A DNA stretch of 64,000 nt from the NCBI GenBank assembly GCA_963665295.1, contig OY762209.1:3744001-3808000 (forward strand), read 5' to 3'. The notes under the pieces are model-generated. The model saw nothing but the letters and a program-made list of their open reading frames with translations, was not told the DNA's origin and ran no database searches. Positions 1 to 64,000 of the stretch are shown one piece after another. How positions within the stretch are numbered: the stretch's first letter is position 1; each line of letters opens with the position of its first letter. The DNA comes from Syntrophorhabdaceae bacterium. GTDB lineage: Bacteria; Desulfobacterota; Syntrophorhabdia; Syntrophorhabdales; Syntrophorhabdaceae. The position numbers were made by a program, and so were the translations under genes.

Positions 1-96
1 AATCGACCTCTGGCTGGTTACATGGGATTTTTGCCCTACCGGTGCGGCGCGACGTATCGCCGGACAGCCGAGACTCATCAAATAAGGAGGATGGAC

Positions 97-744
97 ATGT
101 TTGGAACAAACGAAGCTACTGAAATTTTCGGCGACCTTATTTTTGAGAGGGCCAAGGACTGCAAGATCTTCGAAGAGGCTGCCGACGCGGGTGCCATCGA
201 TGATTTTGCCAAGAAACAGATGCGCTCTCAGGCTATGGCTTGCGCCCTGACGTGGGTGGAGAATGGGGATTTTTCGTTTGGGGCCCTGTCCGATGCTGCC
301 GCAACTATTGCCGATCTGGATGGAGACGAAGAGTTTTCAGACGATGAGCAGGCCTACTATAACGACCTTCTGACCGAAGTAGGCTATGCCCTTACCGCTT
401 TGGGCGCGGATGCCGGAAACATCCAGTCCTTCATCGACAATGAAGATGACGAGGAAGGCGCGAAACTGGGGGCCTTCCTGTCAGAGAAGATGCAGGGTGT
501 TGAACAGGACGACGAGACCCTTATCACGGATTATGCCGTGAGCAACCAGCCGATCATGGAATCGATGGTTAAGGTGGTCAGAAATGGACAGATCGCATTC
601 AAAAAGAAAAGGATCGGCCGCCCTCATAAGATGACGGCGGCACAGAAGGCAGGCCTGAAAGTTGCCCGGAGAAGAGCCTTTACGGGCGCGGCAAAGCTGG
701 CCAGAGCCAAATCGATAAGGATGCGACGCAAAAGAGGTATGTAA
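97..744 (+). CDS. P1 gp21-like protein (acidic body, basic C-terminal tail; probable prohead core/morphogenesis protein)
   Basis: RBS AGGAGG at 85-90. C-terminus VKVVRNG...TAAQKAGLKVARRRAFTGAAKLARAKSIRMRRKRG resembles P1 gp21 (recalled). Lies upstream of the pmgG-like gene as in P1. Confidence 0.7.
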   Translation: MFGTNEATEIFGDLIFERAKDCKIFEEAADAGAIDDFAKKQMRSQAMACALTWVENGDFSFGALSDAAATIADLDGDEEFSDDEQAYYNDLLTEVGYALTALGADAGNIQSFIDNEDDEEGAKLGAFLSEKMQGVEQDDETLITDYAVSNQPIMESMVKVVRNGQIAFKKKRIGRPHKMTAAQKAGLKVARRRAFTGAAKLARAKSIRMRRKRGM

Positions 745-1425
745 GTGGCACTGACGGATTCAGAAAAGAAGACTGCCCAGGGCAAAGCCGGAGGTCTGAA
801 GATATACGGTAACGCAGACGAAAAAGTAAGCCCTTATCTGAAGGCATGGATCGCTCAGCCGGATGAAGAAAGCAAGATCAGCGTCTGTGTTGTCGGGCTG
901 ATAGGGCCGGGAACAACCCGGTCCCTGCAGGCTAACTGGAATAGCCCCTTCGAACAATCCAACCTCGGGGGGATGTTCGAAAAAGTGGGAGGGTTGTTAC
1001 AGGCAACGTCCGGGAAGACGTCGGTCACCACATTATCATCAACCCAAATATGGGAAGGGAATAGGCCCCACACCTTTAATCTGACTCTCTCTTTCTATGC
1101 CATTAACGACGCGCAGAAAGAAGTCATGTTTGCACTGCGCGAACTTGAAAAGATGATGGGTCCGAATATCTCGGCGGGATCGGAGAAAGACGGCGTCGTA
1201 AAGGAACTTTTCAGGAGTGCCATACCGGGAGGCCGTATCCCCCAGCCCGTTATTTTGAACATAGGCCGGCACATGATGATTCCGAATTGCGTCATTGAAT
1301 CCATGTCCGTACCGTTGGATAAGGAGAAGACCAAGGAAGGATACTTGGTCCGGGCCGATGCAACGCTATCCATATCCACAAAGGTCATGTTGAACAAGGA
1401 AAATATCGGACAAACATGGCCGTAA
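745..1425 (+). CDS. PmgG-like tail tube/baseplate linker protein
   Basis: Motifs VSPYLK, NWNSPF, QIWEG, GGRIPQPVILNIGR resemble P1 PmgG; synteny. Confidence 0.65.
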   Translation: MALTDSEKKTAQGKAGGLKIYGNADEKVSPYLKAWIAQPDEESKISVCVVGLIGPGTTRSLQANWNSPFEQSNLGGMFEKVGGLLQATSGKTSVTTLSSTQIWEGNRPHTFNLTLSFYAINDAQKEVMFALRELEKMMGPNISAGSEKDGVVKELFRSAIPGGRIPQPVILNIGRHMMIPNCVIESMSVPLDKEKTKEGYLVRADATLSISTKVMLNKENIGQTWP

Positions 1426-1446
1426 AACACAAGAGAGGAGAATAAA

Positions 1447-1974
1447 ATGGGTAACATTTCAAATGTTCAGCACAACGTTCCGCTGGTGAAGAGCTCATAT
1501 AAAAAGTTCGTATCAATGGGCGAGGGCGCGAAGGGCGACGATTTCAGGATGACCATTGAAGGTTACCCTAACCTCGAATACCTCGTGCAGTCCACGCAAC
1601 TTCCGGCCCTTAAGAGGGAGCCGGTCGAATCCAAGGGGCCCCACGGGGTGATGTTCAACCAGCAGGGCAATTTGATGAATGCCCAGGATATTACCATCGC
1701 TTTCAAGGAAGTTGTTAGCGGGATGGCACTGGACGCCCTGAGAGACTGGGTGAAGAACAAACTCTATTTGCAAGTCACCCTTGCGCTCATCTCCGAAAGC
1801 CAGCCGGAATCTGTCTTTGCGAATTCCGTTGTCCTGGAAGATGCCTGGGTCGAGATCGACGCCGTAGACCTGTCGGTCGATGACACGACAACGCTGGTGA
1901 AGCCGACCGGGACTATTCACGGCAACTGGGTGACATGGGCGGACGAGGAGCAGGAAACGCTCCCTTGGGAATAG
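1447..1974 (+). CDS. Tail tube protein (P1 BplB-like, T4 gp19 fold)
   Basis: RBS GAGGAG. LVQSTQLPALKREPVESKGPHGVMFNQQG resembles the P1 tube protein. Confidence 0.75.
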   Translation: MGNISNVQHNVPLVKSSYKKFVSMGEGAKGDDFRMTIEGYPNLEYLVQSTQLPALKREPVESKGPHGVMFNQQGNLMNAQDITIAFKEVVSGMALDALRDWVKNKLYLQVTLALISESQPESVFANSVVLEDAWVEIDAVDLSVDDTTTLVKPTGTIHGNWVTWADEEQETLPWE

Positions 1975-1977
1975 CGC

Positions 1978-2523
1978 ATGACTCCGAACGGTTTATTGGA
2001 ACTGGTCAAAACCCAGTTTCAGGTCATTTATCTTGACTCCGTGAAGCTGACAAACCTACTGAAGCAGGCCCTTGGAGCTTATCAGGACAAGGCCGGCGTT
2101 GTACGTAAGATTCAGTTTGGCGATGACGTGACGGCGGTCAATATACCCGATGATCTGCTGGAGGTGATCGGAGCGACGGACGCAGAGGGGAGATGGCATG
2201 AACATCGCGTGACGGGCGACTCTATTGCGGTGATCCAGCAAGCAGGAAAGAGTGTCAAACCCTATGTCATATCGTACTTTGTCAATCTTCGGGATGCGGA
2301 TACTGAGGAATTTGAGTTGCCTCCTGAAACGGTCGGTCTTCTTCGCGGCTATCTTGAGGCCCTGATTGCATCCCTGAACACGGCACGGGCAAGGCAGATA
2401 GCCGCGGCAACGGGAATACAAGCGGAATATCCGTCCGACGAAGATCTGAGAGCCAGAGTGGAGAATATTGAACTGACCATGGAAGATTCGCAGGCAATTA
2501 TCCCGATGGCGACGGTGTATTGA
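1978..2523 (+). CDS. PmgC-like head-tail connector protein
   Basis: N-terminus MTPNGLLELVK...LLKQALGAYQDKAG resembles P1 PmgC; synteny. Confidence 0.7.
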   Translation: MTPNGLLELVKTQFQVIYLDSVKLTNLLKQALGAYQDKAGVVRKIQFGDDVTAVNIPDDLLEVIGATDAEGRWHEHRVTGDSIAVIQQAGKSVKPYVISYFVNLRDADTEEFELPPETVGLLRGYLEALIASLNTARARQIAAATGIQAEYPSDEDLRARVENIELTMEDSQAIIPMATVY

Positions 2524-3017
2524 TGGAGGAAGATTTCAACAAGCTGAGATTGATTGCCAAGCAACTTGTGGAGACACCTTTCCAGGAAGGGTGGCAGTTT
2601 CGTCTGGATATTGATGACGAAAATGCGCCCGACGATCTTGATATTTACGTCAAGGACATTACTTTTGGCCCGATTGAGATCGAGACGGAGAGTATCAAGG
2701 CAGGGATGCAGACCTTGACCTATCCCACCGGAACGGTCCCCGTGGGACTTTCCATGACCATGAGAGACAACCAGGATCGGCGTATCTATGACTGGTTCAC
2801 GGCATGGTCAAAGAAAATGGTCAATGATGATGGGACCGTGAATCTGCCTTCTGAGTATGTCAGGAAGGCCGAGCGCATTAACCTGGTTACGGATGAGATT
2901 CAAGATACATGGTTTGTGTTCCCGACCAAGCTGGGGGATATCACAGAAGCTGTGGACTCTGAAGGATTTCTTGAGTTTCCCATAACATTTATACAATTCA
3001 GATCGTGGGGTGAATAA
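2523..3017 (+). CDS. Tub-like tail tube initiator/baseplate protein
   Basis: FQEGWQF, KDITF, MRD, DWF, NDDGTVNLPSEY resemble P1 Tub; TGATG overlap with the upstream gene. Confidence 0.7.
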   Translation: MEEDFNKLRLIAKQLVETPFQEGWQFRLDIDDENAPDDLDIYVKDITFGPIEIETESIKAGMQTLTYPTGTVPVGLSMTMRDNQDRRIYDWFTAWSKKMVNDDGTVNLPSEYVRKAERINLVTDEIQDTWFVFPTKLGDITEAVDSEGFLEFPITFIQFRSWGE

Positions 3018-3799
3018 TGATTACACCTTTTACTTTGCCGTCGAATCCAAGCATACAAGTTCAATTGCGCGAGGCGACGGTAGCCGACGCTATAGACTTC
3101 GCCGATTTGGATGACAGTCATGAAGAAGAACTGACCACCATGTTTCTGGGGAGAATGCAGAACTCTGGTACCGTCCGCGATCCTCGGAAATGGACAGCGG
3201 AGGACAGGCGCTTTGCGCTTTACTGGTACTGGCTCCATACGTCGAAGGATCATGAAGTGGCCCTTTCATATGAATGCCGTCATTGCGGCGGCACACATGT
3301 CTACCTGCAGGACTTCCGGGAACTCGCAGATCATTACGCTTCAATCAATGAGGGTCCGGAAAGGGAAGGGTTATGGAAGGACGAAAGGATCATCGTGCGG
3401 CCGTTGTCAGGGGCCGACATGGAGACGCTCGAACGGATGAGACTGGGATTTGGTATTGCGCGGACAAACACCGAGGAACCTGTGAACAAAAAAGCGCGGA
3501 CGATGATGATGTTCGAACGTCTCGCCATGTGCGTAACCTTCGTAAGTGATAAGAGAGGAGCGGACAAGGCACAGGGCGACGAACGACGGAAGAAGATAAT
3601 GGCGTTGACCGTGGACGAATTCTCAGCGTTCGCTGATCTTGTCTATGGGCTGCTTTCCGACATGAAGCATGGTCTTGAAACGGAATATGCCGACGGTCGT
3701 CTCTTCCTTCTCATGCCGGTTCACGAATGTCCCGAAGGAGGTGGACAAACGCGCTTGCGTTATCCCTTTCGGAATAGCGACTACATTCCAGGTCTATAG
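3017..3799 (+). CDS. PmgB-like baseplate hub/tail assembly protein with CxxC (YECRHCG)
   Basis: Lies between tub and the tape-measure gene as in P1; T4 gp26/gp51-like zinc knuckle. Confidence 0.65.
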   Translation: MITPFTLPSNPSIQVQLREATVADAIDFADLDDSHEEELTTMFLGRMQNSGTVRDPRKWTAEDRRFALYWYWLHTSKDHEVALSYECRHCGGTHVYLQDFRELADHYASINEGPEREGLWKDERIIVRPLSGADMETLERMRLGFGIARTNTEEPVNKKARTMMMFERLAMCVTFVSDKRGADKAQGDERRKKIMALTVDEFSAFADLVYGLLSDMKHGLETEYADGRLFLLMPVHECPEGGGQTRLRYPFRNSDYIPGL

Positions 3800-3941
3800 C
3801 GAACGGTCCTGGACTATTGTGATTGAAAACCTGTGCTTATACGGAGGTCAGACAATTGATGGGTTGCGAAGGACGCCGCAAAGTCAGGTACTTTCATTAC
3901 ACGAAGCACTGAAGCGAAGAACGAAGGCAGGGCGTAGATGA
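3768..3941 (+). CDS. Candidate frameshift extension of the PmgB-like chaperone (G/GT-type)
   Basis: Open +1 frame from CCC TTT CGG (3764-3772) to TGA 3939-3941, which overlaps the sit ATG (ATGA). No clear start/RBS of its own. Confidence 0.5.
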   Translation, partial: FGIATTFQVYSERSWTIVIENLCLYGGQTIDGLRRTPQSQVLSLHEALKRRTKAGRR

Positions 3942-6601
3942 TCACGAGTGAAGCCAAAACCGAGAAGACGATAAGAACTATCGCCCCCATCGCTTCTGAT
4001 GAAGCTGACAAGATGCGCATCTTTTCTGAAATCCTTAGAAAGAGAGAGGAAAAAAACGAAAGGACCGTTGTCACCATTCTCAGGAGAATCGAATCCAACA
4101 CGTCCCTCCTGAAGAAGTTTGGAACCGCAGAGCCCGAGACCCATGACCGGGTGACTACTGCCAGGGGTACGATCCCGCGTAATGCTCCGCTGAGCCGCGC
4201 AAATAAAGGTCGTCACCTCACTGTCAAAGCAAAGGAAGAACGGTCGCAGAGGGCTGGTAAGGAAAGGAAAGAGCCCTCTAAGGGTGCTCTCGATTCCGCT
4301 CGCGATGAGAACAGCATGATCGGGAAAGCGGCAAGCGACAAGGTCCGGAGCCAGAAAACAGGGACCATGGAGCCCTCCGTTATCACCGCAAAGCGCGTGA
4401 AGCAAGAAGAGGCCGTAGGGGGAGTAATCCCTGAAGTACAGAGCGAAGCGAAGTCCGTAGACCAAAGACCTTCATCTGTCATGCCTCCCGAACCGGAAAG
4501 GGACACCAACGGTCGTTTTGTTGGCAAAAGCAAGTCTCAGGAGGCACGCGCCGAGCAGGGCAACAAGATTGGGAAGAAGTCTATTCTGCAAACCCTGAAG
4601 CGGGGCATGGAAGGGATAAACGATAAAGGCAGGGCGACGTTGGCAACCCATGCCGGGACCCTTGAAGAGGCTGCCGGAAGGGCGGCTGGCGGTCCCATAT
4701 TTGACGCGGTGATGGAACTCAAGGGTGCTCTCGATTCCGCTCGCGATGAGAACAGCATGATCGGGAAAGCGGCAAGATGGGTAGGGAAGAAAACGCGTGT
4801 GATGAAGAAGGACCAGGTACCCCGCGATAATGACCACGCAGATCAAGGCCGGTTTCTGGGTGCGAAAGAGGAGGGTGACAAGATTGTTGAAACCCTCAAT
4901 CAGTCCGAAGATGAAGACGGAAAGCGGCATGAAGAGCTAATCAAAGCGATTCTAAGGAATAGCAAGAGCGGAAATGGGGGAAACACCGCCAAAGGCCCCG
5001 GCAACCCGGATAGCACGGGTTTGCCCTACCCCAAGAAGACGGGCCCAGGGTCGAAAGTCAGAGAAAAGCTGAAACAAACCCTGCGAAGAAAACTCTCACC
5101 GACTATACAGAAGGTTCCAGGTATGCCGGGGAGCGGAGGACGAAGTGGGGGTGATATGCCAGGGATGCCCGGGTTTGGCCTGAAGGAACTCGTCAAAATG
5201 ACAGGGCCGTTCTTAAGTGCGGCGTTGCCAATTGCGATGCCGATATTAGTAGGTGCGGCTCTCCTCTGGGGCGCCAAAGAAGGGTATGGCCAGTTGCCCG
5301 AAGAGGAAAAGACGAAAAGAAAAGACACGACCGACCACCCTGGAGGTCCTGTTGTCAACGCATGGAAGAATGAGCCAGTAGACCCAAAGACTGGAAAAGC
5401 AATTTCGATAGGTGAGAGTGTCGCTCAATTTGTAGGTAGGCAGGAGAGCGGAGCAAAAAAGAATTACAGCGCCGTCAATCTTAACGATACGGGAGGTACC
5501 GTTTCTGCCGGAAAATACCAGTTCAATTCCAAAGGACAACTGCCCAGCTTCTTGGGAGTAAGAGACAAGGAGGGAATAACCAACGCTGACAAGTTTGGGA
5601 TAACAGCAGACCCTAAAAAGGACCCTCAAGGCTTTAAAGGGCAATGGCAAGCGGCTGCTTCAGGAGAGAACAAGGCAGAGTTTGAGAAGGCCCAGGATAT
5701 ACAATTCCAAAGCGCAGTGATAAACCCGGCCTTGACGAGGGCTCAAGCTCATGGGGTGGACATATCCGATGTAGGGACCCAAAAGATTGTTGCGAGCATG
5801 GCCACCACCACCGGCGCAGGAGGAAATACAAGAATACTTAAACGAGCAGTTGAGGCTGGCGGGGGTTATGAGGCATTCAAGAAACTTACTCCTGCACAGC
5901 AACAAGACCTTATTGTCGCGGAAAGAAAGAATTACGTTCAAAACGATGTGTCTACGATGACACCGAAGCAAAAAGCTGAAGCCCTTGAGAGATATGACCG
6001 CGAAAAGGCGGAAGTCAGAACAGGGACCACCACCTCTACGGTTGACAAGAACGCGGAGACCAAACCCGTACCCACAGTTGCAACGGTAGCCAAAGAAGAG
6101 AAGAAGCAGCTTTTGACGGCAAAGGGCGAACCAGCCATCGAGACAGCGACCGCTACACCTGTCGCAAAACCGGGATCTACTGCTCTCGGTCAAGGAGCGG
6201 CAACCACGGAAGCAACAAAACCTATGGCGGTGGCCACTGCTCTTCCTATGGCAGGACCCAAGGGGTTCATGGCCAACGCAATGAACGTTGCCGACGCAAA
6301 CCAGATTGTTCCTGAAATGCCCGTTACTACTCTCGCCAAGGGAGCACCTGCGCGGGTAGTGGGCCCTCCAGAAAGGATTACCACGGCCAGGGCAATGACT
6401 AACGAGCAGCCGAAGCAGACTCAAGGGCCTTCGCAAGCCGGAACGGACATGAGCGGTACGCTGATGGTCGCGCTCGAAAAGCTCAATGCGAGCGTCGCGA
6501 AAATGTCGGGTAACGATGAAACTGCGCAATCGGGGGCCCCGGTGATCCGGACGGAATTTGACGACACCATGCTGACTCTCATGGCATATGACAGGGTGTG
6601 A
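3938..6601 (+). CDS. Sit-like tape measure/injection protein with lysozyme-like peptidoglycan hydrolase domain
   Basis: 887 aa, low-complexity; RDTNGRF motif; hydrophobic segment AALPIAMPILVGAALLWG; QESG...SAGKYQF lysozyme-like motif; same position as P1 sit. Confidence 0.75.
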   Translation: MITSEAKTEKTIRTIAPIASDEADKMRIFSEILRKREEKNERTVVTILRRIESNTSLLKKFGTAEPETHDRVTTARGTIPRNAPLSRANKGRHLTVKAKEERSQRAGKERKEPSKGALDSARDENSMIGKAASDKVRSQKTGTMEPSVITAKRVKQEEAVGGVIPEVQSEAKSVDQRPSSVMPPEPERDTNGRFVGKSKSQEARAEQGNKIGKKSILQTLKRGMEGINDKGRATLATHAGTLEEAAGRAAGGPIFDAVMELKGALDSARDENSMIGKAARWVGKKTRVMKKDQVPRDNDHADQGRFLGAKEEGDKIVETLNQSEDEDGKRHEELIKAILRNSKSGNGGNTAKGPGNPDSTGLPYPKKTGPGSKVREKLKQTLRRKLSPTIQKVPGMPGSGGRSGGDMPGMPGFGLKELVKMTGPFLSAALPIAMPILVGAALLWGAKEGYGQLPEEEKTKRKDTTDHPGGPVVNAWKNEPVDPKTGKAISIGESVAQFVGRQESGAKKNYSAVNLNDTGGTVSAGKYQFNSKGQLPSFLGVRDKEGITNADKFGITADPKKDPQGFKGQWQAAASGENKAEFEKAQDIQFQSAVINPALTRAQAHGVDISDVGTQKIVASMATTTGAGGNTRILKRAVEAGGGYEAFKKLTPAQQQDLIVAERKNYVQNDVSTMTPKQKAEALERYDREKAEVRTGTTTSTVDKNAETKPVPTVATVAKEEKKQLLTAKGEPAIETATATPVAKPGSTALGQGAATTEATKPMAVATALPMAGPKGFMANAMNVADANQIVPEMPVTTLAKGAPARVVGPPERITTARAMTNEQPKQTQGPSQAGTDMSGTLMVALEKLNASVAKMSGNDETAQSGAPVIRTEFDDTMLTLMAYDRV
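4280..4776 (+). repeat. Identical 56-bp in-frame direct repeat inside sit (4280-4335 and 4721-4776)
   Basis: aagggtgctctcgattccgctcgcgatgagaacagcatgatcgggaaagcggcaag occurs twice and encodes KGALDSARDENSMIGKAA both times. Confidence 0.95.
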
Positions 6602-6602
6602 A

Positions 6603-6956
6603 ATGGGTACTTATATCGAAGAATTCGACCACTTACTTGAACTGAATCCGACAACGGAGGTCAGAAAGTACGACGATGAGGACGCGTTGCAGGATCGGAT
6701 ATTTGAATGGCTGGAAACGCCCCAGGGAACTGTGGCTGACCTTCCCGGGTGGGGACATAACCTGACCATCTTGAAGCATGAGCCCGAGGGCGTCAACCTG
6801 AATGTTGTGGCGGAAATGAGCATCATGACGAAGATGCCCCAGGACATAGAGAATCTGGTCATTGAAGGTGTCAGCATCACATTCACCGAAATCGATCTGT
6901 GTCAGGTAGTCATCACGCATCGGCTTGGAATATTCGAGGAGACGATAGAGCTGTGA
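6603..6956 (+). CDS. PmgA-like baseplate wedge/sheath initiator (gp25/GPW-like)
   Basis: EWLETPQGTVADLPGWG motif typical of gp25-like proteins; synteny. Confidence 0.7.
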   Translation: MGTYIEEFDHLLELNPTTEVRKYDDEDALQDRIFEWLETPQGTVADLPGWGHNLTILKHEPEGVNLNVVAEMSIMTKMPQDIENLVIEGVSITFTEIDLCQVVITHRLGIFEETIEL

Positions 6957-8386
6957 TCACCAAAGACGAAGCAGTAGCAAAATTCAAAGAGATTCTTACG
7001 GCAAAGGCTTCATGGAGAACTTTGTCGAAATCGCAGTTTGTCAACCACCTTGCCATCTTTATGAGCTGGGTATTGCGGGAGGCGCTTTGGAAGATCGAGC
7101 GAGTCTTTCAGGAATACTTCCTCTCCACGGCATTAAATGAATCCAGCATCCTGGCGCATGTTGAGGACCGGGAATACATTCCTCGGAAAAGGACACCGGC
7201 GTCAGGATCCGGAACGATCACGAATAATGGGGCGAGCACAGTGTACCTGCCTGTCTATCAACCATTGTCTTCCGATGCTGACCTCGATTATGTCACGGAT
7301 CAGGCATTGACACTTGCCCCGGGCCAGGTGGCCGCCGTTGAATTCATCCAAAGATCAGAGATGGAAGCGATCCATACCGTTACAGAGGCGTCGGCGTTCT
7401 ATGGAATCCTTTTCGATGAGAGCCTCGACAGTAGACTGACATCCGATCGGGCAGCCAAAATATGTGACTTCGGTGTCTATGTCGATCTTGGTGAGGGCCT
7501 CGGGTATGAACTTTGGACTTACTCGCGCCTCTTCCAGAATGCATATGAGGGAGATCAGGTCTACGACGAATTCCACACACATGCGGGGAAGGCTGGAATT
7601 CGTTTTGGAAACAGCTACGTCGGCACGATCCTTCCCGCGGGAGCCTTGGTAAAGATTGTGTTGCGGCTCACGGACGGTGATACGAGCTTGGCCGAGGGGC
7701 AGTCGTTGTACGTAGTGGGTGAGGTCCTGGATGCTGTGGGAGAAATTGCTGACTTGGCCATCGTCACAACGGAGGCTATCACTGATGGCCAGGATGCTGA
7801 GACAGTTGAGGAGATGAGACAGAATCTCCAATACTGGCCCATTTATGATGAAAAGCTCGTATGGCGGGATGACTATGTCTTCTTCATCAAAAAGGCCGTG
7901 GCCGATATCCTGTGGATCAAGGTATGGGGAGAGGAAGACGCTGAGGCACTTCACGGGCCCCGCTTCGAGTACATTAACAAGATATTCGTTTCTGCCTATG
8001 CAAAGGATCGATCGGGTCTTTCCACCGAAATTACCGACGCGCTGGCCGGCGTCAATATTCTTAACCGGAAATTTCAGTGGATAGACCCGATTTTCTCTAC
8101 CTTCTCCCTGGCGATTACGGGAAAGGTTGCCCGGACCGTCGCTATCACCGATGCACAGACGGCAATCAGGGAAGCCCTGACAAAGAAGTATGGCAAAGAA
8201 TCATCGAGCAGGCTGACGGAAGTGCGAGTAAAGGACTTTTACAGTATCATCAATTCGACTGGGTACTTTTCGGTAACCGGAGCCTATTTTGAAGTTGCAC
8301 ATGCCGGAACAACCGAAGCGACGGAACTTAACGACATGGTTCACATCGACATGGATGCGACCACGATCACGCTGAGCTATATATGA
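6953..8386 (+). CDS. BplA-like baseplate wedge protein (baseplate J / T4 gp6-like)
   Basis: GTG start overlapping the upstream stop, RBS GAGGAG. Motifs EYFLSTA, IRFGN, DGQDAETVEEMR, KVWGE. Confidence 0.8.
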   Translation: MITKDEAVAKFKEILTAKASWRTLSKSQFVNHLAIFMSWVLREALWKIERVFQEYFLSTALNESSILAHVEDREYIPRKRTPASGSGTITNNGASTVYLPVYQPLSSDADLDYVTDQALTLAPGQVAAVEFIQRSEMEAIHTVTEASAFYGILFDESLDSRLTSDRAAKICDFGVYVDLGEGLGYELWTYSRLFQNAYEGDQVYDEFHTHAGKAGIRFGNSYVGTILPAGALVKIVLRLTDGDTSLAEGQSLYVVGEVLDAVGEIADLAIVTTEAITDGQDAETVEEMRQNLQYWPIYDEKLVWRDDYVFFIKKAVADILWIKVWGEEDAEALHGPRFEYINKIFVSAYAKDRSGLSTEITDALAGVNILNRKFQWIDPIFSTFSLAITGKVARTVAITDAQTAIREALTKKYGKESSSRLTEVRVKDFYSIINSTGYFSVTGAYFEVAHAGTTEATELNDMVHIDMDATTITLSYI

Positions 8387-9921
8387 TTGATTGGCTGAAG
8401 AAAAGACTATCGCCCGTAAAGAAGGATTCCTCGAGGTGGAAGGAACTGGCTGAAGCCATACAGGATTTTTGGGCGGAGAATTTTGACCCCGGGTATAATG
8501 TGCTCGCTGGCCTTCGGTCTATCTATACGGCTGATTCTGCAAATCAGAAGCGCTTTCTCGTAGAGATGGGTCACTACTTCGAAGATGGTATTGCCGAGGA
8601 AAACATCCCGGTCAGCGTTGCCATGCGCAAGATGGAGTTACACCAAAAGGAAACGAACGTTCCCTTGGTGCGTTCCATGGCCAGGATCGGATTCGCCGCT
8701 GAATGGGCTCCGCTTTATGCTCCCAGGGGCGAGGTTTACGGAACCTCATTCTATACCGAAGATGAACTTGAAGCGGCAGGGCTCCATCTCGATGCCGATG
8801 TAATTCGTCTTGACGGGTCATGGTACATAGGAGATGATTCGGCCGTTCACCTGACCTCCGACGGAGTTTATATGACGTCCCGGGCAAAGATGATCATCGA
8901 TCTTTCAACCGGACGCGTCCCTGGGATGATCGATGTTGCTCGGCGCCGAATCATGCAGGTCAAGCCTCTCCACATTGTGTTTGACGGCTTCAAATATCGC
9001 ATATTGCTTGAAATATCAGCCAAGCCACGCCACGAAATGCATCTGAGGATGGTGAAAACCGTCGATCAGTATTATCCATGGTGTACACCGAAGCTCACGG
9101 GACTTTGGAAAGTAGGCACCAATATCATGATTCCACACCGACATTTGGACGGAACCTGGAAACTGAATGGTGCGGACCTTGGACATTACCTCGTATCCGG
9201 AACGGTTCACAAGCAGCTTCTCCAATGTACCATGACCAGCGGCATGAGGGTAGTAAAGAACATCGAGAGGCCGGATAAACATTTCGATGTTCGCCTTGGA
9301 GAATCCCTTTTAAAGCTGGACGGCTTGTGGCATGTCGGCAGGAATCGGATATTGACCCTTAGCGGCGAGAGAAAACTCAGAAAGGGGCCCTTGGAAGTTG
9401 ATGCTACGCCAGCATGGAGCTTCCGCTCAGGAGACGCCTGCACCATTCAATATCCTGTATCACCCAAGAAGTTAGGACTTCTGGCCACATTGGTAAGTTG
9501 GCGACGGCTTGACGGGAGATGGGTGGTTGGCGGGCAACTGGGAATTAAGCCTAACAATCTTGACGGTACATGGGTGTTACGCACTCCCGGAATTAGAACC
9601 GGACAGTCATTTGGTCTGGCTAAAAAGCTCGGGAATATCGGGCTATTCCGAAATATCGGCCGCTACACGGTTCGAGTAGGCGAGGGGTGGAGTCGTAAGC
9701 TTGATGGGCGATGGGTGGTCGGTGCTTATCACGATCTGGATGGAACATGGGGGCTGGATGGGTCTCATCGATTGGGCGCGATCCGGATAGGGCGATACTT
9801 TCGCAAGCTGGATATGAGCTGGAAGGTCGGTGAAGTTACGAAACGGCTCGACGGAGCATGGCAGGTAGGCCAGCCGGGACCGGAATGCGAAATGAGTATC
9901 ACGGTAAGGAAAGCGGCATAG
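8383..9921 (+). CDS. P1 gp16-like baseplate protein with C-terminal LDGxW repeat extension
   Basis: N-terminus WLKKRLSPVK...W..LAEAIQ; VKPLHIVFDG (P2 gpI-like motif); about 10 L-D-G-x-W repeats. Confidence 0.7.
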   Translation: MIDWLKKRLSPVKKDSSRWKELAEAIQDFWAENFDPGYNVLAGLRSIYTADSANQKRFLVEMGHYFEDGIAEENIPVSVAMRKMELHQKETNVPLVRSMARIGFAAEWAPLYAPRGEVYGTSFYTEDELEAAGLHLDADVIRLDGSWYIGDDSAVHLTSDGVYMTSRAKMIIDLSTGRVPGMIDVARRRIMQVKPLHIVFDGFKYRILLEISAKPRHEMHLRMVKTVDQYYPWCTPKLTGLWKVGTNIMIPHRHLDGTWKLNGADLGHYLVSGTVHKQLLQCTMTSGMRVVKNIERPDKHFDVRLGESLLKLDGLWHVGRNRILTLSGERKLRKGPLEVDATPAWSFRSGDACTIQYPVSPKKLGLLATLVSWRRLDGRWVVGGQLGIKPNNLDGTWVLRTPGIRTGQSFGLAKKLGNIGLFRNIGRYTVRVGEGWSRKLDGRWVVGAYHDLDGTWGLDGSHRLGAIRIGRYFRKLDMSWKVGEVTKRLDGAWQVGQPGPECEMSITVRKAA

Positions 9922-9945
9922 GACACACAAGAAAGGAGGAAGAGA

Positions 9946-10326
9946 ATGTCAGAGGCAACAACTACGAATGGTTACCGTCAGCGATTGGCGAAACTGCACT
10001 ACGACGGAACGGCGCTGTCTCAAGTGGCGCAGATGGCTTTCGGGGATGGCGGCCATAATCCGGACGGCTCACCCAAGACCCCAAACCCGGCACAAACGAC
10101 CCTCGTTCGTGAGGTGCTCAGGAAGAACCTCAGTGCGATTGCGCAGGAAGATCTCTATTCCGTCACTGGGACAGGTCTCATTACCGAAGCAGAGCTTGTG
10201 GGCATCCATATTTCCGAGGCGGGGCTTCTGGATGCATCTGGGAATCTTCTCGGGTTCCGGAATTTCGCCCCAAAGATTAAGGAAGCGGACGAAGAGTATG
10301 AAATCAAAATCAAGCTGAAGTTTTAA
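9946..10326 (+). CDS. Tail fibre/baseplate protein (P1 gpR / DUF3751-like)
   Basis: MAFGDGG, ISEAGLLDASGNL...FAPKIK motifs; strong RBS. Confidence 0.75.
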   Translation: MSEATTTNGYRQRLAKLHYDGTALSQVAQMAFGDGGHNPDGSPKTPNPAQTTLVREVLRKNLSAIAQEDLYSVTGTGLITEAELVGIHISEAGLLDASGNLLGFRNFAPKIKEADEEYEIKIKLKF

Positions 10327-10350
10327 TCCACAGGAAAGGAGGATAAAGAT

Positions 10351-11259
10351 ATGGTGGCATTACCACATGCAGCTATCACGCCCATTCCCAACAATGAGCC
10401 CGATGCCGTTCCGAGCCTCTGGAATGATCGTTATCTGGAAATTGACGAGAATTTCGGAAATCTGAACGGAAGAACAGGAGCCATGGAAAGTGAGGTCCAG
10501 GCCGCGAGAGGCGGAAAGGAGTCTATCAACGCAAGACTGGACCAGGTCGAAACCAACATGGAAGGTCTTGACCCCGAATTTCAGAACAACCTGATTGCCG
10601 CGGTCCTTGCTGCAACCGATATGGCGGCCTTGGCAAACCGCGAGTTGGAACGGTTCCGGCGTGTGCGGATACAGGAGGGCGAAACCACCATCTACAATCG
10701 CGGGATTATCTCGGGCTGCGCGATTACCCGCAAGGCGGCAGGCGTCAGAGTCTTGAGTCTCGCTTTGGGGAGTCTTTTTATTCACGGGAGACGCTACGTA
10801 GTGACTGCCGACACTGACGCGACCGCCGTCCCACCCAACTCCGGCGCAAGTTCCGCCATCTGCTATGTATACCTCTACGTTGACGAAAATGGAGAGGTGC
10901 AGTGCCAGTGCACGGCACTCAATACAGCGGTGCCGAGCAATGGACTTACCATCTACACCATCACCGTTCCGGCGGGAAGCACCGGCGATGGCGATGCCTT
11001 CACGATCACTGATGTGAGACGCGCCGAAGCGGGCTGGCCAAACGTGTTTGCAGCCCCGGTCTACGCAGCGATTGCGTTGCCGTATGTCCTGCCTGACACG
11101 AACTACGGTGTTCACCTCGATGTCGTGTCTTGCGAAGGCGGGCGTCAGCAGATCGGTGACCTTGAGGTGGCAGATCGCCTCACGAACGGCTTCAAAATAT
11201 ACCTGGGAGGCGCGGCTGATGCAGTCTGCATCCGCTACACCGTCCAGCGCATGATTTAA
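10351..11259 (+). CDS. Tail fibre protein
   Basis: NNEPDAVPSLWN N-terminus, coiled coil with EVQAARGG..SINARLD, beta-rich C-terminus with LTNGFKIY; RBS AGGAGG. Confidence 0.7.
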   Translation: MVALPHAAITPIPNNEPDAVPSLWNDRYLEIDENFGNLNGRTGAMESEVQAARGGKESINARLDQVETNMEGLDPEFQNNLIAAVLAATDMAALANRELERFRRVRIQEGETTIYNRGIISGCAITRKAAGVRVLSLALGSLFIHGRRYVVTADTDATAVPPNSGASSAICYVYLYVDENGEVQCQCTALNTAVPSNGLTIYTITVPAGSTGDGDAFTITDVRRAEAGWPNVFAAPVYAAIALPYVLPDTNYGVHLDVVSCEGGRQQIGDLEVADRLTNGFKIYLGGAADAVCIRYTVQRMI

Positions 11260-11269
11260 GGGGGCTACC

Positions 11270-11650
11270 ATGCAAGTTGAAATCTTAGGCAATGGACCTT
11301 TGGCCGAGTACTCAGTAAACGGAACCACCGTGAAGATCGGCGGTGAGGGCGGAGTTGAAATTGACTGCGCTGCATTGCAGTCGGATGCGGCGACCACCAT
11401 CGATATTTGTCGGGATGGAATCGGCAACCTGGTAAGAGGGGTAGGAGACGGAGTGTCCTATGTGGCGTCCCTCATCATTCCTCCGCAGGAAAAAAGCGAA
11501 CAGTTGAAGTACGAGAACGGCAATCCGGTTGTGGATGATGATGGCAAGCAGGTCTATGAGGTGGTCATTGCGCCCCTGAACATGGATAAAGTTCGGCTGT
11601 CGCTGTGGCCCTTCATAAATCCCGAACCGGTATCGCAGGAAAGACTGTAA
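11270..11650 (+). CDS. Tail fibre-associated protein typically found upstream of Mtd-like adhesins
   Basis: IDICRD, YVASLIIP, PLNMDKVRLSLWP motifs; position. Confidence 0.55.
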   Translation: MQVEILGNGPLAEYSVNGTTVKIGGEGGVEIDCAALQSDAATTIDICRDGIGNLVRGVGDGVSYVASLIIPPQEKSEQLKYENGNPVVDDDGKQVYEVVIAPLNMDKVRLSLWPFINPEPVSQERL

Positions 11651-11678
11651 TATCAAAATTTGAAGGAGGTTTTAAGAC

Positions 11679-12695
11679 ATGCTGATTTTTAATAAAGACC
11701 CATTGAGAGCGGCAGTCGAGGCAGCAAGCGGCGGCAGGGTGACGGTGTTGTATGACGACAAGGGATACCCGAGTCACATGGCCATTATCCCGAAATTTCT
11801 GGTGGAGACCATAGATGCCGACCTTGGGACCGGTGTCCATCCGGCATTCCTCGCGAATGGCGTGGAGAAATCCGAGATCTTCATTGGACAGTTTAAGGCC
11901 AACGTGCTTGACGGTCGAGCCCTTTCCCTCCCCGGGTATGATCCTACCGCCAGCGTCAACTTCAATACGGCAAAGGGGTATTGCACAGCCAAAGGCCCCG
12001 GCTGGCATCTGATGAGCAATTGGGAGGCTGCCGCGCTCGCCCTTTACTGCATCAAAAACGGTCAGCCTCGCGGCAATACCGACTACGGCAGGCACCATAC
12101 GTCCATTCATGAATGTGGGCGCCGGCAGGATGGCGTTGCTCCTGGTATCGGCTCCGGTACGGCCCGGGCTCTCAACGGCTCCGGTCCTGCCTCGTGGCGG
12201 CATGACGGCACACTGGCCGGCATCGATGGCCTGTGCGGCAACATCTGGGAATGGGTGGACGGCATGAAGATCGTCGCCGGAAAGTTCTACTTCCCCGACG
12301 ACAACTATTTCACTCAAGCGGAGGGGTCCTGGAAGGATCAGGGCGTGATTATCGCTAATGACAGCGCCGCTAAACTCGGCGTGGCCGGTACGGATACCCT
12401 TTACGCCAATGGTGGCGTTTCCTTTGGTGCCTGGAAGGGATTGACGCGGACCACGGCCTATGCGGCCCTTTCCACGGCGATCAAGAACCGATTTATGCAG
12501 GCCATGATTGATCCGGCATTCGACAACAGCGGCCCGGTTGGAAGTTTCTATTTTGACACGACTACAGAGCGCGTTCCTCTCCGGTTTGGCCATTGGTACA
12601 ACGGCGCCGATGCTGGCGTGGCTGCGTTGGGCTTGCACAACACGCGTTCTAACGTGGACCTGTTCGTCGGGTTTCGCCCCGCCTACATCGGTTGA
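11679..12695 (+). CDS. Mtd-like receptor-binding protein (FGE-sulfatase/C-type lectin fold), DGR target-like
   Basis: VHPAF, GWHLMSNWE, SWRHDGT..GIDGLCGNIWEW and C-terminal RFGHWYNGADAGVAALGLHNTRSNVDLFVGFRPA. Confidence 0.85.
   Translation: MLIFNKDPLRAAVEAASGGRVTVLYDDKGYPSHMAIIPKFLVETIDADLGTGVHPAFLANGVEKSEIFIGQFKANVLDGRALSLPGYDPTASVNFNTAKGYCTAKGPGWHLMSNWEAAALALYCIKNGQPRGNTDYGRHHTSIHECGRRQDGVAPGIGSGTARALNGSGPASWRHDGTLAGIDGLCGNIWEWVDGMKIVAGKFYFPDDNYFTQAEGSWKDQGVIIANDSAAKLGVAGTDTLYANGGVSFGAWKGLTRTTAYAALSTAIKNRFMQAMIDPAFDNSGPVGSFYFDTTTERVPLRFGHWYNGADAGVAALGLHNTRSNVDLFVGFRPAYIG
12570..12690 (+). other. Putative DGR variable region (VR) and GC-rich IMH-like 3' end
   Basis: Codons at positions that are usually Asn/Ile in the family consensus are all NNY (cat, tac, gat, ggc, cac, gac, ttc, gtc), followed by gggtttcgccccgcc. 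Confidence 0.6.
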
Positions 12696-12715
12696 GTGAA
12701 GGTCCGTTAATCTGC

Positions 12716-12737
12716 GGGGTGGGTTATCACCCACCCC
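12716..12737. promoter_or_regulatory. Perfect 9-bp stem / 4-nt loop hairpin (DGR target hairpin, or terminator)
   Basis: GGGGTGGGT-TATC-ACCCACCCC, 20 nt after the Mtd-like stop. Confidence 0.7.
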
Positions 12738-12886
12738 TTTAAGCTGTGATAGGGGAGAATGACGAGGAATCTGATTGTCTATGAGAAAGAACTTTCGAAA
12801 TGAGCAAAGCGGCTGAAGGACAGGACAATCTATGGCAGGTTCTGGCCAGAGCGGTATTCACGAGGACATAAGGAAGGAGGTGGACC

Positions 12887-13480
12887 ATGATTCATATCGA
12901 TTTTGACAAATTCAACAAAGTGGGGTTGAAGCCGATTCTGGAAAAGTTCGAGAAGGAGGGTTTGCCGGTTGCCGGCGTGGAGGCCGATAACAAGGCGAAG
13001 CGCGAATCCGGATTTCAGGTAAAATCAGCAACCATCAACTTCGAGAGTGGGCAAAAACTTCTTGTGAAAACGAAAGCTGGCGGTTCAATTTTCCAGGTCA
13101 AGTTGAACAATAAAGTCTTGGCCATCAAGAACGTTGACGACCTCGACAAGGCTATCCAGGAAGTTATCGATTATGCCAAGGAAAATGAGAAGAACTATCA
13201 GAAACAGAGGGAAAAGCAACTTGCCCGGCAGAAAGTGAACGTTCCCAAGATTACGCCTGCCAACGCCTCGGTAGCAGAGCAGATCACACAGTACCAAGCG
13301 ACTCTTGACGAAACGAGGGCTGCCGACGAGGACCTGAGCACCCAAGTGACAGACGTTGAGAATACCAATGCCGAGAAAGGCAGTACTGTAAGTGTCCTCG
13401 AAAACGAACTGAACGGGTTGGTGGCCGCGGGAGAGGCCCTTCAAAATGAATATGACCAACTGAAGGAGGTGGCAGCATGA
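12887..13480 (+). CDS. hdf: Hdf-like protein (DarA N-terminal homolog), virion antirestriction component
   Basis: IDFD....GLKP, KAKRESGFQVK...FESGQ...GSIFQVKLN motifs plus coiled coil; immediately upstream of darA as in P1. Confidence 0.7.
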   Translation: MIHIDFDKFNKVGLKPILEKFEKEGLPVAGVEADNKAKRESGFQVKSATINFESGQKLLVKTKAGGSIFQVKLNNKVLAIKNVDDLDKAIQEVIDYAKENEKNYQKQREKQLARQKVNVPKITPANASVAEQITQYQATLDETRAADEDLSTQVTDVENTNAEKGSTVSVLENELNGLVAAGEALQNEYDQLKEVAA

Positions 13481-15450
13481 ATCCGCTGACGGAGGGAAAG
13501 AAGATTACGCTGGGATATGACTATTTCGCTAAAGGCTTCACCGCCCCCCAGCTATTGGAGGCATATTACAGGCTGATTGCTGACAAGGAGCAGGCGCGTT
13601 TACTCTTTGAGACAGCCTCCATTGACCAAGTGGATGAGGTCTACAACCCCGGAGATGCCTATGACGAGAATGACCGGATGACGACCAAGGAAATGGTGAT
13701 GGAGGCTGTCTCGGTCCAAAAGTTCGCCCGAACGGATACCAAAATGGCGGCACTCGTACGTGTCTTCAATGCTTATCTGAAGGACAAGAATATTGAAGCC
13801 CAGGTGCCCATCATCGGTACACCAAGGAAGTCAGGCCTCTTCGCAACTGTGACTGTGCAGATTCCATTCAGCGACGGCCAAGTGGTGAGTATCATATTCC
13901 ACAGTCCGGACAACAATAAGATGAAGATCACGGCTGATGATGAAATCATTGCTTTCCGTTGGCTCCTGAACAAGAGGGACATCACTCACGTCGTTTCCCC
14001 GGAGAACGATGCCGAAGTCAGTTTGCAGGAAATCGGCAAACGAACCGCTCAATTGGTTGAAAAGAACAGTGCTCGCTTCCAGGCCATGCAAAAGGGTCTG
14101 ATTGAGCAGAAGAAGAATCTCGAAGAGATTAAAACACAGGCCGAAGAAGCAGTGAGACAGCACGATGAACTCATGGGCAAGCTCAAGGAAGGCCAGGGTG
14201 TCTTGGAGACGATAGATGCAAAGATTGCCAACCTGAAAGACCGGATAGTCAAGCAGAAAGCGTTTAACGATGATCTACAAACGAAGATCGACGCGCTGAA
14301 GGCAAAGCGGGCCGGGAATGATGGGAAAGCGGTAGGCGGGGATACGCCGAAGACGGAGGCAGAGATAAAGGCCGAGCACGAACGGGCTGCCTACGAAGAG
14401 AAACGTTCGGCGCTGGGAAGCGAGCTTACGGGTCGCGGGTTTATCGACAACGGCATGGGATGCGTATGGGATAAGGAAGGTTTCGGATATGCCCAGGCCA
14501 GTGGTGTGGATGGATACGGTATTACGGTCGGGCTTGCTGATGGAAGCAAGAAGACCTTCTCCTCGGCCACCCTCGCGGGATTCGACAAACAGGCCTCCAA
14601 CGCTCTCGCCTGGATCGACAAGAACCTTAAAGGGGTAGCGACTCCCGAGATCACGATTGACCCCGCTCTTTCTTCCATGGATGCGACTGCTGGTTTTGCT
14701 GAGTTTGTCGCGAAACAGGACGAGGGACACAATGAGGGTTACAGCCCAAAAGAAAGCGTCTTGAATATCGACGCCGTTGCAAAGAGTGAGGGTCTGGAAG
14801 CCCAATGGTCGGAAGGGGAGGATGACGGGATGCCAATTGCGGTTGGTACTTTCACTATATCGAATGGCAATCAGATCGGCGGGACCCAGATCAGCCCGGA
14901 CGGAAAGGCCGTCTTTCTTCTGAACGGCGAGCGGTACCGAGGTAGTTACTACCTGGCAACCGCCGATGGTGAGACCCAGGATGCGGCCGTGAAAGAAATC
15001 GCCGGAATCATCAAGGCGAAAGCCGAGAAGGACGAAAGGAGCAATCAGGCAGATGAAACGAATCGCCTTATCGAAGTAGGGAAAGGGGTAGTACCGGGTG
15101 TCCGTCTGCAGGACGCAGAAGAAGCAGGAAGATTGTGGGAAATGAAGGGTCGCGGCGAGTTGACCCAAGAGGAATGGGATAAGTACGTTGCCGATCTCCA
15201 GGCATCCAATAAGGTGGCAGCACCTGAGCCTCAGTCTAAGAGCTCCACGGAGACCGATGGCCCAGCAGCCATAAGCGTGCTCAACGATATCCTGGCAGGG
15301 AAGTACGACGACGATTCTACGAGGTTGGGCGAGGCCCTTGATCAGGCAGCTTCCGAACTGGAAAGGGACGGAAAAGCCGAGGCGTATGATGCGTTGCTTA
15401 ACCAGTGCGCCGATTACTTGACATCCATTCTGAAGAAGGAGGCAGCCTAA
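13477..15450 (+). CDS. darA: DarA-like defence-against-restriction protein
   Basis: IPFSDGQVVSIIFHSP...FRWLLNKRDITHVVSPE...LVEKNSARF (DarA N region) and C-terminal LDQAASELE...YDALLNQCADYLTSIL (DarA C region). Confidence 0.8.
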   Translation: MNPLTEGKKITLGYDYFAKGFTAPQLLEAYYRLIADKEQARLLFETASIDQVDEVYNPGDAYDENDRMTTKEMVMEAVSVQKFARTDTKMAALVRVFNAYLKDKNIEAQVPIIGTPRKSGLFATVTVQIPFSDGQVVSIIFHSPDNNKMKITADDEIIAFRWLLNKRDITHVVSPENDAEVSLQEIGKRTAQLVEKNSARFQAMQKGLIEQKKNLEEIKTQAEEAVRQHDELMGKLKEGQGVLETIDAKIANLKDRIVKQKAFNDDLQTKIDALKAKRAGNDGKAVGGDTPKTEAEIKAEHERAAYEEKRSALGSELTGRGFIDNGMGCVWDKEGFGYAQASGVDGYGITVGLADGSKKTFSSATLAGFDKQASNALAWIDKNLKGVATPEITIDPALSSMDATAGFAEFVAKQDEGHNEGYSPKESVLNIDAVAKSEGLEAQWSEGEDDGMPIAVGTFTISNGNQIGGTQISPDGKAVFLLNGERYRGSYYLATADGETQDAAVKEIAGIIKAKAEKDERSNQADETNRLIEVGKGVVPGVRLQDAEEAGRLWEMKGRGELTQEEWDKYVADLQASNKVAAPEPQSKSSTETDGPAAISVLNDILAGKYDDDSTRLGEALDQAASELERDGKAEAYDALLNQCADYLTSILKKEAA

Positions 15451-15451
15451 C

Positions 15452-16912
15452 ATGCGACTCTCATTCTCTGAAAAAAGGGCACTTCAAAAGACCATTATGA
15501 CAAACCTCGCCAGCCTCCAAGGAAGTGATTTGTCCTTCCAGGACAAAAGACGGTTCCAGAAGGAAATCCAGGACGCCTTTGCCAAGCTCAAGGAGAAACT
15601 GGACATCGTTGATACCGGCGAACCACAGATGGGGCCTGCAACGATGGACGACGTCAATAATGTCATGCCTTTATTGCAACACTTTATCGGTGCATCCCAG
15701 TTAGCCGCGATGGGAGATGGCGTGCGGGGTGAGGAGGGACAATTCTTCAAAGACAAGTTTATCGAAATTGCCAGAACCATTGACGCCATGCCGAAGACCT
15801 ACGGTCAGGACGGCAAAGGTGACGATGCGATGGTGTACCTCCACTATTTCAAGGGTGGGTCCGATTGGTATATCACGGAAAAAGATCAAGAGACGGAGCA
15901 AGCCCAGGCGTTCGGTTATGCAATTCTGAATGGCGACAAGCAGAACGCCGAATTGGGGTATATCAGCATTGAGGAGTTGACAAAGCTCGGCGTCGAGCTT
16001 GATCTGTATTGGAGTCCCAAAACGCTCGGAGAGATCAAAGGCACCGCGCCCGCGCAGGGAAAAGCCTCCGGGAACGAAAATCAGAGACTATCTGACCTGA
16101 TTGCCGGCAAATACAATAACGAGCCACCGGAGGGGTTCCTGAAGATCTTGAAGGAGATCATAGAGGAAATCAACGACATTGAGCCTGTAAAGCCGCCCAC
16201 CATCACCTACATCGAGACGAACCAGGACAAGATCAATTCGATCATGGAAAGCGCCCTGGAAGAGGTCTTTGGGAGACTGTGGGAGAAGACGAGTGGATTT
16301 CCTCCTCGACCAATAGAAACATTGTCTTCGCCACAACCGGCCAGTGATGCCGTAAGGATCAAGAATCAGGACGGCGACTATGGGCCGCCGAGGAAGATCA
16401 GCATTGACATCGATGACGATTTCTATGGCCCGACCGCGTTTCGCGCGGTGATCAGAGCCATTGAAGAGGCCCGGGCGGGAGACACGATTGAAATCAAGGT
16501 GAATTCGAACGGGGGAGATACCCAGTCGGCACAGGCCATTTATGTGGCCTTGTTGAAGACGCTGGCGAAGACGAAAGCGATCATCATCAACGCCTATTCC
16601 GCGGGAAGCATCGTCGCAATGGCCTGCGATGAGATAGAGCCGACGCCATTCTGCAGCATGATGGTCCATAATGCTTCCACATTCAGCGGGGGTAAACTCG
16701 GGGACCTGGCTGGTAAGGCTACATTCTTGAATGACTATTTTGGTGAGTGGTATCAGCAGCTTTACGCCGGATTCCTCTCTGATGAGGAATTGAAGGACGT
16801 TATCAAGGGTCAGGATTTCTGGCTGAAAGAACCTCAGATAAGGGAACGCCTGAAGAACTGGAAACCGATCCGTCAGCGGTTACAGGAAAACGGAACGATC
16901 AAGGCTGCCTGA
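15452..16912 (+). CDS. DdrA-like protein with inserted DUF2958-like domain and C-terminal ClpP/S14-like protease domain
   Basis: Position after darA. MPKTYGQDGKG...LHYF..GSDWYITE...AELGYISIEEL (DUF2958-like). VNSNGG...AYSAGS...MMVHN...QDFWL (ClpP-type Ser/His/Asp). Confidence 0.7.
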   Translation: MRLSFSEKRALQKTIMTNLASLQGSDLSFQDKRRFQKEIQDAFAKLKEKLDIVDTGEPQMGPATMDDVNNVMPLLQHFIGASQLAAMGDGVRGEEGQFFKDKFIEIARTIDAMPKTYGQDGKGDDAMVYLHYFKGGSDWYITEKDQETEQAQAFGYAILNGDKQNAELGYISIEELTKLGVELDLYWSPKTLGEIKGTAPAQGKASGNENQRLSDLIAGKYNNEPPEGFLKILKEIIEEINDIEPVKPPTITYIETNQDKINSIMESALEEVFGRLWEKTSGFPPRPIETLSSPQPASDAVRIKNQDGDYGPPRKISIDIDDDFYGPTAFRAVIRAIEEARAGDTIEIKVNSNGGDTQSAQAIYVALLKTLAKTKAIIINAYSAGSIVAMACDEIEPTPFCSMMVHNASTFSGGKLGDLAGKATFLNDYFGEWYQQLYAGFLSDEELKDVIKGQDFWLKEPQIRERLKNWKPIRQRLQENGTIKAA

Positions 16913-16913
16913 A

Positions 16914-19022
16914 ATGCCAACTCCGCTTGTCAAAAAGCTTGCCGAGGAAAATGGCATCGACATTCAGGAAGCCGAGAAGTGGTGGGATAAGGCAATGAAG
17001 ATTGTCGAGGAACAGGCCGGTTTGTCCGAGGATGATGGAGAAGACTACTGGAAGTATGTGGTCGGGGTTTTCAAGAAGTCCATGGGCGCCGGCGAGGATG
17101 ACAGCATTTCGGAAAGCTCCGGTGGCCGCCCTGGGAAAAAGGATAGGTTAAAAGTGGTATACCCCCAACGAGTCCGAGAAGCGAGGTCGTTCTCGGAGAT
17201 CCTGCAAATCTTCTCCATGCTGTTTCCGTACGCCGTGGATTCGCATTCATGGGATGCAGAATACGAGGCGGCAAAGAAATTCAGGGTTCTTTTCGAAGGG
17301 TTTCAACAGGAATCCGATGTTGAACGTAAATATGAGATTGCCTGCGAGATGGAGGAGTTCTCCCGGTCATTTCGTTATAAAGGCGGTTTTCTGACCATGG
17401 CTGGCGATGGTGCGGAGTCGAGAGAGGTATTGAAATTTGTGGCGCCCTCATCGATTGGCGCATTTCTTCTGGAAAGAAACTGTCAGGAGGGTGAAAACGC
17501 CATCGCAGAGATCATTCCCGATTACAAGGAGAAGTTGAGCGCCCAACGAGACCTTCAGGCAAGAATGGACCAGATAGAAAGAGATTATGGCCTTAATCTA
17601 TCCGACACGTTACTCAGGAAGAAGGAAGAGGTTGATTCCGCGAAGCGAGAGTGTGGCGTCCTTGGTCTGCAGACCAGAGCGGATGCGTTAAAAAATGAAC
17701 AATGGGAGTGGACAAGAAACCACACAAGGACTATGCCGCTTCGTAGTGAAGCAGAGGCTTATGCAAGGTGGCAGCGGGAGCTTGATGACTATAACGGAGA
17801 AAAAGGTAAGCGATTTCAAGAACTTATGGACAAGTCCTATGAACTCGAAAATATTCATGTAAAACCCGTGCGTGACAGATGGAACGCTGAGATCGCACAG
17901 GCCGAAAACGAGAGAAACAGAGAGGTTTCCCTCTTACAAGAGGCCGAGAGGGAGCTTGAGGACGCAGTCGGTGGAGCCCTTATCTTCAAGATACTGGAGT
18001 CATCTCCTGTAACCAAAGAAGATGCAGGCCAATGGGTAAAGAACCAGAGGGTGAGTAAGTCGGCAGTTATCCGACTGAAGAAGCAGGGATATGAAGAAAG
18101 TGCCCTTAGGGATCACATGGCCGAATTCTATAGACTGACAGGCGGAAGGATCGGAAAGGCTTTTATCGAAACGAAGGGAGACAAGAGGGCGAAGGCTGCC
18201 TTTTGGGATGGAACTATCTATATTGACGGAAGTTTTACGAAGCGGACCCTCTTTCACGAGATGGGGCACCTACTGGAAAGAGAGCCAAAATTAGAGGCCA
18301 TGGCAGAGACATTCCGTGACGGGAGGGCAAAGAAGGAAAAGGGAACGAAGACTCTGAAAAGCATCACGAACAATCCGGCGTACCGGTCTGATGAGGTCGC
18401 CTACACCGATGACTTTTTTGATCCTTATGTTGGAAAAGTCTATAGGAACAATTGCACTGAAGTGCTTTCCATGGGGACGCAAATGTTTTCTTCTCCTCAA
18501 GATGCCACGTTTCTGGCAAGTCGGGATCCACAGATGTTCAATATGATGCTGGGCTTCATGCTCTCCAAGCCCACTGCCCGCGAGATCGCCAAAAAAGAGA
18601 TGATTCAGGAAGTGGCTTCGGACATGGTGAGCGAACGAGACCGGCTTGATAAGTTCTACCAAACCCTGACGAAAAGGGCCAAGGATGGTTCGTTTTGGGA
18701 AGGGAAAGGCTCTGGATTGATTTCCAGGCTTGAAGGTTACGGCAACGGAAAGGGAAGCGGGAAGACAATGGTTCTTTACTACTATCCCGGAGATCTGCAG
18801 CAGGGACCGGGTGAGTATGTGCAGTCGAGCTTTTTCAAAAACAGACAGGCAGCAAAAAACTTTGCCTATCTCTACCTTCTTTATGTCCAGAAGGGAATCA
18901 TAACCAGCAAGGATGAAGCCTCCCGTCTCAGCTATGCCATAGCTAACTGTGTGCTGAGAAAGACAATACCTCCAAAACTGACAATTGACGATCTTCCAAC
19001 GTTTATCGAGGAGTTGAAATGA
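16914..19022 (+). CDS. DdrB-like protein with zincin metallopeptidase domain
   Basis: TLFHEMGHLLE (HExxH at 18255-18269) followed by DDFFDPYVGKVY...TEVLSMG; position matches P1 ddrB. Confidence 0.7.
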   Translation: MPTPLVKKLAEENGIDIQEAEKWWDKAMKIVEEQAGLSEDDGEDYWKYVVGVFKKSMGAGEDDSISESSGGRPGKKDRLKVVYPQRVREARSFSEILQIFSMLFPYAVDSHSWDAEYEAAKKFRVLFEGFQQESDVERKYEIACEMEEFSRSFRYKGGFLTMAGDGAESREVLKFVAPSSIGAFLLERNCQEGENAIAEIIPDYKEKLSAQRDLQARMDQIERDYGLNLSDTLLRKKEEVDSAKRECGVLGLQTRADALKNEQWEWTRNHTRTMPLRSEAEAYARWQRELDDYNGEKGKRFQELMDKSYELENIHVKPVRDRWNAEIAQAENERNREVSLLQEAERELEDAVGGALIFKILESSPVTKEDAGQWVKNQRVSKSAVIRLKKQGYEESALRDHMAEFYRLTGGRIGKAFIETKGDKRAKAAFWDGTIYIDGSFTKRTLFHEMGHLLEREPKLEAMAETFRDGRAKKEKGTKTLKSITNNPAYRSDEVAYTDDFFDPYVGKVYRNNCTEVLSMGTQMFSSPQDATFLASRDPQMFNMMLGFMLSKPTAREIAKKEMIQEVASDMVSERDRLDKFYQTLTKRAKDGSFWEGKGSGLISRLEGYGNGKGSGKTMVLYYYPGDLQQGPGEYVQSSFFKNRQAAKNFAYLYLLYVQKGIITSKDEASRLSYAIANCVLRKTIPPKLTIDDLPTFIEELK

Positions 19023-22000
19023 TTGAAGAGATGCAGTATCCGGTAACGCCCTATGCTTTCGACATCGAAACGTCTATGGGCGATCTGCGCATTGAGATGG
19101 AGTCCACGGAGTTTGATGCTCCTTCAAAATTCGAGATCAAGACCTATGGCGGGAATGCGGCTCCGGAATCGGTTTTGAGAAGATACTTTCATGAATTCGG
19201 GTTCGGGATGAGGGGCCATAGAATAGAGATGGAAGGTGATCGAGCCTTTCCATCCGATTTCTACCATGTTTTGACCATGAGCCGCACCTATCTTCAAGAG
19301 GGGAAGCAAAGCAGCATTCTCGACTTCCAAATTATGGGGTTTGTTCCGCGTAAAGGGTATGTAGACTTATTTGTCGGTCCAGAAGGTGATGGTGAAGACG
19401 ATAACATTTTGGAGAGCGCCGAGAGCGTTCTCATGACTCTCACGGGCAAGGAATTGGGCGAGAATATTGATTCAGAGAGCGCCGTCGAGGTAGCCAAGAA
19501 CTATTACAGAGCCAAAATGCAGGGGAAAATAGTAACACGGCCAAGCGTGGGCGATGTACGCTTTTCCGGCAAGGGATGGAAGAAATTCAGGCGAGGCATA
19601 ACAACGGACATCAAGAAGGCCAAACTACTGCCTGCGGCCCCTGTCGTCGTTCGACTCGGAAAGCACTCCGTCTCGGAACTCTACAAGAGCCGTCCCGATA
19701 ATATTGTCCGATTCCATTTTTTTGATGGGAAGATTGAACTCGAAGGCCAAGTCCTGCTTGTCGGTGTGACTGTTGGAGAAGACGACAGAGGTTGTCTCTT
19801 TTATAATCTCAATCATGACCCAGATGTTCTCATAGAAAAACGAAAGGCCCCAAGTTTGCCCAGGTTAGAAGCCCGGGGGTTGGAGCCCTCCATCGGGGAG
19901 CATGATGCTCACCGCAATAGAAGTATAGACGCAGAAGACCGTGATGTCAACATTACGGAATCTGCCTCCATCGATAGGGAAGCCAACAAAGCGGCGTCTT
20001 CTCCAAAAAATAGCCTTCCCGAGCCCACGGAGGCCCAAAAAGAAGCCGGGAATTACCGCAAGGGTCATGTGACTATTCGCGGCCTGGACATCGCTATCGA
20101 GAACCCCGCAGGGTCCGAACGGTCCGGTGTCAACCGGGATGGAAAGAAATGGACATCGAAGATGCGTCACCACTATGGCTATTTCAAAGGTACGAGGGGG
20201 CGCGACAAAGATCATCTTGACGTCTTCCTCGGTCCGGATCCCGAGAACGCAGACAAGGTGTTCATCGTAAACCAGACAAGCCAGGCTACGGGTTCTTTCG
20301 ATGAGCACAAGATCATGTGGGGGTTTGAAACTGAAGACGAGGCGCGTGCGGCCTATCTCTCCAATTACGAAGAGGGATGGCAGGGCCTTGGGAGCATCTG
20401 CACCTTGTTCGTTGACGAATTCAAGGACTGGCTGAAGAACGGAGACACTACTATACCGGTCGAAAGGGGGGTGACCGGGTCGTATCACCAAGACCCATCC
20501 TGGGTCGGTGTTGATTTGGACGGCACGCTTGCAAAGTACGACGGCTGGGTAGGAGAGGATCACATCGGTGAGCCCATTCCCCTCATGATGGCTTTCGTAA
20601 AGCGCCTCGTAAGGGAAGGCAAAAGGGTAAAGATATTCACTGCCAGAGCGTCAGACCCTGAGAAGATACCGCCCGTCAAGAAATGGCTTGAAAGGAATGG
20701 CCTGGGAGACCTTGAAGTAACCAACGTCAAGGATCAGAACATGACCATGCTTTATGATGACCGGGCGGCGAAGGTTATAGCCAACACGGGCGTCATCCTC
20801 GAGAAAGCACGCCAAAGCGCGATAATGGAACGCAGTCGAGCAACTTATTTCCGTGGTGCTGTTCAAGGGGCAGTTTCCTTTGACGACATCGAGGATGTTT
20901 TTGCTGCCACGTTTGGCCCTATCGTGGTCAAACGGTTCATATTTGGGGAGATATCGGAACTGGAAAATCAGATTAAGGCTATGCGTGAGAAGCTCGCTCA
21001 GGTGATGCTGGACAATGACGGTACCGGGATCGTCCAGGGAGAAAAGACGACCGCCTATCTGAACGACAACTCGCCCATTGATCTTCAGTATGCCGTGATC
21101 GGGGCGGATCGCCTTGTTACGTCTCATACCGACGAACTGTCTCTAAATCGGGACTTCTCGCAGGACCTCCAACCCCGGGATCGCGCCCGGGAGGGCATGA
21201 GGTTACAAGTCGAGCAGATGGCGGGTAAGCTGAATCCAGAACGCCTTGGAGAATCTACAAGCGTTTCAACGGGAGCACCCATCATTGGTCAGGACCTCAC
21301 GGTCGAATCAGGCAATGGACGGACCATTGCCATACGAAAAGCCTACACGGCGGGGGAGAAGGGTCAGGAATACAAACAATGGCTCGTTACGAATGCCGAT
21401 CAGTTCGGGATTTCCGGTAAAGCCATTGAGAGTATGGAAAGACCGGTATTGGTAAGGATTCGTCTTACGGAAATTGATCGTTCCGAATTTGCACGGAAAG
21501 CCAATGAAGACGAAATCGCACAGATGGCGCCTTCGGAACTGGCCAAGGCGGATGCTGCAAGGCTGACCAATGACGACATAGCCTTTTTTCAGCCTTCCGA
21601 TGATGGCAATATTGCGGCAACCACGAACCGAGCCTTTATCGCCAAGTTCGTAGAGAAGATGGGAGTTACCGCATCCACCGGATACATGACGAAAGACGGA
21701 AGATACACAAAGCAGCTCATTGACCGGGTGCAGGCCGCTATTTTTCAGAAAGCATACCAAGATGAAGACCTGCTGATTCTCATGGCGGAAGAAGCCGACC
21801 CGAAGATAAAGAACATTTTGAGTGCAATGACTGTCGCCGCGGGCGAATTCTCCGGGGCAAAGGCCGCTGACCAGGATCTCATGGGAATCGATATCCCACA
21901 TCACATCATAGAAGCTGCAAAACTGATAAAGAAGGCAAGGCAAGATGGAGATGCTATCGAGATGGTATTAGCCCAGGGTGGCTTTTTCGAAGCCATATCC

Positions 22001-22723
22001 GAAGATACGAAGCATATCACCCGATTCATCGACAGCAATATCCGATCCGCAAAACGCATGGGCGCCGTCTTTAAGGAGGCGGCGAGCATGCTCAAAAGGC
22101 GTCTGATAGACGAGAAGACACCTAAGTTGATCGCCATGGAAGAGCCATTGCCCACCCCGACCCAGATCCTCACCCGGGCCATAGAAAAGGAAAAGGCGGC
22201 AAGAGAAGTCGGCGAAAACCTTTTTGAGGCGGCCGGAGAATTTGACTGGCGGGAGGCTATAGAAGCCGCGGCAACTTTTGAGGATATTCAGGCCGTTTTC
22301 GAGAGTAAGTTTCCAGAAGTATTCAAAACCGGCAGGGGAAAGCAAACATTCCCTAAGCCTAAAAGAAATATGATGATCAATACCGACAATGGAGAGACAA
22401 CAATAAATCACCTCTTGTCACGCATGGCGCGTGCAAGAGGTGACCAGAAAAGAGACCTGTACTTGTCTACCTACGGCGACGATAGGCGCGCTCTCATAGA
22501 GGCGGCAATTCTGAAATTGCCGGCAGGGGAATACACACTGTCAATAGAAGGCAGGGCAGCGCCTTCACTTCAACGGACAATCATAGACAAATATGGGGTG
22601 TGGGTTGGGGTTGATGTCACTGAACCTCTTGTTCGGGGGATGGCGGTCAAGTATCCAGAAGCAATTCAAGCAACATTCACTCTTGGGTTACAGGAAATAA
22701 GAATAATTACGCGGAGGAGATAA
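19019..22723 (+). CDS. Polyvalent protein: LPD3/PBECR-like RNase, inorganic pyrophosphatase-like, HAD phosphatase and ddrB-ParB-like domains
   Basis: PTEAQKEAGNYRKGH...IENPAGSERSG...HYGY...DHLDVF...FDEHKIM (InPase-like); WVGVDLDGTL...IFTAR...LYDDRA (HAD); LQPRDR...LNPERL...GAPII...VESGNGR (ParB-like); GDVRFSGKGWKK...RFHFF...VGVTVGED...FYNL (LPD3-like, weaker). Confidence 0.8.
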   Translation: MIEEMQYPVTPYAFDIETSMGDLRIEMESTEFDAPSKFEIKTYGGNAAPESVLRRYFHEFGFGMRGHRIEMEGDRAFPSDFYHVLTMSRTYLQEGKQSSILDFQIMGFVPRKGYVDLFVGPEGDGEDDNILESAESVLMTLTGKELGENIDSESAVEVAKNYYRAKMQGKIVTRPSVGDVRFSGKGWKKFRRGITTDIKKAKLLPAAPVVVRLGKHSVSELYKSRPDNIVRFHFFDGKIELEGQVLLVGVTVGEDDRGCLFYNLNHDPDVLIEKRKAPSLPRLEARGLEPSIGEHDAHRNRSIDAEDRDVNITESASIDREANKAASSPKNSLPEPTEAQKEAGNYRKGHVTIRGLDIAIENPAGSERSGVNRDGKKWTSKMRHHYGYFKGTRGRDKDHLDVFLGPDPENADKVFIVNQTSQATGSFDEHKIMWGFETEDEARAAYLSNYEEGWQGLGSICTLFVDEFKDWLKNGDTTIPVERGVTGSYHQDPSWVGVDLDGTLAKYDGWVGEDHIGEPIPLMMAFVKRLVREGKRVKIFTARASDPEKIPPVKKWLERNGLGDLEVTNVKDQNMTMLYDDRAAKVIANTGVILEKARQSAIMERSRATYFRGAVQGAVSFDDIEDVFAATFGPIVVKRFIFGEISELENQIKAMREKLAQVMLDNDGTGIVQGEKTTAYLNDNSPIDLQYAVIGADRLVTSHTDELSLNRDFSQDLQPRDRAREGMRLQVEQMAGKLNPERLGESTSVSTGAPIIGQDLTVESGNGRTIAIRKAYTAGEKGQEYKQWLVTNADQFGISGKAIESMERPVLVRIRLTEIDRSEFARKANEDEIAQMAPSELAKADAARLTNDDIAFFQPSDDGNIAATTNRAFIAKFVEKMGVTASTGYMTKDGRYTKQLIDRVQAAIFQKAYQDEDLLILMAEEADPKIKNILSAMTVAAGEFSGAKAADQDLMGIDIPHHIIEAAKLIKKARQDGDAIEMVLAQGGFFEAISEDTKHITRFIDSNIRSAKRMGAVFKEAASMLKRRLIDEKTPKLIAMEEPLPTPTQILTRAIEKEKAAREVGENLFEAAGEFDWREAIEAAATFEDIQAVFESKFPEVFKTGRGKQTFPKPKRNMMINTDNGETTINHLLSRMARARGDQKRDLYLSTYGDDRRALIEAAILKLPAGEYTLSIEGRAAPSLQRTIIDKYGVWVGVDVTEPLVRGMAVKYPEAIQATFTLGLQEIRIITRRR

Positions 22724-22726
22724 TAA

Positions 22727-25700
22727 ATGATTCTTGAAAGGGCTGTCCCGGATTGGAAATCGAAAGTTCAAGCGGCAAGCAGTTTCTTTGACATAGCGAC
22801 GGTTATCAAGACCCTTTTCGATCTGGAAACGGTCCCGGGGCAAGAGCCTCCGAAAGACCCAAACGACTACAAAGATGAAAATTCTGATTACGGTCTGAAG
22901 GTCAAGGGGATAAAAGCCCGCGAACGTCTCAACGAACAGGCCCGGGAGATCATCGGCCGCGTAAAAACCCCTGACGATCTGACAGACGCAGACCGGGAAA
23001 TACTGAAACAATATTCAGGAAGGGGGGGTCTTACCGAAAACTCCCAGTTTGAATACTACACGCCGACTCACGTGGCCGAGGGACTATGGGACGGCATGAT
23101 GACCAACGGATTCGCAAACGGGAATGTTCTGGATCCCTGCGTAGGTGCCGGCGTCTTTTCGGCGACTAAACCAAAAGGGGCAATCATCACCGGGGCGGAC
23201 ATTGATCCGGTCGGTTCAAGAGTCGCCCAGCTTCTCAATCCGGAAGACCTGATCCAAAGCCAGTCGTTTGAAAGAACCGTCATGGAGACCCCCGACGATA
23301 CCTTTGACGCCGTAGTCGGTAATGTTCCCTTCGGCAACGCGAGAGGAGCGAGCGCCCATGACGATCCCGATTACAAAAATGAAAAGCGCATCGAGCGCTA
23401 TTTCATTCTCAGAGCCCTGGACAAAGTGAAGCCAGGGGGGCTCTGTTGCCTGATCGTGCCTATCAATATCGTTGGCGCCAAGGGTGGACAGTGGGAGAAG
23501 TTCCGAATCGCATGTAGCAAAAAGGCTGAATTCCTCGGGGCCCATAAACTGCCATCCAAAACCTTTGCAGCTCAGGGGACCGACACCGTTGTGGACATCG
23601 TCGCCTTCAGAAAGCATCCGAAGGACTTCCTGGACAGGATAGATAACATTCCTTTCGATACCATGAAGGCCTCAAGGGTCATATGGGACGAATTCATTAG
23701 CGGACAATACTGGGTGGGCGAGGGGCGTCAATTCATCATGGGGAAGTGGGTTCCGAAAATTGAAGGAGATCGATGGAGCCGGGAAGTAGTGGATGGCGAT
23801 ATTGACAACGCGGGGCTAAAGGCGAAGCTCGCGCAGCGCTTTGAGTCCCGTATCAACTGGGACCTCCTTGAAGTGGCGGAGCCCATCATCAGAAACTATG
23901 TGGAGGGCGACCGGAAGATCATCAATGGCACCGAATATGAGTTGAGCAGTGGCCAGTGGTCCCGTGTAGTCAAGATTAATGATACCTCATTGACGATTGA
24001 TAGAGGCCGGTACGGCGCTGGGTCCTTGGACGAACTGAAAGCGGTACTGTCATCGTCTAAAGGGGCTTTGGCCCTGTCCGCGAAACAACTCTTTGCCGTC
24101 TTCAAGGCTTTCCCGGAATTCCTGACCCCCCTACAAAAAGCCTCCATCGAATTCGCCATGAGCCAACCGAAAGAAGAGTATCAGGAGCAACTTTTTCGGG
24201 GTTCGATCATCGGGGGCATGATAGCCCGTTATCAGAATACTGTCAACGATGGGACCGCCGAGGATGCGGACCTGCTTGAGCTTCAGGAGCTTGTTTCCAA
24301 GGAGATCGACACCTATGGACATCCCAAAAACAACAGGGGATTGTTGCTGACCGGTGAATCATCAAAGATGTTCGGCCTCTTCAAGAATGCCGTCGATGAA
24401 AAGGGTCAGTTCTCGGATCTTCTTGCAGGGACCATGGATGGGTCGGGGCGAACCTTGGAGTACGATTCGACCAACTTGCAGGCCATTGTGGAGCATCTCT
24501 TCGTCCGGGAAGGGATTCAGTCCATAGAGTTGGAGGACATCCAAAAACTCTACACGGGGAAACGAGAAATCAAGACACTGTCCGACCTTGTCGATGATGA
24601 TGCGTTGGCTATTACGCCCGATGGCTTTATCATGCCGATGGGACGCTATGCAGTGGGCGACATCTATCCTAAGGTCCAGGCCATGAGCGACGCCCTAGCG
24701 GTCGAAACGGATGAACGGGTCAAGGGCAAATACATGGAGCAGATAGAAGAGATTATGCGCCGGCGAAAGACAACGAAGCCGGAAGACATCTCTTTTGATA
24801 TGCGCCAAAAATGGTTCAGCAAGAAATATGTGATCGATTTTCTCAGGGAAAACGGCTATTCGCACCTCACCTACGGCACTATGGAAGAGGTCGTCAAAGA
24901 GAACCCCTATGACGGGAAGACTTTTACTGCACGTGCGCTGAAAGAGGATTACGATAATCCATTCGGCAGGTTCTCTGGAATTGACGATAGTAAGGGAGGC
25001 TTCCCGAAGCAGTTCCTCAAATACCTCAATGGCGAGAATGTTACGTCTTCCGGAGAAGACGCCCAGGAAAGAATCAAGGAGTACAAGGATCGATGCCGCA
25101 TTTTTGAAGAACAGTTCAACGTATGGATGCAACAGCACATCGAAATCAACGAGATAACCGAGCGATATAACCGGAAATTCAACGGATTCACCCCTTTTGA
25201 CTATGAGGATGCTGATCTTGGCCTGAAAGATGTCTCTCCTCAGGTAAGGCTTCATGGCTATCAGAATGCAGGCGTACGGCGATTATCTGAAGAGGGTCGG
25301 GGTATTCTGGCACACGATGTAGGACTCGGGAAGACTTTCACCGCTCTCGGTCTCTATGCCTATAACAAAAAGATGGGCCGCTCGAAGAAGACTTGCATCG
25401 TGGTGCCGAAGTCCGTACTTGGGAACTGGTATCACGAATCAAAGAAGTTCTTGGGAAACTGCGACGATGTTCTGTTTGTCGGATTTGAGCCGAAATTGGG
25501 CGACGGCGGACAGATCGAGCAGGAGGTTGTGAAGGATGAGAAAGGAAATCCGAAGGTAAACATACTCACTGGACAGCTTGAATATCAGGACATCCTCATA
25601 GAGAGAAACGGCAAAGAAGACGTGTGGGGGGCCATGTGGAGGATTCCGCAGTCAAACTATTCTCTCATCGTCATGACAAAGGAAAAATTTGGCATGATTC

Positions 25701-28700
25701 CCATGAGACCGGACAGCAAAAAGGCCTATGCGGATAAGATGGTTAAAAGATCGCTTATCAGTGAGAAAATGCACGCAGAGGCAACGAGCGACAGCGCCGC
25801 GACCAACGGTATGTCGGCGGAGAAGAGGGTCTCCTATAGTCAGGATGTTGAAAAGGCGAGGCTCGAACAGCAATTCTCCGATGAGGGAACGGCGAAGAAG
25901 GGGGAACTTCCTTACTTCGAGGATATGGGATTTACCGACGTGATCATAGACGAGTGTCATGAGTTCAAAAACAACATGCTTGGTGGGGAACATTATCAGG
26001 ATGTGGCATATCTCCCCACTGCTCCACCCGCGAAACGTGCCCTCGACATGACCATGAAGATGGCATACCTGCGTGATGCCAATAATGGCCGAGGGGCATA
26101 TATGCTCTCCGCTACCCCGGTAACGAACAGTCCGTTCGAGATATTCAACATGCTTTCCTATGTGTGCCCACTCGAAGAATTCGAGAGATACGGTATCTAT
26201 ACGCCCGATGATTTTATTCGCGTATTCGGGGAGATCATGAGCGTTGATAAGATGATGGTTGACGGGGGACTCAAGACAAAAGACGGGTTGAAGGGGTTTC
26301 AAAACCTCGACGGGCTTCGGAGTATGTTTCACAAGTATGTAAACATGAAAGGTGCCGATGATTTCCCAGATCAGATCAAGCTGCCTCCCCATGAGGAAGT
26401 AAGCCTCGACATCGAATTGACCGAGAAACAGCAAGAGGTTTACGCAATCTTGCGCGAGCGCGCGAAAGACGCTGCGAAGCCGCCACAAAAAGGAGAGAAG
26501 AAGGAAAGTATGTTCTCCGTCATCCGGGATATGGACCGGGTTACGACTGATATGGACCTATATAACAAAACGATGACCTTTGTCTTCCGAGAAGCAGACA
26601 GAGCCAATGTGGACGGCTTAGTAAAGAACCTCCCCCAGTCCATCAAGGTTAAGCGCGTCCTCGATGACGATGAGATGGATGCTCTCGGCCTTGATCCAGA
26701 GATGAACAAGGGTAAGGCCCAGGAAGTCACTGTCAAGCTCAAGACGGAATCACGAACGGAAAACAGCAGTTATATTGTCGTCTTTCCGAAAGAGTATGAG
26801 AATATCGTTATTGACCGCATCCCCGGAAACGGCATTGCAATGGAGAATGTATCGCATCCCCTAATGCCAAAGTATGCGAAGCTCATTGAGAATCTGCGCG
26901 CTGACCTTGAAACCGATGGAAAGCAGCTCATCTTTACCGAAGAGAAATCGCAGCATCAGAAGATTTTACGCCTCATAGTCCATCATATCCCGACTATCTC
27001 CAAACTGATTGGAATTATCAACGCGGATGAAGCAAAGGGAGAGGATATTCAGAAAATATCAGATGAATACAATTCCGGCAGTCTGAAATTCGTGATCTGC
27101 AATAAGAAGGCCGAGGTCGGAGTAAACCTTCAGAAGGGCACGACCGCAATCCACCACTTGACCCTTCCCTGGACCCCGGCGAGCATTCAACAGCGAAACG
27201 GCAGAGGAGTGCGCCAGGGCAATACGGCGGCCATGATCCATATCTACTATTACTGCGGTAAAGGGTCTTTCGACGCCTACCGCCTCGAGATACTGAAGGC
27301 AAAGTCGAACTGGATGAGGGACCTCTTCGACGGTACTGATGCAACGGCGGGGAATGCAAACGCCTTGAGCCAAGATGATATGATGGACATGCTCGAAGCC
27401 GATCCGGAGGCGGCGAAGAAAAGGAGGCTTGAGCGATTGGCGGCGAAGCAAGCCGAGGAAGCTGAGAAGGAAAAAAGGCGCCTTGCGAACCAATTGCAGG
27501 TGTTATCTCAAGCAAGTAGCGATCTCGCTGGTCTCGACGTTGCCAAAAAGGCAGAACAGGAGAAACTGACCAAAAGGGTGATGGACCTTGAGCCGGAGAT
27601 AAAGAGACTTCACGAGCGATGGTCCGCGGCTGAGGGAGACGATAAAGCGAGAATCGGTCGTCAGATAATGGAGAAAGAACAATCTCTGAAAAACGTGAAA
27701 AATAAGCTTTCCTCTCTTGACCAGACGTTCGAGCAGAGGCGGATCAAGCTTACATCCTCAGTAAAACAGGCGTCGGGACTCTTGCGCCAGAAGGCGAAAA
27801 AAGGCCAACTCCCCTTTGACGAAGCATTAATCGACCGGCCAGAAAGCGCCTGTGTGACACTGTCCGGCAAGGTAGTAGCGGTCGGGGATTGTTACGAGTA
27901 TCAAGGCGATTATTTCCACGGTATCATCAAAGTCGCGGAGGTTGATCCCATTGCCCGAGCCTTCAAATATGAGGAAATAGTGGGTAGGATTAACAATCAG
28001 GATATGGACCGTGCTCTCGATAAGAAGGAATGGGGATGGTATAAGGCCGAGAGCCTTGCAAAATTGGAACAAAAAGGCCTCACAAAAGTCTCGTATTCAG
28101 AGAAAGAACTCATGTTGAAGAAAATGTTAACTGAATCACATGATTATAAGACTCTAGTGGAAGGCAGAATTGACAAGGATATGTTCCTTACCTACCGGAA
28201 GGAGATCAACTGGGATAAACGCGCCATGTACGTTGTGAGGAGTCAAGACGGAACGACAACGATCACCGATGGCTACTCGACCAAGGACCTTGCCAATGCC
28301 ATTATCTATCCTGACGCGAAGAGCGACGGTTTTAGAAAGGCAGTGTGCGAGGGCTATTTACAACAAAAAAGGAGAGGGGGGTCCGTTTACTACGTCTCCG
28401 GCATGATGAGAATGCTCTTTGGTGACAACTATGAAGATGTCGCCATGGAATATGGCAAGACCGCGACAGAAGCCGAGGTAATAGAAGCGTGCGCAAAGGC
28501 ATGGAACGATCAATGGAAAGCAAAACGCCCTTACGGATGTGACAACCTCGACGAACTTGTAAACGCTTTGTTGGACAGAACGGTCAGCCGTGCGACTGTC
28601 CTGAGTGACACACGATCATCCATGAGATACGCAACCAGTGGGCTTGGAGACAACGATGAGCAAATAGAACTCATAGTAAACCAATACTGCCAGGATCTTA

Positions 28701-29089
28701 TGTCCAGCATCGATGCTGCCGTTGCAGCACAAAAGAGCGAAAAGGAACGTGCGGCCAACGAGTCCTTAAAAAACGATCCACGATATAAGGAAGTGCCGCG
28801 GGAAGTCAAGGACGCATTTGACAAGATCGGAATAACGGTCAAAACGAATACTACAAATATGGCTTTGCCGGGATTCAAAAGGCGCCGTGGGGTTGTTTTG
28901 GAGCCCTTTGCACGGTGGTTTTTTCAGGATAGGAATGGAAAGAGTGGTGCGCTCTTCAGAACAAAAGATATTCTGAAAGCGCGTTATGGGGCTCAGTTCT
29001 TTTCGGATGCGGGGGAAGCGTTCAAAGGGGCTTGGTGGCACGTGCCTTCGGCAACGGACTTGAAGGCAATCTATGAACTAATTGCATAA
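22727..29089 (+). CDS. darB: DarB-like N6-adenine methyltransferase / SF2 (SNF2-like) helicase fusion
   Basis: EYYTP, VLDPCVGAG, VGNVPF (MTase); HDVGLGKT, IIDECH, LSATP, QRNGRGVRQGN (helicase); 2120 aa. Confidence 0.9.
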   Translation: MILERAVPDWKSKVQAASSFFDIATVIKTLFDLETVPGQEPPKDPNDYKDENSDYGLKVKGIKARERLNEQAREIIGRVKTPDDLTDADREILKQYSGRGGLTENSQFEYYTPTHVAEGLWDGMMTNGFANGNVLDPCVGAGVFSATKPKGAIITGADIDPVGSRVAQLLNPEDLIQSQSFERTVMETPDDTFDAVVGNVPFGNARGASAHDDPDYKNEKRIERYFILRALDKVKPGGLCCLIVPINIVGAKGGQWEKFRIACSKKAEFLGAHKLPSKTFAAQGTDTVVDIVAFRKHPKDFLDRIDNIPFDTMKASRVIWDEFISGQYWVGEGRQFIMGKWVPKIEGDRWSREVVDGDIDNAGLKAKLAQRFESRINWDLLEVAEPIIRNYVEGDRKIINGTEYELSSGQWSRVVKINDTSLTIDRGRYGAGSLDELKAVLSSSKGALALSAKQLFAVFKAFPEFLTPLQKASIEFAMSQPKEEYQEQLFRGSIIGGMIARYQNTVNDGTAEDADLLELQELVSKEIDTYGHPKNNRGLLLTGESSKMFGLFKNAVDEKGQFSDLLAGTMDGSGRTLEYDSTNLQAIVEHLFVREGIQSIELEDIQKLYTGKREIKTLSDLVDDDALAITPDGFIMPMGRYAVGDIYPKVQAMSDALAVETDERVKGKYMEQIEEIMRRRKTTKPEDISFDMRQKWFSKKYVIDFLRENGYSHLTYGTMEEVVKENPYDGKTFTARALKEDYDNPFGRFSGIDDSKGGFPKQFLKYLNGENVTSSGEDAQERIKEYKDRCRIFEEQFNVWMQQHIEINEITERYNRKFNGFTPFDYEDADLGLKDVSPQVRLHGYQNAGVRRLSEEGRGILAHDVGLGKTFTALGLYAYNKKMGRSKKTCIVVPKSVLGNWYHESKKFLGNCDDVLFVGFEPKLGDGGQIEQEVVKDEKGNPKVNILTGQLEYQDILIERNGKEDVWGAMWRIPQSNYSLIVMTKEKFGMIPMRPDSKKAYADKMVKRSLISEKMHAEATSDSAATNGMSAEKRVSYSQDVEKARLEQQFSDEGTAKKGELPYFEDMGFTDVIIDECHEFKNNMLGGEHYQDVAYLPTAPPAKRALDMTMKMAYLRDANNGRGAYMLSATPVTNSPFEIFNMLSYVCPLEEFERYGIYTPDDFIRVFGEIMSVDKMMVDGGLKTKDGLKGFQNLDGLRSMFHKYVNMKGADDFPDQIKLPPHEEVSLDIELTEKQQEVYAILRERAKDAAKPPQKGEKKESMFSVIRDMDRVTTDMDLYNKTMTFVFREADRANVDGLVKNLPQSIKVKRVLDDDEMDALGLDPEMNKGKAQEVTVKLKTESRTENSSYIVVFPKEYENIVIDRIPGNGIAMENVSHPLMPKYAKLIENLRADLETDGKQLIFTEEKSQHQKILRLIVHHIPTISKLIGIINADEAKGEDIQKISDEYNSGSLKFVICNKKAEVGVNLQKGTTAIHHLTLPWTPASIQQRNGRGVRQGNTAAMIHIYYYCGKGSFDAYRLEILKAKSNWMRDLFDGTDATAGNANALSQDDMMDMLEADPEAAKKRRLERLAAKQAEEAEKEKRRLANQLQVLSQASSDLAGLDVAKKAEQEKLTKRVMDLEPEIKRLHERWSAAEGDDKARIGRQIMEKEQSLKNVKNKLSSLDQTFEQRRIKLTSSVKQASGLLRQKAKKGQLPFDEALIDRPESACVTLSGKVVAVGDCYEYQGDYFHGIIKVAEVDPIARAFKYEEIVGRINNQDMDRALDKKEWGWYKAESLAKLEQKGLTKVSYSEKELMLKKMLTESHDYKTLVEGRIDKDMFLTYRKEINWDKRAMYVVRSQDGTTTITDGYSTKDLANAIIYPDAKSDGFRKAVCEGYLQQKRRGGSVYYVSGMMRMLFGDNYEDVAMEYGKTATEAEVIEACAKAWNDQWKAKRPYGCDNLDELVNALLDRTVSRATVLSDTRSSMRYATSGLGDNDEQIELIVNQYCQDLMSSIDAAVAAQKSEKERAANESLKNDPRYKEVPREVKDAFDKIGITVKTNTTNMALPGFKRRRGVVLEPFARWFFQDRNGKSGALFRTKDILKARYGAQFFSDAGEAFKGAWWHVPSATDLKAIYELIA

Positions 29090-29103
29090 GGAGGTTTCAA
29101 AAA

Positions 29104-29766
29104 ATGCTGAAAACAACTCTGAAGTTTGAAAACTACGGTTCGTCGGGCCTGCACTACATCGGGCATGGTGCTGATTTCGAAGTGCCTGGCCATACGATTG
29201 GCACCGCAGGTATTTCCGTCAATGTTGATCAGGATCAGGCCGCTACAATCACGTCGGAAGTCCGGACGAAAAGGCCGGCCATGGTGGTCACCTCCGTCGA
29301 GACCTTCGATGATGGCGTGATTCCTGCGTATATGCCCTTTCAGAAGGACAACTATGCAGGGGCCTCCGCCCCTGACGAGGACAACGACGTGACGGAAGGA
29401 TACTCCGTGGGTTCGGTCTGGATCGACACGACCGCGAATCCCCATGAGATCTACAGATGCGTCGACGCCAGTGAGGGGGCAGCGATATGGCTGAACACAT
29501 CCTTGGAACTGAGCGAGATTCTGAATGCCGATATGAATCTGGCATTGGGAAAGGTATACAAGATCAACGGCGTGAAAGTTGTCGGGGCCCCTGGCGCCCA
29601 CGTTGCCGATGCAAGCGCTGTTGTCGGAACGGCAACGAATGGAGGCTATGGATTCGTGTCTGCTGATGAAATGAATGCTTTCATCAGCGGTGTCAATGCC
29701 GTAAAAGATGCCGCCAATGCGGTTGTCGCCAGACTTGAAGGACATGGGCTTATTGCCTCTGCCTAA
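29104..29766 (+). CDS. Probable head fibre/virion decoration protein
   Basis: APDEDNDVTEGYSVGSVWIDTT...YRCVDASEGAAIW fibre-type motif and C-terminal NAVVARLEGHGLIA. Confidence 0.5.
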   Translation: MLKTTLKFENYGSSGLHYIGHGADFEVPGHTIGTAGISVNVDQDQAATITSEVRTKRPAMVVTSVETFDDGVIPAYMPFQKDNYAGASAPDEDNDVTEGYSVGSVWIDTTANPHEIYRCVDASEGAAIWLNTSLELSEILNADMNLALGKVYKINGVKVVGAPGAHVADASAVVGTATNGGYGFVSADEMNAFISGVNAVKDAANAVVARLEGHGLIASA

Positions 29767-29917
29767 ATAGACAATGTCGAGAGGATATTATGACCAAAAT
29801 GGCCGCTGTAGCAGGCGGCCATTTGCACCGCCTATGGATCTTGCAATTACAGACGGAGCAGGGTATCTTGTCGGAAAGACGAAATTGACGCAGGACCAGG
29901 CAGTGTAAGGAGACGCG

Positions 29918-30322
29918 ATGAATATCTACAAGCCCTCTGAAAATGATTTGCAACCCCTATTGGATCAGGCCACGGCCAATCAGCCAGTTGATCAGTGGAT
30001 AGACAAATTCCTGGCAAATCTGAAGGCCATCCTTCTCAAGAGCCCGCTTCGCTACCGAGCTTATGGACCATACTGGTGGCTGCTGAAAAAAGCCTATATC
30101 GATAAGGAGGATTTCTCCTTTGGAGGCTTTCTTGACCGGGAATGGCTCTCAACCATGGACTACGGTAAGCCAGAATTGAATATTGTGGCCGCCTTCCTCT
30201 ATGAGGATATGAGAACGGCCAAGAACATGATCGATGATCCGTTCCACGTTATGGAGACGGTAGACGGTGGAGATGCGATTGAATTCGGCTCCAACGATCC
30301 AGAGATGGAGATGAAGATATAG
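29918..30322 (+). CDS. ulx: Ulx-like protein (DarB incorporation factor in P1)
   Basis: LLKSPLRYRAYGPYW..LKK...FG..LDR...Y.KPEL..VAA.LY closely follows P1 Ulx (recalled); near darB. Confidence 0.75.
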   Translation: MNIYKPSENDLQPLLDQATANQPVDQWIDKFLANLKAILLKSPLRYRAYGPYWWLLKKAYIDKEDFSFGGFLDREWLSTMDYGKPELNIVAAFLYEDMRTAKNMIDDPFHVMETVDGGDAIEFGSNDPEMEMKI

Positions 30323-30419
30323 CCCTTGAAGGGGGGCATGTATTTAACGATTTGACAAGCTGCACGGGCAGTTTTTGGCGCGGGGCCGGGAGACTGGCCC
30401 CCTATTCCCGCATCGTTGC

Positions 30420-30458
30420 CGCAATCCTTCGTTTTTCTATCGCAATCCTTCGTTTTTC
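30420..30458. repeat. 18-bp direct repeat with 21-bp period upstream of the portal gene
   Basis: cgcaatccttcgtttttc at 30420-30437 and 30441-30458. Confidence 0.9.
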
Positions 30459-30499
30459 CCCTATTTTCATTTGCCTGCCTATCTTCTTTAATCTTAGTT

Positions 30500-32176
30500 A
30501 TGGCGGAGGAAAAGAAGCGATCATTTTGGCAGAACCTATTTCCAGGCTTTTTGGGGAAGAATCAGGGAGCTAACGCCAACGTTTCCATTCCACCAATTTC
30601 GAATTACGAGGACTTCGTTGCCGACGCCCTCCTGTCGGGATCGCCTGTCGGGGATGCCAGTGGGGAAGACGAATATCAACTCACGGAACTCCCCAACAGC
30701 CGCCTTCTGAAATACAAAATCTTTCGGGTCATGGCCGATGATCCAACCATTGATTCAGCGCTCAAGATGCACATATCTCATGCCCTATCAGCGCGTTCTG
30801 ACACAGGAGAAATCATATCCATAGAGTCCACCTCAGATAAGGATGACCCAATTACGATTGACCTCCGTAATACCTTTAAGACCATCGTGAACCAGAATGT
30901 CCAATTCTGGGCATATAACGCGGCCCTCAACGGCATATGGTTCGCCCGAGTTTACGGTGAACCCCGTAAAGGAGTTCAACTGGTCAGGTCAGATTACTAT
31001 TCTCACCCACAGTTTATCAAGGCATATGAACAGGCCGGTCAGATAGCTGGCTATACCGCTGCGCATCAGAATCCCCTGCAAAACGCTGGCTATATCGCAT
31101 TAATGGAGCCTTGGAAATTTATCGCCTTTCGCATTCCTATCTGGAAGGCCGAAAGTGAATTCGAGCCGCCCAGACTCGATGGGTCAATCTTCGATATATC
31201 CAACGATGATTACAAATCTGAGAGTATTATAGAGAGTCAGAACTACGGTACATCATTGATCGAGACAGCATTCGCGCCGTGGATGGACCTCCAAGAAGCT
31301 ATCCTATCCCTCAATATGTCAAGGAAGAATGCGGCCCGGCTTGAACGGTTAGTAGGGGTAAACACCGGTAAACTTTCTCCGCAACGAGCCTCTCAGTACC
31401 TCAACACGATATCCAGTCAGATACTGAAAGTCAACCAGGCCAACGCGAAGCAGTCCCTGAGACGGGGCTACGTCCAGACGGTCATCAACCATCTTATCCC
31501 TATTTTCGGCGACGGCAAGGGCCGCCTCGATATCGCATCGATAGAGGGGAATCCCAATCTTGACGGGTTGGCAGACATTGACTTCCATGTGAAGCGCCTC
31601 GGCTCCGCCCTCGGTGTCGACCCAGCTCTTCTGGGATTCGGCGAAATGTTATCAGGTGGCCTCGGCGACGGTGGGTTCTTTCGAATCTCCGTCCTTGCGG
31701 CAATAAAGGCAAATATGCTCAGGCGGGCCGTATTGAGTGGTGTGGAGAACCTTTTCGATATCCATGTCGCTTACAAGTTCGGCAAGGTCTTTCTGCCTGG
31801 TGAAAAACCATGGCGGGTCGTTTTCAATTCAGTCTCGTCGGCCCTCGAAAGGGAGGAACGGGAGAACCTGGAGGGGCGCGTAACGTTTGCGACGATGATG
31901 GGGCAACTCATTCAGATCATTGATGCCGAATTTTCATCAGTTGATAGGACCGCTCTGGCCAATTATATGTTTACCGACATCATGAGGATTGATGAAGAGA
32001 AGTTCCGGAAGATGTTCCCCAAGAAGATCACTGGGCCGGTAGTAGGTCAGGAACTTGGTCCCGATGGAAAACCAATTACCCCTGGCGATGAAGGAATCTT
32101 AACGGAGTCGGCCGCCACACAACGCCTGAGGGGTGTTGTCGACAGGTACATCGCGGGGCTCTACGCCGGAAAGTAA
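30500..32176 (+). CDS. prt: Portal protein (P1 Prt-like)
   Basis: MADDPTIDSALKMHISHALS, ESQNYGTSLIE, LGFGEMLSGGLGDGGFFRIS; directly upstream of the protease. Confidence 0.8.
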   Translation: MAEEKKRSFWQNLFPGFLGKNQGANANVSIPPISNYEDFVADALLSGSPVGDASGEDEYQLTELPNSRLLKYKIFRVMADDPTIDSALKMHISHALSARSDTGEIISIESTSDKDDPITIDLRNTFKTIVNQNVQFWAYNAALNGIWFARVYGEPRKGVQLVRSDYYSHPQFIKAYEQAGQIAGYTAAHQNPLQNAGYIALMEPWKFIAFRIPIWKAESEFEPPRLDGSIFDISNDDYKSESIIESQNYGTSLIETAFAPWMDLQEAILSLNMSRKNAARLERLVGVNTGKLSPQRASQYLNTISSQILKVNQANAKQSLRRGYVQTVINHLIPIFGDGKGRLDIASIEGNPNLDGLADIDFHVKRLGSALGVDPALLGFGEMLSGGLGDGGFFRISVLAAIKANMLRRAVLSGVENLFDIHVAYKFGKVFLPGEKPWRVVFNSVSSALEREERENLEGRVTFATMMGQLIQIIDAEFSSVDRTALANYMFTDIMRIDEEKFRKMFPKKITGPVVGQELGPDGKPITPGDEGILTESAATQRLRGVVDRYIAGLYAGK

Positions 32177-32187
32177 AGGAGGCTGTT

Positions 32188-33213
32188 ATGGGTGAAATCA
32201 TAAAATGCAACTTCAATCTGTTCAACGAAGGCCGCAAATACACGGGGCATCATAGAAGTTATATCTTGGAAAATGCCGTGACCGCCTGTTATGCGCCGGA
32301 GACGCGAGAAGGAATTCGTTTGCGGGAGAAACTGGGATACCTGGGGCATGGCCGGCGGGAGATCGCCCGCAAGCTCCAGTTGAGCGAGGTGGAACCAGTC
32401 AGATTACCCGACGGGTCAACCATCATTGTCGAAAACATCCCCTCGAACGTCACGGTCTTTTTCGAAGTCAACAAGGACGGAAATGTCGAACACCATCAGG
32501 AAATCCTCGAGACGGCACCTGGGAAAGTGGTCGCTGGGCTGAACGCCTCAAAGGTTGGAGGATTTTCGTGGGCTTGCGGGGGCATGGATGGTGGCGCCAT
32601 CGGTGCGACGCGAATCGCCAACTTTCATGGTTTTGACTATGTCATGAACCCTGGCTTTGCGGCGAACCGGGGATACATCCTTGAAAGTGCAGACGGCAAA
32701 ACAAAGGGTATGATTCTGGAAAGTATCTGCAAGCTGGGCGTCGAAGACAAGAAGGCTGAACAATACTTGAATTCGTGGGTAGCCTCTGCCCAGTTTCATG
32801 CTCTGGACCTTGAGGAACAGCTTGAGCAGGCTGCTATCTATGAAGATGCTATCCGTGAGGAACTTGAGGGCAAGACTACCGAAGTCGAGGCAATAAAGAA
32901 GGTACTTGCTGACGAGGGTGCTGCAAAGGAATCGAGGAAGAAGATCATCATGGAATGCGCGGGAAAGTCGGTCATCGTAGTACCCGAGAGGGTCGTTGAC
33001 GCCATGCTCAGCATGGCCGGCGAGGGTGATTTCTTCGAGATCCTCGGATTCTTCGAATCTGCATCGCGGGTAAACCTGGGGGTTCTCCCGGTGGCCGGGA
33101 GAGATGAGAAGAACAAGACAACATTGCCGCCACAATACCGTCCGTCTGACGACGCCGAGTATGGAAAGGCTGCTGCTGGCTATGAGTTCCAGGACTGCGC
33201 CTTCAAGCCGTGA
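32188..33213 (+). CDS. pro: Prohead protease (P1 Pro-like)
   Basis: ETREGIRLRE.LGYLGHGRR, HHQEILETAPGK, GGFSWACGG, FHGFDYVMNP match P1 Pro/T4 gp21-type protease motifs. Confidence 0.85.
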   Translation: MGEIIKCNFNLFNEGRKYTGHHRSYILENAVTACYAPETREGIRLREKLGYLGHGRREIARKLQLSEVEPVRLPDGSTIIVENIPSNVTVFFEVNKDGNVEHHQEILETAPGKVVAGLNASKVGGFSWACGGMDGGAIGATRIANFHGFDYVMNPGFAANRGYILESADGKTKGMILESICKLGVEDKKAEQYLNSWVASAQFHALDLEEQLEQAAIYEDAIREELEGKTTEVEAIKKVLADEGAAKESRKKIIMECAGKSVIVVPERVVDAMLSMAGEGDFFEILGFFESASRVNLGVLPVAGRDEKNKTTLPPQYRPSDDAEYGKAAAGYEFQDCAFKP

Positions 33214-33273
33214 AAGCCGCTGGGAAAGGAAATATGACTACCGCTAGGAACGACATTGCGAAGGAGACTGTTC

Positions 33274-33531
33274 ATGCTGGAGGTTAGCGCTGGAACCATT
33301 ATCGCCGCAGTTATTGCATACAAGCTTCTCGACAAAGGCATCGATTTTTTTTGGACCAAAACCGCCAAGACAGAGTACGTCACAAAAACTGATTGTAAAG
33401 AGTGCTCCGCTAAGAACGGAACCTCCTATGAGGGTCTCTGCAAGGAGGTCAAGGACGTAAAGACCATTCTTCTCATTGTGGCAGGTAGAGCTGGCGTTAA
33501 AAACGAAGAGATTAAGGACTTGGTGAGCTGA
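33274..33531 (+). CDS. Small membrane protein (N-terminal TM, CxxC), lysis-cassette associated
   Basis: RBS AAGGAG; hydrophobic N-terminus; DCKEC. Confidence 0.6.
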   Translation: MLEVSAGTIIAAVIAYKLLDKGIDFFWTKTAKTEYVTKTDCKECSAKNGTSYEGLCKEVKDVKTILLIVAGRAGVKNEEIKDLVS

Positions 33532-33715
33532 TGGGGAAGCGACGCGAATCACCTTAGAGATTGCGTGGAAAGAGGCCTCGGGCCAGGAGCGCAGTGAATT
33601 CATCACCCGCCTATGTAGCCTTTATCGCGGCCCGATAGAACAGGTACTCTACGCCCGCGATAAAAAGAGGGCGCTGGAGGAGAACCAAAAGAAGAGAAAG
33701 GAGGCAGGACTATGA
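33531..33715 (+). pseudogene. Small frameshifted ORF (MGKRRESP / LEIAWKEASGQERSEFITRL...)
   Basis: ATG overlaps the upstream TGA and the terminal TGA overlaps the downstream ATG, but the span is 185 nt, one base short of a continuous frame. Confidence 0.35.
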
Positions 33716-34170
33716 TAACTTTCGTAATTGTAGCGTGCATTATCGCCATCGGGGTAGCGTTTTTGATTCCCCAGGTGAGGAAAAAGCTGATCGGATTATT
33801 CTATAAGGAGATCGCAACCGCCGCAACAGGAGCCGTGACGGATGCCCTCAGCGATGCCTGCGCCGAAATCACCGGGACCGTCAAGGGCCTCACGGAAACG
33901 GGAAAATACGCCTTAAGGTTCGGAATCATCCTGATTATCGTCTTACCCATCGTCGGAAGGGTGCTCGATTGGGGCAAGGTTGCGACGGTCATTTACAAGG
34001 TGGGACTTGTCACCGTGGCCCTCGGGCTTGCCGAATTGCTCTGGCTGGTATTTTTCAAACCGATATTTGGAAAAATGGAGGATCTGAATGACAACGACAA
34101 AAGGTCGGTTCTTTTGTTTCGCGGCATTCTGTACGCTGCTATTATCGTGGCTCTTACCCTCGGTCTGTGA
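33712..34170 (+). CDS. Holin-like multi-TM membrane protein
   Basis: Four hydrophobic segments; RBS AGGAGG; directly upstream of the transglycosylase. Confidence 0.6.
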   Translation: MITFVIVACIIAIGVAFLIPQVRKKLIGLFYKEIATAATGAVTDALSDACAEITGTVKGLTETGKYALRFGIILIIVLPIVGRVLDWGKVATVIYKVGLVTVALGLAELLWLVFFKPIFGKMEDLNDNDKRSVLLFRGILYAAIIVALTLGL

Positions 34171-34714
34171 CGCAGGCAGCTCGTGGCAGTTGGACCGTTG
34201 CAAGAGGTTTCTGCCAAGGGTCACCAGAGAGGCGCATTACCACGTAGGCCTTAATGCGCCTGTGCATCTTTTTATGGGGCAAATTGAACAGGAAAGCCAC
34301 TGCGATGAGGGGATAACGGCATTTGACGGCGGAGCGGGATTGGGTCAGTTTATGCCAGCGACGGCAGAATGGATTCAGGAACGAGAGAAGGCATTGAAAG
34401 AAATATCCGCTGAGCCCTCGCCGTATGACCCTGCGTGGTCCATCCGCGCGCTCATCCTGTACGACCACTATCTTTACGGAGCGGTGATCTGCAAGGATGA
34501 TAACCTTTATTTTGCTCTCAGGGCCTATAATGGCGGAGCAGGCGCGCTCAACAAGGAGATTCGCCGGGCTGGCTCCTGCGAGTATTACCTGGTCGAAAAG
34601 CAGTGCCGCAGGAAGGTAATTCGTCTCAAAAACGGGAAGAGCCTTGATCTTTGCAAGGACGTGAATCTCAAGTATTACAAATTGATTAGTCAAAAAGGGG
34701 AAAAATACAAATGA
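34088..34714 (+). CDS. Lytic transglycosylase (SLT) endolysin with N-terminal signal peptide
   Basis: GQIEQES, GLGQFMPAT, AYNGGAG motifs; RBS GGAGG at 34077-34081. Confidence 0.85.
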   Translation: MTTTKGRFFCFAAFCTLLLSWLLPSVCDAGSSWQLDRCKRFLPRVTREAHYHVGLNAPVHLFMGQIEQESHCDEGITAFDGGAGLGQFMPATAEWIQEREKALKEISAEPSPYDPAWSIRALILYDHYLYGAVICKDDNLYFALRAYNGGAGALNKEIRRAGSCEYYLVEKQCRRKVIRLKNGKSLDLCKDVNLKYYKLISQKGEKYK

Positions 34715-35013
34715 AGATCGCTATCGTTGTTCTCATCGTTTTGTTAAATGCGGCGGACTGGTGGACCACTGTGAAGATCCTCTCCCTGGGAGGCATGGAA
34801 CTTAACCCAGTGATGAAATGGATCATCGAGAGAAACCTTTTCCTTCCCGCAAAGGTATTTCTGGTGGCCCTCATCATCGCTGCCCTCCTGCTTATCCAGT
34901 CTGGATATCCAATGCTGTCCTTGGTCATGGGTTGGCTCATCACCGCTGGGTACGCCATTGTGGTAGCTTCAAACCTCCGGGTACTTAAGAAATTGGCGGG
35001 ATGGTGGTCTTGA
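34711..35013 (+). CDS. DUF5658-like small membrane protein
   Basis: LNAADWWTT...GGMELNPVM motif with three TM segments. Confidence 0.6.
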   Translation: MKIAIVVLIVLLNAADWWTTVKILSLGGMELNPVMKWIIERNLFLPAKVFLVALIIAALLLIQSGYPMLSLVMGWLITAGYAIVVASNLRVLKKLAGWWS

Positions 35014-35453
35014 TGGACTGGCTGACAGTGGCGCGAAAATTATTGCCTTATCTTATCGGCTTCCTGATTGGATCGGCCATCATAGGCTTCATTCAGCAGA
35101 TGCGCATCAAAGGAAAGGAAGCAGACCTCAAGACGTGTCAGGCGAGCCTTAAGGTGTCAGAGGACAATTTCAAGGTGTGTAAGGCAGCAAACGAGACAAA
35201 CGAAGCCACCATCGGCAGCCTTCAGGGGGAAGTTAAGGACGCCCTTAAAGGTTGTGATTCGCGGTTGGCCGTGAAGGACAAGACCCTCAAAAACCTCAAG
35301 AATATTCTCGCTCTTAAACCTGGGAGCGTGGCGGGAGGAAGTGATGATAATAAGAATGGCAGTAGCGGCCCTTCTTCTGGGGACGATATCCTTGATGAAC
35401 TTAACGGGATGTTCAAGTCTTCCGGAAGTGCAGCCGGTAGTAAAGGAAATTAA
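35013..35453 (+). CDS. Rz-like inner-membrane spanin
   Basis: N-terminal TM followed by coiled coil; overlaps a lipoprotein gene. Confidence 0.7.
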   Translation: MDWLTVARKLLPYLIGFLIGSAIIGFIQQMRIKGKEADLKTCQASLKVSEDNFKVCKAANETNEATIGSLQGEVKDALKGCDSRLAVKDKTLKNLKNILALKPGSVAGGSDDNKNGSSGPSSGDDILDELNGMFKSSGSAAGSKGN

Positions 35454-35640
35454 ATACGTAAAGCAAGAGGTACCCGATCCCCCTCCGATGCCTGAATATT
35501 ATTCGGTGGTATTCAAGAAGTCCGGGGAATTGTACGTCCTGGATGAGATCAACGCCAAGGCCCTGCTCATGAACCATGAACTCGATAAGGGATATCAAGA
35601 GGAAATGAGAACCATCATCATGAATCTCAAGGGCAAGTGA
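35341..35640 (+). CDS. Rz1-like outer-membrane lipoprotein spanin
   Basis: Lipobox LTGC after a hydrophobic signal, Pro-rich PDPPPMP; start nested in the i-spanin gene with RBS GGGAGG. Confidence 0.75.
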   Translation: MMIIRMAVAALLLGTISLMNLTGCSSLPEVQPVVKEIKYVKQEVPDPPPMPEYYSVVFKKSGELYVLDEINAKALLMNHELDKGYQEEMRTIIMNLKGK

Positions 35641-35904
35641 TAGGGGAATGATAGAGAATATTCAGGACGCAGTTGTATAATTTGTCCGTAAACCGTAATT
35701 GCGAATGTGTAAACCTTATGGCCAAGACGTGTAAAGATTATCCTGACAATTGTAAACCTTAATAATTGGAAGAGGCTGATCCCGCATGACTTTGACCGAC
35801 CCTCCGGCGCGGGGCTGGGAAACTGGCCCCTGCTTTTCGTTCGCATGGATTCAATACCCATAAGGGTCAGAATGGGTTTAAACTCCTTCCTTCGGCATGC
35901 TCAT

Positions 35905-35954
35905 TTTGTGCACCCAACCGATACCCCTCATTGGGTGCATTTTGGGTGCACAAA
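35905..35954. repeat. att arm-type repeats (13-bp inverted repeat plus 9-bp direct repeat)
   Basis: tttgtgcacccaa 35905-35917 / ttgggtgcacaaa 35942-35954; ttgggtgca at 35931-35939 and 35942-35950; about 90 bp from the tRNA 3' end. Confidence 0.65.
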
Positions 35955-36043
35955 TTCTCAAATTAGGGAGTTTTAGGCAGTTTTCGCAGTTTGTGAATTG
36001 AGCGTGATTTGTTGTAGAGTGGCTAAAACACTGGAAATATTAA

Positions 36044-36115
36044 AGCCGACGGCGAGAGTCGAACTCGCGACCTGCTCATTACGAGTGAGCTGCTCTACCC
36101 CTGAGCTACGTCGGC
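36044..36115 (-). tRNA. tRNA-Thr (anticodon CGT), CCA not encoded; probable prophage attachment site
   Basis: Reverse complement GCCGACGTAGCTCAGGGGTAGAGCAGCTCACTCGTAATGAGCAGGTCGCGAGTTCGACTCTCGCCGTCGGC folds into a cloverleaf with anticodon loop CTCGTAA and T-loop TTCGACT. Confidence 0.97.
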
Positions 36116-36336
36116 GTTATGGCGTTTATATAACATAGACAAAGGTTTGCAGACAATATAAATCTTCGTATTTTTCAGTCTGCCCTCTGTCGGGTCCCCT
36201 ATGAAGGGTGCCTGTCGATTATTTTATGCATTTTTGGGTCCCGTGTCCATTCATATTTTCTCAATGGCGCATGAGAGAGCCGGGAACAAGGCGACTTTGG
36301 GACCCCCTTTATTGCAGAGTATATTTATAGTAGATT

Positions 36337-38184
36337 ATGTCAGGAATAATGGCGGCAGAACCTTCGCAAAACTCTCACGCAGAACTGTCCTTGAAACGGA
36401 TAAGGTGGATATTATCCCTTTGCCTCGCCTTCATATTTGTGTGGGGCACATTTTCCGACCTTCTTGCATCCCAGGATATTTCAAGGAAACGTGTGTTGGT
36501 CATACATTCCTACTATCAGGGATATAAGTGGACGGACGATGAAAACGCGGGCATCGAAGCCGTTCTGAAGGATGTGGTGGGGTCGGGCAATCTGCACATT
36601 GAGTACATGGACACCAAAAAGGTGTTCGGTGACCTGTACTCGCAACGCCTCTACGAAGTCTATAAACTCAAATACAAGAATTTCAAATTTGACATGATTA
36701 TCGTGACAGACAATAACGCCTTCGACTTCATACGAAAGTACCGTGATGAACTGTTCGGGGAGACGCCGGTCGTTTTCTGCGGCGTCAATTACGTCGATGC
36801 GGCGGATGTGAGAAAACTCAAACTTTTTACGGGAGTAAACGAGGAGAATGATTTCGAAGCCTGTATCGCGCTGATACTGAAACTTCACCCCGGGACCAGG
36901 CATATCGCGTTCATCAATGAGTGGACGACTACGGGACAAAGGGTACACAAAGGGTTCGCGGAGGCAGTACGCCGCTTCGACAATATTTTGAAGGTGACCC
37001 TTCTCGAAGACATGAGGATAGAGGAAATCCTTGAAAAACTGCACGCCCTCGGGCCTGACAGCGCGGTACTCTACACTGCTTTCAGCAGGGACCGGCTCGG
37101 AAGGCTTTTCTCTTACAATGAGAGCGTCTTCCTGGTAGCCCAGAATTCTCCGGTTCCCGTGTACACCACCATGGAGTTCAACCTTGGTTACGGGGTTGTG
37201 GGCGGACTGATCGTCACCGGCTATGATCAGGGAGAGATGGCGGGAAAGATTGCCCTTCGTATCCTTCAGGGCGAGAAAGCAGGAGACATTCCCGTCATGA
37301 CCATAAGCCCGAAGCATTACATGTTTGATTACGAGTTGCTGAAGAAATACCATATCGCTCGTGCCGCCCTGCCGAAGGACAGCGTGGTGGTAAACCTGCC
37401 CCAAACCATCTATTTCAAATACAGGAAATGGATCGACGGGCTTATCGTCACTTTTGTCGCCCTCCTGTCCATTATCTCGGTCCTTCTTATTTCGATCTAC
37501 CGCCGCAAGCAGACGGAGAAGGAATTGAAGACCTCCAGGGAACAGCTTCGCACTTTGGCGTGGCGCCTTGCCGAGGCAGGGGAAACGGAGCGTAAAGCGC
37601 TGTCCAGGGAGTTGCACGATCAGGTCGGTCAGAATCTCACCATTCTCGGGGTCAATCTTAACATTTTGAAATCTCTGATCCCCAAAGAGACTGCGTCTCT
37701 GATAAGCTCGCGTTTGAACGATTCGGTAAGCCTTGTGAAACAGACTACCGAGCAGGTGCGAAACGTTATGGCCTATCTCAGGTCTCCAGTCCTCGACGAC
37801 TACGGGCTGGTGGCGGCTATCGACCTCTATGGGAAGCAGATTTCGGAACGCACGGGCATCAATGTAACGGTGAACGGTGAGCAAACCGCGCGCCCGCCGT
37901 CGCAGACGGAGAACGCCATGTTCAGAATTGTCCAGGAGTCGCTTACAAACGTGGTAAAACATGCCCATGCGACGGAAGTGGTGATTCGTGTATTCGAGAC
38001 AGGAGGAAAGCTGCACCTGTCCCTGGAGGATAACGGTGTCGGTTACGACACGGAGGCGGGTGTCCGGACCGGTGGATGGGGTCTTATCACCATGTCGGAG
38101 CGGGCCCTCGCGATAGGTGGAACTTGTTCCGTCAAATCACGCCCCGGATTGGGGACGACAATCACTGTGGAGGTACCCGTATGA
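36337..38184 (+). CDS. Sensor histidine kinase (periplasmic ABC-binding-like sensor, HisKA_3, HATPase)
   Basis: ERKALSRELHDQVGQ, QESLTNVVKHA, EDNGVG, GWGLITMSER. Confidence 0.92.
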   Translation: MSGIMAAEPSQNSHAELSLKRIRWILSLCLAFIFVWGTFSDLLASQDISRKRVLVIHSYYQGYKWTDDENAGIEAVLKDVVGSGNLHIEYMDTKKVFGDLYSQRLYEVYKLKYKNFKFDMIIVTDNNAFDFIRKYRDELFGETPVVFCGVNYVDAADVRKLKLFTGVNEENDFEACIALILKLHPGTRHIAFINEWTTTGQRVHKGFAEAVRRFDNILKVTLLEDMRIEEILEKLHALGPDSAVLYTAFSRDRLGRLFSYNESVFLVAQNSPVPVYTTMEFNLGYGVVGGLIVTGYDQGEMAGKIALRILQGEKAGDIPVMTISPKHYMFDYELLKKYHIARAALPKDSVVVNLPQTIYFKYRKWIDGLIVTFVALLSIISVLLISIYRRKQTEKELKTSREQLRTLAWRLAEAGETERKALSRELHDQVGQNLTILGVNLNILKSLIPKETASLISSRLNDSVSLVKQTTEQVRNVMAYLRSPVLDDYGLVAAIDLYGKQISERTGINVTVNGEQTARPPSQTENAMFRIVQESLTNVVKHAHATEVVIRVFETGGKLHLSLEDNGVGYDTEAGVRTGGWGLITMSERALAIGGTCSVKSRPGLGTTITVEVPV

Positions 38185-38834
38185 GCATCATGGTCTTTCT
38201 GGCTGACGACCATCGAATGGTGAGGGAGGGCTTTCGCCTTCTTATTGAGACTCAGCCTGATATCAAAGTCGTAGGCGAGGCGGGAACAGGCCGGGAGGCC
38301 GTGCGCCAGGCCGGGAAGTTGTCGCCTGATATCGTGCTGATGGATATCGCCATGCCGGAACTGAACGGCATAGAAGCAACTCAGCAGATCTGTGAGACAT
38401 GCCCGGCCGTGAAGGTAATAATCCTATCCATGTACTCTACCACGCAGCACATCTTCAGAGCCTTCAAAGCAGGAGCCCGGGGATACATCCTTAAGGAATC
38501 GGCGGGAGATGATGTGATAACGGCGATCCGCACGGTCCAGAACGGCAGGATATTCCTTTGCAGCGAGATCTCCGATGCTGTTGTGGGCGATTATGTAAGA
38601 AACCGCGAGACCGGAGCCGCCGAAGACCCGCTTGATCGCCTCAGTACGCGTGAACGGGAGATCCTTCAGCTCCTGGTAGAGGGTAAATCAAACATCAGAA
38701 TTGCGGAGTTGCTTTACCTTTCCCCCAAAACCATCGAGACCTACCGGAGCCATCTCATGCAGAAACTCGGCATCAATGATTTGCCGGGCCTGGTGAAATT
38801 TGCCATCCAGCACGGGCTGACATCGGTGGAATAG
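38181..38834 (+). CDS. NarL/FixJ-family response regulator
   Basis: LADDH, LMDIAMPELNG, GYILK, LSTREREIL...LSPKTIETYR. Confidence 0.95.
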   Translation: MSIMVFLADDHRMVREGFRLLIETQPDIKVVGEAGTGREAVRQAGKLSPDIVLMDIAMPELNGIEATQQICETCPAVKVIILSMYSTTQHIFRAFKAGARGYILKESAGDDVITAIRTVQNGRIFLCSEISDAVVGDYVRNRETGAAEDPLDRLSTREREILQLLVEGKSNIRIAELLYLSPKTIETYRSHLMQKLGINDLPGLVKFAIQHGLTSVE

Positions 38835-38968
38835 GGCGGATCGTTTATCAAGGTTATTTCGAAATAAATCAAACTTGTCTGATTGGCAGTACTCCGGGAG
38901 AATAGTACTCTAGTTCCATAAGTCAAAAGAAGAGGTGATTTCGATCGCCGGTAAAAGGAGGTACTTTC

Positions 38969-40186
38969 ATGAAAAGCGCTGTGCGCATTTTGATTGCCGT
39001 CATGGTTCTCGCAGGGTTTCTTGGTTTTACGGGAACAGGCTACACGGCTAATACCATCAAGGTAGGCATCGTCGACACCTACACAGGTCCCGCGACGAGC
39101 TTCACCCAGGACGTGCTTGACGGGTTCAAGCTCGCTGTCGAGAAGATCAACGCAAAGGGCGGGGTGCTGGGCAAGAAGATCGAATATACGACCCGCGACG
39201 AAAAGTTCAAACCGGACATCGGCCTTGCCATGGCCAAGGAACTCGTCCTTAAAGAGAAAGTCGATATCCTCGTAGGCACCATCAACAGCGGTACCGCTCT
39301 TGCCGTATCGGACCTCGCGAGAAAGGAAAAGATCCCCTTCTTCGTCACCTATTCAAAAAGTGAAAAGATCATCGGCGAGAAGGGACACCGGTATGTCTTC
39401 AATATGAACGAGAACACCGAGATGGCAGGCAGGGCGGCGGCAGTGGCCCTCGCGAAAAAGCCCTTCGTGAAGTACTGGATCGCGGGCGACGACTACGAAT
39501 ACGGTCACGCCATCGCGGACGCGGTGTGGAACAACCTGAAGAGACTCAATCCCAAGGTACAGAAGGTAGGAGAATCGTGGTGGAAGGTAGGTGAGGCCGA
39601 CTTTACCCCCTACATCACCCAGATACTCTCCGCCAAACCCGATTTCGTCATCGTCGCCACGGGCGGCTCCGGCATGGTCAATTTCCAGAAGGCCGCAAAG
39701 GCAACGGGCTTAAGCCAGAAGATACCCTTCTACCAGCATACGGCCAATGAACTGGGAACCCTCATGCCCCAGGGCAAGGATGCCCCCGAGGGTGTATACG
39801 GTACGTCTAATTACCTGTTCTACTTCCCTGATTCACCTGCGAACAAGGCCTTCGTCGAAGAGTTCACCAAAGCCTATAAGAGATACCCCAAGGCTCCCGC
39901 TCTAATCGGATACATGACCGCCCAGTTTATAGCCGAGGGTTTTAAAAAGGCAGGGAAGGTCGATAAGGAAGCCCTTATCAAGGCGATTGAAGATATGACT
40001 CTTGAGAGCCCTGTCGGTACCCTCATGGTCAGGGGGTGCGACCACCAGCTCGAACTGCCCACGTACTTCGGCGTAACAAAGAAAGACGCCAAATATCCGT
40101 TCCTCATATCGTCAGGCAACCAGATCATACCTCCGAAGGATTACATGCCTACCTGTGAGGAGGTCCTGAAGCTGCGGAAGAAATAG
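38969..40186 (+). CDS. Branched-chain amino acid (Liv)-type ABC transporter substrate-binding protein
   Basis: Signal peptide; AVEKINAKGGVLGKKIE, DYEYGH, DFTPYI motifs. Confidence 0.92.
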   Translation: MKSAVRILIAVMVLAGFLGFTGTGYTANTIKVGIVDTYTGPATSFTQDVLDGFKLAVEKINAKGGVLGKKIEYTTRDEKFKPDIGLAMAKELVLKEKVDILVGTINSGTALAVSDLARKEKIPFFVTYSKSEKIIGEKGHRYVFNMNENTEMAGRAAAVALAKKPFVKYWIAGDDYEYGHAIADAVWNNLKRLNPKVQKVGESWWKVGEADFTPYITQILSAKPDFVIVATGGSGMVNFQKAAKATGLSQKIPFYQHTANELGTLMPQGKDAPEGVYGTSNYLFYFPDSPANKAFVEEFTKAYKRYPKAPALIGYMTAQFIAEGFKKAGKVDKEALIKAIEDMTLESPVGTLMVRGCDHQLELPTYFGVTKKDAKYPFLISSGNQIIPPKDYMPTCEEVLKLRKK

Positions 40187-40198
40187 CCGAGGAAGCGC

Positions 40199-40237
40199 AT
40201 GGCCCTTCCCCGCTTCAATGGGGCAGGGAAGGGCCAT
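40199..40237 (+). terminator. Stem-loop after the substrate-binding gene
   Basis: atggcccttccc ... gggaagggccat inverted repeat. Confidence 0.5.
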
Positions 40238-40277
40238 TGCCAATAATGAGATGGAAACAGAGTAAAGGAAACAGGGT

Positions 40278-40439
40278 CATTTAGCGTGCACGGCACGCGC
40301 GAAGGGGAGGCTCCAGCGGCTTTGCCGGTGGAGGGGGCGACGCAAGCCCCATAAGGACAACGCGCCATTTAGCGTGCACGGCACGCGCGAAGGGGAGGCT
40401 CCAGCGGCTTTGCCGGTGGAGGGGGCGACGCAAGCCCCA
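40278..40439. repeat. Two identical 74-bp intergenic repeats (REP-like)
   Basis: catttagcgtgcacggcacgcgcgaaggggaggctccagcggctttgccggtggagggggcgacgcaagcccca at 40278-40351 and 40366-40439. Confidence 0.95.
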
Positions 40440-40462
40440 CTAACTGAAAGAGGGAGAGCAAA

Positions 40463-41359
40463 GTGGATTTCATCTATTCAATCATTCCGCCGGGTGTGTT
40501 ATGCCAGATATTCGTGGGCTTAAGCCGTACGGTCATACTCTTTATCGTCTCCTCCGGCTTGAGCCTTATCCTGGGGGTGCTCCGCATCCCCAACGTCTTC
40601 CATGGGTCGCTGTACATGATCGGCGCCTTCATGGCCTTTACCATTACCTCCCTGGTGGGAGGGGATACAGGCTTCTGGCTCGCCCTGATAGGCGCCCCCA
40701 TCGGTGTAGGACTTGTGAGCCTCGCCACTGAACGGGGCCTCTTTCAATATCTCTACGAGAGGGAGCACCTCATGCTCATCCTTTTTACCTTCGCCATCTC
40801 CCTGGTCTTCGGGGACCTCGTGAAGCTCGTCTGGGGGGCGGAGTACAAATCCGTGCCCGTACCCCACGTGTTCCAGGGTTTTGTCCCCCTCTTCGGAGGT
40901 CTTCCCTTCCCCCGGTATAATGTCTTCCTCCTTGTCATGGGACCCATCGTGGCCCTTGCCCTCTGGCTCCTCGTGACGAAGACCAAGATAGGCAAGGTAT
41001 CCCAGGCAGCGGCAGTCGACCGGGAGATGGTGGGCGCCGTGGGCATCAACGTGAGCTGGGTCTTCGCCATGGTCTTCGTCATAGGCTGTCTCCTTGCGGG
41101 CCTGGGTGGTGCGCTCGTTGCCCCTACGGTGAGCGTCACCCTGGGGATGGACCACTCCCTCATCATGGAGGCCTTCCTCATTGTCATCATGGGCGGACTG
41201 GGTAATATGTGGGGGGCCCTCCTAGGCGCCCTCATCTTCGGCTTGACCCAATCCTTAGGAATCCTGGTATGGCCGCAATTCGGTATCGTCTTCCCCTACC
41301 TTGCGGTGATCGTGGTCCTGCTTTTCAGGCCTACCGGACTTCTCAAATCAACGTGGTAA
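40463..41359 (+). CDS. livH: Liv-type ABC permease (LivH family)
   Basis: SGLSLILGV..NVFHGSLYMIGA, VIMGGLGNMWGA, LFRPTGL. Confidence 0.88.
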   Translation: MDFIYSIIPPGVLCQIFVGLSRTVILFIVSSGLSLILGVLRIPNVFHGSLYMIGAFMAFTITSLVGGDTGFWLALIGAPIGVGLVSLATERGLFQYLYEREHLMLILFTFAISLVFGDLVKLVWGAEYKSVPVPHVFQGFVPLFGGLPFPRYNVFLLVMGPIVALALWLLVTKTKIGKVSQAAAVDREMVGAVGINVSWVFAMVFVIGCLLAGLGGALVAPTVSVTLGMDHSLIMEAFLIVIMGGLGNMWGALLGALIFGLTQSLGILVWPQFGIVFPYLAVIVVLLFRPTGLLKSTW

Positions 41360-41371
41360 GGAGTTTACACC

Positions 41372-42286
41372 ATGGCACGTAATCGCATCTTCGCATACGG
41401 GGGAGTGGTCATACTCCTTGCGCTGCCCTTTATCTTCCCCCGGTTCTATGTCTACATCGCCTCCCTCATCCTGCTCTACGGCCTCTTGGCCACGAGCCTC
41501 AACTTCATTCTCGGATTCGGGGGGGTATACCAGTTCCATCACGCGGTCTTCTACGGGGTAGGGGCCTACGGGGCGGCACTGATGCTCACCAAGACGGGCT
41601 TCCCTCCCTGGGTGTGCTTTATCGTGGGACCCCTCGTCTCCGCGGTCTTAAGCTTCATCATGGGCCTTATCTGCATACGCCTCTCGAAGCTCTACTTCGG
41701 GATGCTCCAGATATCCCTGGGCTCCCTCGTGTGGGCCGTCATCTACCGGTGGTATTCCCTGACCGGGGGTGACGACGGCATCCACGGCGTCCCCGTCCCC
41801 GACATCATCTCCTCCGCCAACGGCGCATACTACTTCACCCTGATCATCACCGCCGCCGCCTTCTTCGTCATTTACAAGATACTCAAGTCCCCCTTCGGGA
41901 GCGTGCTCCAGGGGATCAGGGACAACCCCATAAGGTCCGAGATGATCGGGGTCAACGTAAGGAGGCACCAACTGGCGGGCCTCGTGATCGCGGGTTTCTT
42001 CGCAGGCGTTGCAGGTGTTCTTTTCGTGGTGGTCGATACGACCGTGTTCCCTGACATGCTCTTCTGGACCTTCTCCATGGAGATCATGATCATGTGCCTC
42101 CTCGGGGGATGGTTCACCTTCATGGGTCCCCTCCTCGGGGCGGCGCTCATCGTGTTGCTCCGGACCTTCATCAGCACCTACACGGTCTACTGGGCGCTCT
42201 TCCTGGGGATTATCCTCATGATCATCATATTCTTTCTCCCCGACGGGGTGCTCGGATACTGGCATAAAAAGCTAAAAAAGGGGTAA
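41372..42286 (+). CDS. livM: Liv-type ABC permease (LivM family)
   Basis: FYGVGAY, LTGGDDG, SPFGSVLQGIRDN, FLPDGVLG. Confidence 0.88.
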   Translation: MARNRIFAYGGVVILLALPFIFPRFYVYIASLILLYGLLATSLNFILGFGGVYQFHHAVFYGVGAYGAALMLTKTGFPPWVCFIVGPLVSAVLSFIMGLICIRLSKLYFGMLQISLGSLVWAVIYRWYSLTGGDDGIHGVPVPDIISSANGAYYFTLIITAAAFFVIYKILKSPFGSVLQGIRDNPIRSEMIGVNVRRHQLAGLVIAGFFAGVAGVLFVVVDTTVFPDMLFWTFSMEIMIMCLLGGWFTFMGPLLGAALIVLLRTFISTYTVYWALFLGIILMIIIFFLPDGVLGYWHKKLKKG

Positions 42287-42289
42287 GGC

Positions 42290-43039
42290 GTGCTACAGGT
42301 AAAATCTCTCACAAAAACATTCGGCGGGTTCAAGGCGGTCAACGGCGCGAACCTTGAAGTGAAAAAGGGTGAGATCGTCGCAGTGATCGGCCCCAACGGA
42401 GCGGGCAAGACGACCCTCTTCAACCTCATCACGGGGATACTGAAGCCCGATTCCGGCACGGTCCTCTTCGAGGGGGAGAACATTACGGGCCTTCCCCCCT
42501 ACAAGGTCTGCAAGAAAGGGATGTCCCGCTCCTTCCAGGTGGTCAACGTCTTCCAGAGAAGGACCGTCTTCGAGAACGTCCAGGTCGCGGTCCTTGCCCG
42601 GGAAAACATGACGTGGAAGCTCTTCACCCCTTCCCATAAGCTCGTAAGGGAGGAGACGGAGGGCATCCTCGAAAGCGTGGGCCTCACCAGAAAAAGGGAC
42701 GCCGTATCGGGCGCCCTCTCTCACGGAGACCGCAAGGTCCTGGAGATCGCCATGGCCCTCGGAGGGAACCCCCGGTTTCTGATCCTCGACGAACCCACCG
42801 CGGGCATGTCCCTTGAGGAGACCCTCCGCTGTATCGACCTCATCAAGCAGCTTTCGGAAAAGATGGGTCTCACCATCCTTTTCTGCGAGCACGATATGGA
42901 ACTTGTCTTCTCCATCTCGAACCGGATCATGGTCATGGTCCGGGGCGCCACCATCATTCAGGGCTCCTGCGAAGAAGTGCGATGCAACCAGGCGGTGCAG
43001 GATGCCTATCTCGGCGGGAGTGACGTATGCTTAATGTAA
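42290..43039 (+). CDS. livG: Liv-type ABC ATPase (LivG family)
   Basis: GPNGAGKTT, LSHGD, LDEPTAGM, EHDM. Confidence 0.9.
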   Translation: MLQVKSLTKTFGGFKAVNGANLEVKKGEIVAVIGPNGAGKTTLFNLITGILKPDSGTVLFEGENITGLPPYKVCKKGMSRSFQVVNVFQRRTVFENVQVAVLARENMTWKLFTPSHKLVREETEGILESVGLTRKRDAVSGALSHGDRKVLEIAMALGGNPRFLILDEPTAGMSLEETLRCIDLIKQLSEKMGLTILFCEHDMELVFSISNRIMVMVRGATIIQGSCEEVRCNQAVQDAYLGGSDVCLM

Positions 43040-43716
43040 ACAGTATTCACACCTATTACGGTCTAAGCCACATACTCTTCGATGTAAGCCTCAGGGTCTC
43101 CAAAGGAGAGGTAGTGGGGCTCTTAGGGAGGAACGGCGCAGGGAAGAGCACCACCATGAGGAGTATCATGGGCCTCACCCCTCCGAAAGAGGGGACCATC
43201 ACCTTCAAGAACGAGGATATCACCCACCGCAAACCCTTCCTCCTCGTACGGGCGGGCATGGGGTATGTGCCCGATGACCGCAGGGTATTCGCCGACCTCT
43301 CCGTGGACGACAACCTGGAGATCGCCTTCAAAAGGACCGACCAGTGGACCAAGGAACGGGTCTACCAGGTATTCCCCCCTCTCGCCGACATCAAGACCAG
43401 ACGCGCAGGGAACCTCTCCGGAGGGGAGCAGCAGATGCTCACCATAGGCCGGGCCCTCATGAGCAGCCCCGACCTCCTTCTCCTCGATGAGCCTACCGAA
43501 GGGCTCGCTCCCCTTATTGTCCGGGACCTGGAGGAGCAGATCGTAAAGCTCAAAGACGCGGGGATCAGCATCCTCCTCTCCGAGCAGAACGTGAGATCCG
43601 CCTTGAGGATGATCGACAGGGCCTACGTCATCGACGAGGGGATCATCCGCTTCGAGGGGACCGTTGCCGAGCTTGAAGCCAACGAGGATGTGAAGAAGAA
43701 GTACCTTATGGTGTAG
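43027..43716 (+). CDS. livF: Liv-type ABC ATPase (LivF family)
   Basis: GRNGAGKST, LSGGEQQML, LDEPTEGLAP. Confidence 0.9.
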   Translation: MLNVNSIHTYYGLSHILFDVSLRVSKGEVVGLLGRNGAGKSTTMRSIMGLTPPKEGTITFKNEDITHRKPFLLVRAGMGYVPDDRRVFADLSVDDNLEIAFKRTDQWTKERVYQVFPPLADIKTRRAGNLSGGEQQMLTIGRALMSSPDLLLLDEPTEGLAPLIVRDLEEQIVKLKDAGISILLSEQNVRSALRMIDRAYVIDEGIIRFEGTVAELEANEDVKKKYLMV

Positions 43717-43793
43717 AGGAGCAAAAACTACTTGCTTAAGGAAGCCACACCGTAATAAAGTATGGTATGTGGTGAAAACTTTCCCTTAGCGAG

Positions 43794-44783
43794 GTGCGCA
43801 TGCAGTTTGAACAGACTTTCATGAATTTCCTCCTCCAGCACCAAGAGCGGCACAACCGTACCTATCACTTTCTGGTGTTGATGGATGCGGTGGTGAGCGC
43901 GGCAAAGCATATAGAACATTATTATCTGACTGGGGCACTGAAAGGACACCTCGGTCTCACAGGCACCGTGAACGTTCAGGGCGAGAACGTCATGAGAATG
44001 GATCAGATTGCCCATGAAATCGTCATCCATTATCTGAGGACCACGGGACGGGTCATCCATGCGGTGAGTGAAGAATCCGACGAAGTGGTGGTGATGAATG
44101 AAAACGGGGGGCGGTATTTCATTTATTTTGATCCCCTGGACGGTTCCTCCAACGTTGCTCATGGTCTCCCCGTCGGCTTCCTCTTCGGCATATCCAAACG
44201 AAATCTTGAAGGCATAGAAGACCATCATTTAAGGGCAGGGAGGGAATACATCGCTGCAGGGATGTTCGTGATCCCTACGGGGATGTTCACTATCGCCTTC
44301 AGGAACGCGGGGACCTGGAGATTTCACATGGACGAGACCATGAACTACGTGAAACCCATCCGGATGATGCTCCCTGAGCCGACGAAGAACTGGGAACTCT
44401 CCTTCAATTCCGCGAACCGCACTTCCTATTCGGAGAAGGTGCGGGGCTGGATAGATGAAAATGAGAGCAAGTACTCTTTCAGATACCTGGGGGCCCTTGC
44501 GGGAGACTTCCACCGGATACTCTCCAACGGGGGAATGTTCATGTACCCTGCTATCGTGAACCACCCGAATCCCAAGAAGAACAGACCCGAAGGCAAACTG
44601 CGTCTGCTCTATGAAGCCTCTGTCGTGGCGTTCATGTGCAAGGAAGCCGGAGGGACTGCCGTTGATGAGAAAGGCAGACCGATTCTTGATATCGAGCCCA
44701 AGAGCCATCACCAGCGCACGGCCCTTTATGTGGGAGCGAAACCCCTGGTCGAGGATATCGGAGCGATTCTGAAGTCTTCATAG
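43794..44783 (+). CDS. fbp: Fructose-1,6-bisphosphatase class I
   Basis: NVQGE, SEE, FDPLDGSSN, RYLGALAGDFHR, GKLRLLYEA. Confidence 0.92.
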   Translation: MRMQFEQTFMNFLLQHQERHNRTYHFLVLMDAVVSAAKHIEHYYLTGALKGHLGLTGTVNVQGENVMRMDQIAHEIVIHYLRTTGRVIHAVSEESDEVVVMNENGGRYFIYFDPLDGSSNVAHGLPVGFLFGISKRNLEGIEDHHLRAGREYIAAGMFVIPTGMFTIAFRNAGTWRFHMDETMNYVKPIRMMLPEPTKNWELSFNSANRTSYSEKVRGWIDENESKYSFRYLGALAGDFHRILSNGGMFMYPAIVNHPNPKKNRPEGKLRLLYEASVVAFMCKEAGGTAVDEKGRPILDIEPKSHHQRTALYVGAKPLVEDIGAILKSS

Positions 44784-44968
44784 AATACCAGGGCGGGAGA
44801 TTTAGGGGTTTCTACATCGCCTGCGACGGCCATCGGTAAAGGAAGCGGAAAATACTCGTGGTAGAATTCGGTGAGTCTACGATGAGGCGCTATGGCCCTG
44901 CCGGTCGCCGATGTCCATCAACTCAGGGCGTGAACGTCGAAGAGGCTTTACGTTGCTGTCGCTTTTCC

Positions 44969-44996
44969 TTGACATTGGCGAGGGTATACCTATAAA
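44969..44996 (+). promoter_or_regulatory. Sigma70-like promoter
   Basis: TTGACA (44969-44974), 16 bp, TATAAA (44991-44996), upstream of the 45046 gene. Confidence 0.5.
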
Positions 44997-45045
44997 GTTA
45001 TCCTACAAATAAATCGGTCAGTCCATTAACGGAAAGGAGAAAGTA

Positions 45046-45840
45046 ATGAGGAAAATCTGTACGATCATGACTGTTGTACTGGCTTTGGTATTTGCCACAA
45101 CCGTATTTGCCGGGCCCACACTTGACAAGATCATGAAGAAGGGTGAGCTTGTTGTTGGTACCTCGGGTGACTACCCCCCATTCAACGTGAAAGCGAAGAA
45201 CGGAAAGCTTATGGGACTCGACGTCGATCTGGCTATGGCGATAGCGGATGGCCTGGGTGTTAAGGCGAAGCTGGTCCAGATTCCTTTTCCCGAGCTTCTC
45301 GCGAATCTTGAAGCAGGCAAGATCGATATGGTCATCTCAGCCATGACGATAACGCCGAAGCGCAACCTCAAGTTTGCTTTTGTGGGACCCTACTTCTTGT
45401 CCGGACAGGCAGTGCTCACTACCAGAGAAACGGCCATCAAGGCGGTCACCATGAAGGATATCAATAAGGTCGATTTTACCCTTGGAGTGCCCGCGGGGAC
45501 TACAAGTGAGATCGTGGCAAAAAAATACCTGACAAGCGCGAAGCTGACAGTTGCAAGCAACATGGACGAGGCTTTGAAACTCCTTCTCGGAGGAAAAGTA
45601 AAAGCGGTGTTGACCGATAACGCCACAGCGGCTGTGGCGAGCTTCAGATATGGAGATAAAGGAATAATCTCGACAGGGGCCATCACCTTCGAGCCTCTGG
45701 GTATCGCCATACCGGCGGACGATTTTCTCTTCGTAAACTGGCTTGAAAATTTCATCGGAACTCTCAAGGCCGGCGGAGAACTCGACGCGCTGGGCGACAA
45801 GTGGTTTAAAGATCCTTCCTGGGTGAAGGATATTCAGTAA
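45046..45840 (+). CDS. Polar amino acid ABC substrate-binding protein (family 3)
   Basis: Signal peptide; GELVVGTSGDYPPF, GLDVDLA, SAMTITPKR. Confidence 0.9.
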   Translation: MRKICTIMTVVLALVFATTVFAGPTLDKIMKKGELVVGTSGDYPPFNVKAKNGKLMGLDVDLAMAIADGLGVKAKLVQIPFPELLANLEAGKIDMVISAMTITPKRNLKFAFVGPYFLSGQAVLTTRETAIKAVTMKDINKVDFTLGVPAGTTSEIVAKKYLTSAKLTVASNMDEALKLLLGGKVKAVLTDNATAAVASFRYGDKGIISTGAITFEPLGIAIPADDFLFVNWLENFIGTLKAGGELDALGDKWFKDPSWVKDIQ

Positions 45841-45916
45841 GTCTGCGACCAGGGTTGCCCGTAAGCGGCATCGGTATTGTACTTTACGGGCAGCCCTGAT
45901 TTTGTTCCCTGGAACC

Positions 45917-47055
45917 TAGTGTACTGGCTCACTAATAGCTTTACAATTACCCTTGGCTATGCTATCATAGTGCATGTGGAATCCAGCCAGTACGCTAGAC
46001 ATGACGGAAGAGCAGAGAAAGACATTGGAAACATGGGTCAAAGCAAAGAAGACTCCCCAAAGGGTGGTTCTACGCTCCCGCATCTGCCTGCTCGCGGCAG
46101 AAGGGATGTCCCATAACGCCATAGCGAAGAGGCTCAATACCTCCCGCCCTACGGTGATATTGTGGGTAGGCAGGTTCAAAGAACAAGGTCCCTCGGGCTT
46201 ATCGGAGGACGCACCCCATGGGCCGAGTTCAAGGCGCCTTAACCCGGAGATAGTGCGCACCATCGTGGAAGCCACACTCCATACAACTCCCAAAGATGCT
46301 ACTCAGTGGTCCACCCGCACCATGGCAAAGGAGAAGGGCGTGAGCCATGCCACCGTGCAGCGCATCTGGGATGCCCATGGACTACAGCCCCATCGGGTAG
46401 AAACTTTCAAGCTGTCCAGAGACAAGAAGTTCGTGGAGAAACTGACCGATGTGGTGGGCGTCTATCTCAATCCTCCCGACAAAGCGGTGGTACTCTGTGT
46501 GGATGAGAAAAGCCAGGTGCAGGCCCTGGACCGGACCCAGCCGGGATTACCGATGAAGAAGGGGCGCTGCGGCACGATGACCCACGACTACAAAAGGAAC
46601 GGCACTACCTGTCTTTTTGCCGCCCTCAATGTTCTGGAAGGAAAAGTCATAGGCTCCTGCTATCCCCGCCACAGAAATACCGAATTTCTTAAGTTCCTGC
46701 GTACCATAGACCGTCAGGTGCCAAAGGGCCTCGATGTCCATATGATTCTCGACAACTACGGAACTCATACCCACCCCAATGTGAAAGCATGGCTCGAAAA
46801 ACACCCCCGTTTCGTTCCCCACTTTACACCCACAAGCTCGTCGTGGCTTAACCTGGTGGAGCGCTGGTTCGGGGAGATCACACGAAAGAGAATTCGTCGC
46901 GGCATCTTCAAAAGCGTTCAGGAACTGGTGACCGCCATCGAAGAATATATTCGCTGCAACAACGAAGACCCCAAACCCTTCGTATGGACCAGGAAGGCCG
47001 AGGAGATACTTGAAAAAGTGAATCGCTGTAAAGGCGTTACTGAGACACTACACTA
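45917..47055 (+). mobile_element. IS630-family insertion sequence, apparently intact, TA target duplication
   Basis: Imperfect 27-bp TIRs GTGTACTGGCTCACTAATAGCTTTACA / GTGTAGTGTCTCAGTAACGCCTTTACA, flanked by TA within CTAG at 45916-45919 and 47053-47056. Confidence 0.92.
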
Positions 47056-47056
47056 G
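45974..47056 (+). CDS. IS630-family transposase
   Basis: HTH N-terminus; CVDEKSQ, HDYKRNGT, ILDNYGTH, SSWLNLVERWF (DDE). Confidence 0.96.
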   Translation: MWNPASTLDMTEEQRKTLETWVKAKKTPQRVVLRSRICLLAAEGMSHNAIAKRLNTSRPTVILWVGRFKEQGPSGLSEDAPHGPSSRRLNPEIVRTIVEATLHTTPKDATQWSTRTMAKEKGVSHATVQRIWDAHGLQPHRVETFKLSRDKKFVEKLTDVVGVYLNPPDKAVVLCVDEKSQVQALDRTQPGLPMKKGRCGTMTHDYKRNGTTCLFAALNVLEGKVIGSCYPRHRNTEFLKFLRTIDRQVPKGLDVHMILDNYGTHTHPNVKAWLEKHPRFVPHFTPTSSSWLNLVERWFGEITRKRIRRGIFKSVQELVTAIEEYIRCNNEDPKPFVWTRKAEEILEKVNRCKGVTETLH

Positions 47057-47141
47057 CCGATGACGGGCATCGCCCCCGATCGAATTCATATTCCCACGCT
47101 TTTATCCGGTTTGCGATCTATTACAGGACACGAGGTGAAGC

Positions 47142-47990
47142 ATGACGGACAGAGACTCAGGGGGAAGGTTTGAAATTTCCCTGCCGCCGAAGTTGGCGGA
47201 CAAGCTTGCGGTAACGATTGAGCGGACCGGATGCACGGCGGAGGAGGTGGTGGGGCAGGCCCTCCGGAGGTTCCTCTTCGGACGCCGGGGAGGGAACGCG
47301 GTATACCTTTCTGCACCGATCAATGCGCTCGTGGAAGGTTTCTATGTGGAGAATACCACCATTGCCGAGATTAAGGAGCGTGGCGACTTTGGCCTCGGGA
47401 CTTTCAATTATCTGGATGGTGAGATGGTGCTTCTCGATGGCGTGGTCTACCAGATCAGGTCGGATGGGGAGGTTTACAAGGTTGAAGACGACGAGAAATC
47501 GCCCTTCGCATGTGTGACTTTTTTCACTCCCGACACATTCGATGATATGGAGGGGCCTTTCGGGACCACGGATATCGCCGATATCCTGGACAAGCTGATC
47601 CCGTCGCGCAACATGCTTTATGCCATAAGGATCGACGGGGAGTTCCGTCATGTGAAGACAAGGGCGGCGCCTAAATCGGAAAACTACCTGCCCCTGGTGG
47701 AGGCAACGAAGAACCAGACGGTCTTTGAATTTTTCGACGTGACGGGCTGCCTCGCGGGTTTTTACACGCCCAAGTACATGGAACACCTCAATGCGCCCGG
47801 GTATCACCTCCATTTCCTTACTGCGGATCGTCGTAAAGGGGGCCATCTTATCGGTTGCGATCTGAAGAAGGTTCATGTAGGTATTCAGCACGTCCCCGAA
47901 CTGGAACTGGGCTTGCCGGTCACTTTTGATTTTCTCACCGCGGACCTCACGAGAGATACTTCCAAGGATTTGGACAAAGCCGAGAAGTGA
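47142..47990 (+). CDS. budA: Alpha-acetolactate decarboxylase with N-terminal ribbon-helix-helix-like extension
   Basis: GDFGLGTF..LDGE, GFYTP, GYHLHF...GGHL zinc motif; RBS GAGGTG. Confidence 0.88.
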   Translation: MTDRDSGGRFEISLPPKLADKLAVTIERTGCTAEEVVGQALRRFLFGRRGGNAVYLSAPINALVEGFYVENTTIAEIKERGDFGLGTFNYLDGEMVLLDGVVYQIRSDGEVYKVEDDEKSPFACVTFFTPDTFDDMEGPFGTTDIADILDKLIPSRNMLYAIRIDGEFRHVKTRAAPKSENYLPLVEATKNQTVFEFFDVTGCLAGFYTPKYMEHLNAPGYHLHFLTADRRKGGHLIGCDLKKVHVGIQHVPELELGLPVTFDFLTADLTRDTSKDLDKAEK

Positions 47991-48080
47991 CGGTCGGGCC
48001 GCGTTGGGCGGGGGAGCTTCGGTACGCGGGAACCTCGGTTACGGTATGCTTCGCATCAGTGAATGACGCGGAAGGAGGTT

Positions 48081-48479
48081 ATGATGACTGATGATTTCGT
48101 GCCCGTGACCAGGGCAGTCATCCGGAAGGACGGCCTGGTCCTTATAGCGAGGAGGAAGAGGGCCTATATGGGTTACCTTTGGGAGTTCCCCGGTGGGGAG
48201 GTCTCGGAGAACGAGACCTTGCAGGAGGGCCTCGTAAGGCTGCTCAGGGAAGACTTCGGGATAGACGGGGAAGTGACCGCCTATCTCTGTTCAAGCGGGC
48301 ATGTGGTAAACTGTCAGTTGTCCATGAAGTCTTATGTATATGAAGTCGCCTGTGTACCGGGTGATTTTGTACTGAAGGACCATCAAGAGGTCAGGTGGGT
48401 GGCCGCCGAGGACCTCGTGAAGTATGACTTCGCCGAACCGGACCATTACGTATCCCTGGTCCTTATGGGTAAGAGATAA
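48081..48479 (+). CDS. NUDIX hydrolase, MutT-like, degenerate Nudix box
   Basis: VLIARR...WEFPGGEVSENETLQEGLVRLLREDFGI; RBS GGAGG before 48081. Confidence 0.8.
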   Translation: MMTDDFVPVTRAVIRKDGLVLIARRKRAYMGYLWEFPGGEVSENETLQEGLVRLLREDFGIDGEVTAYLCSSGHVVNCQLSMKSYVYEVACVPGDFVLKDHQEVRWVAAEDLVKYDFAEPDHYVSLVLMGKR

Positions 48480-48491
48480 TCACAGGCCCTT

Positions 48492-49127
48492 TCAGAACGT
48501 ATCCCCGGCGTAGAACGTGAAATTGAGGAGCTGCAATACCGCATGGTCGTCGCTATAGAGGTCTACGATGCTCACGCCCCCGTAATCCTGCCCGAGGCTG
48601 AAAAGACGGGACATTTGCAAACCGAGCAAGGAGCAGAGGATGATCCGCAGCGTGCCCCCATGGGATACTACGCCGATGTTCGACCCCCTGTGTCTGGTTA
48701 TTATCTCCCGCAGACCTCTGGTTGCGCGCTTTTCCGCCTGTGTGAGGGTTTCGCCGAGAGGAGGGGCGTGAACTTCCGGGTTCGCAAGCCATAGTTGAAA
48801 TTCCTCAGGGTATTCCGCATGGATCTCTCTGAACGTCATCCCTTCCCAGGAGCCGAAGCGAAGTTCGTTAAGATCGACGGACGTCCTTATCTCGAGGTTG
48901 TGGGGTCTCGCGATGATGGACCCCGTTTCCATACACCGGGAAAGGGCCGACGTATATATGTGGTCAAAGTGGAACCGGGAGAGAAAAATCCCTGCCTTCT
49001 CGATCCGTGCCCTGCCTTTTTCGGACAGGGGCATGTCCAGACTTCCCTTGAATACCCTCTCTGTTTCCTCGTCCAATGTGTCGCCATGGCGTATAAGGAA
49101 CAGCCGGGTTGATGCGTTTTTCATCAC
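48492..49127 (-). CDS. cobC: Alpha-ribazole phosphatase (histidine phosphatase family)
   Basis: LIRHG, SALSRCMET, ELRFGSWEG, VSHGG; cob operon context. Confidence 0.85.
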   Translation of the reverse strand: MMKNASTRLFLIRHGDTLDEETERVFKGSLDMPLSEKGRARIEKAGIFLSRFHFDHIYTSALSRCMETGSIIARPHNLEIRTSVDLNELRFGSWEGMTFREIHAEYPEEFQLWLANPEVHAPPLGETLTQAEKRATRGLREIITRHRGSNIGVVSHGGTLRIILCSLLGLQMSRLFSLGQDYGGVSIVDLYSDDHAVLQLLNFTFYAGDTF

Positions 49128-49163
49128 TGACAGACCTCCTGATTTACGTTTAGCCGGCCGGGT

Positions 49164-49961
49164 TCACAGCCAAAGAAAGGCAACGGCCAGGAATAGCATT
49201 TCCGCAATCTCGCTCACCGCGCCAATGGTATCTCCGGTCATGCCTCCGAACCTCCTCCGGCAGAAGACGACCCACGTGAGACCGAATGCGTAGAGAGGAA
49301 CGGCGAGAAGGGGAAAGAGTTTTATTGCCTCCAGCGCCGTGGACCCGGGCAAAAAAGACCACGTGGCGAAAAAGATGAGGATGAGTATGGCCGAGGAAAG
49401 GGCGAACACGCGGAGGCCCGCGTTGGCGATGAATATAGCCCCGAGCCCCTCGTTTCTGGCGGCAGTGCCGTGGAAGACCACCGGCACCATGATCCATTTC
49501 GAAAACACCGGCGCCAGGAAGAGGAGACAGAGGGCGTCCCACGTAAGGCCCTTGAGGAGGATGCCGCTGATAAGGAGATACTTGAGGAGAATTGCCATCA
49601 CAATGGCGACGACACCTATGGCGCCCACCGCGCTGTCCTTCATTACAGCGAGCCTTTTCTCCCGGTCGCGTGCCGCCTCTCCCACGGATTTCACCGAGAC
49701 CGCGTCCGCCGTGTCGGCAAGACCGTCAATGTGAAATCCGCCGTTCGTCATGAGAAGGATCAGGATTACCAACCCGGCCGCAATGTTCGGAGAGAAGGCC
49801 ATACTGAGAAAGAAGGCCGCTGCCGCGGCAGGAGCCCCTTGCAGAACGCCCACGAGAGGAAAGAAGATCGCAGACCGGCCTATGTCGCGTTCTGTGAGAT
49901 GACCCCTTACCCTGACGGGAATGCGGGTAAGGAACTGCGTGGCGATGAGAAACCCTTTCAC
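49164..49961 (-). CDS. cobS: Adenosylcobinamide-GDP ribazoletransferase
   Basis: QFLTRIP, GGFHIDGLADTAD, MKDSAVGAIG, GGMTGDTIGA. Confidence 0.93.
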   Translation of the reverse strand: MKGFLIATQFLTRIPVRVRGHLTERDIGRSAIFFPLVGVLQGAPAAAAAFFLSMAFSPNIAAGLVILILLMTNGGFHIDGLADTADAVSVKSVGEAARDREKRLAVMKDSAVGAIGVVAIVMAILLKYLLISGILLKGLTWDALCLLFLAPVFSKWIMVPVVFHGTAARNEGLGAIFIANAGLRVFALSSAILILIFFATWSFLPGSTALEAIKLFPLLAVPLYAFGLTWVVFCRRRFGGMTGDTIGAVSEIAEMLFLAVAFLWL

Positions 49962-49966
49962 GGTCC

Positions 49967-51022
49967 TTATTCTTCCTTTTTTTCCGATACCCCGGCTTCG
50001 TCGAAAGTAGCCATCTCCCGGTATATCTTGAGACCCGCCTCAATAAGAACCATGGCGAGAGCGCCGCCTGTGCCTTCGCCCAGGCGAAGGTTAAGATCGA
50101 CGATCGGTTCCAGCCCCATCTTATCCAGCATAGACTTGTGACCGATCTCCACCGAATTGTGACCTGCAAACATGTAATCGGCGACAACGGGTTCCAGACT
50201 GTACGCAATGAGCGCCCCGGCGGTGGAGATCAGTCCGTCGATCACCACGGGGATGTGTCGCTCGGCTGCGCCGATGATCAGTCCCGCAATGCCCGCTATC
50301 TCGGCTCCGCCTACTTTCGATAACACGTCCAGGGCATCATGGGGATCAGGCATATTGTACCGTATTCCCTCCTCAATGACACGCACTTTTGTCCGGAAGC
50401 TACTGTCGGAAATGCCTGTCCCCCTGCCGGTCACCTGCTTCACGGATTTCCCGGTGAGGACCGCAGCAACGGCGCTGGAGGGAGTTGTGTTCCCGATGCC
50501 CATGTCCCCGGTGCCGAAGAGATTATACCCCTTGTCTGCGTATTCATGGGCAAGACCTATACCCACCTCAAGGCACGCGATTGCCTCATCCCGGGTCATG
50601 GCAGGGCCTTTCACGAAGTTTCTGGTGCCCCATACGACCTTCCTATGGATCAGTGCATCCGTACCAGCGAAATCGAAATCAACACCTATGTCGATTACCA
50701 CGACGTCTGCACCCGCATGCCGGCCGAGGACATTTATGGCGGCGCCTCCGGCAAGAAAGTTAAAGACCATCTGGCTGGTTACGTCCTTGGGGAAAGCCGA
50801 CACGTTTTCATCGGTTACGCCATGGTCCCCTGCGAACACGAAGATGATCTTCTTGTCAATCCGGGGGTCCGCGGTCCTTTGCATGGCGGCAAGTCTCCGG
50901 GTGAACTCCTCCAGTCTTCCGAGACTTTCGGGCGGCTTGGTCAGACTGTCGAGGCGCATCCTGGCGCGATCGATGAATGTCTTGTCAGCCGGTTCAATTT
51001 CGATGTTCCTCCAAGATTTCAC
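49967..51022 (-). CDS. cobT: Nicotinate-nucleotide dimethylbenzimidazole phosphoribosyltransferase
   Basis: [36 protein letters not shown]. Confidence 0.95.
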
Positions 51023-51058
51023 TCTAATTCCTCCTCGCGTATTTATAATTCAGTCGTT

Positions 51059-51607
51059 TCATTTGCGGGTTCTTCCCTCTTCGCAGGTCTCTCCTTTGAT
51101 CTCCAGAGAGATGCCTGCCACCATAAGGACAACCCTCGATGCGATATGGGCAATCATTTTGTTCAGCAGACCGAGTTGTTCACGATACTCTCTGCTGAGG
51201 CGGTATTCGGGTACGATGCCCATCCCCACTTCGTTGGATACGATATAGATATGGGAGGTATGACACGCAAGAAGGGCGGACGCAAGGGCGTTGAACTCGG
51301 CCTCCGGGTTCAGCCCCGCATGGAAGAGATTCGATACCCAGAGGGTTAGACAATCGATGATCATGACCTCATGGTCGCGCTCCACCGCGGGAAGTATATC
51401 CGCTATGTGCAAGGGTTCCTCGAAGGTCTCCCAGGAATGATTCTGTCGTTCCTGCTTATGACGTGCGATTCGGGCCTTCATCTCCGCGTCGAGGCCTTCC
51501 GCCGTGGCGATGAAGGCCTTTTTCCCCTGCAGGAGGTTCGCCTCATTGAGGGAGTATGCGCTTTTTCCGCTTTTCACACCGCCAAGTACAAACGTAATGT
51601 GACTCAT
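51059..51607 (-). CDS. cobU: Bifunctional adenosylcobinamide kinase / guanylyltransferase
   Basis: LGGVKSGKS, FIATA, RIARH, DCLTLW, VSNEVGMGIVP. Confidence 0.93.
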   Translation of the reverse strand: MSHITFVLGGVKSGKSAYSLNEANLLQGKKAFIATAEGLDAEMKARIARHKQERQNHSWETFEEPLHIADILPAVERDHEVMIIDCLTLWVSNLFHAGLNPEAEFNALASALLACHTSHIYIVSNEVGMGIVPEYRLSREYREQLGLLNKMIAHIASRVVLMVAGISLEIKGETCEEGRTRK

Positions 51608-51609
51608 GG

Positions 51610-51837
51610 TTATCCTCCAAGGACGTATTGAACGCCAGGCAAAGGCTTCCTCAACCGATTCCGGGGATCGTTGTTTATAAAACGGTCTTTTCCCTGCTGA
51701 GTCCGATGAGGTCGAAAATTGTGTTCCCGGTCCCGTGAGGTTGTCTGAGACGAGGGGCAGGGGGCCTTGCGCGAACAGTTGCCGATTGTCGCGATGATAC
51801 TGGAAATGAGTGCCGGGGAGAGAACCGCCTGATCCAT
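51610..51837 (-). CDS. Small hypothetical ORF or gene remnant at the head of the cob operon
   Basis: Strong RBS AAGGAGGT; abuts cobU; no recognisable motif. Confidence 0.3.
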   Translation of the reverse strand: MDQAVLSPALISSIIATIGNCSRKAPCPSSQTTSRDREHNFRPHRTQQGKDRFINNDPRNRLRKPLPGVQYVLGG

Positions 51838-51884
51838 GAAAAAGACCTCCTTATGCCTCGTAAGGGCCCTGTCTTCAAGATATC

Positions 51885-52048
51885 AGCCCAAGGTTTCCTG
51901 ACTCAGGGACCAACCGCGCGCCTTCCCACCCGTTCTCACGGACAGTGGCCTGGACTTTCCCGTGCGCGGCCTTCTCACCCATTACAGTTGCGGGACAGCG
52001 GCAGATTTGCACTGCGCTTCCCTTGAAAGCCGATTAGTACCTAACTGT
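51885..52048 (-). ncRNA. Cobalamin (AdoCbl) riboswitch
   Basis: Minus strand reads AGGT...AAGGGAAGCGCAGTGCAAATCTGCCGCTGTCCCGCAACTGTAA...GCCACTG...GGGAAGGC...GAGTCAGGAAACCT (B12 box), upstream of the cob genes. Confidence 0.92.
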
Positions 52049-52184
52049 GTACCATGGGAGCGGCGAAAATGCAAGAGATGTAACGGGTGCACAAATTCAT
52101 TGACAATCGGCGTGTCCCATACTACAAAGAAGAACGGGTGCGAACGGATTTTCAAAGAAGGTCATCGAATAAAGGGAGGCATTT

Positions 52185-52847
52185 ATGCGTATGATGATGG
52201 CGGTTCTTCCAAGGATGGTAATGATCGCCCTCGTGGGTTTGTGGGTTTCCGGACCGTCATACGGGGAGCAGGCGAAGGACCTCTCCGCCCTGGACGCAAA
52301 GGTGAGCAGGTTCCTGACTGAAGCCCGGGGCACATGGGTGGACCTCAATGTACCCTATGAAGACGGAAAGATCCTCCATGACCTGGTCCTCAAAAGGAGA
52401 TTCAAAGAGATCCTGGAAATAGGCACGTCAACAGGGCACTCGACTATCTGGCTCGCCTGGGCAGCCGCGAAGACGGGTGGAAGAGTAACGACCATTTAAA
52501 TCGACAGGGAGCGCTACGAAGCCGCCCTCGACAATTTCAGGAAAGCGGGTGTCTCCGACTATATCGATGCACGTTTGGCCGATGCACACAAGCTTGTGCC
52601 TGCCCTCAAGGGTCCTTTCGACTTCGTATTCTGTGACGCCGATAAGGACTGGTATCTCAATTATTTTATGGACCTGGAACCGAAAATGGCCCCCCACGGC
52701 TGCTATGCCGCCCACAACGTGCTTAGGGACGGCGGTTCGGGGGTCAAAGGGTTCATGGAGTATGCGAGGAGGGACCCGGAGTTCCGAACGTCGATCGAAA
52801 AGGGGAGTGGGGAAGGGATTTCCATAAGCTGCAAGGGGGAGAGATAG
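52185..52847 (+). pseudogene. Class I SAM-dependent O-methyltransferase interrupted by an in-frame TAA
   Basis: ILEIGTSTGHS...GRVTTI*IDRERY...FDFVFCDADK in one frame; TAA at 52497-52499 where Glu (GAA) is expected. Confidence 0.85.
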
Positions 52848-53022
52848 CGTCCGGCGACATGCCGGTAGGTTTCGGCCGGTCTCCTCTGCGGTCTGCGGCC
52901 GGTCCCGTCCTGTTTGTCCCTGTTCTTGTTCCCGTTACAGGGCATAGAAAACAGGAACTCTCTCCATACTGTCGGGTTCCATAAAACAGGGAACCGGGTT
53001 GATATCGGCAATCCCCGCGCCG

Positions 53023-54108
53023 CTACTTGTTTTCCTTGTAGTAGTCGGGGTAAAGCTTTTTCGCGCACTCGGGGCATATTCCGTGGCTGAAGTCCACGTC
53101 GGCATGGGCGCTGATGTAGGTCTCGATATTCTCCCAGTAACCTTTGTCACTTCGAATCTTTTTGCAGGAGGCGCAAATAGGGAGCAAGCCGCTCAGGGCT
53201 TTGACTTTGGAGAGGGCGTTTCTGAGTTGCTCAATAAGCGTTTCCCGTTCCTTTTCAGCTCGCTTATGGTCCGTGATATCGTGTATGGTGGACCGGCTCA
53301 TAATATAATTGCCCTCGTTATCCCTCACCGTGGTGGCGGAGAGGAGCACGGTCATGATGCTGCCGTCCTTCCGCGCCAGTTCGAGTTCTACCTCCTGGAC
53401 CCAACCCTGTTCCTTGAACCGGGTGAATTCCCTGCGGTAGGTCTCCATGCTTCCCGGTGCAAGGAAATCCGAGAACTTCCGCTTTCTTATCACCTGTTCC
53501 CGTGTACACCCCAGCCAGGTGAGTTCCGTATCATTGATCCTGACATATGTGCCGTCGGTGTCGACAGAATGGTAGCCGCAGGGGGCTTTATTATAAAGGT
53601 CCTGAATCTCGTCGGCAAATTCACGGAGGGCTATTTCAGCTCGTTTATGCTCCGTAATATCCCGCGCGATGGTCGATGCGCCGACAACGGCGCCGGACGC
53701 GTCGCTCAGGGGAGATATAGTGAGGGACACGAAGATGCGCCGGCCGTCCTTCCTCACCCGTTCTGTTTCGAAATGGCGTACATGCTCTCCTGTTTTCATC
53801 CTTTCAAGGATGGTCGCCATTTCGCTCCTTCGCTCCGGTGGCGCAAGGATGGACACGTTGACCCCCTTTACTTCCGTCGCGGTGTAGCCGTATATCCTCT
53901 CGGCGGCCCGGTTCCAGCTTACGATAGTGCCGTCCGCATCCTTACCGATAATTGCGTCGTCTGAAGATTCGACGATTGCCGCCAGTTGGGAAGCCTGTGT
54001 ATCTTCCTGTGTCGAGCGGAGGGTCTGGCTCTCCAGGCGGGCAACCTTTTTCTGCAATGCGGTCAATTCTTCAAGGATCTGTTCCCTGTTTTTCGTTTCA
54101 TTACTCAT
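53023..54108 (-). CDS. Two-PAS-domain sensory protein with C-terminal Cys-rich zinc-ribbon-like domain
   Basis: AIVESSDDAII...SWNRAAERIYGY, RKDG twice, LPICASCKKIR...FSHGICPEC. Confidence 0.85.
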   Translation of the reverse strand: MSNETKNREQILEELTALQKKVARLESQTLRSTQEDTQASQLAAIVESSDDAIIGKDADGTIVSWNRAAERIYGYTATEVKGVNVSILAPPERRSEMATILERMKTGEHVRHFETERVRKDGRRIFVSLTISPLSDASGAVVGASTIARDITEHKRAEIALREFADEIQDLYNKAPCGYHSVDTDGTYVRINDTELTWLGCTREQVIRKRKFSDFLAPGSMETYRREFTRFKEQGWVQEVELELARKDGSIMTVLLSATTVRDNEGNYIMSRSTIHDITDHKRAEKERETLIEQLRNALSKVKALSGLLPICASCKKIRSDKGYWENIETYISAHADVDFSHGICPECAKKLYPDYYKENK

Positions 54109-54324
54109 AGTGTATACATTGCATCATACGCAACTACATAATTATACACCATCCAGCGAAAAAATGTGGGTTTCCCGGGCCCTAAGAGGATCGTGTCACG
54201 TCATATATCCGGAAGACGTCGGCTGCGACGTTTACAGATAAACCAGGGTGCAGCAAGGATGGGGGCGCTGTGGTGGAAGCAAAAACCATTGACTCTCAGC
54301 CAAAAAGATGCGCAAATATTCGTC

Positions 54325-55101
54325 ATGGATAACACGCAGGCCGTAATTTTCGGCATCATTGAAGGCATCACCGAGTTTCTGCCCATATCATCGACAGGTC
54401 ATCTTATGCTCACCGCCCATGCCATGGGACTTGACCAGACGTCTTTTCTTAAGTGCTTCGAGATCGTGATACAGTTTGGCGCCATATTATCTGTGGTCGC
54501 CCTCTATTGGAGATCGCTGCTGGTTAACCGGGAGATACTGAAGCGGGTCATCGTGGCTTTCATACCGACAGGGGTCCTTGGGCTCACGGTGTACAAGCTT
54601 ATCAAGAAATATCTTCTTTCGAGCAGTACCGTGGTCCTTTGGTCCTTATTGATCGGAGGTATATTTCTGATTGTTTTTGAACTGCTGCACAAGGAAAAGG
54701 AGGACGCCGTCGAGGACCTTTCAAAGATCCCCTATCGGACTTCTATCCTGATCGGACTTTTTCAATCGATTGCAATGATCCCCGGAGTATCGAGATCGGC
54801 TTCCACCATTGTGGGCGGCCTGGTGTTGGGACTCAAGAGGAAGACCATCGTGGAGTTTTCTTTTCTCCTCGCCGTTCCCACCATGTTGGCGGCCACCGGT
54901 CTTGATCTCCTGAAGAATGCGGGCCAGTTCGATATGGGACAGATTCATTTTCTCGCCATCGGGTTCGTTGTGTCCTTTTTCGCGGCCCTCGCGGGGGTGA
55001 AGTACCTGCTGCGATTCATAAAGAATCATACTTTTATTCCTTTCGGGGTATACAGGATTGTCCTTGTCGCCGTATTCTGGTATGTAATGTATATGATGTG
55101 A
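54325..55101 (+). CDS. uppP: Undecaprenyl-diphosphate phosphatase
   Basis: GIIEGITEFLPISSTGH, IQFGAIL, PGVSRSASTI, EFSFLLAVP. Confidence 0.95.
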   Translation: MDNTQAVIFGIIEGITEFLPISSTGHLMLTAHAMGLDQTSFLKCFEIVIQFGAILSVVALYWRSLLVNREILKRVIVAFIPTGVLGLTVYKLIKKYLLSSSTVVLWSLLIGGIFLIVFELLHKEKEDAVEDLSKIPYRTSILIGLFQSIAMIPGVSRSASTIVGGLVLGLKRKTIVEFSFLLAVPTMLAATGLDLLKNAGQFDMGQIHFLAIGFVVSFFAALAGVKYLLRFIKNHTFIPFGVYRIVLVAVFWYVMYMM

Positions 55102-55175
55102 GGCCGCAAAGGAGTATAAGATGCCGGCCGGAATGCCGTACGGCCATTTTATGAACAACCGTGGTGTCTGCCATG

Positions 55176-55598
55176 CATGAAAAATATATCCTGAATATGT
55201 TCAATAAATGCAGTGTCGGAAGGCTTCTCGGCATTGAGGTGACGGACCTGAAGGAAGGTACGGCCAAAGGGCGTCTCAAGGTCAGAGAGGAACACCTGAA
55301 CATCTTCGGGGATATTCACGGCGGCATTGTGTACACCTTTGCCGACCAGATAGGGGGCGCGTGCGGAAATACGTTGGGGAAAAAGGCAGTTCTCCTGGAA
55401 TCGTCCATTCAGTACCTGAAAGGAGTGAACGGGGAGAAGACGATATTTGCCGACGCGGCGCTGACTCACATCGGGAAAACCATAGGAAGGATCGACGTCA
55501 AGGTATATGAGGATGATGGTGCGGTAATAGCGATTGCCCATCAGATCATCTTCGTTAAGGAAGATGATCATGCAGCAAAGACTCCGGAAGATTTTTGA
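55176..55598 (+). CDS. PaaI-family thioesterase (hot-dog fold); start approximate
   Basis: HLNIFGDIHGGIVYTFAD motif. Confidence 0.85.
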   Translation, partial: HEKYILNMFNKCSVGRLLGIEVTDLKEGTAKGRLKVREEHLNIFGDIHGGIVYTFADQIGGACGNTLGKKAVLLESSIQYLKGVNGEKTIFADAALTHIGKTIGRIDVKVYEDDGAVIAIAHQIIFVKEDDHAAKTPEDF

Positions 55599-56217
55599 TG
55601 CCCTCCTCGCTGCTTTCGGGAAGAGGAACTGGTGGCCCGGAGAGACTCCTTTCGAGGTCATGGTAGGGGCGGTACTGACCCAGAACACGTCCTGGAAAAA
55701 TGTCGAAAAAGCCATTGCCGACATGAAGAACCATGGACTCATGGACATAGGGCGGGTCCATGAGGTGGAAGAATCAGAACTCGCGGATGTCATAAGGTCT
55801 GCAGGATTTTTCAATATAAAAGCCAAGAGGTTAAAGAACTTAATTAATGTAGTATATGACCAGTTTGGCGGAAGTATCGATAATTGTGCATACGTAGAAA
55901 CAGAAGCCCTGAGATCTCTTTTGCTGGGTATTAACGGGTTGGGGCCCGAGACGGTGGACGGTATTCTCCTCTATGCCCTTCAGCGGCCGGTTTTTGTGGT
56001 GGATGCTTACACAAAGAGGTTTCTCACAAATCACGGACTGTACAAAGATGTCCATGACTACCATGACAGACAGCGTTTTTTTCAAGAGAACCTCCCGAAA
56101 GACACATATCTTTATAATGAATTCCACGCTCTCATCGTTGTGTTGTGCCAGACCTACTGCAAAAAAGTCCCGGCCTGCGGCGCCTGTCCTCTTGAGGGCG
56201 ACAGAGGTAAGGATTGA
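55564..56217 (+). CDS. Endonuclease III-related HhH-GPD DNA glycosylase
   Basis: WWPGETPFEVMVGAVLTQNTSW, GLGPETVD, VVDAY, C-x6-C-x2-C-x5-like cluster (YCKKVPACGACPL). Confidence 0.88.
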   Translation: MIMQQRLRKIFDALLAAFGKRNWWPGETPFEVMVGAVLTQNTSWKNVEKAIADMKNHGLMDIGRVHEVEESELADVIRSAGFFNIKAKRLKNLINVVYDQFGGSIDNCAYVETEALRSLLLGINGLGPETVDGILLYALQRPVFVVDAYTKRFLTNHGLYKDVHDYHDRQRFFQENLPKDTYLYNEFHALIVVLCQTYCKKVPACGACPLEGDRGKD

Positions 56218-56375
56218 GGAATGAACGCGGTGTATTTCAATAGACCTGCAAAAATCGGAGAACAGGGAGTCCTTGTCTTGCCGATGTTGGGGGTATAAGA
56301 ACGGCAGAGCAATGAATGAGATGGTTGTTTTACGCGCTTATTTGGAAAATCGTGGGGAAGGCGGTACGCCGGAAA

Positions 56376-57413
56376 TCAGCCGATGACGCGGACCTTTCGG
56401 CTATCGGATGCTTTCTCGATCCGGCCGATGGTCAAAGCGGTTTCTCCCGATGCCGAAAGCAGATCAAGGACCGCTTTCTCATGCTCTTTGTCAATAATGC
56501 AGATATAACCGATACCCATGTTGAAGGTTGAGCACATCTCCTCGAAGGGTACGTCACCCAGTCTCATAATGTGGGTAAAGATGACGGGCACCCTGTCCCG
56601 GGGGAGTTCTATACGGGCCGTCAGTCCGTCAGGGATTATCCTTTCGATGTTTCCCGGCAGGCCGCCTCCCGTAATATGGGCCATCCCGTATATGGGGAAC
56701 CTCTCAAGGACCGCCATCACGGGTTTAACGTAAATCCTCGTGGGTTTCAGGAGTTCTTCATAAAGTTTGCCTTCAAGGCCTTCGAGAGAGTCGGTAACCT
56801 TCAGGCCTGCGACCTCAAACAAGACTTTCCGTACCATGGAGTAGCCGTTACTGTGGAGACCGCTCGATGCAATGCCTATGACCGCATTGCCTTCTTTTAT
56901 CTTTGAACCGTTTACAATACGGTCTTTTTCGACAAAGCCCATGACAAAACCGGCAAGGTCGTACTCTCCGTCTTTGTAAAAAGAGGGCATTTCCGCGGTC
57001 TCGCCTCCTATGAGGGCGCAGCCCGCCATCTCGCAGCCGTCGCAGATCCCGGCAATCACATCCTGATACACGGCGTCCTCGATCCGGCCGGAAGCAAAAT
57101 AATCGAGAAAGAAATAGGGCTTTGCGCCCATGGTAAGGACATCGTTTGCGCTCATGGCTACAAGATCGATGCCTACGGTATCATGTTTTGCGGCGTCGAA
57201 GGCAATCTTGAGCTTCGTCCCTACTCCATCGGTCGAGCTTACCAGGACGGGTTTCGTGTATCCTTCGGGAACCTCGGTGAGGGCCGCAAAACCTCCAATG
57301 GAATTCATCACCCAAGGGTTGAATGTGCCCTGGATCCTGCTCCTTATCCGACCAAGCAGCCTGTCGGCCTTTTCTATATCGACCCCGGAATCTTTGTATG
57401 TGATACCTGCCAT
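56376..57413 (-). CDS. purM: Phosphoribosylformylglycinamidine cyclo-ligase
   Basis: TYKDSGVDI, STDGVGTKL, GGETAEMP, SSGLHSNGYS, HITGGG, TFNMGIG. Confidence 0.97.
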   Translation of the reverse strand: MAGITYKDSGVDIEKADRLLGRIRSRIQGTFNPWVMNSIGGFAALTEVPEGYTKPVLVSSTDGVGTKLKIAFDAAKHDTVGIDLVAMSANDVLTMGAKPYFFLDYFASGRIEDAVYQDVIAGICDGCEMAGCALIGGETAEMPSFYKDGEYDLAGFVMGFVEKDRIVNGSKIKEGNAVIGIASSGLHSNGYSMVRKVLFEVAGLKVTDSLEGLEGKLYEELLKPTRIYVKPVMAVLERFPIYGMAHITGGGLPGNIERIIPDGLTARIELPRDRVPVIFTHIMRLGDVPFEEMCSTFNMGIGYICIIDKEHEKAVLDLLSASGETALTIGRIEKASDSRKVRVIG

Positions 57414-57532
57414 GGGTTCTAATGTAAAATGGATGCTGCTCAGATGTCAATCATTTATTCGAGAAAACCGGAAGCGGGGGCCGGCAAAGGGCCCGTCCGT
57501 TCCGGGCAGAAGAGGGGCTTCGCGCCCCTCCG

Positions 57533-57817
57533 TTATCCCATCTTGCCTACGAAATCCTGAACCGGAATGGCGGGAAGGGTTATAATCTCAACCGTTCCTC
57601 TGGAGCCGAATTCGATTGATACTTTTGCGATCGCTTCGTTGTTCGGAGCCTCCAGGATATTGAGGAAGTCATAGGGACCCAGCAATGCATACTGGGCGAG
57701 CACCTTCGCTCCCATCTTCTCCATCTCCACATCCACTTCTTCTATGCGTTCCGGATGTTTCTTGATGGTCTTCCTGCCTTCGTGAGTCAATTTGCTTAGC
57801 ATTATGTATATCGGCAT
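57533..57817 (-). CDS. GYD-domain protein
   Basis: YALLGPYDFLNILEAP motif; RBS GGGGGTG. Confidence 0.8.
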   Translation of the reverse strand: MPIYIMLSKLTHEGRKTIKKHPERIEEVDVEMEKMGAKVLAQYALLGPYDFLNILEAPNNEAIAKVSIEFGSRGTVEIITLPAIPVQDFVGKMG

Positions 57818-58191
57818 TCAATCACCCCCTTGTCTTACTCTTGTAGTGTAATTTTAGTATAGTTATAGCCGTTGTCAATGATTATTTGCAGACGGAAGAG
57901 GGAGGCCGGAAAATTAGTCGAATGAGATTAACCACATATTGAAAAAAAATATTTTCGGCCACCATAGGGCACGGAAAGATGCGGTTTCGCTTGTGGAGGA
58001 ATTCACATTCACAAATCAGTTTAGTCTTTATTTTTTTGGAGGAATTTGTATATAATAAAGAGCATGTCCTTTGATCCAGATACCATGAAGAGCGGGCAAG
58101 TTCAATATTTCACATGGTGCGGATTTTATGGCATATAGTGAAATAAGTATATATACTCTAGGCTACGAAAACTCATTCAGGGGGATGTTGA

Positions 58192-58485
58192 ATGGCGAAA
58201 CCGATGGATCAATACAAGTGGCATGAGCTTAACGTGGGTTGTGTCATAGAAGAAGTAGGAAACGCTTCCGAGTACAAGACGGGAGACTGGCGCTCCCAGA
58301 AGCCGGTGTGGAATGATGAGAAATGTATAAAGTGCGGCATTTGCTGGCTCTATTGCCCTGACGCTGCCATATACAAGACAGAGGAGGGCCTTTACAGGGC
58401 TAATCTCGACTATTGTAAAGGATGCGGTATCTGTTCGAAGGAGTGCAGACCGGCTGCAATCACGATGGTGGAGGATGAGGCATGA
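58192..58485 (+). CDS. porD: Pyruvate/2-oxoacid:ferredoxin oxidoreductase delta subunit
   Basis: KTGDWRSQKP, CIKCGICWLYCP, YCKGCGICSKEC. Confidence 0.92.
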   Translation: MAKPMDQYKWHELNVGCVIEEVGNASEYKTGDWRSQKPVWNDEKCIKCGICWLYCPDAAIYKTEEGLYRANLDYCKGCGICSKECRPAAITMVEDEA

Positions 58486-59663
58486 AGGCTATAAAAGGCA
58501 TTGAGGTTTCCATAGCGGCTTCCGTTGCGGCAAAACTTGCGAAAGTAGAAGTAGTGGCCGCATATCCGATCACCCCCCAAACCCACATCGTAGAGCACCT
58601 GGCAGACCTTGTCGCCAACGGCGAACTTGATGCAACGTACATTAACGTCGAGTCTGAGCACTCCGCCATGTCCGCATGCTGCGGTTCTTCCGCGGCAGGC
58701 GCGCGGACATTCACTTCGACGAGTTCGCAGGGCATGGAATTGATGCACGAGATTCTTTTTATTGCCTCGGGCATGAGGTTACCCATCGTGATGGCGGCGG
58801 TCAACCGGGCGCTTTCAGCACCTCTTTCCATCTGGGGTGACCATTCCGATGTAATGGCGGCAAGAGATACAGGATGGATCATGCTCTTTTGTGAAAATGG
58901 CCAGGAGGTGGTCGACACTACCATCATGGCTTTTAAGATTGCCGAAGACAGGCGGGTGCTACTGCCTTTAATGGTGAATATGGACGGCTTCTCCTTGAGC
59001 CATGTTATTGAAGCCATCGACTTCCCCACGCAGGACGAGGTCGATGCGTTCCTGCCGTCATACGACCCCCTGTACACGTTGCATCCGGATAAACCGGTGA
59101 CAATGGGCGCTTATGCCATGCCGGAACTCTATACGGAGGCAAAATATGCGCAGGAAATGGCCCTGATCAATTCCAAGCAGGTCGTGAAAGAAGTGATGGA
59201 CGAATATGGAAAGAAATTCGGGAGACATTATAACGTTGTCGAGACGTATAATGTGGAAAAGGCGGACACCGTTTTTGTCGCGCTGGGCGCGATAGGCGAG
59301 AATATCAAGACGGCCATCGATACACTGAAGGAACAGGGCAAAGAGGCGGGTCTGGTCCAGTTGAGGCTCTTCAGGCCTTTCCCTATAGAGGAAGTCCTTG
59401 CGGCCGTGAAGGACAAGAAGAATGTCGTGGTGATTGAGCGGGTAATGCCCGCGGGCGCGCCGAACGGTCCTTTATTTGAGGAACTGTCGGCTGTCGTCCA
59501 TATCAACGCACTTGGCACGGCCCTGTCGAATTACATTGTAGGTCTTGGCGGAAGGGACGTGTTGCCTGAGGACTTCGAAGAGATATATGGAGAGATTACG
59601 TCAGGAAAGAACACCGTGTTACAGGATGGGAAGAATTTCAAGGTGATAGGAGTGAGAGCATGA
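58482..59663 (+). CDS. porA: Pyruvate/2-oxoacid:ferredoxin oxidoreductase alpha subunit
   Basis: AYPITPQT, VESEHSA, TSSQG, NRALSAP, GLGGRD. Confidence 0.95.
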   Translation: MKAIKGIEVSIAASVAAKLAKVEVVAAYPITPQTHIVEHLADLVANGELDATYINVESEHSAMSACCGSSAAGARTFTSTSSQGMELMHEILFIASGMRLPIVMAAVNRALSAPLSIWGDHSDVMAARDTGWIMLFCENGQEVVDTTIMAFKIAEDRRVLLPLMVNMDGFSLSHVIEAIDFPTQDEVDAFLPSYDPLYTLHPDKPVTMGAYAMPELYTEAKYAQEMALINSKQVVKEVMDEYGKKFGRHYNVVETYNVEKADTVFVALGAIGENIKTAIDTLKEQGKEAGLVQLRLFRPFPIEEVLAAVKDKKNVVVIERVMPAGAPNGPLFEELSAVVHINALGTALSNYIVGLGGRDVLPEDFEEIYGEITSGKNTVLQDGKNFKVIGVRA

Positions 59664-60586
59664 GATTTAAGAGCCTTCAATTATACACGGACCACCCGGA
59701 AGAGGAATTTTCCGTCTCGGGCCACCGGGCGTGTCAGGGTTGCGCGGAGATACTTGCCTTGAGGCTCGCCCTCAAGGTCTTTGGAAAGGATACGATTCTC
59801 TGTATGGCCACGGGATGTATGGAGATAATCTCCACACCACTTCCGACAACAGCGTGGACGCTGCCCTGGATCCATGTCGCTTTTGAAAATGCGGCTTCCG
59901 TAGCTTCAGGCGTGGAAGCGGGAATCAAAACATTGATGGACAAGGGAAAGATAGCGAAAAAGGATATTCATGTGGTCGCAATAGCCGGTGATGGCGGAAC
60001 GAGCGATATTGGCCTTCAGGCGCTGTCCGGAGCTTTGGAGCGGGGACATAAGTTTACCTATATTTGCGTTGATAATGAGGCGTATATGAATACGGGCATC
60101 CAGCGTTCGTCTTCGACTCCGTATGGCGCTATGACCACAACGAGCCCTCCGGGCAAGAAAGGCATAGGGCAGGCGACATGGAAAAAGAATATGCCTGAGA
60201 TAGTCGCCGCTCACAATATTCCTTACGTGGCGACCGCGTGTCCGTCATATCCCTTCGATCTCTTCGCCAAGGTAAAGAAAGCGAGAATGGCAGAAGGCCC
60301 GTCTTATCTCCACATTCTTTCGGTCTGCCCTACGGGTTGGAGGATACCTTCGGGTCAGGCTGTGGAATATGGGAGGCTCGCGGTGAGAACGGGAATGTTC
60401 CCTCTTTACGAGATTGAGGATGGAGCGTGGAGGATCACGTATAGCCCGGATCCTTTGCGACCGGTTACGGATTATCTCAAGGGACAGGGACGATACAAGC
60501 ACCTTACTGAAGAAACGACGGCAGTAATCCAGGAACGGGTAGCCGCCGAATGGGAACAGTTGAAATATCGATGTAATGTAAAGTAG
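59660..60586 (+). CDS. porB: Pyruvate/2-oxoacid:ferredoxin oxidoreductase beta subunit
   Basis: GHRACQGC, ATGC, GDGG...DNEAYMNTGIQRS, CPTGW. Confidence 0.95.
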   Translation: MRFKSLQLYTDHPEEEFSVSGHRACQGCAEILALRLALKVFGKDTILCMATGCMEIISTPLPTTAWTLPWIHVAFENAASVASGVEAGIKTLMDKGKIAKKDIHVVAIAGDGGTSDIGLQALSGALERGHKFTYICVDNEAYMNTGIQRSSSTPYGAMTTTSPPGKKGIGQATWKKNMPEIVAAHNIPYVATACPSYPFDLFAKVKKARMAEGPSYLHILSVCPTGWRIPSGQAVEYGRLAVRTGMFPLYEIEDGAWRITYSPDPLRPVTDYLKGQGRYKHLTEETTAVIQERVAAEWEQLKYRCNVK

Positions 60587-60608
60587 CGGACAAAAGAACG
60601 GTTCTAAA

Positions 60609-60638
60609 CACGGGGACGGGCGGAAGGCCGTCCCCGTT
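60609..60638 (+). terminator. Stem-loop after porB
   Basis: acggggacgg ... ccgtccccgt followed by tt. Confidence 0.55.
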
Positions 60639-61115
60639 TCAGTATCCATATTCCCTGCGAAGTCATTTTCCTGCATTATGTGATTCGATTTTCTTGACAA
60701 ACATTTTACTATAAGCTCATATATAACGATGTCGGGCCAACATGCGGGCGGAAGACTTGGGAGAAGGGCGCTTCCCGGAGCGGAAGAGGCAGTTCGGGAG
60801 TCTTTGTCTCACGATCGGCCCGGTTTCTGCCGGCCCGGGGATGGGTCCGCTCGCGGTGACGCGGAAGGGACACGCCGCTGAAGGATTTCCGGATGAGGCA
60901 AATGAAACGGGTTGTATACAATATGTCTATTGGCTTTTTTCTGCGAATGAGTTAGGCTATTTGGAGGGCACGGGTTTTATCCGCTGAATAAAACCGTACA
61001 CCGGATAAAAGGGTGCCTTTGCGGCAGAAAGCGTGGTTGCAGGAAGGTAAATGCCGCAAGAAGGTTTCGCCGGACAGCATGTTTATGAGAATCTAAAGGC
61101 TGGAGGAGGGAGCGC

Positions 61116-62048
61116 ATGATGATCCCTGAGATTGATGTCTATGCAGCAAATGTAGTGTCTAAAGAAGAGTTTGCCGTTTCCGGGCACAGGGCGTGCCAGG
61201 GTTGCGCGGAAATACTCGCTTTGAGGATGGCTCTCAAGATCTTTGGAAGAGATACTATCATAGCTATGGCCACAGGATGTATGGAGATTGTTTCGACGCC
61301 TCTTCCTTTGACGGATTGGAAGCTTCCCTGGATACATGTTGCCTTCGAGAATGCTTCAGCCGTGGCGTCAGGGATTGAAGCGGGGCTCAAGGTAATGATG
61401 GATAAGGGGAGAATCCCCCGAAAAAAGATCCATCTGGTTGCCATAGGTGGCGACGGAGGGACGAGCGACATAGGGCTTCAGGCTCTGTCCGGGGCATTTG
61501 AAAGGGGAACCAAGTTCACCTATATCTGCGTCGATAACGAAGCGTACATGAATACGGGCATACAGAGGTCGTCATCCACTCCTTACGGGGCCGCCACCAC
61601 CACGAGCCCTCCGGGGAAGCGAAGCATAGGTCAATCCACATGGAAGAAGGACATGCCCGCCATTGCCGCGGCTCATCGCATACCATATGTGGCGACCGCG
61701 TGCCCTTCATACCCTTTTGATTTTTTCGATAAGGTAAAAAAGGCCAAGATGGTGGATGGGCCGTCGTATCTGCACGTTCTTTCGGTCTGTCCCACAGGTT
61801 GGAGGATTCCCTCGAATTCATCCATCCGTTACGGTCGGCTCGCGGTCGAGTCAGGCATATTCCCCCTTTACGAGATTGAAAAGGGCCGGTATAAACTGTC
61901 ATACAACCCTGACCCGCTGAAACATATAGTGGACTACATGGACGGACAGGGGCGGTACAGACATCTCACCGTGCGGAATGTATCCGACATTCAACAGAAG
62001 GTTACGAAGAACTGGGAGAGACTTAAATCCCGGTGCGGAGTCGAGTAA
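61116..62048 (+). CDS. porB: Second 2-oxoacid:ferredoxin oxidoreductase beta subunit (porB paralog)
   Basis: Same motifs as 59660-60586 and visibly similar along its whole length. Confidence 0.93.
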   Translation: MMIPEIDVYAANVVSKEEFAVSGHRACQGCAEILALRMALKIFGRDTIIAMATGCMEIVSTPLPLTDWKLPWIHVAFENASAVASGIEAGLKVMMDKGRIPRKKIHLVAIGGDGGTSDIGLQALSGAFERGTKFTYICVDNEAYMNTGIQRSSSTPYGAATTTSPPGKRSIGQSTWKKDMPAIAAAHRIPYVATACPSYPFDFFDKVKKAKMVDGPSYLHVLSVCPTGWRIPSNSSIRYGRLAVESGIFPLYEIEKGRYKLSYNPDPLKHIVDYMDGQGRYRHLTVRNVSDIQQKVTKNWERLKSRCGVE

Positions 62049-62069
62049 CTCAAGACCCAGGGGGAATTC

Positions 62070-62540
62070 ATGGACGTTGATAAAGACAAACTGAACGCGA
62101 TTATACAAAAATACGATGGTGACCGGTCCCATCTTCTCGCAATGTTTCAGGATATTCAGCGGGAATACAGGTATGTGCCGAAAGAGGCGGTGGAATATGT
62201 CTCCGGTCAGGTAGGCATTCCCCTTGCGAAGTCCTACGAAGTGGTGACGTTTTACAAGACACTCTCTCTCAAGCCCCGAGGGAAACATACGATCCACGTT
62301 TGTCTGGGTACGGCCTGTCATCTGAGGGGCGGTCCTAATGTACTGGATGCCTTCGAACGGGAACTCTGTGTGAGTGCGGGTAATACCACCGAAAACGGGA
62401 TGTTCACCCTCGAGACGGTCAACTGCCTTGGGGCCTGCGCCCTTGCTCCCCTGGTGAGGGTGGAGGAGCGCGATTTCGGCAAAACAAGTCCGGGAGGCGT
62501 GAAAAAGATTATCGACCAGTACAGTCAGGAGGAGCGATGA
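62070..62540 (+). CDS. NuoE/HydC-like [2Fe-2S] subunit
   Basis: VCLGTACH...[11 protein letters not shown]. Confidence 0.92.
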
Positions 62541-64000
62541 TTACCTCTCGTGAACAGCTTGATTCCATAGGAGCAGAGTACAAGAAAAGGACTGCAGCCT
62601 ATGACAAGATCGTCAAAATCTGCTGCGGGACCGGCTGTATATCGTCGGGTGCTCTCAATGTGTATGAGGGATTACAAATTGCGGTGGAAAGAGGGGGCCT
62701 GTCCTCGAAGGTTTTGATCAAGAAGACGGGTTGCCACGGACTCTGCGAAAGAGGGCCCATTGTAGTCATCGGGGCCGATGAGATATTGTACCAGAGCGTG
62801 GGCAAAAGAAATATCGAGGCGGACATCGCTGCCCTGCTTGCCACTCTCAAAGAGAATAAAATCGTCGATCAATTGCTGTACAAGGGTGAGGACAGGACCA
62901 AGAGATATGTGTCGCCATTCGACATTCCTTTTTATGCGGGCCAGACCAGGGTCACTCTCAGTTTGAATGGGGCGATCGACCCGGAGGATATCGACGAATA
63001 CATAGCGGAGGGCGGATACAGGTCGCTTCACAAGGCGCTCCGGATGGAACCCGTGGAGATCATCGACTGGATTGAAAAGTCGGGATTACGGGGAAGGGGC
63101 GGCGGTGGTTTCCTTACAGGATATAAGTGGCGTTCATGCAGGCAAGCCGAAGGATCACCCAAGTATATAGTCGCAAACGGAGATGAGGGAGACCCCGGCG
63201 CATTCATGGACCGGTCCCTTATGGAGGGGAACCCCCACGGTATTCTGGAAGGGATTACCATAGGCGGGTTCGCCATAGGGTCCAACCAGGGATACATCTA
63301 TGTCCGCGACGAATACCCTCTCGCTGTCCACCGGTTGTCCAAGGCTATAGATGAGGCGAGAGAACGCGGGTTACTGGGACGCAACATCTTCGGTTCCGGT
63401 TTCGATTTTGACATCTCCATATTCCGAGGAGGTGGAGCTTTTGTATGTGGGGAGTCTACGGCCCTCATCTCTTCCATAGAAGGTAAATCGGGAGAGCCCA
63501 GGTCGAAATATACCCACACTGTCGAGAAAGGGCTCTGGGATAGGCCGACGAACCTCAACAACGTGGAAACCTGGGCGAATGTCCCCCATATTATCGACAG
63601 GGGATGGGAATGGTTTCAGTCGATAGGTTCGGAGAGAAGCAAGGGAACGAAAGTATTTTCCCTCGTGGGCAAGGTCAAGAATACGGGTCTTATAGAAGTG
63701 CCCATGGGGATAAGCCTGAGAGAGATTATTTTTGACCTGGGAGGCGGCATTCAGGGCGACAGGAAGTTTAAGGCGGTCCAGACCGGCGGCCCGTCCGGAG
63801 GCTGTATACCTGAGGTCTACCTGGAGATGCCCGTGGATTTTGATTCTCTCACGAAACTTGGCTCCATGATGGGTTCGGGAGGAATGATCGTCATGGACGA
63901 GAGAAGCTGCATGGTGGATGTAGCCCGTTATTTCCTCAATTTCCTTGTGGAGGAATCTTGTGGGAAATGCACCCCCTGCAGGGAAGGCGTGAGGAGGATG
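62537..64000 (+). CDS. NuoF/HydB-like NADH-binding flavoprotein subunit, truncated by the window end (absent from the ORF track)
   Basis: ATG 62537 overlapping the upstream stop; [67 protein letters not shown]. Confidence 0.93.

Follow-up and report, generated by a model that had tools for sequence, protein, structure and literature searches.

The head maturation and Dar system of phage P1 is the closest described counterpart of the locus analysed here (PMC9024508, PMC12810830). In the sections of the P1 reports drawn on here, the cut of the capsid protein gp23 between E120 and S121, established by Edman sequencing, is the sole mapped P1 cut, and for DarA the Edman method yielded no clear signal (PMC9024508). 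The same sections assign an N30 capsid-targeting signal to DarB, state that no common N-terminal signal was found by BLAST, and describe neither a Pro consensus nor an internal cargo site nor a shared leader (PMC9024508, PMC12810830). P1 Hdf is reported there to be unprocessed, and the cited part of the cryo-EM model has DarA begin at residue 70. The T4 protease gp21 cuts at L/I-X-E and SPN3US gp245 at A-X-E; T4 also has IP capsid-targeting propeptides and Alt. Both phages process ejected head proteins as well, all 14 mapped SPN3US cuts remove terminal propeptides, about 80% of the SPN3US head proteins are uncut, and the T4 head is cleared of those proteins that are cut many times (PMC9026906, PMC10052503). 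Polyvalent proteins share LPD3, InPase, DdrB-ParB, DarA-N, metallopeptidase and methylase-helicase domains with the present locus, together with the idea of splitting, which Iyer et al. 2017 ascribe to an embedded metallopeptidase without a defined site (PMC5512222), whereas here the site points to a head protease acting in trans.

The 64,000-nucleotide stretch of Syntrophorhabdaceae DNA that we analysed, called the window below, carries a head and Dar gene block that belongs to a P1-like prophage of about 80 kb. The prophage lies in the chromosome between a tRNA-Thr gene and a partial copy of it some 44 kb before the window begins, with an integrase beside this left copy, and is thus not a plasmid prophage like those of the P1-like phage-plasmids. 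The relevant features are listed below; sites are predicted, and a slash marks the bond that would be cut.

97..744 (+), P1 gp21 homologue (phrog_1053), candidate prohead core protein, with sites IFER (139) and IMES (553)
12887..13480 (+), Hdf homologue (phrog_1620, DarA_N), motif absent
13477..15450 (+), DarA: N-terminal propeptide, DarA_N, variable middle, C-terminal helical domain
13696..13707 (+), predicted DarA maturation site VME/A, aligning with P1 LLE68/A69
15452..16912 (+), DdrA-like scaffold (N repeat, inserted domain, C helical domain) fused to a ClpP-like domain
16241..16252 (+), site IME/S between DdrA_C and the ClpP-like domain
16914..19022 (+), small N-domain, DarB-type leader and zincin metallopeptidase (HEMGH; phrog_2299 positions 759-963)
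17106..17117 (+), site ISE/S behind the small N-domain, fitting the relaxed pattern only
19019..22723 (+), polyvalent DdrB-like protein: N-domain, LPD3, InPase+HAD, leader+ParB, leader+C-domain
19406..19417 (+), site ILE/S before LPD3
19952..19963 (+), site ITE/S before InPase
20795..20833 (+), ILEK and IME/R (20822) after HAD and before leader+ParB
20858..20917 (+), internal copy of the DarB-type leader helix (HMM score 17.3; alignment)
22220..22231 (+), site LFE/A after the ParB module, aligning with P1 DdrB LFE441/S
about 22244-22300 (+), weak leader copy after LFE/A
22727..29089 (+), DarB methylase-SNF2 helicase, beginning with MILE/R plus leader helix
about 22742-22840 (+), DarB leader helix
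29918..30322 (+), Ulx homologue (phrog_1629), motif absent
30500..32176 (+), portal, with C-terminal site LTE/S at 32099
32188..33213 (+), Pro, predicted T4 gp21-fold protease, His54, Ser127 and Asp150 invariant
32677 (+), Pro's own site ILE166/S, directly behind the catalytic domain
36044..36115 (-), tRNA-Thr, right end of the prophage

Homologues of Hdf, DarA, DdrA, DdrB, DarB, Ulx, Prt and Pro are all present according to PHROGs and Pfam, with HMM matches on the P1 proteins, and the gp23 homologue is encoded just upstream of the window (G000:C1:3740107-3741714). DarA scores 124.8 against an NCBIfam equivalog cut-off of 350 and is therefore a distant homologue; among 401 genomes of the phylum DarA_N occurred in one, the window's own. 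Unlike in P1, the prophage is integrated at a tRNA gene, the Dar genes form one block with many more enzyme modules, and the halves of P1 DdrB are split over two genes, the zincin metallopeptidase protein being homologous to the C-terminal half. As in polyvalent proteins, several conflict domains occur per polypeptide, with variable architecture and in a late-gene context.

The initial annotation regarded Pro as a protease of the T4 gp21 type, and the predicted fold agrees. A domain model built from 98 sequences (pLDDT 88) gave T4 gp21 as top Foldseek match (probability 0.99, TM 0.50, E 8e-3); in a second structural comparison T4 gp21 again came first (5JBL; Z 11.5, rmsd 2.6, 128 aligned), followed by herpesvirus proteases. 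With 10 input sequences the model reached a pLDDT of 57 and matched no structure, and a PDB sequence search with the Pro profile gave no real match. The predicted catalytic residues His54, Ser127 and Asp150 are conserved in 126 of 126 sequences with a spacing resembling H77/S153/D178 of SPN3US gp245, and Pro's own site is acidic in all 123 aligned. Window and P1 Pro are 37% identical. Judged by its model, Pro is a T4 gp21/assemblin-fold prohead protease with predicted proteolytic activity at the motif. Like T4 gp21 and SPN3US gp245, it would cut after Glu in a three-residue motif and carry its own C-terminal site.

All motifs that had been named are found where they had been placed, including ILER at 22730 and a second ILES of Pro at 32713. 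As a general [IL]-x-E signal the motif fared less well than in a tighter form. The loose pattern [ILMV]xE[SAR] occurs 40 times in 7,399 head and Dar residues versus 29.6 expected from 3,886 host ORFs with 1.55 M residues (1.35-fold, P=0.04). The tighter [ILMV]-[LMFT]-E/[SAR] is about four-fold enriched in head and Dar proteins of both the window and P1; in its [SA] form there are 15 cases versus 3.7 expected in the window (P=8e-6; 0 of 300 shuffles), and 3 versus 3.4 in 6,775 residues of tail and other proteins, so that the proposed check against tail proteins gave no tail enrichment. Since the tight pattern was picked after the window had been seen, P1 is the fairer test: 13 versus 3.0 expected in head and Dar proteins (P=2e-5), and 2 versus 2.0 in tail proteins. 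Window matches inside folded domains, namely ILES at 17991, LLER at 18270 in the HExxH helix and three in DarB, are probably not real sites.

Several sites have counterparts at matching positions in homologues, as the initial annotation had asked to be checked. In P1, too, the motif stands at the corresponding places of gp23, DarA, DdrB, the portal and Pro. By alignment the capsid protein has an acidic-residue site at the position of the measured P1 cut, where VLE/AA of the window and five relatives correspond to the P1 context AMLE/SV. DarA contains a second motif, LFET at residues 43-46, and its maturation site recurs in 25 of 27 loci. The portal site is strict in six of seven extracted relatives (ILES in P1, VLDS in Vibrio), and P1 gp21 holds three sites. 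It is very likely that the motif is the site at which Pro cuts.

In the cargo proteins the sites fall outside the Pfam domains (LPD3 158-262, InPase 338-473, ddrB-ParB 683-815, Clp 335-425). A site is found in all eight ClpP fusions, at the end of DdrA_C in 21 of 27, on both sides of LPD3 (3/3), upstream of InPase (14/14), downstream of HAD (5/6) and upstream of ParB (5/6). Relatives of ISE/S read VLES, VMES, IMES, VLEG or IHEA (strict 4/7, relaxed 7/7). The bracketing of the modules of the 19019 protein held at the named places, with predicted pieces of 15, 20, 32, 52 and 19 kDa, but InPase and HAD are not separated, since a site is absent from this junction in all four cases. Likewise, ILER at the DarB start is present, but a cut there would trim four residues and the site is missing in 9 of 20 relatives; no conserved internal site was found in DarB. 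LFE/A overlaps a family-wide QxxLF-like motif, found after ParB in 45 of 142 distant homologues versus 3.7 expected (35 of these without the site), which may resemble sliding-clamp-binding sequences. In the protein atlas the N-domain had no usable match and the C-domain a weak, methyltransferase-like one (0.91, 118 of 256 features).

Cargo modules are reshuffled across 21 related loci. Nearly all of the newly formed junctions carry a site, and LPD3 is even found fused to the protease gene, in line with the earlier idea that effectors are gained by appending domains. In the linker test that the initial annotation had proposed, 28 of 67 junctions carried the motif versus 2.9 expected; shuffled linkers gave a mean of 2.3 and a maximum of 7 in 1,000, and D, K and Q control motifs 0, 2 and 0. 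Module boundaries, and the division into scaffold and effectors, were chosen with the motif in view, and related loci are not independent. Among junctions next to effectors 28 of 33 carried the motif (by distinct type, 14 of 16), versus 0 of 34 scaffold-internal ones; in new loci it was 4 of 5 and 0 of 10. Codons at 140 sites include all synonymous ones, both Ser boxes among them, and a DNA-level repeat behind the motif was rejected.

Relatives from Vibrio and Xanthomonas have Asp at the homologous sites, and in Acinetobacter only the looser form is found (two loci examined out of 80, almost all of which are close copies of a single phage with 83-100% identity). The Glu/Asp counts in head and Dar proteins are 15/1 in the window, 13/4 in P1, 7/1 in D6, 3/14 in Vibrio and 1/9 in Rb1, whose tail proteins are also rich in the Asp motif (7 versus 2.1). 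For ABMM1 the switch is visible only with the looser pattern (tight 1/2, loose 2/9). The gp21 homologues of Vibrio, Rb1 and ABMM1 have Asp sites, and Vibrio DarB has the order N-part, VFD/S, InPase, VLD/S, DarB, while two Glu motifs within Vibrio domains kept Glu. In Vibrio the linker sites switched together with the other sites of the phage, which indicates ongoing selection. Among 150 distant ParB-DdrB representatives, a mixture of P1-like and other phages that is not counted as support, those with a Glu site had other Glu sites at 1.13 versus 0.54 per 1,000; for Asp sites there was no corresponding excess. His147 was rejected as determinant of Glu or Asp because it varies among Glu-type proteases.

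A DarB-type leader helix follows several sites, and 13 of 23 internal copies lie behind one. A direct HMM search with the leader missed P1 DarB. Hhalign against its residues 1-30 gave probability 23 and E 9e-4 (best of 16 controls 12.8, E 2e-3), and probabilities of 55 and 82 via N-termini of gammaproteobacterial-type DdrB. At the sequence level the leader may weakly resemble the P1 capsid-targeting signal.

Since the tag matches the measured capsid cut of P1 and lies at the joints of reshuffled modules, the head protease likely cuts cargo polyproteins. We give a probability of about 0.7 to the reading that Pro cuts packaged Dar polyproteins at tagged module joints into separate pieces predicted to enter the host with the DNA. 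The unsegmented InPase+HAD and DarB and the 76-kDa form of P1 DdrB discussed below speak against it, as does the fate of cut head proteins in T4 and SPN3US. By analogy to P1, Hdf and DarA would line the prohead, DdrA would dock there and leader-bearing proteins next, and leaderless modules (LPD3, InPase, HAD, ClpP-like) would enter the head only as fusions. Pro would then cut after the acidic residue in DarA, the portal tail, the core protein, itself and the capsid protein, the last being measured for P1 gp23. Cuts in the cargo linkers would leave folded pieces of 15-70 kDa in the head, and links holding the scaffold together carry no site and would stay joined. Cleavage of the cargo linkers in virions is probable; that the pieces are ejected and act separately, the least supported step, is somewhat favoured. 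In T4 and SPN3US, in contrast, cuts strip terminal propeptides or destroy the scaffold and all follow Glu, whereas the sites of the window fall between folded enzyme modules, its leader sits after the site and would be kept, and some lineages use Asp. In the literature searched we found no description of Pro cutting internal cargo-linker sites.

Cutting by Pro might instead serve release or clearance, with cargo freed from a tether to the capsid wall or pieces removed, and several small modules never reaching the host. Most core fragments of T4 and most propeptides of SPN3US are lost from the head, the small N-terminal domains have no known function, and some relatives keep a site at the ORF end, where few residues would be trimmed. 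However, the flanked modules look like intact enzymes (HAD DLDGT, Clp Ser/His motif, InPase), the sections cited describe co-ejection of the P1 Dar proteins, and virion coverage of P1 DdrB (59.5%) exceeds either predicted half (44% and 56%), so that both sides occur in virions. We regard clearance as unlikely.

It is also rather improbable that the internal motifs are relics of gene fusion, left from ancestral genes that began with site and leader, in proteins now uncut or partly cut. DarB often starts with MILE-R and a leader, internal leaders mostly follow a site, and other relatives encode these modules as ORFs of their own. Moreover, a cut at E441 of P1 DdrB predicts 47.9 and 60.9 kDa, which does not match the processed 76-kDa form given in the cited part of PMC5512222. 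Against this, the leaderless InPase and ClpP modules carry the site throughout, sites persist while flanking linker residues and codons diverge, and the switch to Asp in Vibrio included the linker sites.

For the zincin metallopeptidase or the ClpP-like domain as the cutter speak the autoprocessing of DdrB by a metallopeptidase proposed in PMC5512222, the HEMGH of the window and a weak match of the Clp domain to a ClpP-related head-maturation model (68.9 bits, cut-off 120). Such a cutter is nevertheless very improbable: the capsid cut and Pro's own linker carry the same motif, 7 of 21 loci encode a ClpP-like domain and none was found among the P1 Dar proteins, and several loci (L021, L040, L045) have site-flanked modules with no metallopeptidase match in the fetched stretch. 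That the motif is no cargo cut site at all, but helix-start composition, a DNA shuffling signal or the end of QxxLF, can draw on the small excess of the loose form and on the motif after ParB, yet is hardly credible given linker shuffles, control motifs, free codon use, the head-versus-tail contrast and the coordinated Glu/Asp switch, and the clamp reading accounts for one site only.

The preferred reading, cargo polyproteins cut by Pro, can be extended, with about even chances, to a viral-style polyprotein strategy in P1-like capsids. A docking chain from DarA over DdrA to the repeated leader helix would load fusion proteins, and a tag-flanked domain of any kind, even one fused to the protease gene, could become an injectable effector. 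Whole lineages would have recoded the tag from Glu to Asp along with the protease, P1 gp21 would be a core protein that is degraded and has escaped recognition, and the capsid-targeting signal would have DdrA as its receptor.

The analysis yields exact predictions for P1, namely the Pro consensus, the DarA site E68/A69, the DdrB site E441/S442 and the shared leader, and the Glu and Asp lineages offer a natural experiment in protease-substrate co-evolution. For polyvalent proteins it provides an alternative account of splitting, by a head protease in trans rather than an embedded metallopeptidase. Cut sites at module joints would explain the free shuffling of effector domains, and the tag may allow module boundaries and candidate anti-defence effectors to be read from sequence.

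The window corresponds to contig positions 3744001-3808000. Its first 35 kb belong to a P1-like prophage and contain late genes (Pfam/PHROGs) encoding tail proteins, Hdf, DarA, a DdrA-like protein, two DdrB-related proteins, DarB, Ulx, the portal, the protease Pro and lysis functions. An integrase, a terminase and a capsid gene are located upstream of the window. The element spans approximately 80 kb: its left end is a partial tRNA copy, some 44 kb before the window begins, and its right end is a tRNA-Thr gene.

3938-6601, protein at the tape-measure position, C-terminal domain VgrG3-like
29104-29766, ORF of 220 aa between darB and ulx, without a site; sole family match phrog_33012, unnamed
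32188-33213, Pro, homologue of P1 Pro and predicted head-maturation protease
36044-36115, tRNA-Thr, where this P1-like phage sits integrated rather than as a plasmid
45974-47056, DDE_3 transposase in the host flank
59660-60586 and 61116-62048, two similar TPP-enzyme (oxidoreductase beta-type) genes near each other in the host flank

The initial annotation had read the Dar genes as polyproteins cut by Pro at hydrophobic-x-Glu motifs between their domains. Every motif it named was found in the window. With 3,886 host ORFs as chance background, its pattern [ILMV]xE[SAR] was only weakly over-represented (40 vs. 29.6 expected, P=0.04), whereas the tight pattern [ILMV][LMFT]E[SA] occurred 15 times in head and Dar proteins (3.7 expected) and 3 times in tail and other proteins (3.4 expected). 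Since the tight pattern was picked with the window already in view, phage P1 provides the fairer test; there it was found 13 times in head and Dar proteins (3.0 expected, P=2e-5) and twice in tail proteins (2.0 expected). The observation is confirmed with a narrower motif, and the polyprotein reading is supported at the sequence level; we consider Pro-cut cargo polyproteins probable, at roughly 70%.

DarA-anchored scans yielded 34 distinct loci, of which 20 were used together with the window, leaving out 14 repeat, near-identical or truncated contigs. Modules were placed with profile HMMs seeded from window segments, whose boundaries were drawn with the motif known, and Pfam boundaries concur. 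Module order varies widely, e.g. N-domain, ParB, LPD3, InPase in locus L020 and InPase, LPD3, HAD in L024. Among 67 junctions of at most 200 residues, 28 contained [ILMV][LMFT]E[SAR] (2.9 expected; at most 7 in 1,000 trials with shuffled linkers), and control motifs with D, K or Q were found in 0, 2 and 0. Motif density was 8.0 per 1,000 residues in linkers vs. 0.64 within domains. In a post hoc split, the motif was present in 28 of 33 effector junctions and in none of 34 within DarA, DdrA or the metallopeptidase; because loci share ancestry, the fairer count is that of distinct effector junction types (14 of 16). Four InPase-HAD junctions and one from N-domain to C-domain lacked it. In the window phage, InPase+HAD and DarB are unsegmented. 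Nine later loci, three of them close to earlier ones (9 of 23 used, the others being short or repeats), carried the motif in 4 of 5 effector and 0 of 10 scaffold-internal junctions. Counted by module in 27 loci, sites accompanied InPase (14/14), ClpP (8/8), DarA_N (25/27), the DdrA_C end (21/27) and the DarB start (11/20), and were found at DarA_C in 0/24 and at DdrA_N in 0/25. Codons at 140 sites match background usage and both Ser boxes occur; therefore the constraint acts on the protein. Downstream of ParB, the site shares residues with a QxxLF motif frequent in the wider family (window ~22200-22231; 45 of 142 homologues among the distant ParB-DdrB proteins P0001-P0150 vs. 3.7 by shuffle). 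This motif resembles sliding-clamp-binding motifs; its LF immediately precedes the predicted cut in P1-like members.

P1 gp23 is cleaved between E120 and S121 (PMC9024508). This context, AMLE/SVAA (slash, cut), aligns with VLE/AA of the window phage's capsid protein, and the capsid proteins of 5 out of 5 relatives carry the motif at the aligned position. LLE68/A69 of P1 DarA aligns with VME/A in the window; the cryo-EM model of DarA begins at residue 70, and a 9-kDa fragment is cited (PMC12810830), somewhat above the predicted 7.9 kDa. Edman sequencing of P1 DarA is described as unsuccessful (PMC9024508). P1 Hdf is reported to be unprocessed, and scanning the Hdf sequences of P1 and the window revealed no motif. 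The gp23 cut is the sole measured one; sites in DarA, the cargo and the window are predicted.

Pro residues 1-171, modelled from 98 sequences (pLDDT 88), matched T4 gp21 best (Foldseek probability 0.99, TM 0.50, E 8e-3; in a second comparison Z 11.5, rmsd 2.6, 128 aligned), followed by herpesvirus proteases. All 126 homologues keep His54, Ser127 and Asp150. Directly behind the catalytic domain, the motif carries Glu in 120 homologues and Asp in 3, while three N-terminally extended ones are truncated ahead of this column. In the latter (P0160, P0163 = L003:9419-11029, P0167) an extension of ~190 residues is joined via [VI]TE/S, and P0167 has a precomputed LPD3 match. PHROG 1801 names the family 'tail fiber protein', a name that spread into RefSeq phage records.

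Asp occupies the homologous Pro and core-protein positions in a Vibrio phage-plasmid, Xanthomonas phage Rb1 and Acinetobacter phage ABMM1, and clearly also the capsid, portal and DarA sites in Vibrio and Rb1. Tight Glu/Asp counts in head and Dar proteins were 15/1 in the window, 13/4 in P1, 7/1 in D6, 3/14 in Vibrio, 1/9 in Rb1 and 1/2 in ABMM1 (looser pattern 2/9). In Vibrio, DarB is fused downstream of InPase, which is bracketed by VFD/S and VLD/S; two Glu motifs within domains remain Glu and are therefore read as structural. However, Asp motifs also occur in tail proteins (Rb1 7 vs. 2.1, window 6 vs. 2.5), and no Asp concordance was found among 150 distant ParB proteins. At Pro residue 56 (window 32353-32355), 121 of 123 non-Asp-type proteases carry Arg, and the three of Asp type carry Leu, Pro or Ile, making it a candidate specificity residue from very few cases.

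A leader HMM built solely from 18 DarB N-termini gave 22 further matches above the cut-off of 9 bits, all in cargo proteins, and none in host or tail proteins; 13 of 23 internal leader copies follow a strict site. A direct hhalign comparison with P1's capsid-targeting signal gave a probability of 23, and comparisons passing through DdrB N-termini gave 55 and 82 (the best controls reached 12.8 and 4.9), which is no more than suggestive of a relationship. The predicted complex of leader and DdrA_C scored 0.46, compared with 0.02 for the best of three controls; contacts agreed to at least 87%, and the partner had a pLDDT of at least 63. Among reference pairs, the mark was reached by 116 of 157 solved and by 2 of 215 mismatched ones, yet only 18 of those solved pairs, along with both mismatches, scored 0.60 or lower. 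This gives weak support and a tentative lead that DdrA_C may bind the leader, in agreement with the published loading order. By eye, DarA and DdrA look alike in their C-terminal helical domains (window ~15270-15440 and 16079-16222). Locus L034 (14397-19823) has several additional ORFs ending in such domains, which suggests an extendable docking chain.

P1 gp21 (L015:6593-7408, minus; window homologue 97-744), annotated as a baseplate or tail tube protein, contains three Pro-type sites, with Asp sites in Asp lineages. The P1 virion table does not list it, though further material in the PMC9024508 supplement may bear on it. P1 is said to be without a prohead core protein; gp21 may be a degraded one.

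P1 DdrB is covered to 59.5% in the virion data, which implies that both halves are present in virions. The cited 76-kDa form (PMC5512222) does not fit the predicted pieces of 48 and 61 kDa, but a GenBank note, by which an earlier DdrB sequence matched residues 1-690 only, suggests that it may stem from an older reading frame. A literature search covering few subscription papers found none that states a consensus for P1 Pro, sites within Dar proteins or an Asp-type lineage. Speaking against cutting at cargo linkers, the cuts in SPN3US and T4 strip propeptides or clear scaffold (PMC10052503, PMC9026906), whereas the cargo sites predicted in the window lie between enzyme modules. Most likely, leaders would load the polyproteins into the head, where Pro would cut them, and the folded pieces would remain there and then be ejected.

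What the first reader, a model, noticed from the sequence alone, without database searches (positions are those of the whole stretch)
17160..22819. Four copies of a candidate capsid-targeting peptide, two of them internal
Seen in sequence: a 22-aa amphipathic motif (aromatic-x3-V/I-x2-A-x-S/T-F-x-D/E-I-x2-V/I-F/I-x3-F) occurs as YPQRVREARSFSEILQIFSMLF (17160-17225), FRGAVQGAVSFDDIEDVFAATF (about 20849-20914), WREAIEAAATFEDIQAVFESKF (22247-22312) and WKSKVQAASSFFDIATVIKTLF (22754-22819, DarB N-terminus). Each lies shortly after an [IL]-x-E motif. Established: the N-terminal peptide of P1 DarB directs its packaging into the capsid. Inference: this is a reusable packaging tag. The internal copies would mark former gene starts or independently tagged modules, and the tag could be useful for loading proteins into capsids.
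Basis: partly seen in the sequence, partly recalled or inferred. Interest (0 to 1): 0.8.

Follow-up and report, generated by a model that had tools for sequence, protein, structure and literature searches.

The report
Shared capsid-loading tag of P1-like phages
A 22-residue peptide recurs four times on the anti-restriction cargo proteins of this P1-like prophage and matches the segment already shown to load DarB into the head of phage P1, so it is likely a reusable head-loading address, predicted to dock on the small adaptor protein DdrA.

Summary
The four peptides are there as stated. They are not chance: each held-out copy ranks 5th-10th of 1.52 million host windows. The four-copy profile misses P1 DarB, but a profile deepened with DarB orthologues does not. 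It picks the N-terminal segment first in 79 of 120 P1-clade DarBs. In the whole P1 proteome its top five hits are DarB 4-25, inside the proven packaging signal, and four places in DdrB. This supplies the shared Dar signal that Gonzales 2022 could not find by BLAST. In 121 related loci, 105 of 106 distinct copies lie in cargo genes. The upstream [IL]xE motif matches P1's head-protease cut site. Internal copies sit at fusion joints. Loci lacking the DdrA C-domain lack the tag and start DarB with a DdrA-type hairpin instead, which suggests a DarA-DdrA-tag docking chain. Against: one tolerated P1 deletion removes most of the motif. The scan noted this tag earlier on other DNA (e1-6002596).

The parts
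17160..17225 (+). Tag copy 1, residues 83-104 of the metallopeptidase-type (HExxH) cargo ORF
20849..20914 (+). Tag copy 2, residues 611-632 of the polyvalent protein, in front of the ddrB-ParB module; same position as P1/D6 DdrB's N-terminal tag
22247..22312 (+). Tag copy 3, residues 1077-1098, just after the ParB module and an LFE-A site; same position as P1 DdrB LFE441-S plus tag 455
22754..22819 (+). Tag copy 4, DarB residues 10-31; positional orthologue of P1 DarB residues 4-25
17106..17120 (+). Predicted head-protease site before copy 1 (ISE-SS; VLE-SA in relative L018)
20795..20836 (+). Two predicted head-protease sites before copy 2 (ILE-KA, IME-RS)
22220..22234 (+). Predicted head-protease site before copy 3 (LFE-AA)
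22730..22744 (+). Protease-site motif at the DarB start (ILE-RA)
12887..13480 (+). hdf-like gene
   Evidence: phrog_1620, PF18788
13477..15450 (+). darA-like gene; acidic C-terminal helical domain at about 15235-15447 is the predicted receptor of the DdrA hairpin
15452..16912 (+). ddrA-like gene: N-terminal helical hairpin (15452-15601), phrog_5203 insert, DdrA C-domain (16058-16237, predicted tag receptor), IME-SA site (16241-16255), ClpP-like domain
16914..19022 (+). Cargo ORF like the C-terminal (metallopeptidase) half of P1 DdrB
19019..22723 (+). Polyvalent cargo protein: LPD3, InPase, HAD-like, ddrB-ParB; further site motifs at 19406 and 19952 mark module borders without a tag
22727..29089 (+). 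darB (adenine methyltransferase plus SNF2 helicase)
29918..30322 (+). ulx-like gene
   Evidence: phrog_1629
30416..33213 (+). Portal (30416-32176) and P1 Pro-like prohead protease (32188-33213)

Best explanation
The peptide recurs on the cargo proteins of P1-like phages and matches the DarB segment proven to direct packaging in P1; it is likely a portable head-loading tag, predicted to bind the C-terminal domain of DdrA, which would in turn hang by its N-terminal hairpin on the C-terminal domain of capsid-bound DarA. Shown here: the motif family, its restriction to cargo genes, its match to P1 DarB 4-25 and to four places in P1 DdrB, and its coupling to the protease-site motif. Known from P1 papers: DarB 1-30 suffices for packaging; DarA-Hdf line the capsid in 55 pairs; loading order runs DarA/Hdf, DdrA, then DdrB, DarB, Ulx. 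Inferred: (1) every copy can act as an address, about 0.75; (2) the receptor is DdrA's C-domain, about 0.55; (3) internal copies were kept when tagged genes fused, and the prohead protease then cuts the polyproteins into modules in the head, about 0.7.
For: Homology: a profile from window-clade sequences only ranks the N-terminal 22-mer first in 79 and within the top three in 107 of 120 P1-clade DarBs. Both clade profiles choose the same register in 115 of 117. Profile-profile score 17.7 against -3.8 +/- 4.1, reached in 0 of 20,000 column shuffles; hhalign probability 94%. With the 13 proteins nearest P1 held out, the top five of 27,170 P1 windows are DarB 4 and DdrB 558, 3, 615, 455. Function of the P1 copy: N30 sufficient, N9 not, deletion 1-4 tolerated, 16-30 and 21-30 not (PMC9024508). 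Specificity: 105 of 106 distinct hits in 2,421 ORFs lie in the cargo block, none in Hdf, DarA, DdrA, Ulx, portal or Pro. Selection: core positions stay identical more often than the rest in orthologous copies, 18/18 vs 12/26, 30/36 vs 34/52, 19/27 vs 10/39, 37/45 vs 47/65. Portability: the tag rides on proteins with ART-PolyVal, PBECR1/3, LPD1/3, MuF_C, InPase, ParB and methylase domains. Cut sites: P1 gp23 is cut at MLE120-S; a site motif precedes 47 of 105 tags against 240 of 9,045 control windows, 41 of the 47 at 4-9 residues. Receptor: 38 loci have tag plus DdrA C-domain; 10 lack both and start DarB with a DdrA-type hairpin, needing 4 changes on a quick tree, at least 2 forced. DarA-Cter and DdrA-C look homologous (hhalign 77%). 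Tag distances track DdrA-C best (446 of 500 bootstraps) and DdrA-N tracks DarA-Cter best (482 of 500).
Against: The direct match of the window's copies to P1 DarB is weak: absent from the top 20 with four copies, score 4.9 and rank 2-3 within P1-like DarB with the deep profile. Deletion 11-30 of P1 DarB was tolerated (PMC9024508 Fig. 3 legend) although it removes most of the motif (score 29.4 to 10.4). The single site in P1 DdrB predicts 48 and 61 kDa pieces, not the 76 kDa form cited in PMC5512222. Gonzales Table 1 lists DdrB as aiding DarB addition, which fits cargo-cargo binding better than competition for one site. The pattern has a generic part: 18 of 44 library hits are unrelated repeat proteins such as GA modules. 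The mirror test is weak: a control 22-mer of DarB also tracks DdrA-C (0.49) and DdrA-N (0.68). L077 has a weak tag but no detected DdrA-C; Rb1 is ambiguous; L060's DdrA-C was called by eye only. No experiment exists on this phage.
Confidence: 0.7

Rival explanations
1. It is a loading tag, but its receptor is not DdrA: it binds Ulx, DarA/Hdf, DdrB or the capsid scaffold region directly.
For: Ulx is listed as aiding DarB localisation and DdrB as aiding DarB addition. Ulx is second in the mirror test (partial r 0.49; best in 51 of 500 bootstraps). L077 has a weak tag without detected DdrA-C.
Against: Ulx is present in 9 of the 10 tag-less, hairpin-type loci with a same-strand or nearby hit as well (searches list Ulx in all of them), and so are DarA and mostly Hdf, so their presence does not predict the tag; DdrA-C does.
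Confidence: 0.25
2. The peptide is a cargo-cargo or retention module: it links cut modules to each other or to the head interior after proteolysis, or keeps them together for ejection, rather than recruiting them during assembly.
For: In the window clade it mostly lies 4-9 residues after a cut-site motif, so it would become a new N-terminus in the mature head. Several copies per protein seem more than recruitment needs. Some copies sit at the C-terminal end (L087, L089).
Against: P1 DarB 1-30 alone brings TetR-mCherry into heads, and P1-type N-terminal tags have no upstream site (0 of 21).
Confidence: 0.12
3. The peptide is a recognition helix for the prohead protease that promotes cutting at the nearby site.
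For: Fixed short spacing to the site in 41 of 47 cases.
Against: Most sites have no tag: capsid protein, portal, Pro and two module borders in ORF 19019. 58 of 105 tags have no site within 22 residues.
Confidence: 0.07
4. The copies are unrelated amphipathic helix-turn-helix pieces that resemble each other by chance or convergence.
For: GA modules, GAF linkers and a Mu-type portal tail score 17-26 bits.
Against: Family copies score mostly 28-43 bits. Only 1 of 1.52 million non-family host windows reaches 18. The best window of whole DarB falls at the N-terminal place in 87 of 120 orthologues using only the three non-DarB copies, with 2.5 expected.
Confidence: 0.04

Closest known systems
N-terminal capsid-targeting sequence of phage P1 DarB (Gonzales et al. 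2022, PMC9024508)
   Same: Same place in the orthologous protein and same 22-position pattern (P1 residues 4-25 lie within the sufficient N30); same operon of Dar genes.
   Different: The paper describes one N-terminal signal with no consensus among Dar proteins. Here the signal is defined as a family, found in DdrB and other cargo, often internal or multiple, and in this clade preceded by a protease-site motif that P1 DarB lacks.
P1 Dar system structure (Zheng et al. 2026, PMC12810830)
   Same: DarA-Hdf pairs line the capsid; DarA 383-639 and the other Dar proteins are unresolved; DdrA is loaded next.
   Different: No docking route is given. The DarA-Cter / DdrA / tag chain proposed here is new and untested.
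Phage T4 capsid targeting sequence of internal proteins (as summarised in PMC9024508; gp21 cleavage after glutamate is recalled)
   Same: Short portable N-terminal address for head cargo, linked to the head protease.
   Different: The T4 signal is about ten residues and is removed (recalled). This tag is 22 residues, stays on the downstream side of the cut, and also occurs internally. Sequence relation to T4 was not tested.
Polyvalent proteins (Iyer et al. 2017, PMC5512222)
   Same: The tag's carriers are these proteins (ddrB-ParB, LPD1/3, InPase, PBECR, ART, MPTase, DarB).
   Different: The passages read propose MPTase autoprocessing and name no loading tag; the sites seen here point to the prohead protease.

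Membership tests
P1 DarB capsid-targeting sequence | Lies at the N-terminus of a DarB orthologue | tested here: met
   Copy 4 is DarB 10-31; the ORF is 41% identical to P1 DarB over query 55-491
P1 DarB capsid-targeting sequence | Sequence homology to P1 DarB 1-30 | tested here: met
   Met through profiles, not pairwise; the four-copy profile alone fails
P1 DarB capsid-targeting sequence | Motif extent agrees with the published deletions | tested here: inconclusive
   Agrees with 1-4 tolerated, 6-10 needed, 16-30 and 21-30 harmful, N9 insufficient; disagrees with 11-30 tolerated
P1 DarB capsid-targeting sequence | Sufficient to package a reporter | not testable with these tools
   Shown only for P1's own N30
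P1 Dar antirestriction operon | hdf, darA, ddrA, ddrB-like, darB and ulx with portal and Pro | tested here: met
P1 Pro cleavage site | Matches the sequence at gp23 E120-S121 and is enriched in head proteins | tested here: met
   13 motifs in about 7,000 aa of head and cargo proteins, 1.2 expected from the host rate; pattern chosen after seeing the sequences
P1 Pro cleavage site | Cut in the virion | not testable with these tools
   P1 DarA LLE68-A fits the cryo-EM model starting at residue 70; the DdrB mass cited does not fit
Catalogued short domain (Pfam, PHROGs, NCBIfam, PDB) | A curated model or solved chain covers the tag | tested here: not met
   Pfam: 1 of 79 members hits GA at E 0.002; PHROGs: none below E 0.28 for the four tag regions; PDB best E 0.1. 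PF28554/PF28555 appear but were not returned by the Pfam copy held, so their content is unknown
T4-type CTS | About ten residues, N-terminal only, removed by the head protease (recalled) | tested here: not met
   22 residues, 45 of 105 copies internal, lies downstream of the site

The most novel reading that the evidence does not exclude
P1-like phages load their heads through a plug-and-socket chain of two paralogous sockets. DarA's C-terminal domain holds DdrA's hairpin, DdrA's C-domain holds the 22-residue tag, and any enzyme that gains a tag at its start, middle or end becomes virion cargo, to be cut free by the prohead protease. Some lineages dropped DdrA and put its hairpin straight on the cargo. 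This gives two orthogonal, position-independent loading codes in a laboratory phage.
Probability: 0.45. Interest if true: 0.85.

Novelty: new variant of a known kind. Interest (0 to 1): 0.7.

Why it matters
Gonzales 2022 suspected a common targeting signal among P1's Dar proteins and found none by BLAST, and the 2026 cryo-EM structure left DdrA, DdrB, DarB and DarA's C-terminus unresolved. The tag names exact residues in P1 (DarB 4-25; DdrB 3, 455, 558, 615) and a candidate receptor, so both questions can be tested in E. coli with existing P1 mutants. It would also explain how polyvalent effector proteins are recruited and reshuffled, and give a defined handle for loading proteins into P1 heads.

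Tried and rejected
The four-copy profile does not find P1 DarB's N-terminus; deeper profiles were needed. Complex prediction of DdrA-C with the tag was not available, so binding has no verdict. A monomer model of a natural DdrA-tag-DarB fusion (P0021, residues 1-168) was uninformative: the tag rows were misaligned onto the hairpin, and the tag came out as one long helix at pLDDT about 49. The helix-turn-helix shape therefore rests on the sequence pattern and the GA-like resemblance only. A compact DdrA (L006) folded as hairpin, loose linker and small helical domain (pLDDT 71, pTM 0.38), with no PDB match. Tag and DdrA hairpin are not detectably homologous (hhalign 1%). The look-alike in the DarA propeptide and the half-tag after DdrA's IME-S site do not score. 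The Mu-type portal tail (18.7 bits) is treated as generic because no Mu portal appears among the 44 library hits. Recent DNA duplication is rejected. Internal start codons at copies 2-3 are not conserved (flanks). ESM Atlas gave no usable hit. Piya 2017 and Lobocka 2004 could not be read. No supplements were opened; those of PMC9024508 and PMC5512222 may bear on the deletion data and on whether the motif was aligned before.
Full report
Setting. The window is G000:C1:3744001-3808000. Its first 35 kb are the late region of a P1-like prophage: tail and baseplate genes, then hdf, darA, a ddrA-like gene, two cargo ORFs, darB, ulx, portal and a Pro-like protease. The capsid gene lies just left of the window, 30% identical to P1 gp23.

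Observation. The four 22-mers are exact and in frame. Profiles of three copies rank the fourth 5th to 10th of 1,519,240 host windows. A profile of the three non-DarB copies puts its best window 55-100 residues before the methylase motif in 87 of 120 DarB orthologues, with 2.5 expected. After iteration 97 of 119 scored orthologues carry the tag. Consensus: hydrophobic-x3-[IV]-x2-A-x-[ST]-F-x-[DE]-[IL]-x2-[VLI]-[FI]-x2-L-F. With this profile only 6 host windows reach 18 bits: the four copies, an orphan copy elsewhere and a Mu-type portal tail.

Link to P1. The four-copy profile fails on P1 DarB. The deep window-clade profile, which holds no P1-clade sequence, ranks the N-terminal segment first in 79 and within three in 107 of 120 P1-clade DarBs; these proteins are related, not independent, and P1's own copy scores only 4.9. 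A second profile was grown inside the P1 clade from a seed register that I chose by eye. It agrees in register in 115 of 117 proteins, matches the first profile (0 of 20,000 shuffles; hhalign 94%), and ranks the window's copies 2nd, 4th, 123rd and 132nd in the host. With the 13 proteins nearest P1 left out, the top four P1 windows are DarB 4 and DdrB 455, 558 and 3; the combined profile adds DdrB 615 in the top five of 27,170. D6 gives DarB and DdrB N-termini as its top two. PMC9024508 (abstract, section 3.3, passages) shows that DarB 1-30 packages a reporter and states that BLAST reveals no consensus among Dar N-termini. The motif fits five of its observations and conflicts with one, the tolerated 11-30 deletion.

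Distribution. In 121 loci (many redundant, some overlapping the training set) there are 185 hits of at least 18 bits, 106 distinct. 105 lie in genes of the cargo block; none is in Hdf, DarA, DdrA, Ulx, portal or Pro. A search of 1.84 billion representatives gave 44 hits. 25 match cargo proteins by BLAST and one fragment by eye, including the top eight; four of them are training sequences. 18 are unrelated repeat proteins whose weak matches add up. No Pfam, PHROGs, NCBIfam or PDB entry covers the tag.

The upstream motif. P1 gp23 is cut at MLE120-S, and the window's capsid protein has VLE-A at the like place. The motif occurs 13 times in about 7,000 residues of head and cargo proteins, against 1.2 expected; the pattern was fixed after seeing the sequences. 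It precedes 44 of 81 window-type tags and 3 of 24 P1-type tags (all three internal), against 2.7% of control windows. P1 DarA's LLE68-A fits the cryo-EM model that starts at residue 70 (PMC12810830, sections on Dar proteins and Discussion). The DdrB mass cited in PMC5512222 (passages) does not fit.

Internal copies. P1 DdrB reads tag-ParB-site-tag-tag-tag-peptidase. D6 DdrB stops at that site, and the window encodes the peptidase half as its own tagged gene. Conversely DarB is fused behind other modules with its tag internal, as in L025's 3,886-residue protein and P0052, P0053, P0071, P0074, P0097. So internal copies sit at fusion joints, and their core positions are conserved.

Candidate receptor. 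DdrA is a hairpin plus a small helical domain on a loose linker. I labelled 51 loci chosen for a visible cargo block, partly by eye. 38 have tag and DdrA C-domain. 10 have neither within the fetched flank and start DarB with a hairpin like DdrA's. One (L077) has a weak tag without the domain; two have neither signal. The ten need four changes on a quick tree, two forced. DarA's C-terminal domain resembles DdrA's. Its charge runs opposite to the hairpin's (rho -0.82, 42 non-independent pairs). Distance correlations over 25 loci favour tag/DdrA-C and hairpin/DarA-Cter, but a control segment correlates too. The order of loading reported for P1 and about 45 DarB for 55 DarA-Hdf pairs fit. No structural test succeeded.

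Prior work. Searches found no paper describing a shared Dar tag or a DdrA adaptor; subscription journals and theses are not covered, and Piya 2017 and Lobocka 2004 were not readable. PMC12707154 (passages) adds nothing on this. Unchecked notes of this scan report the same tag on another genome (e1-6002596), the hairpin tag (e1-6071770) and the cut sites (e1-9737086); I reached these readings before opening them (notes), and they are not independent support.

Verdict. Real, selected motif; homologous to a proven packaging signal; uncatalogued as a family. Loading role likely (0.75), DdrA receptor plausible (0.55). New variant of a known kind, interest 0.7.

Noticed in passing
L016:10245-10676 (-) (genome about 1,890,240-1,890,680): A fifth tag copy starts an orphan 143-aa ORF (phrog_22413 domain) beside tRNA-Ser(CGA) and a transposase, far from the prophage; probably a remnant of another phage's cargo gene.
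   Followed up: partly
window 15452-15601; DarB starts of L035, L138-L141, L143, L145, L176, L202: The DdrA N-terminal hairpin serves as an alternative N-terminal piece on DarB and other cargo in phages without ddrA: a probable second tag.
   Followed up: yes
window 16241-16290: After the DdrA C-domain a conserved site motif is followed by a helix (ALEEVFGRLW) like the tag's second half; found in several close relatives, role unknown.
   Followed up: partly
window 16395-16880: A ClpP-like protease domain is fused to the end of DdrA here and in several relatives (L007, L027, L032, L034, L048, L051, L091, L105).
   Followed up: no
window 16914-17090: A small helical N-terminal domain without a clear family hit recurs at the start of different cargo proteins (L018, L031, L033, L089, L105, L114, P0015), often followed by a site motif and a tag; it could be a further address.
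   Followed up: partly
L006:53-1078, L007:78-629, L008:150-1217; window 11679-12695: Close relatives carry a reverse-transcriptase-like ORF just before hdf (read by eye, like those of diversity-generating retroelements). The window has none there, and no repeat was found at 9900-13500, though its tail protein ends like a typical target.
   Followed up: partly
L017:7260-8813: A second, Mu-like prophage; its portal's C-terminal tail is the best non-family match to the tag profile (18.7 bits).
   Followed up: partly
P0021, P0087: Database proteins in which DdrA, tag and DarB form one chain (single-member clusters, so possibly artefacts).
   Followed up: partly
window 29104-29766: A 220-aa ORF between darB and ulx, absent from that place in P1; only a phrog_33012 partial hit, no tag.
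   Followed up: no
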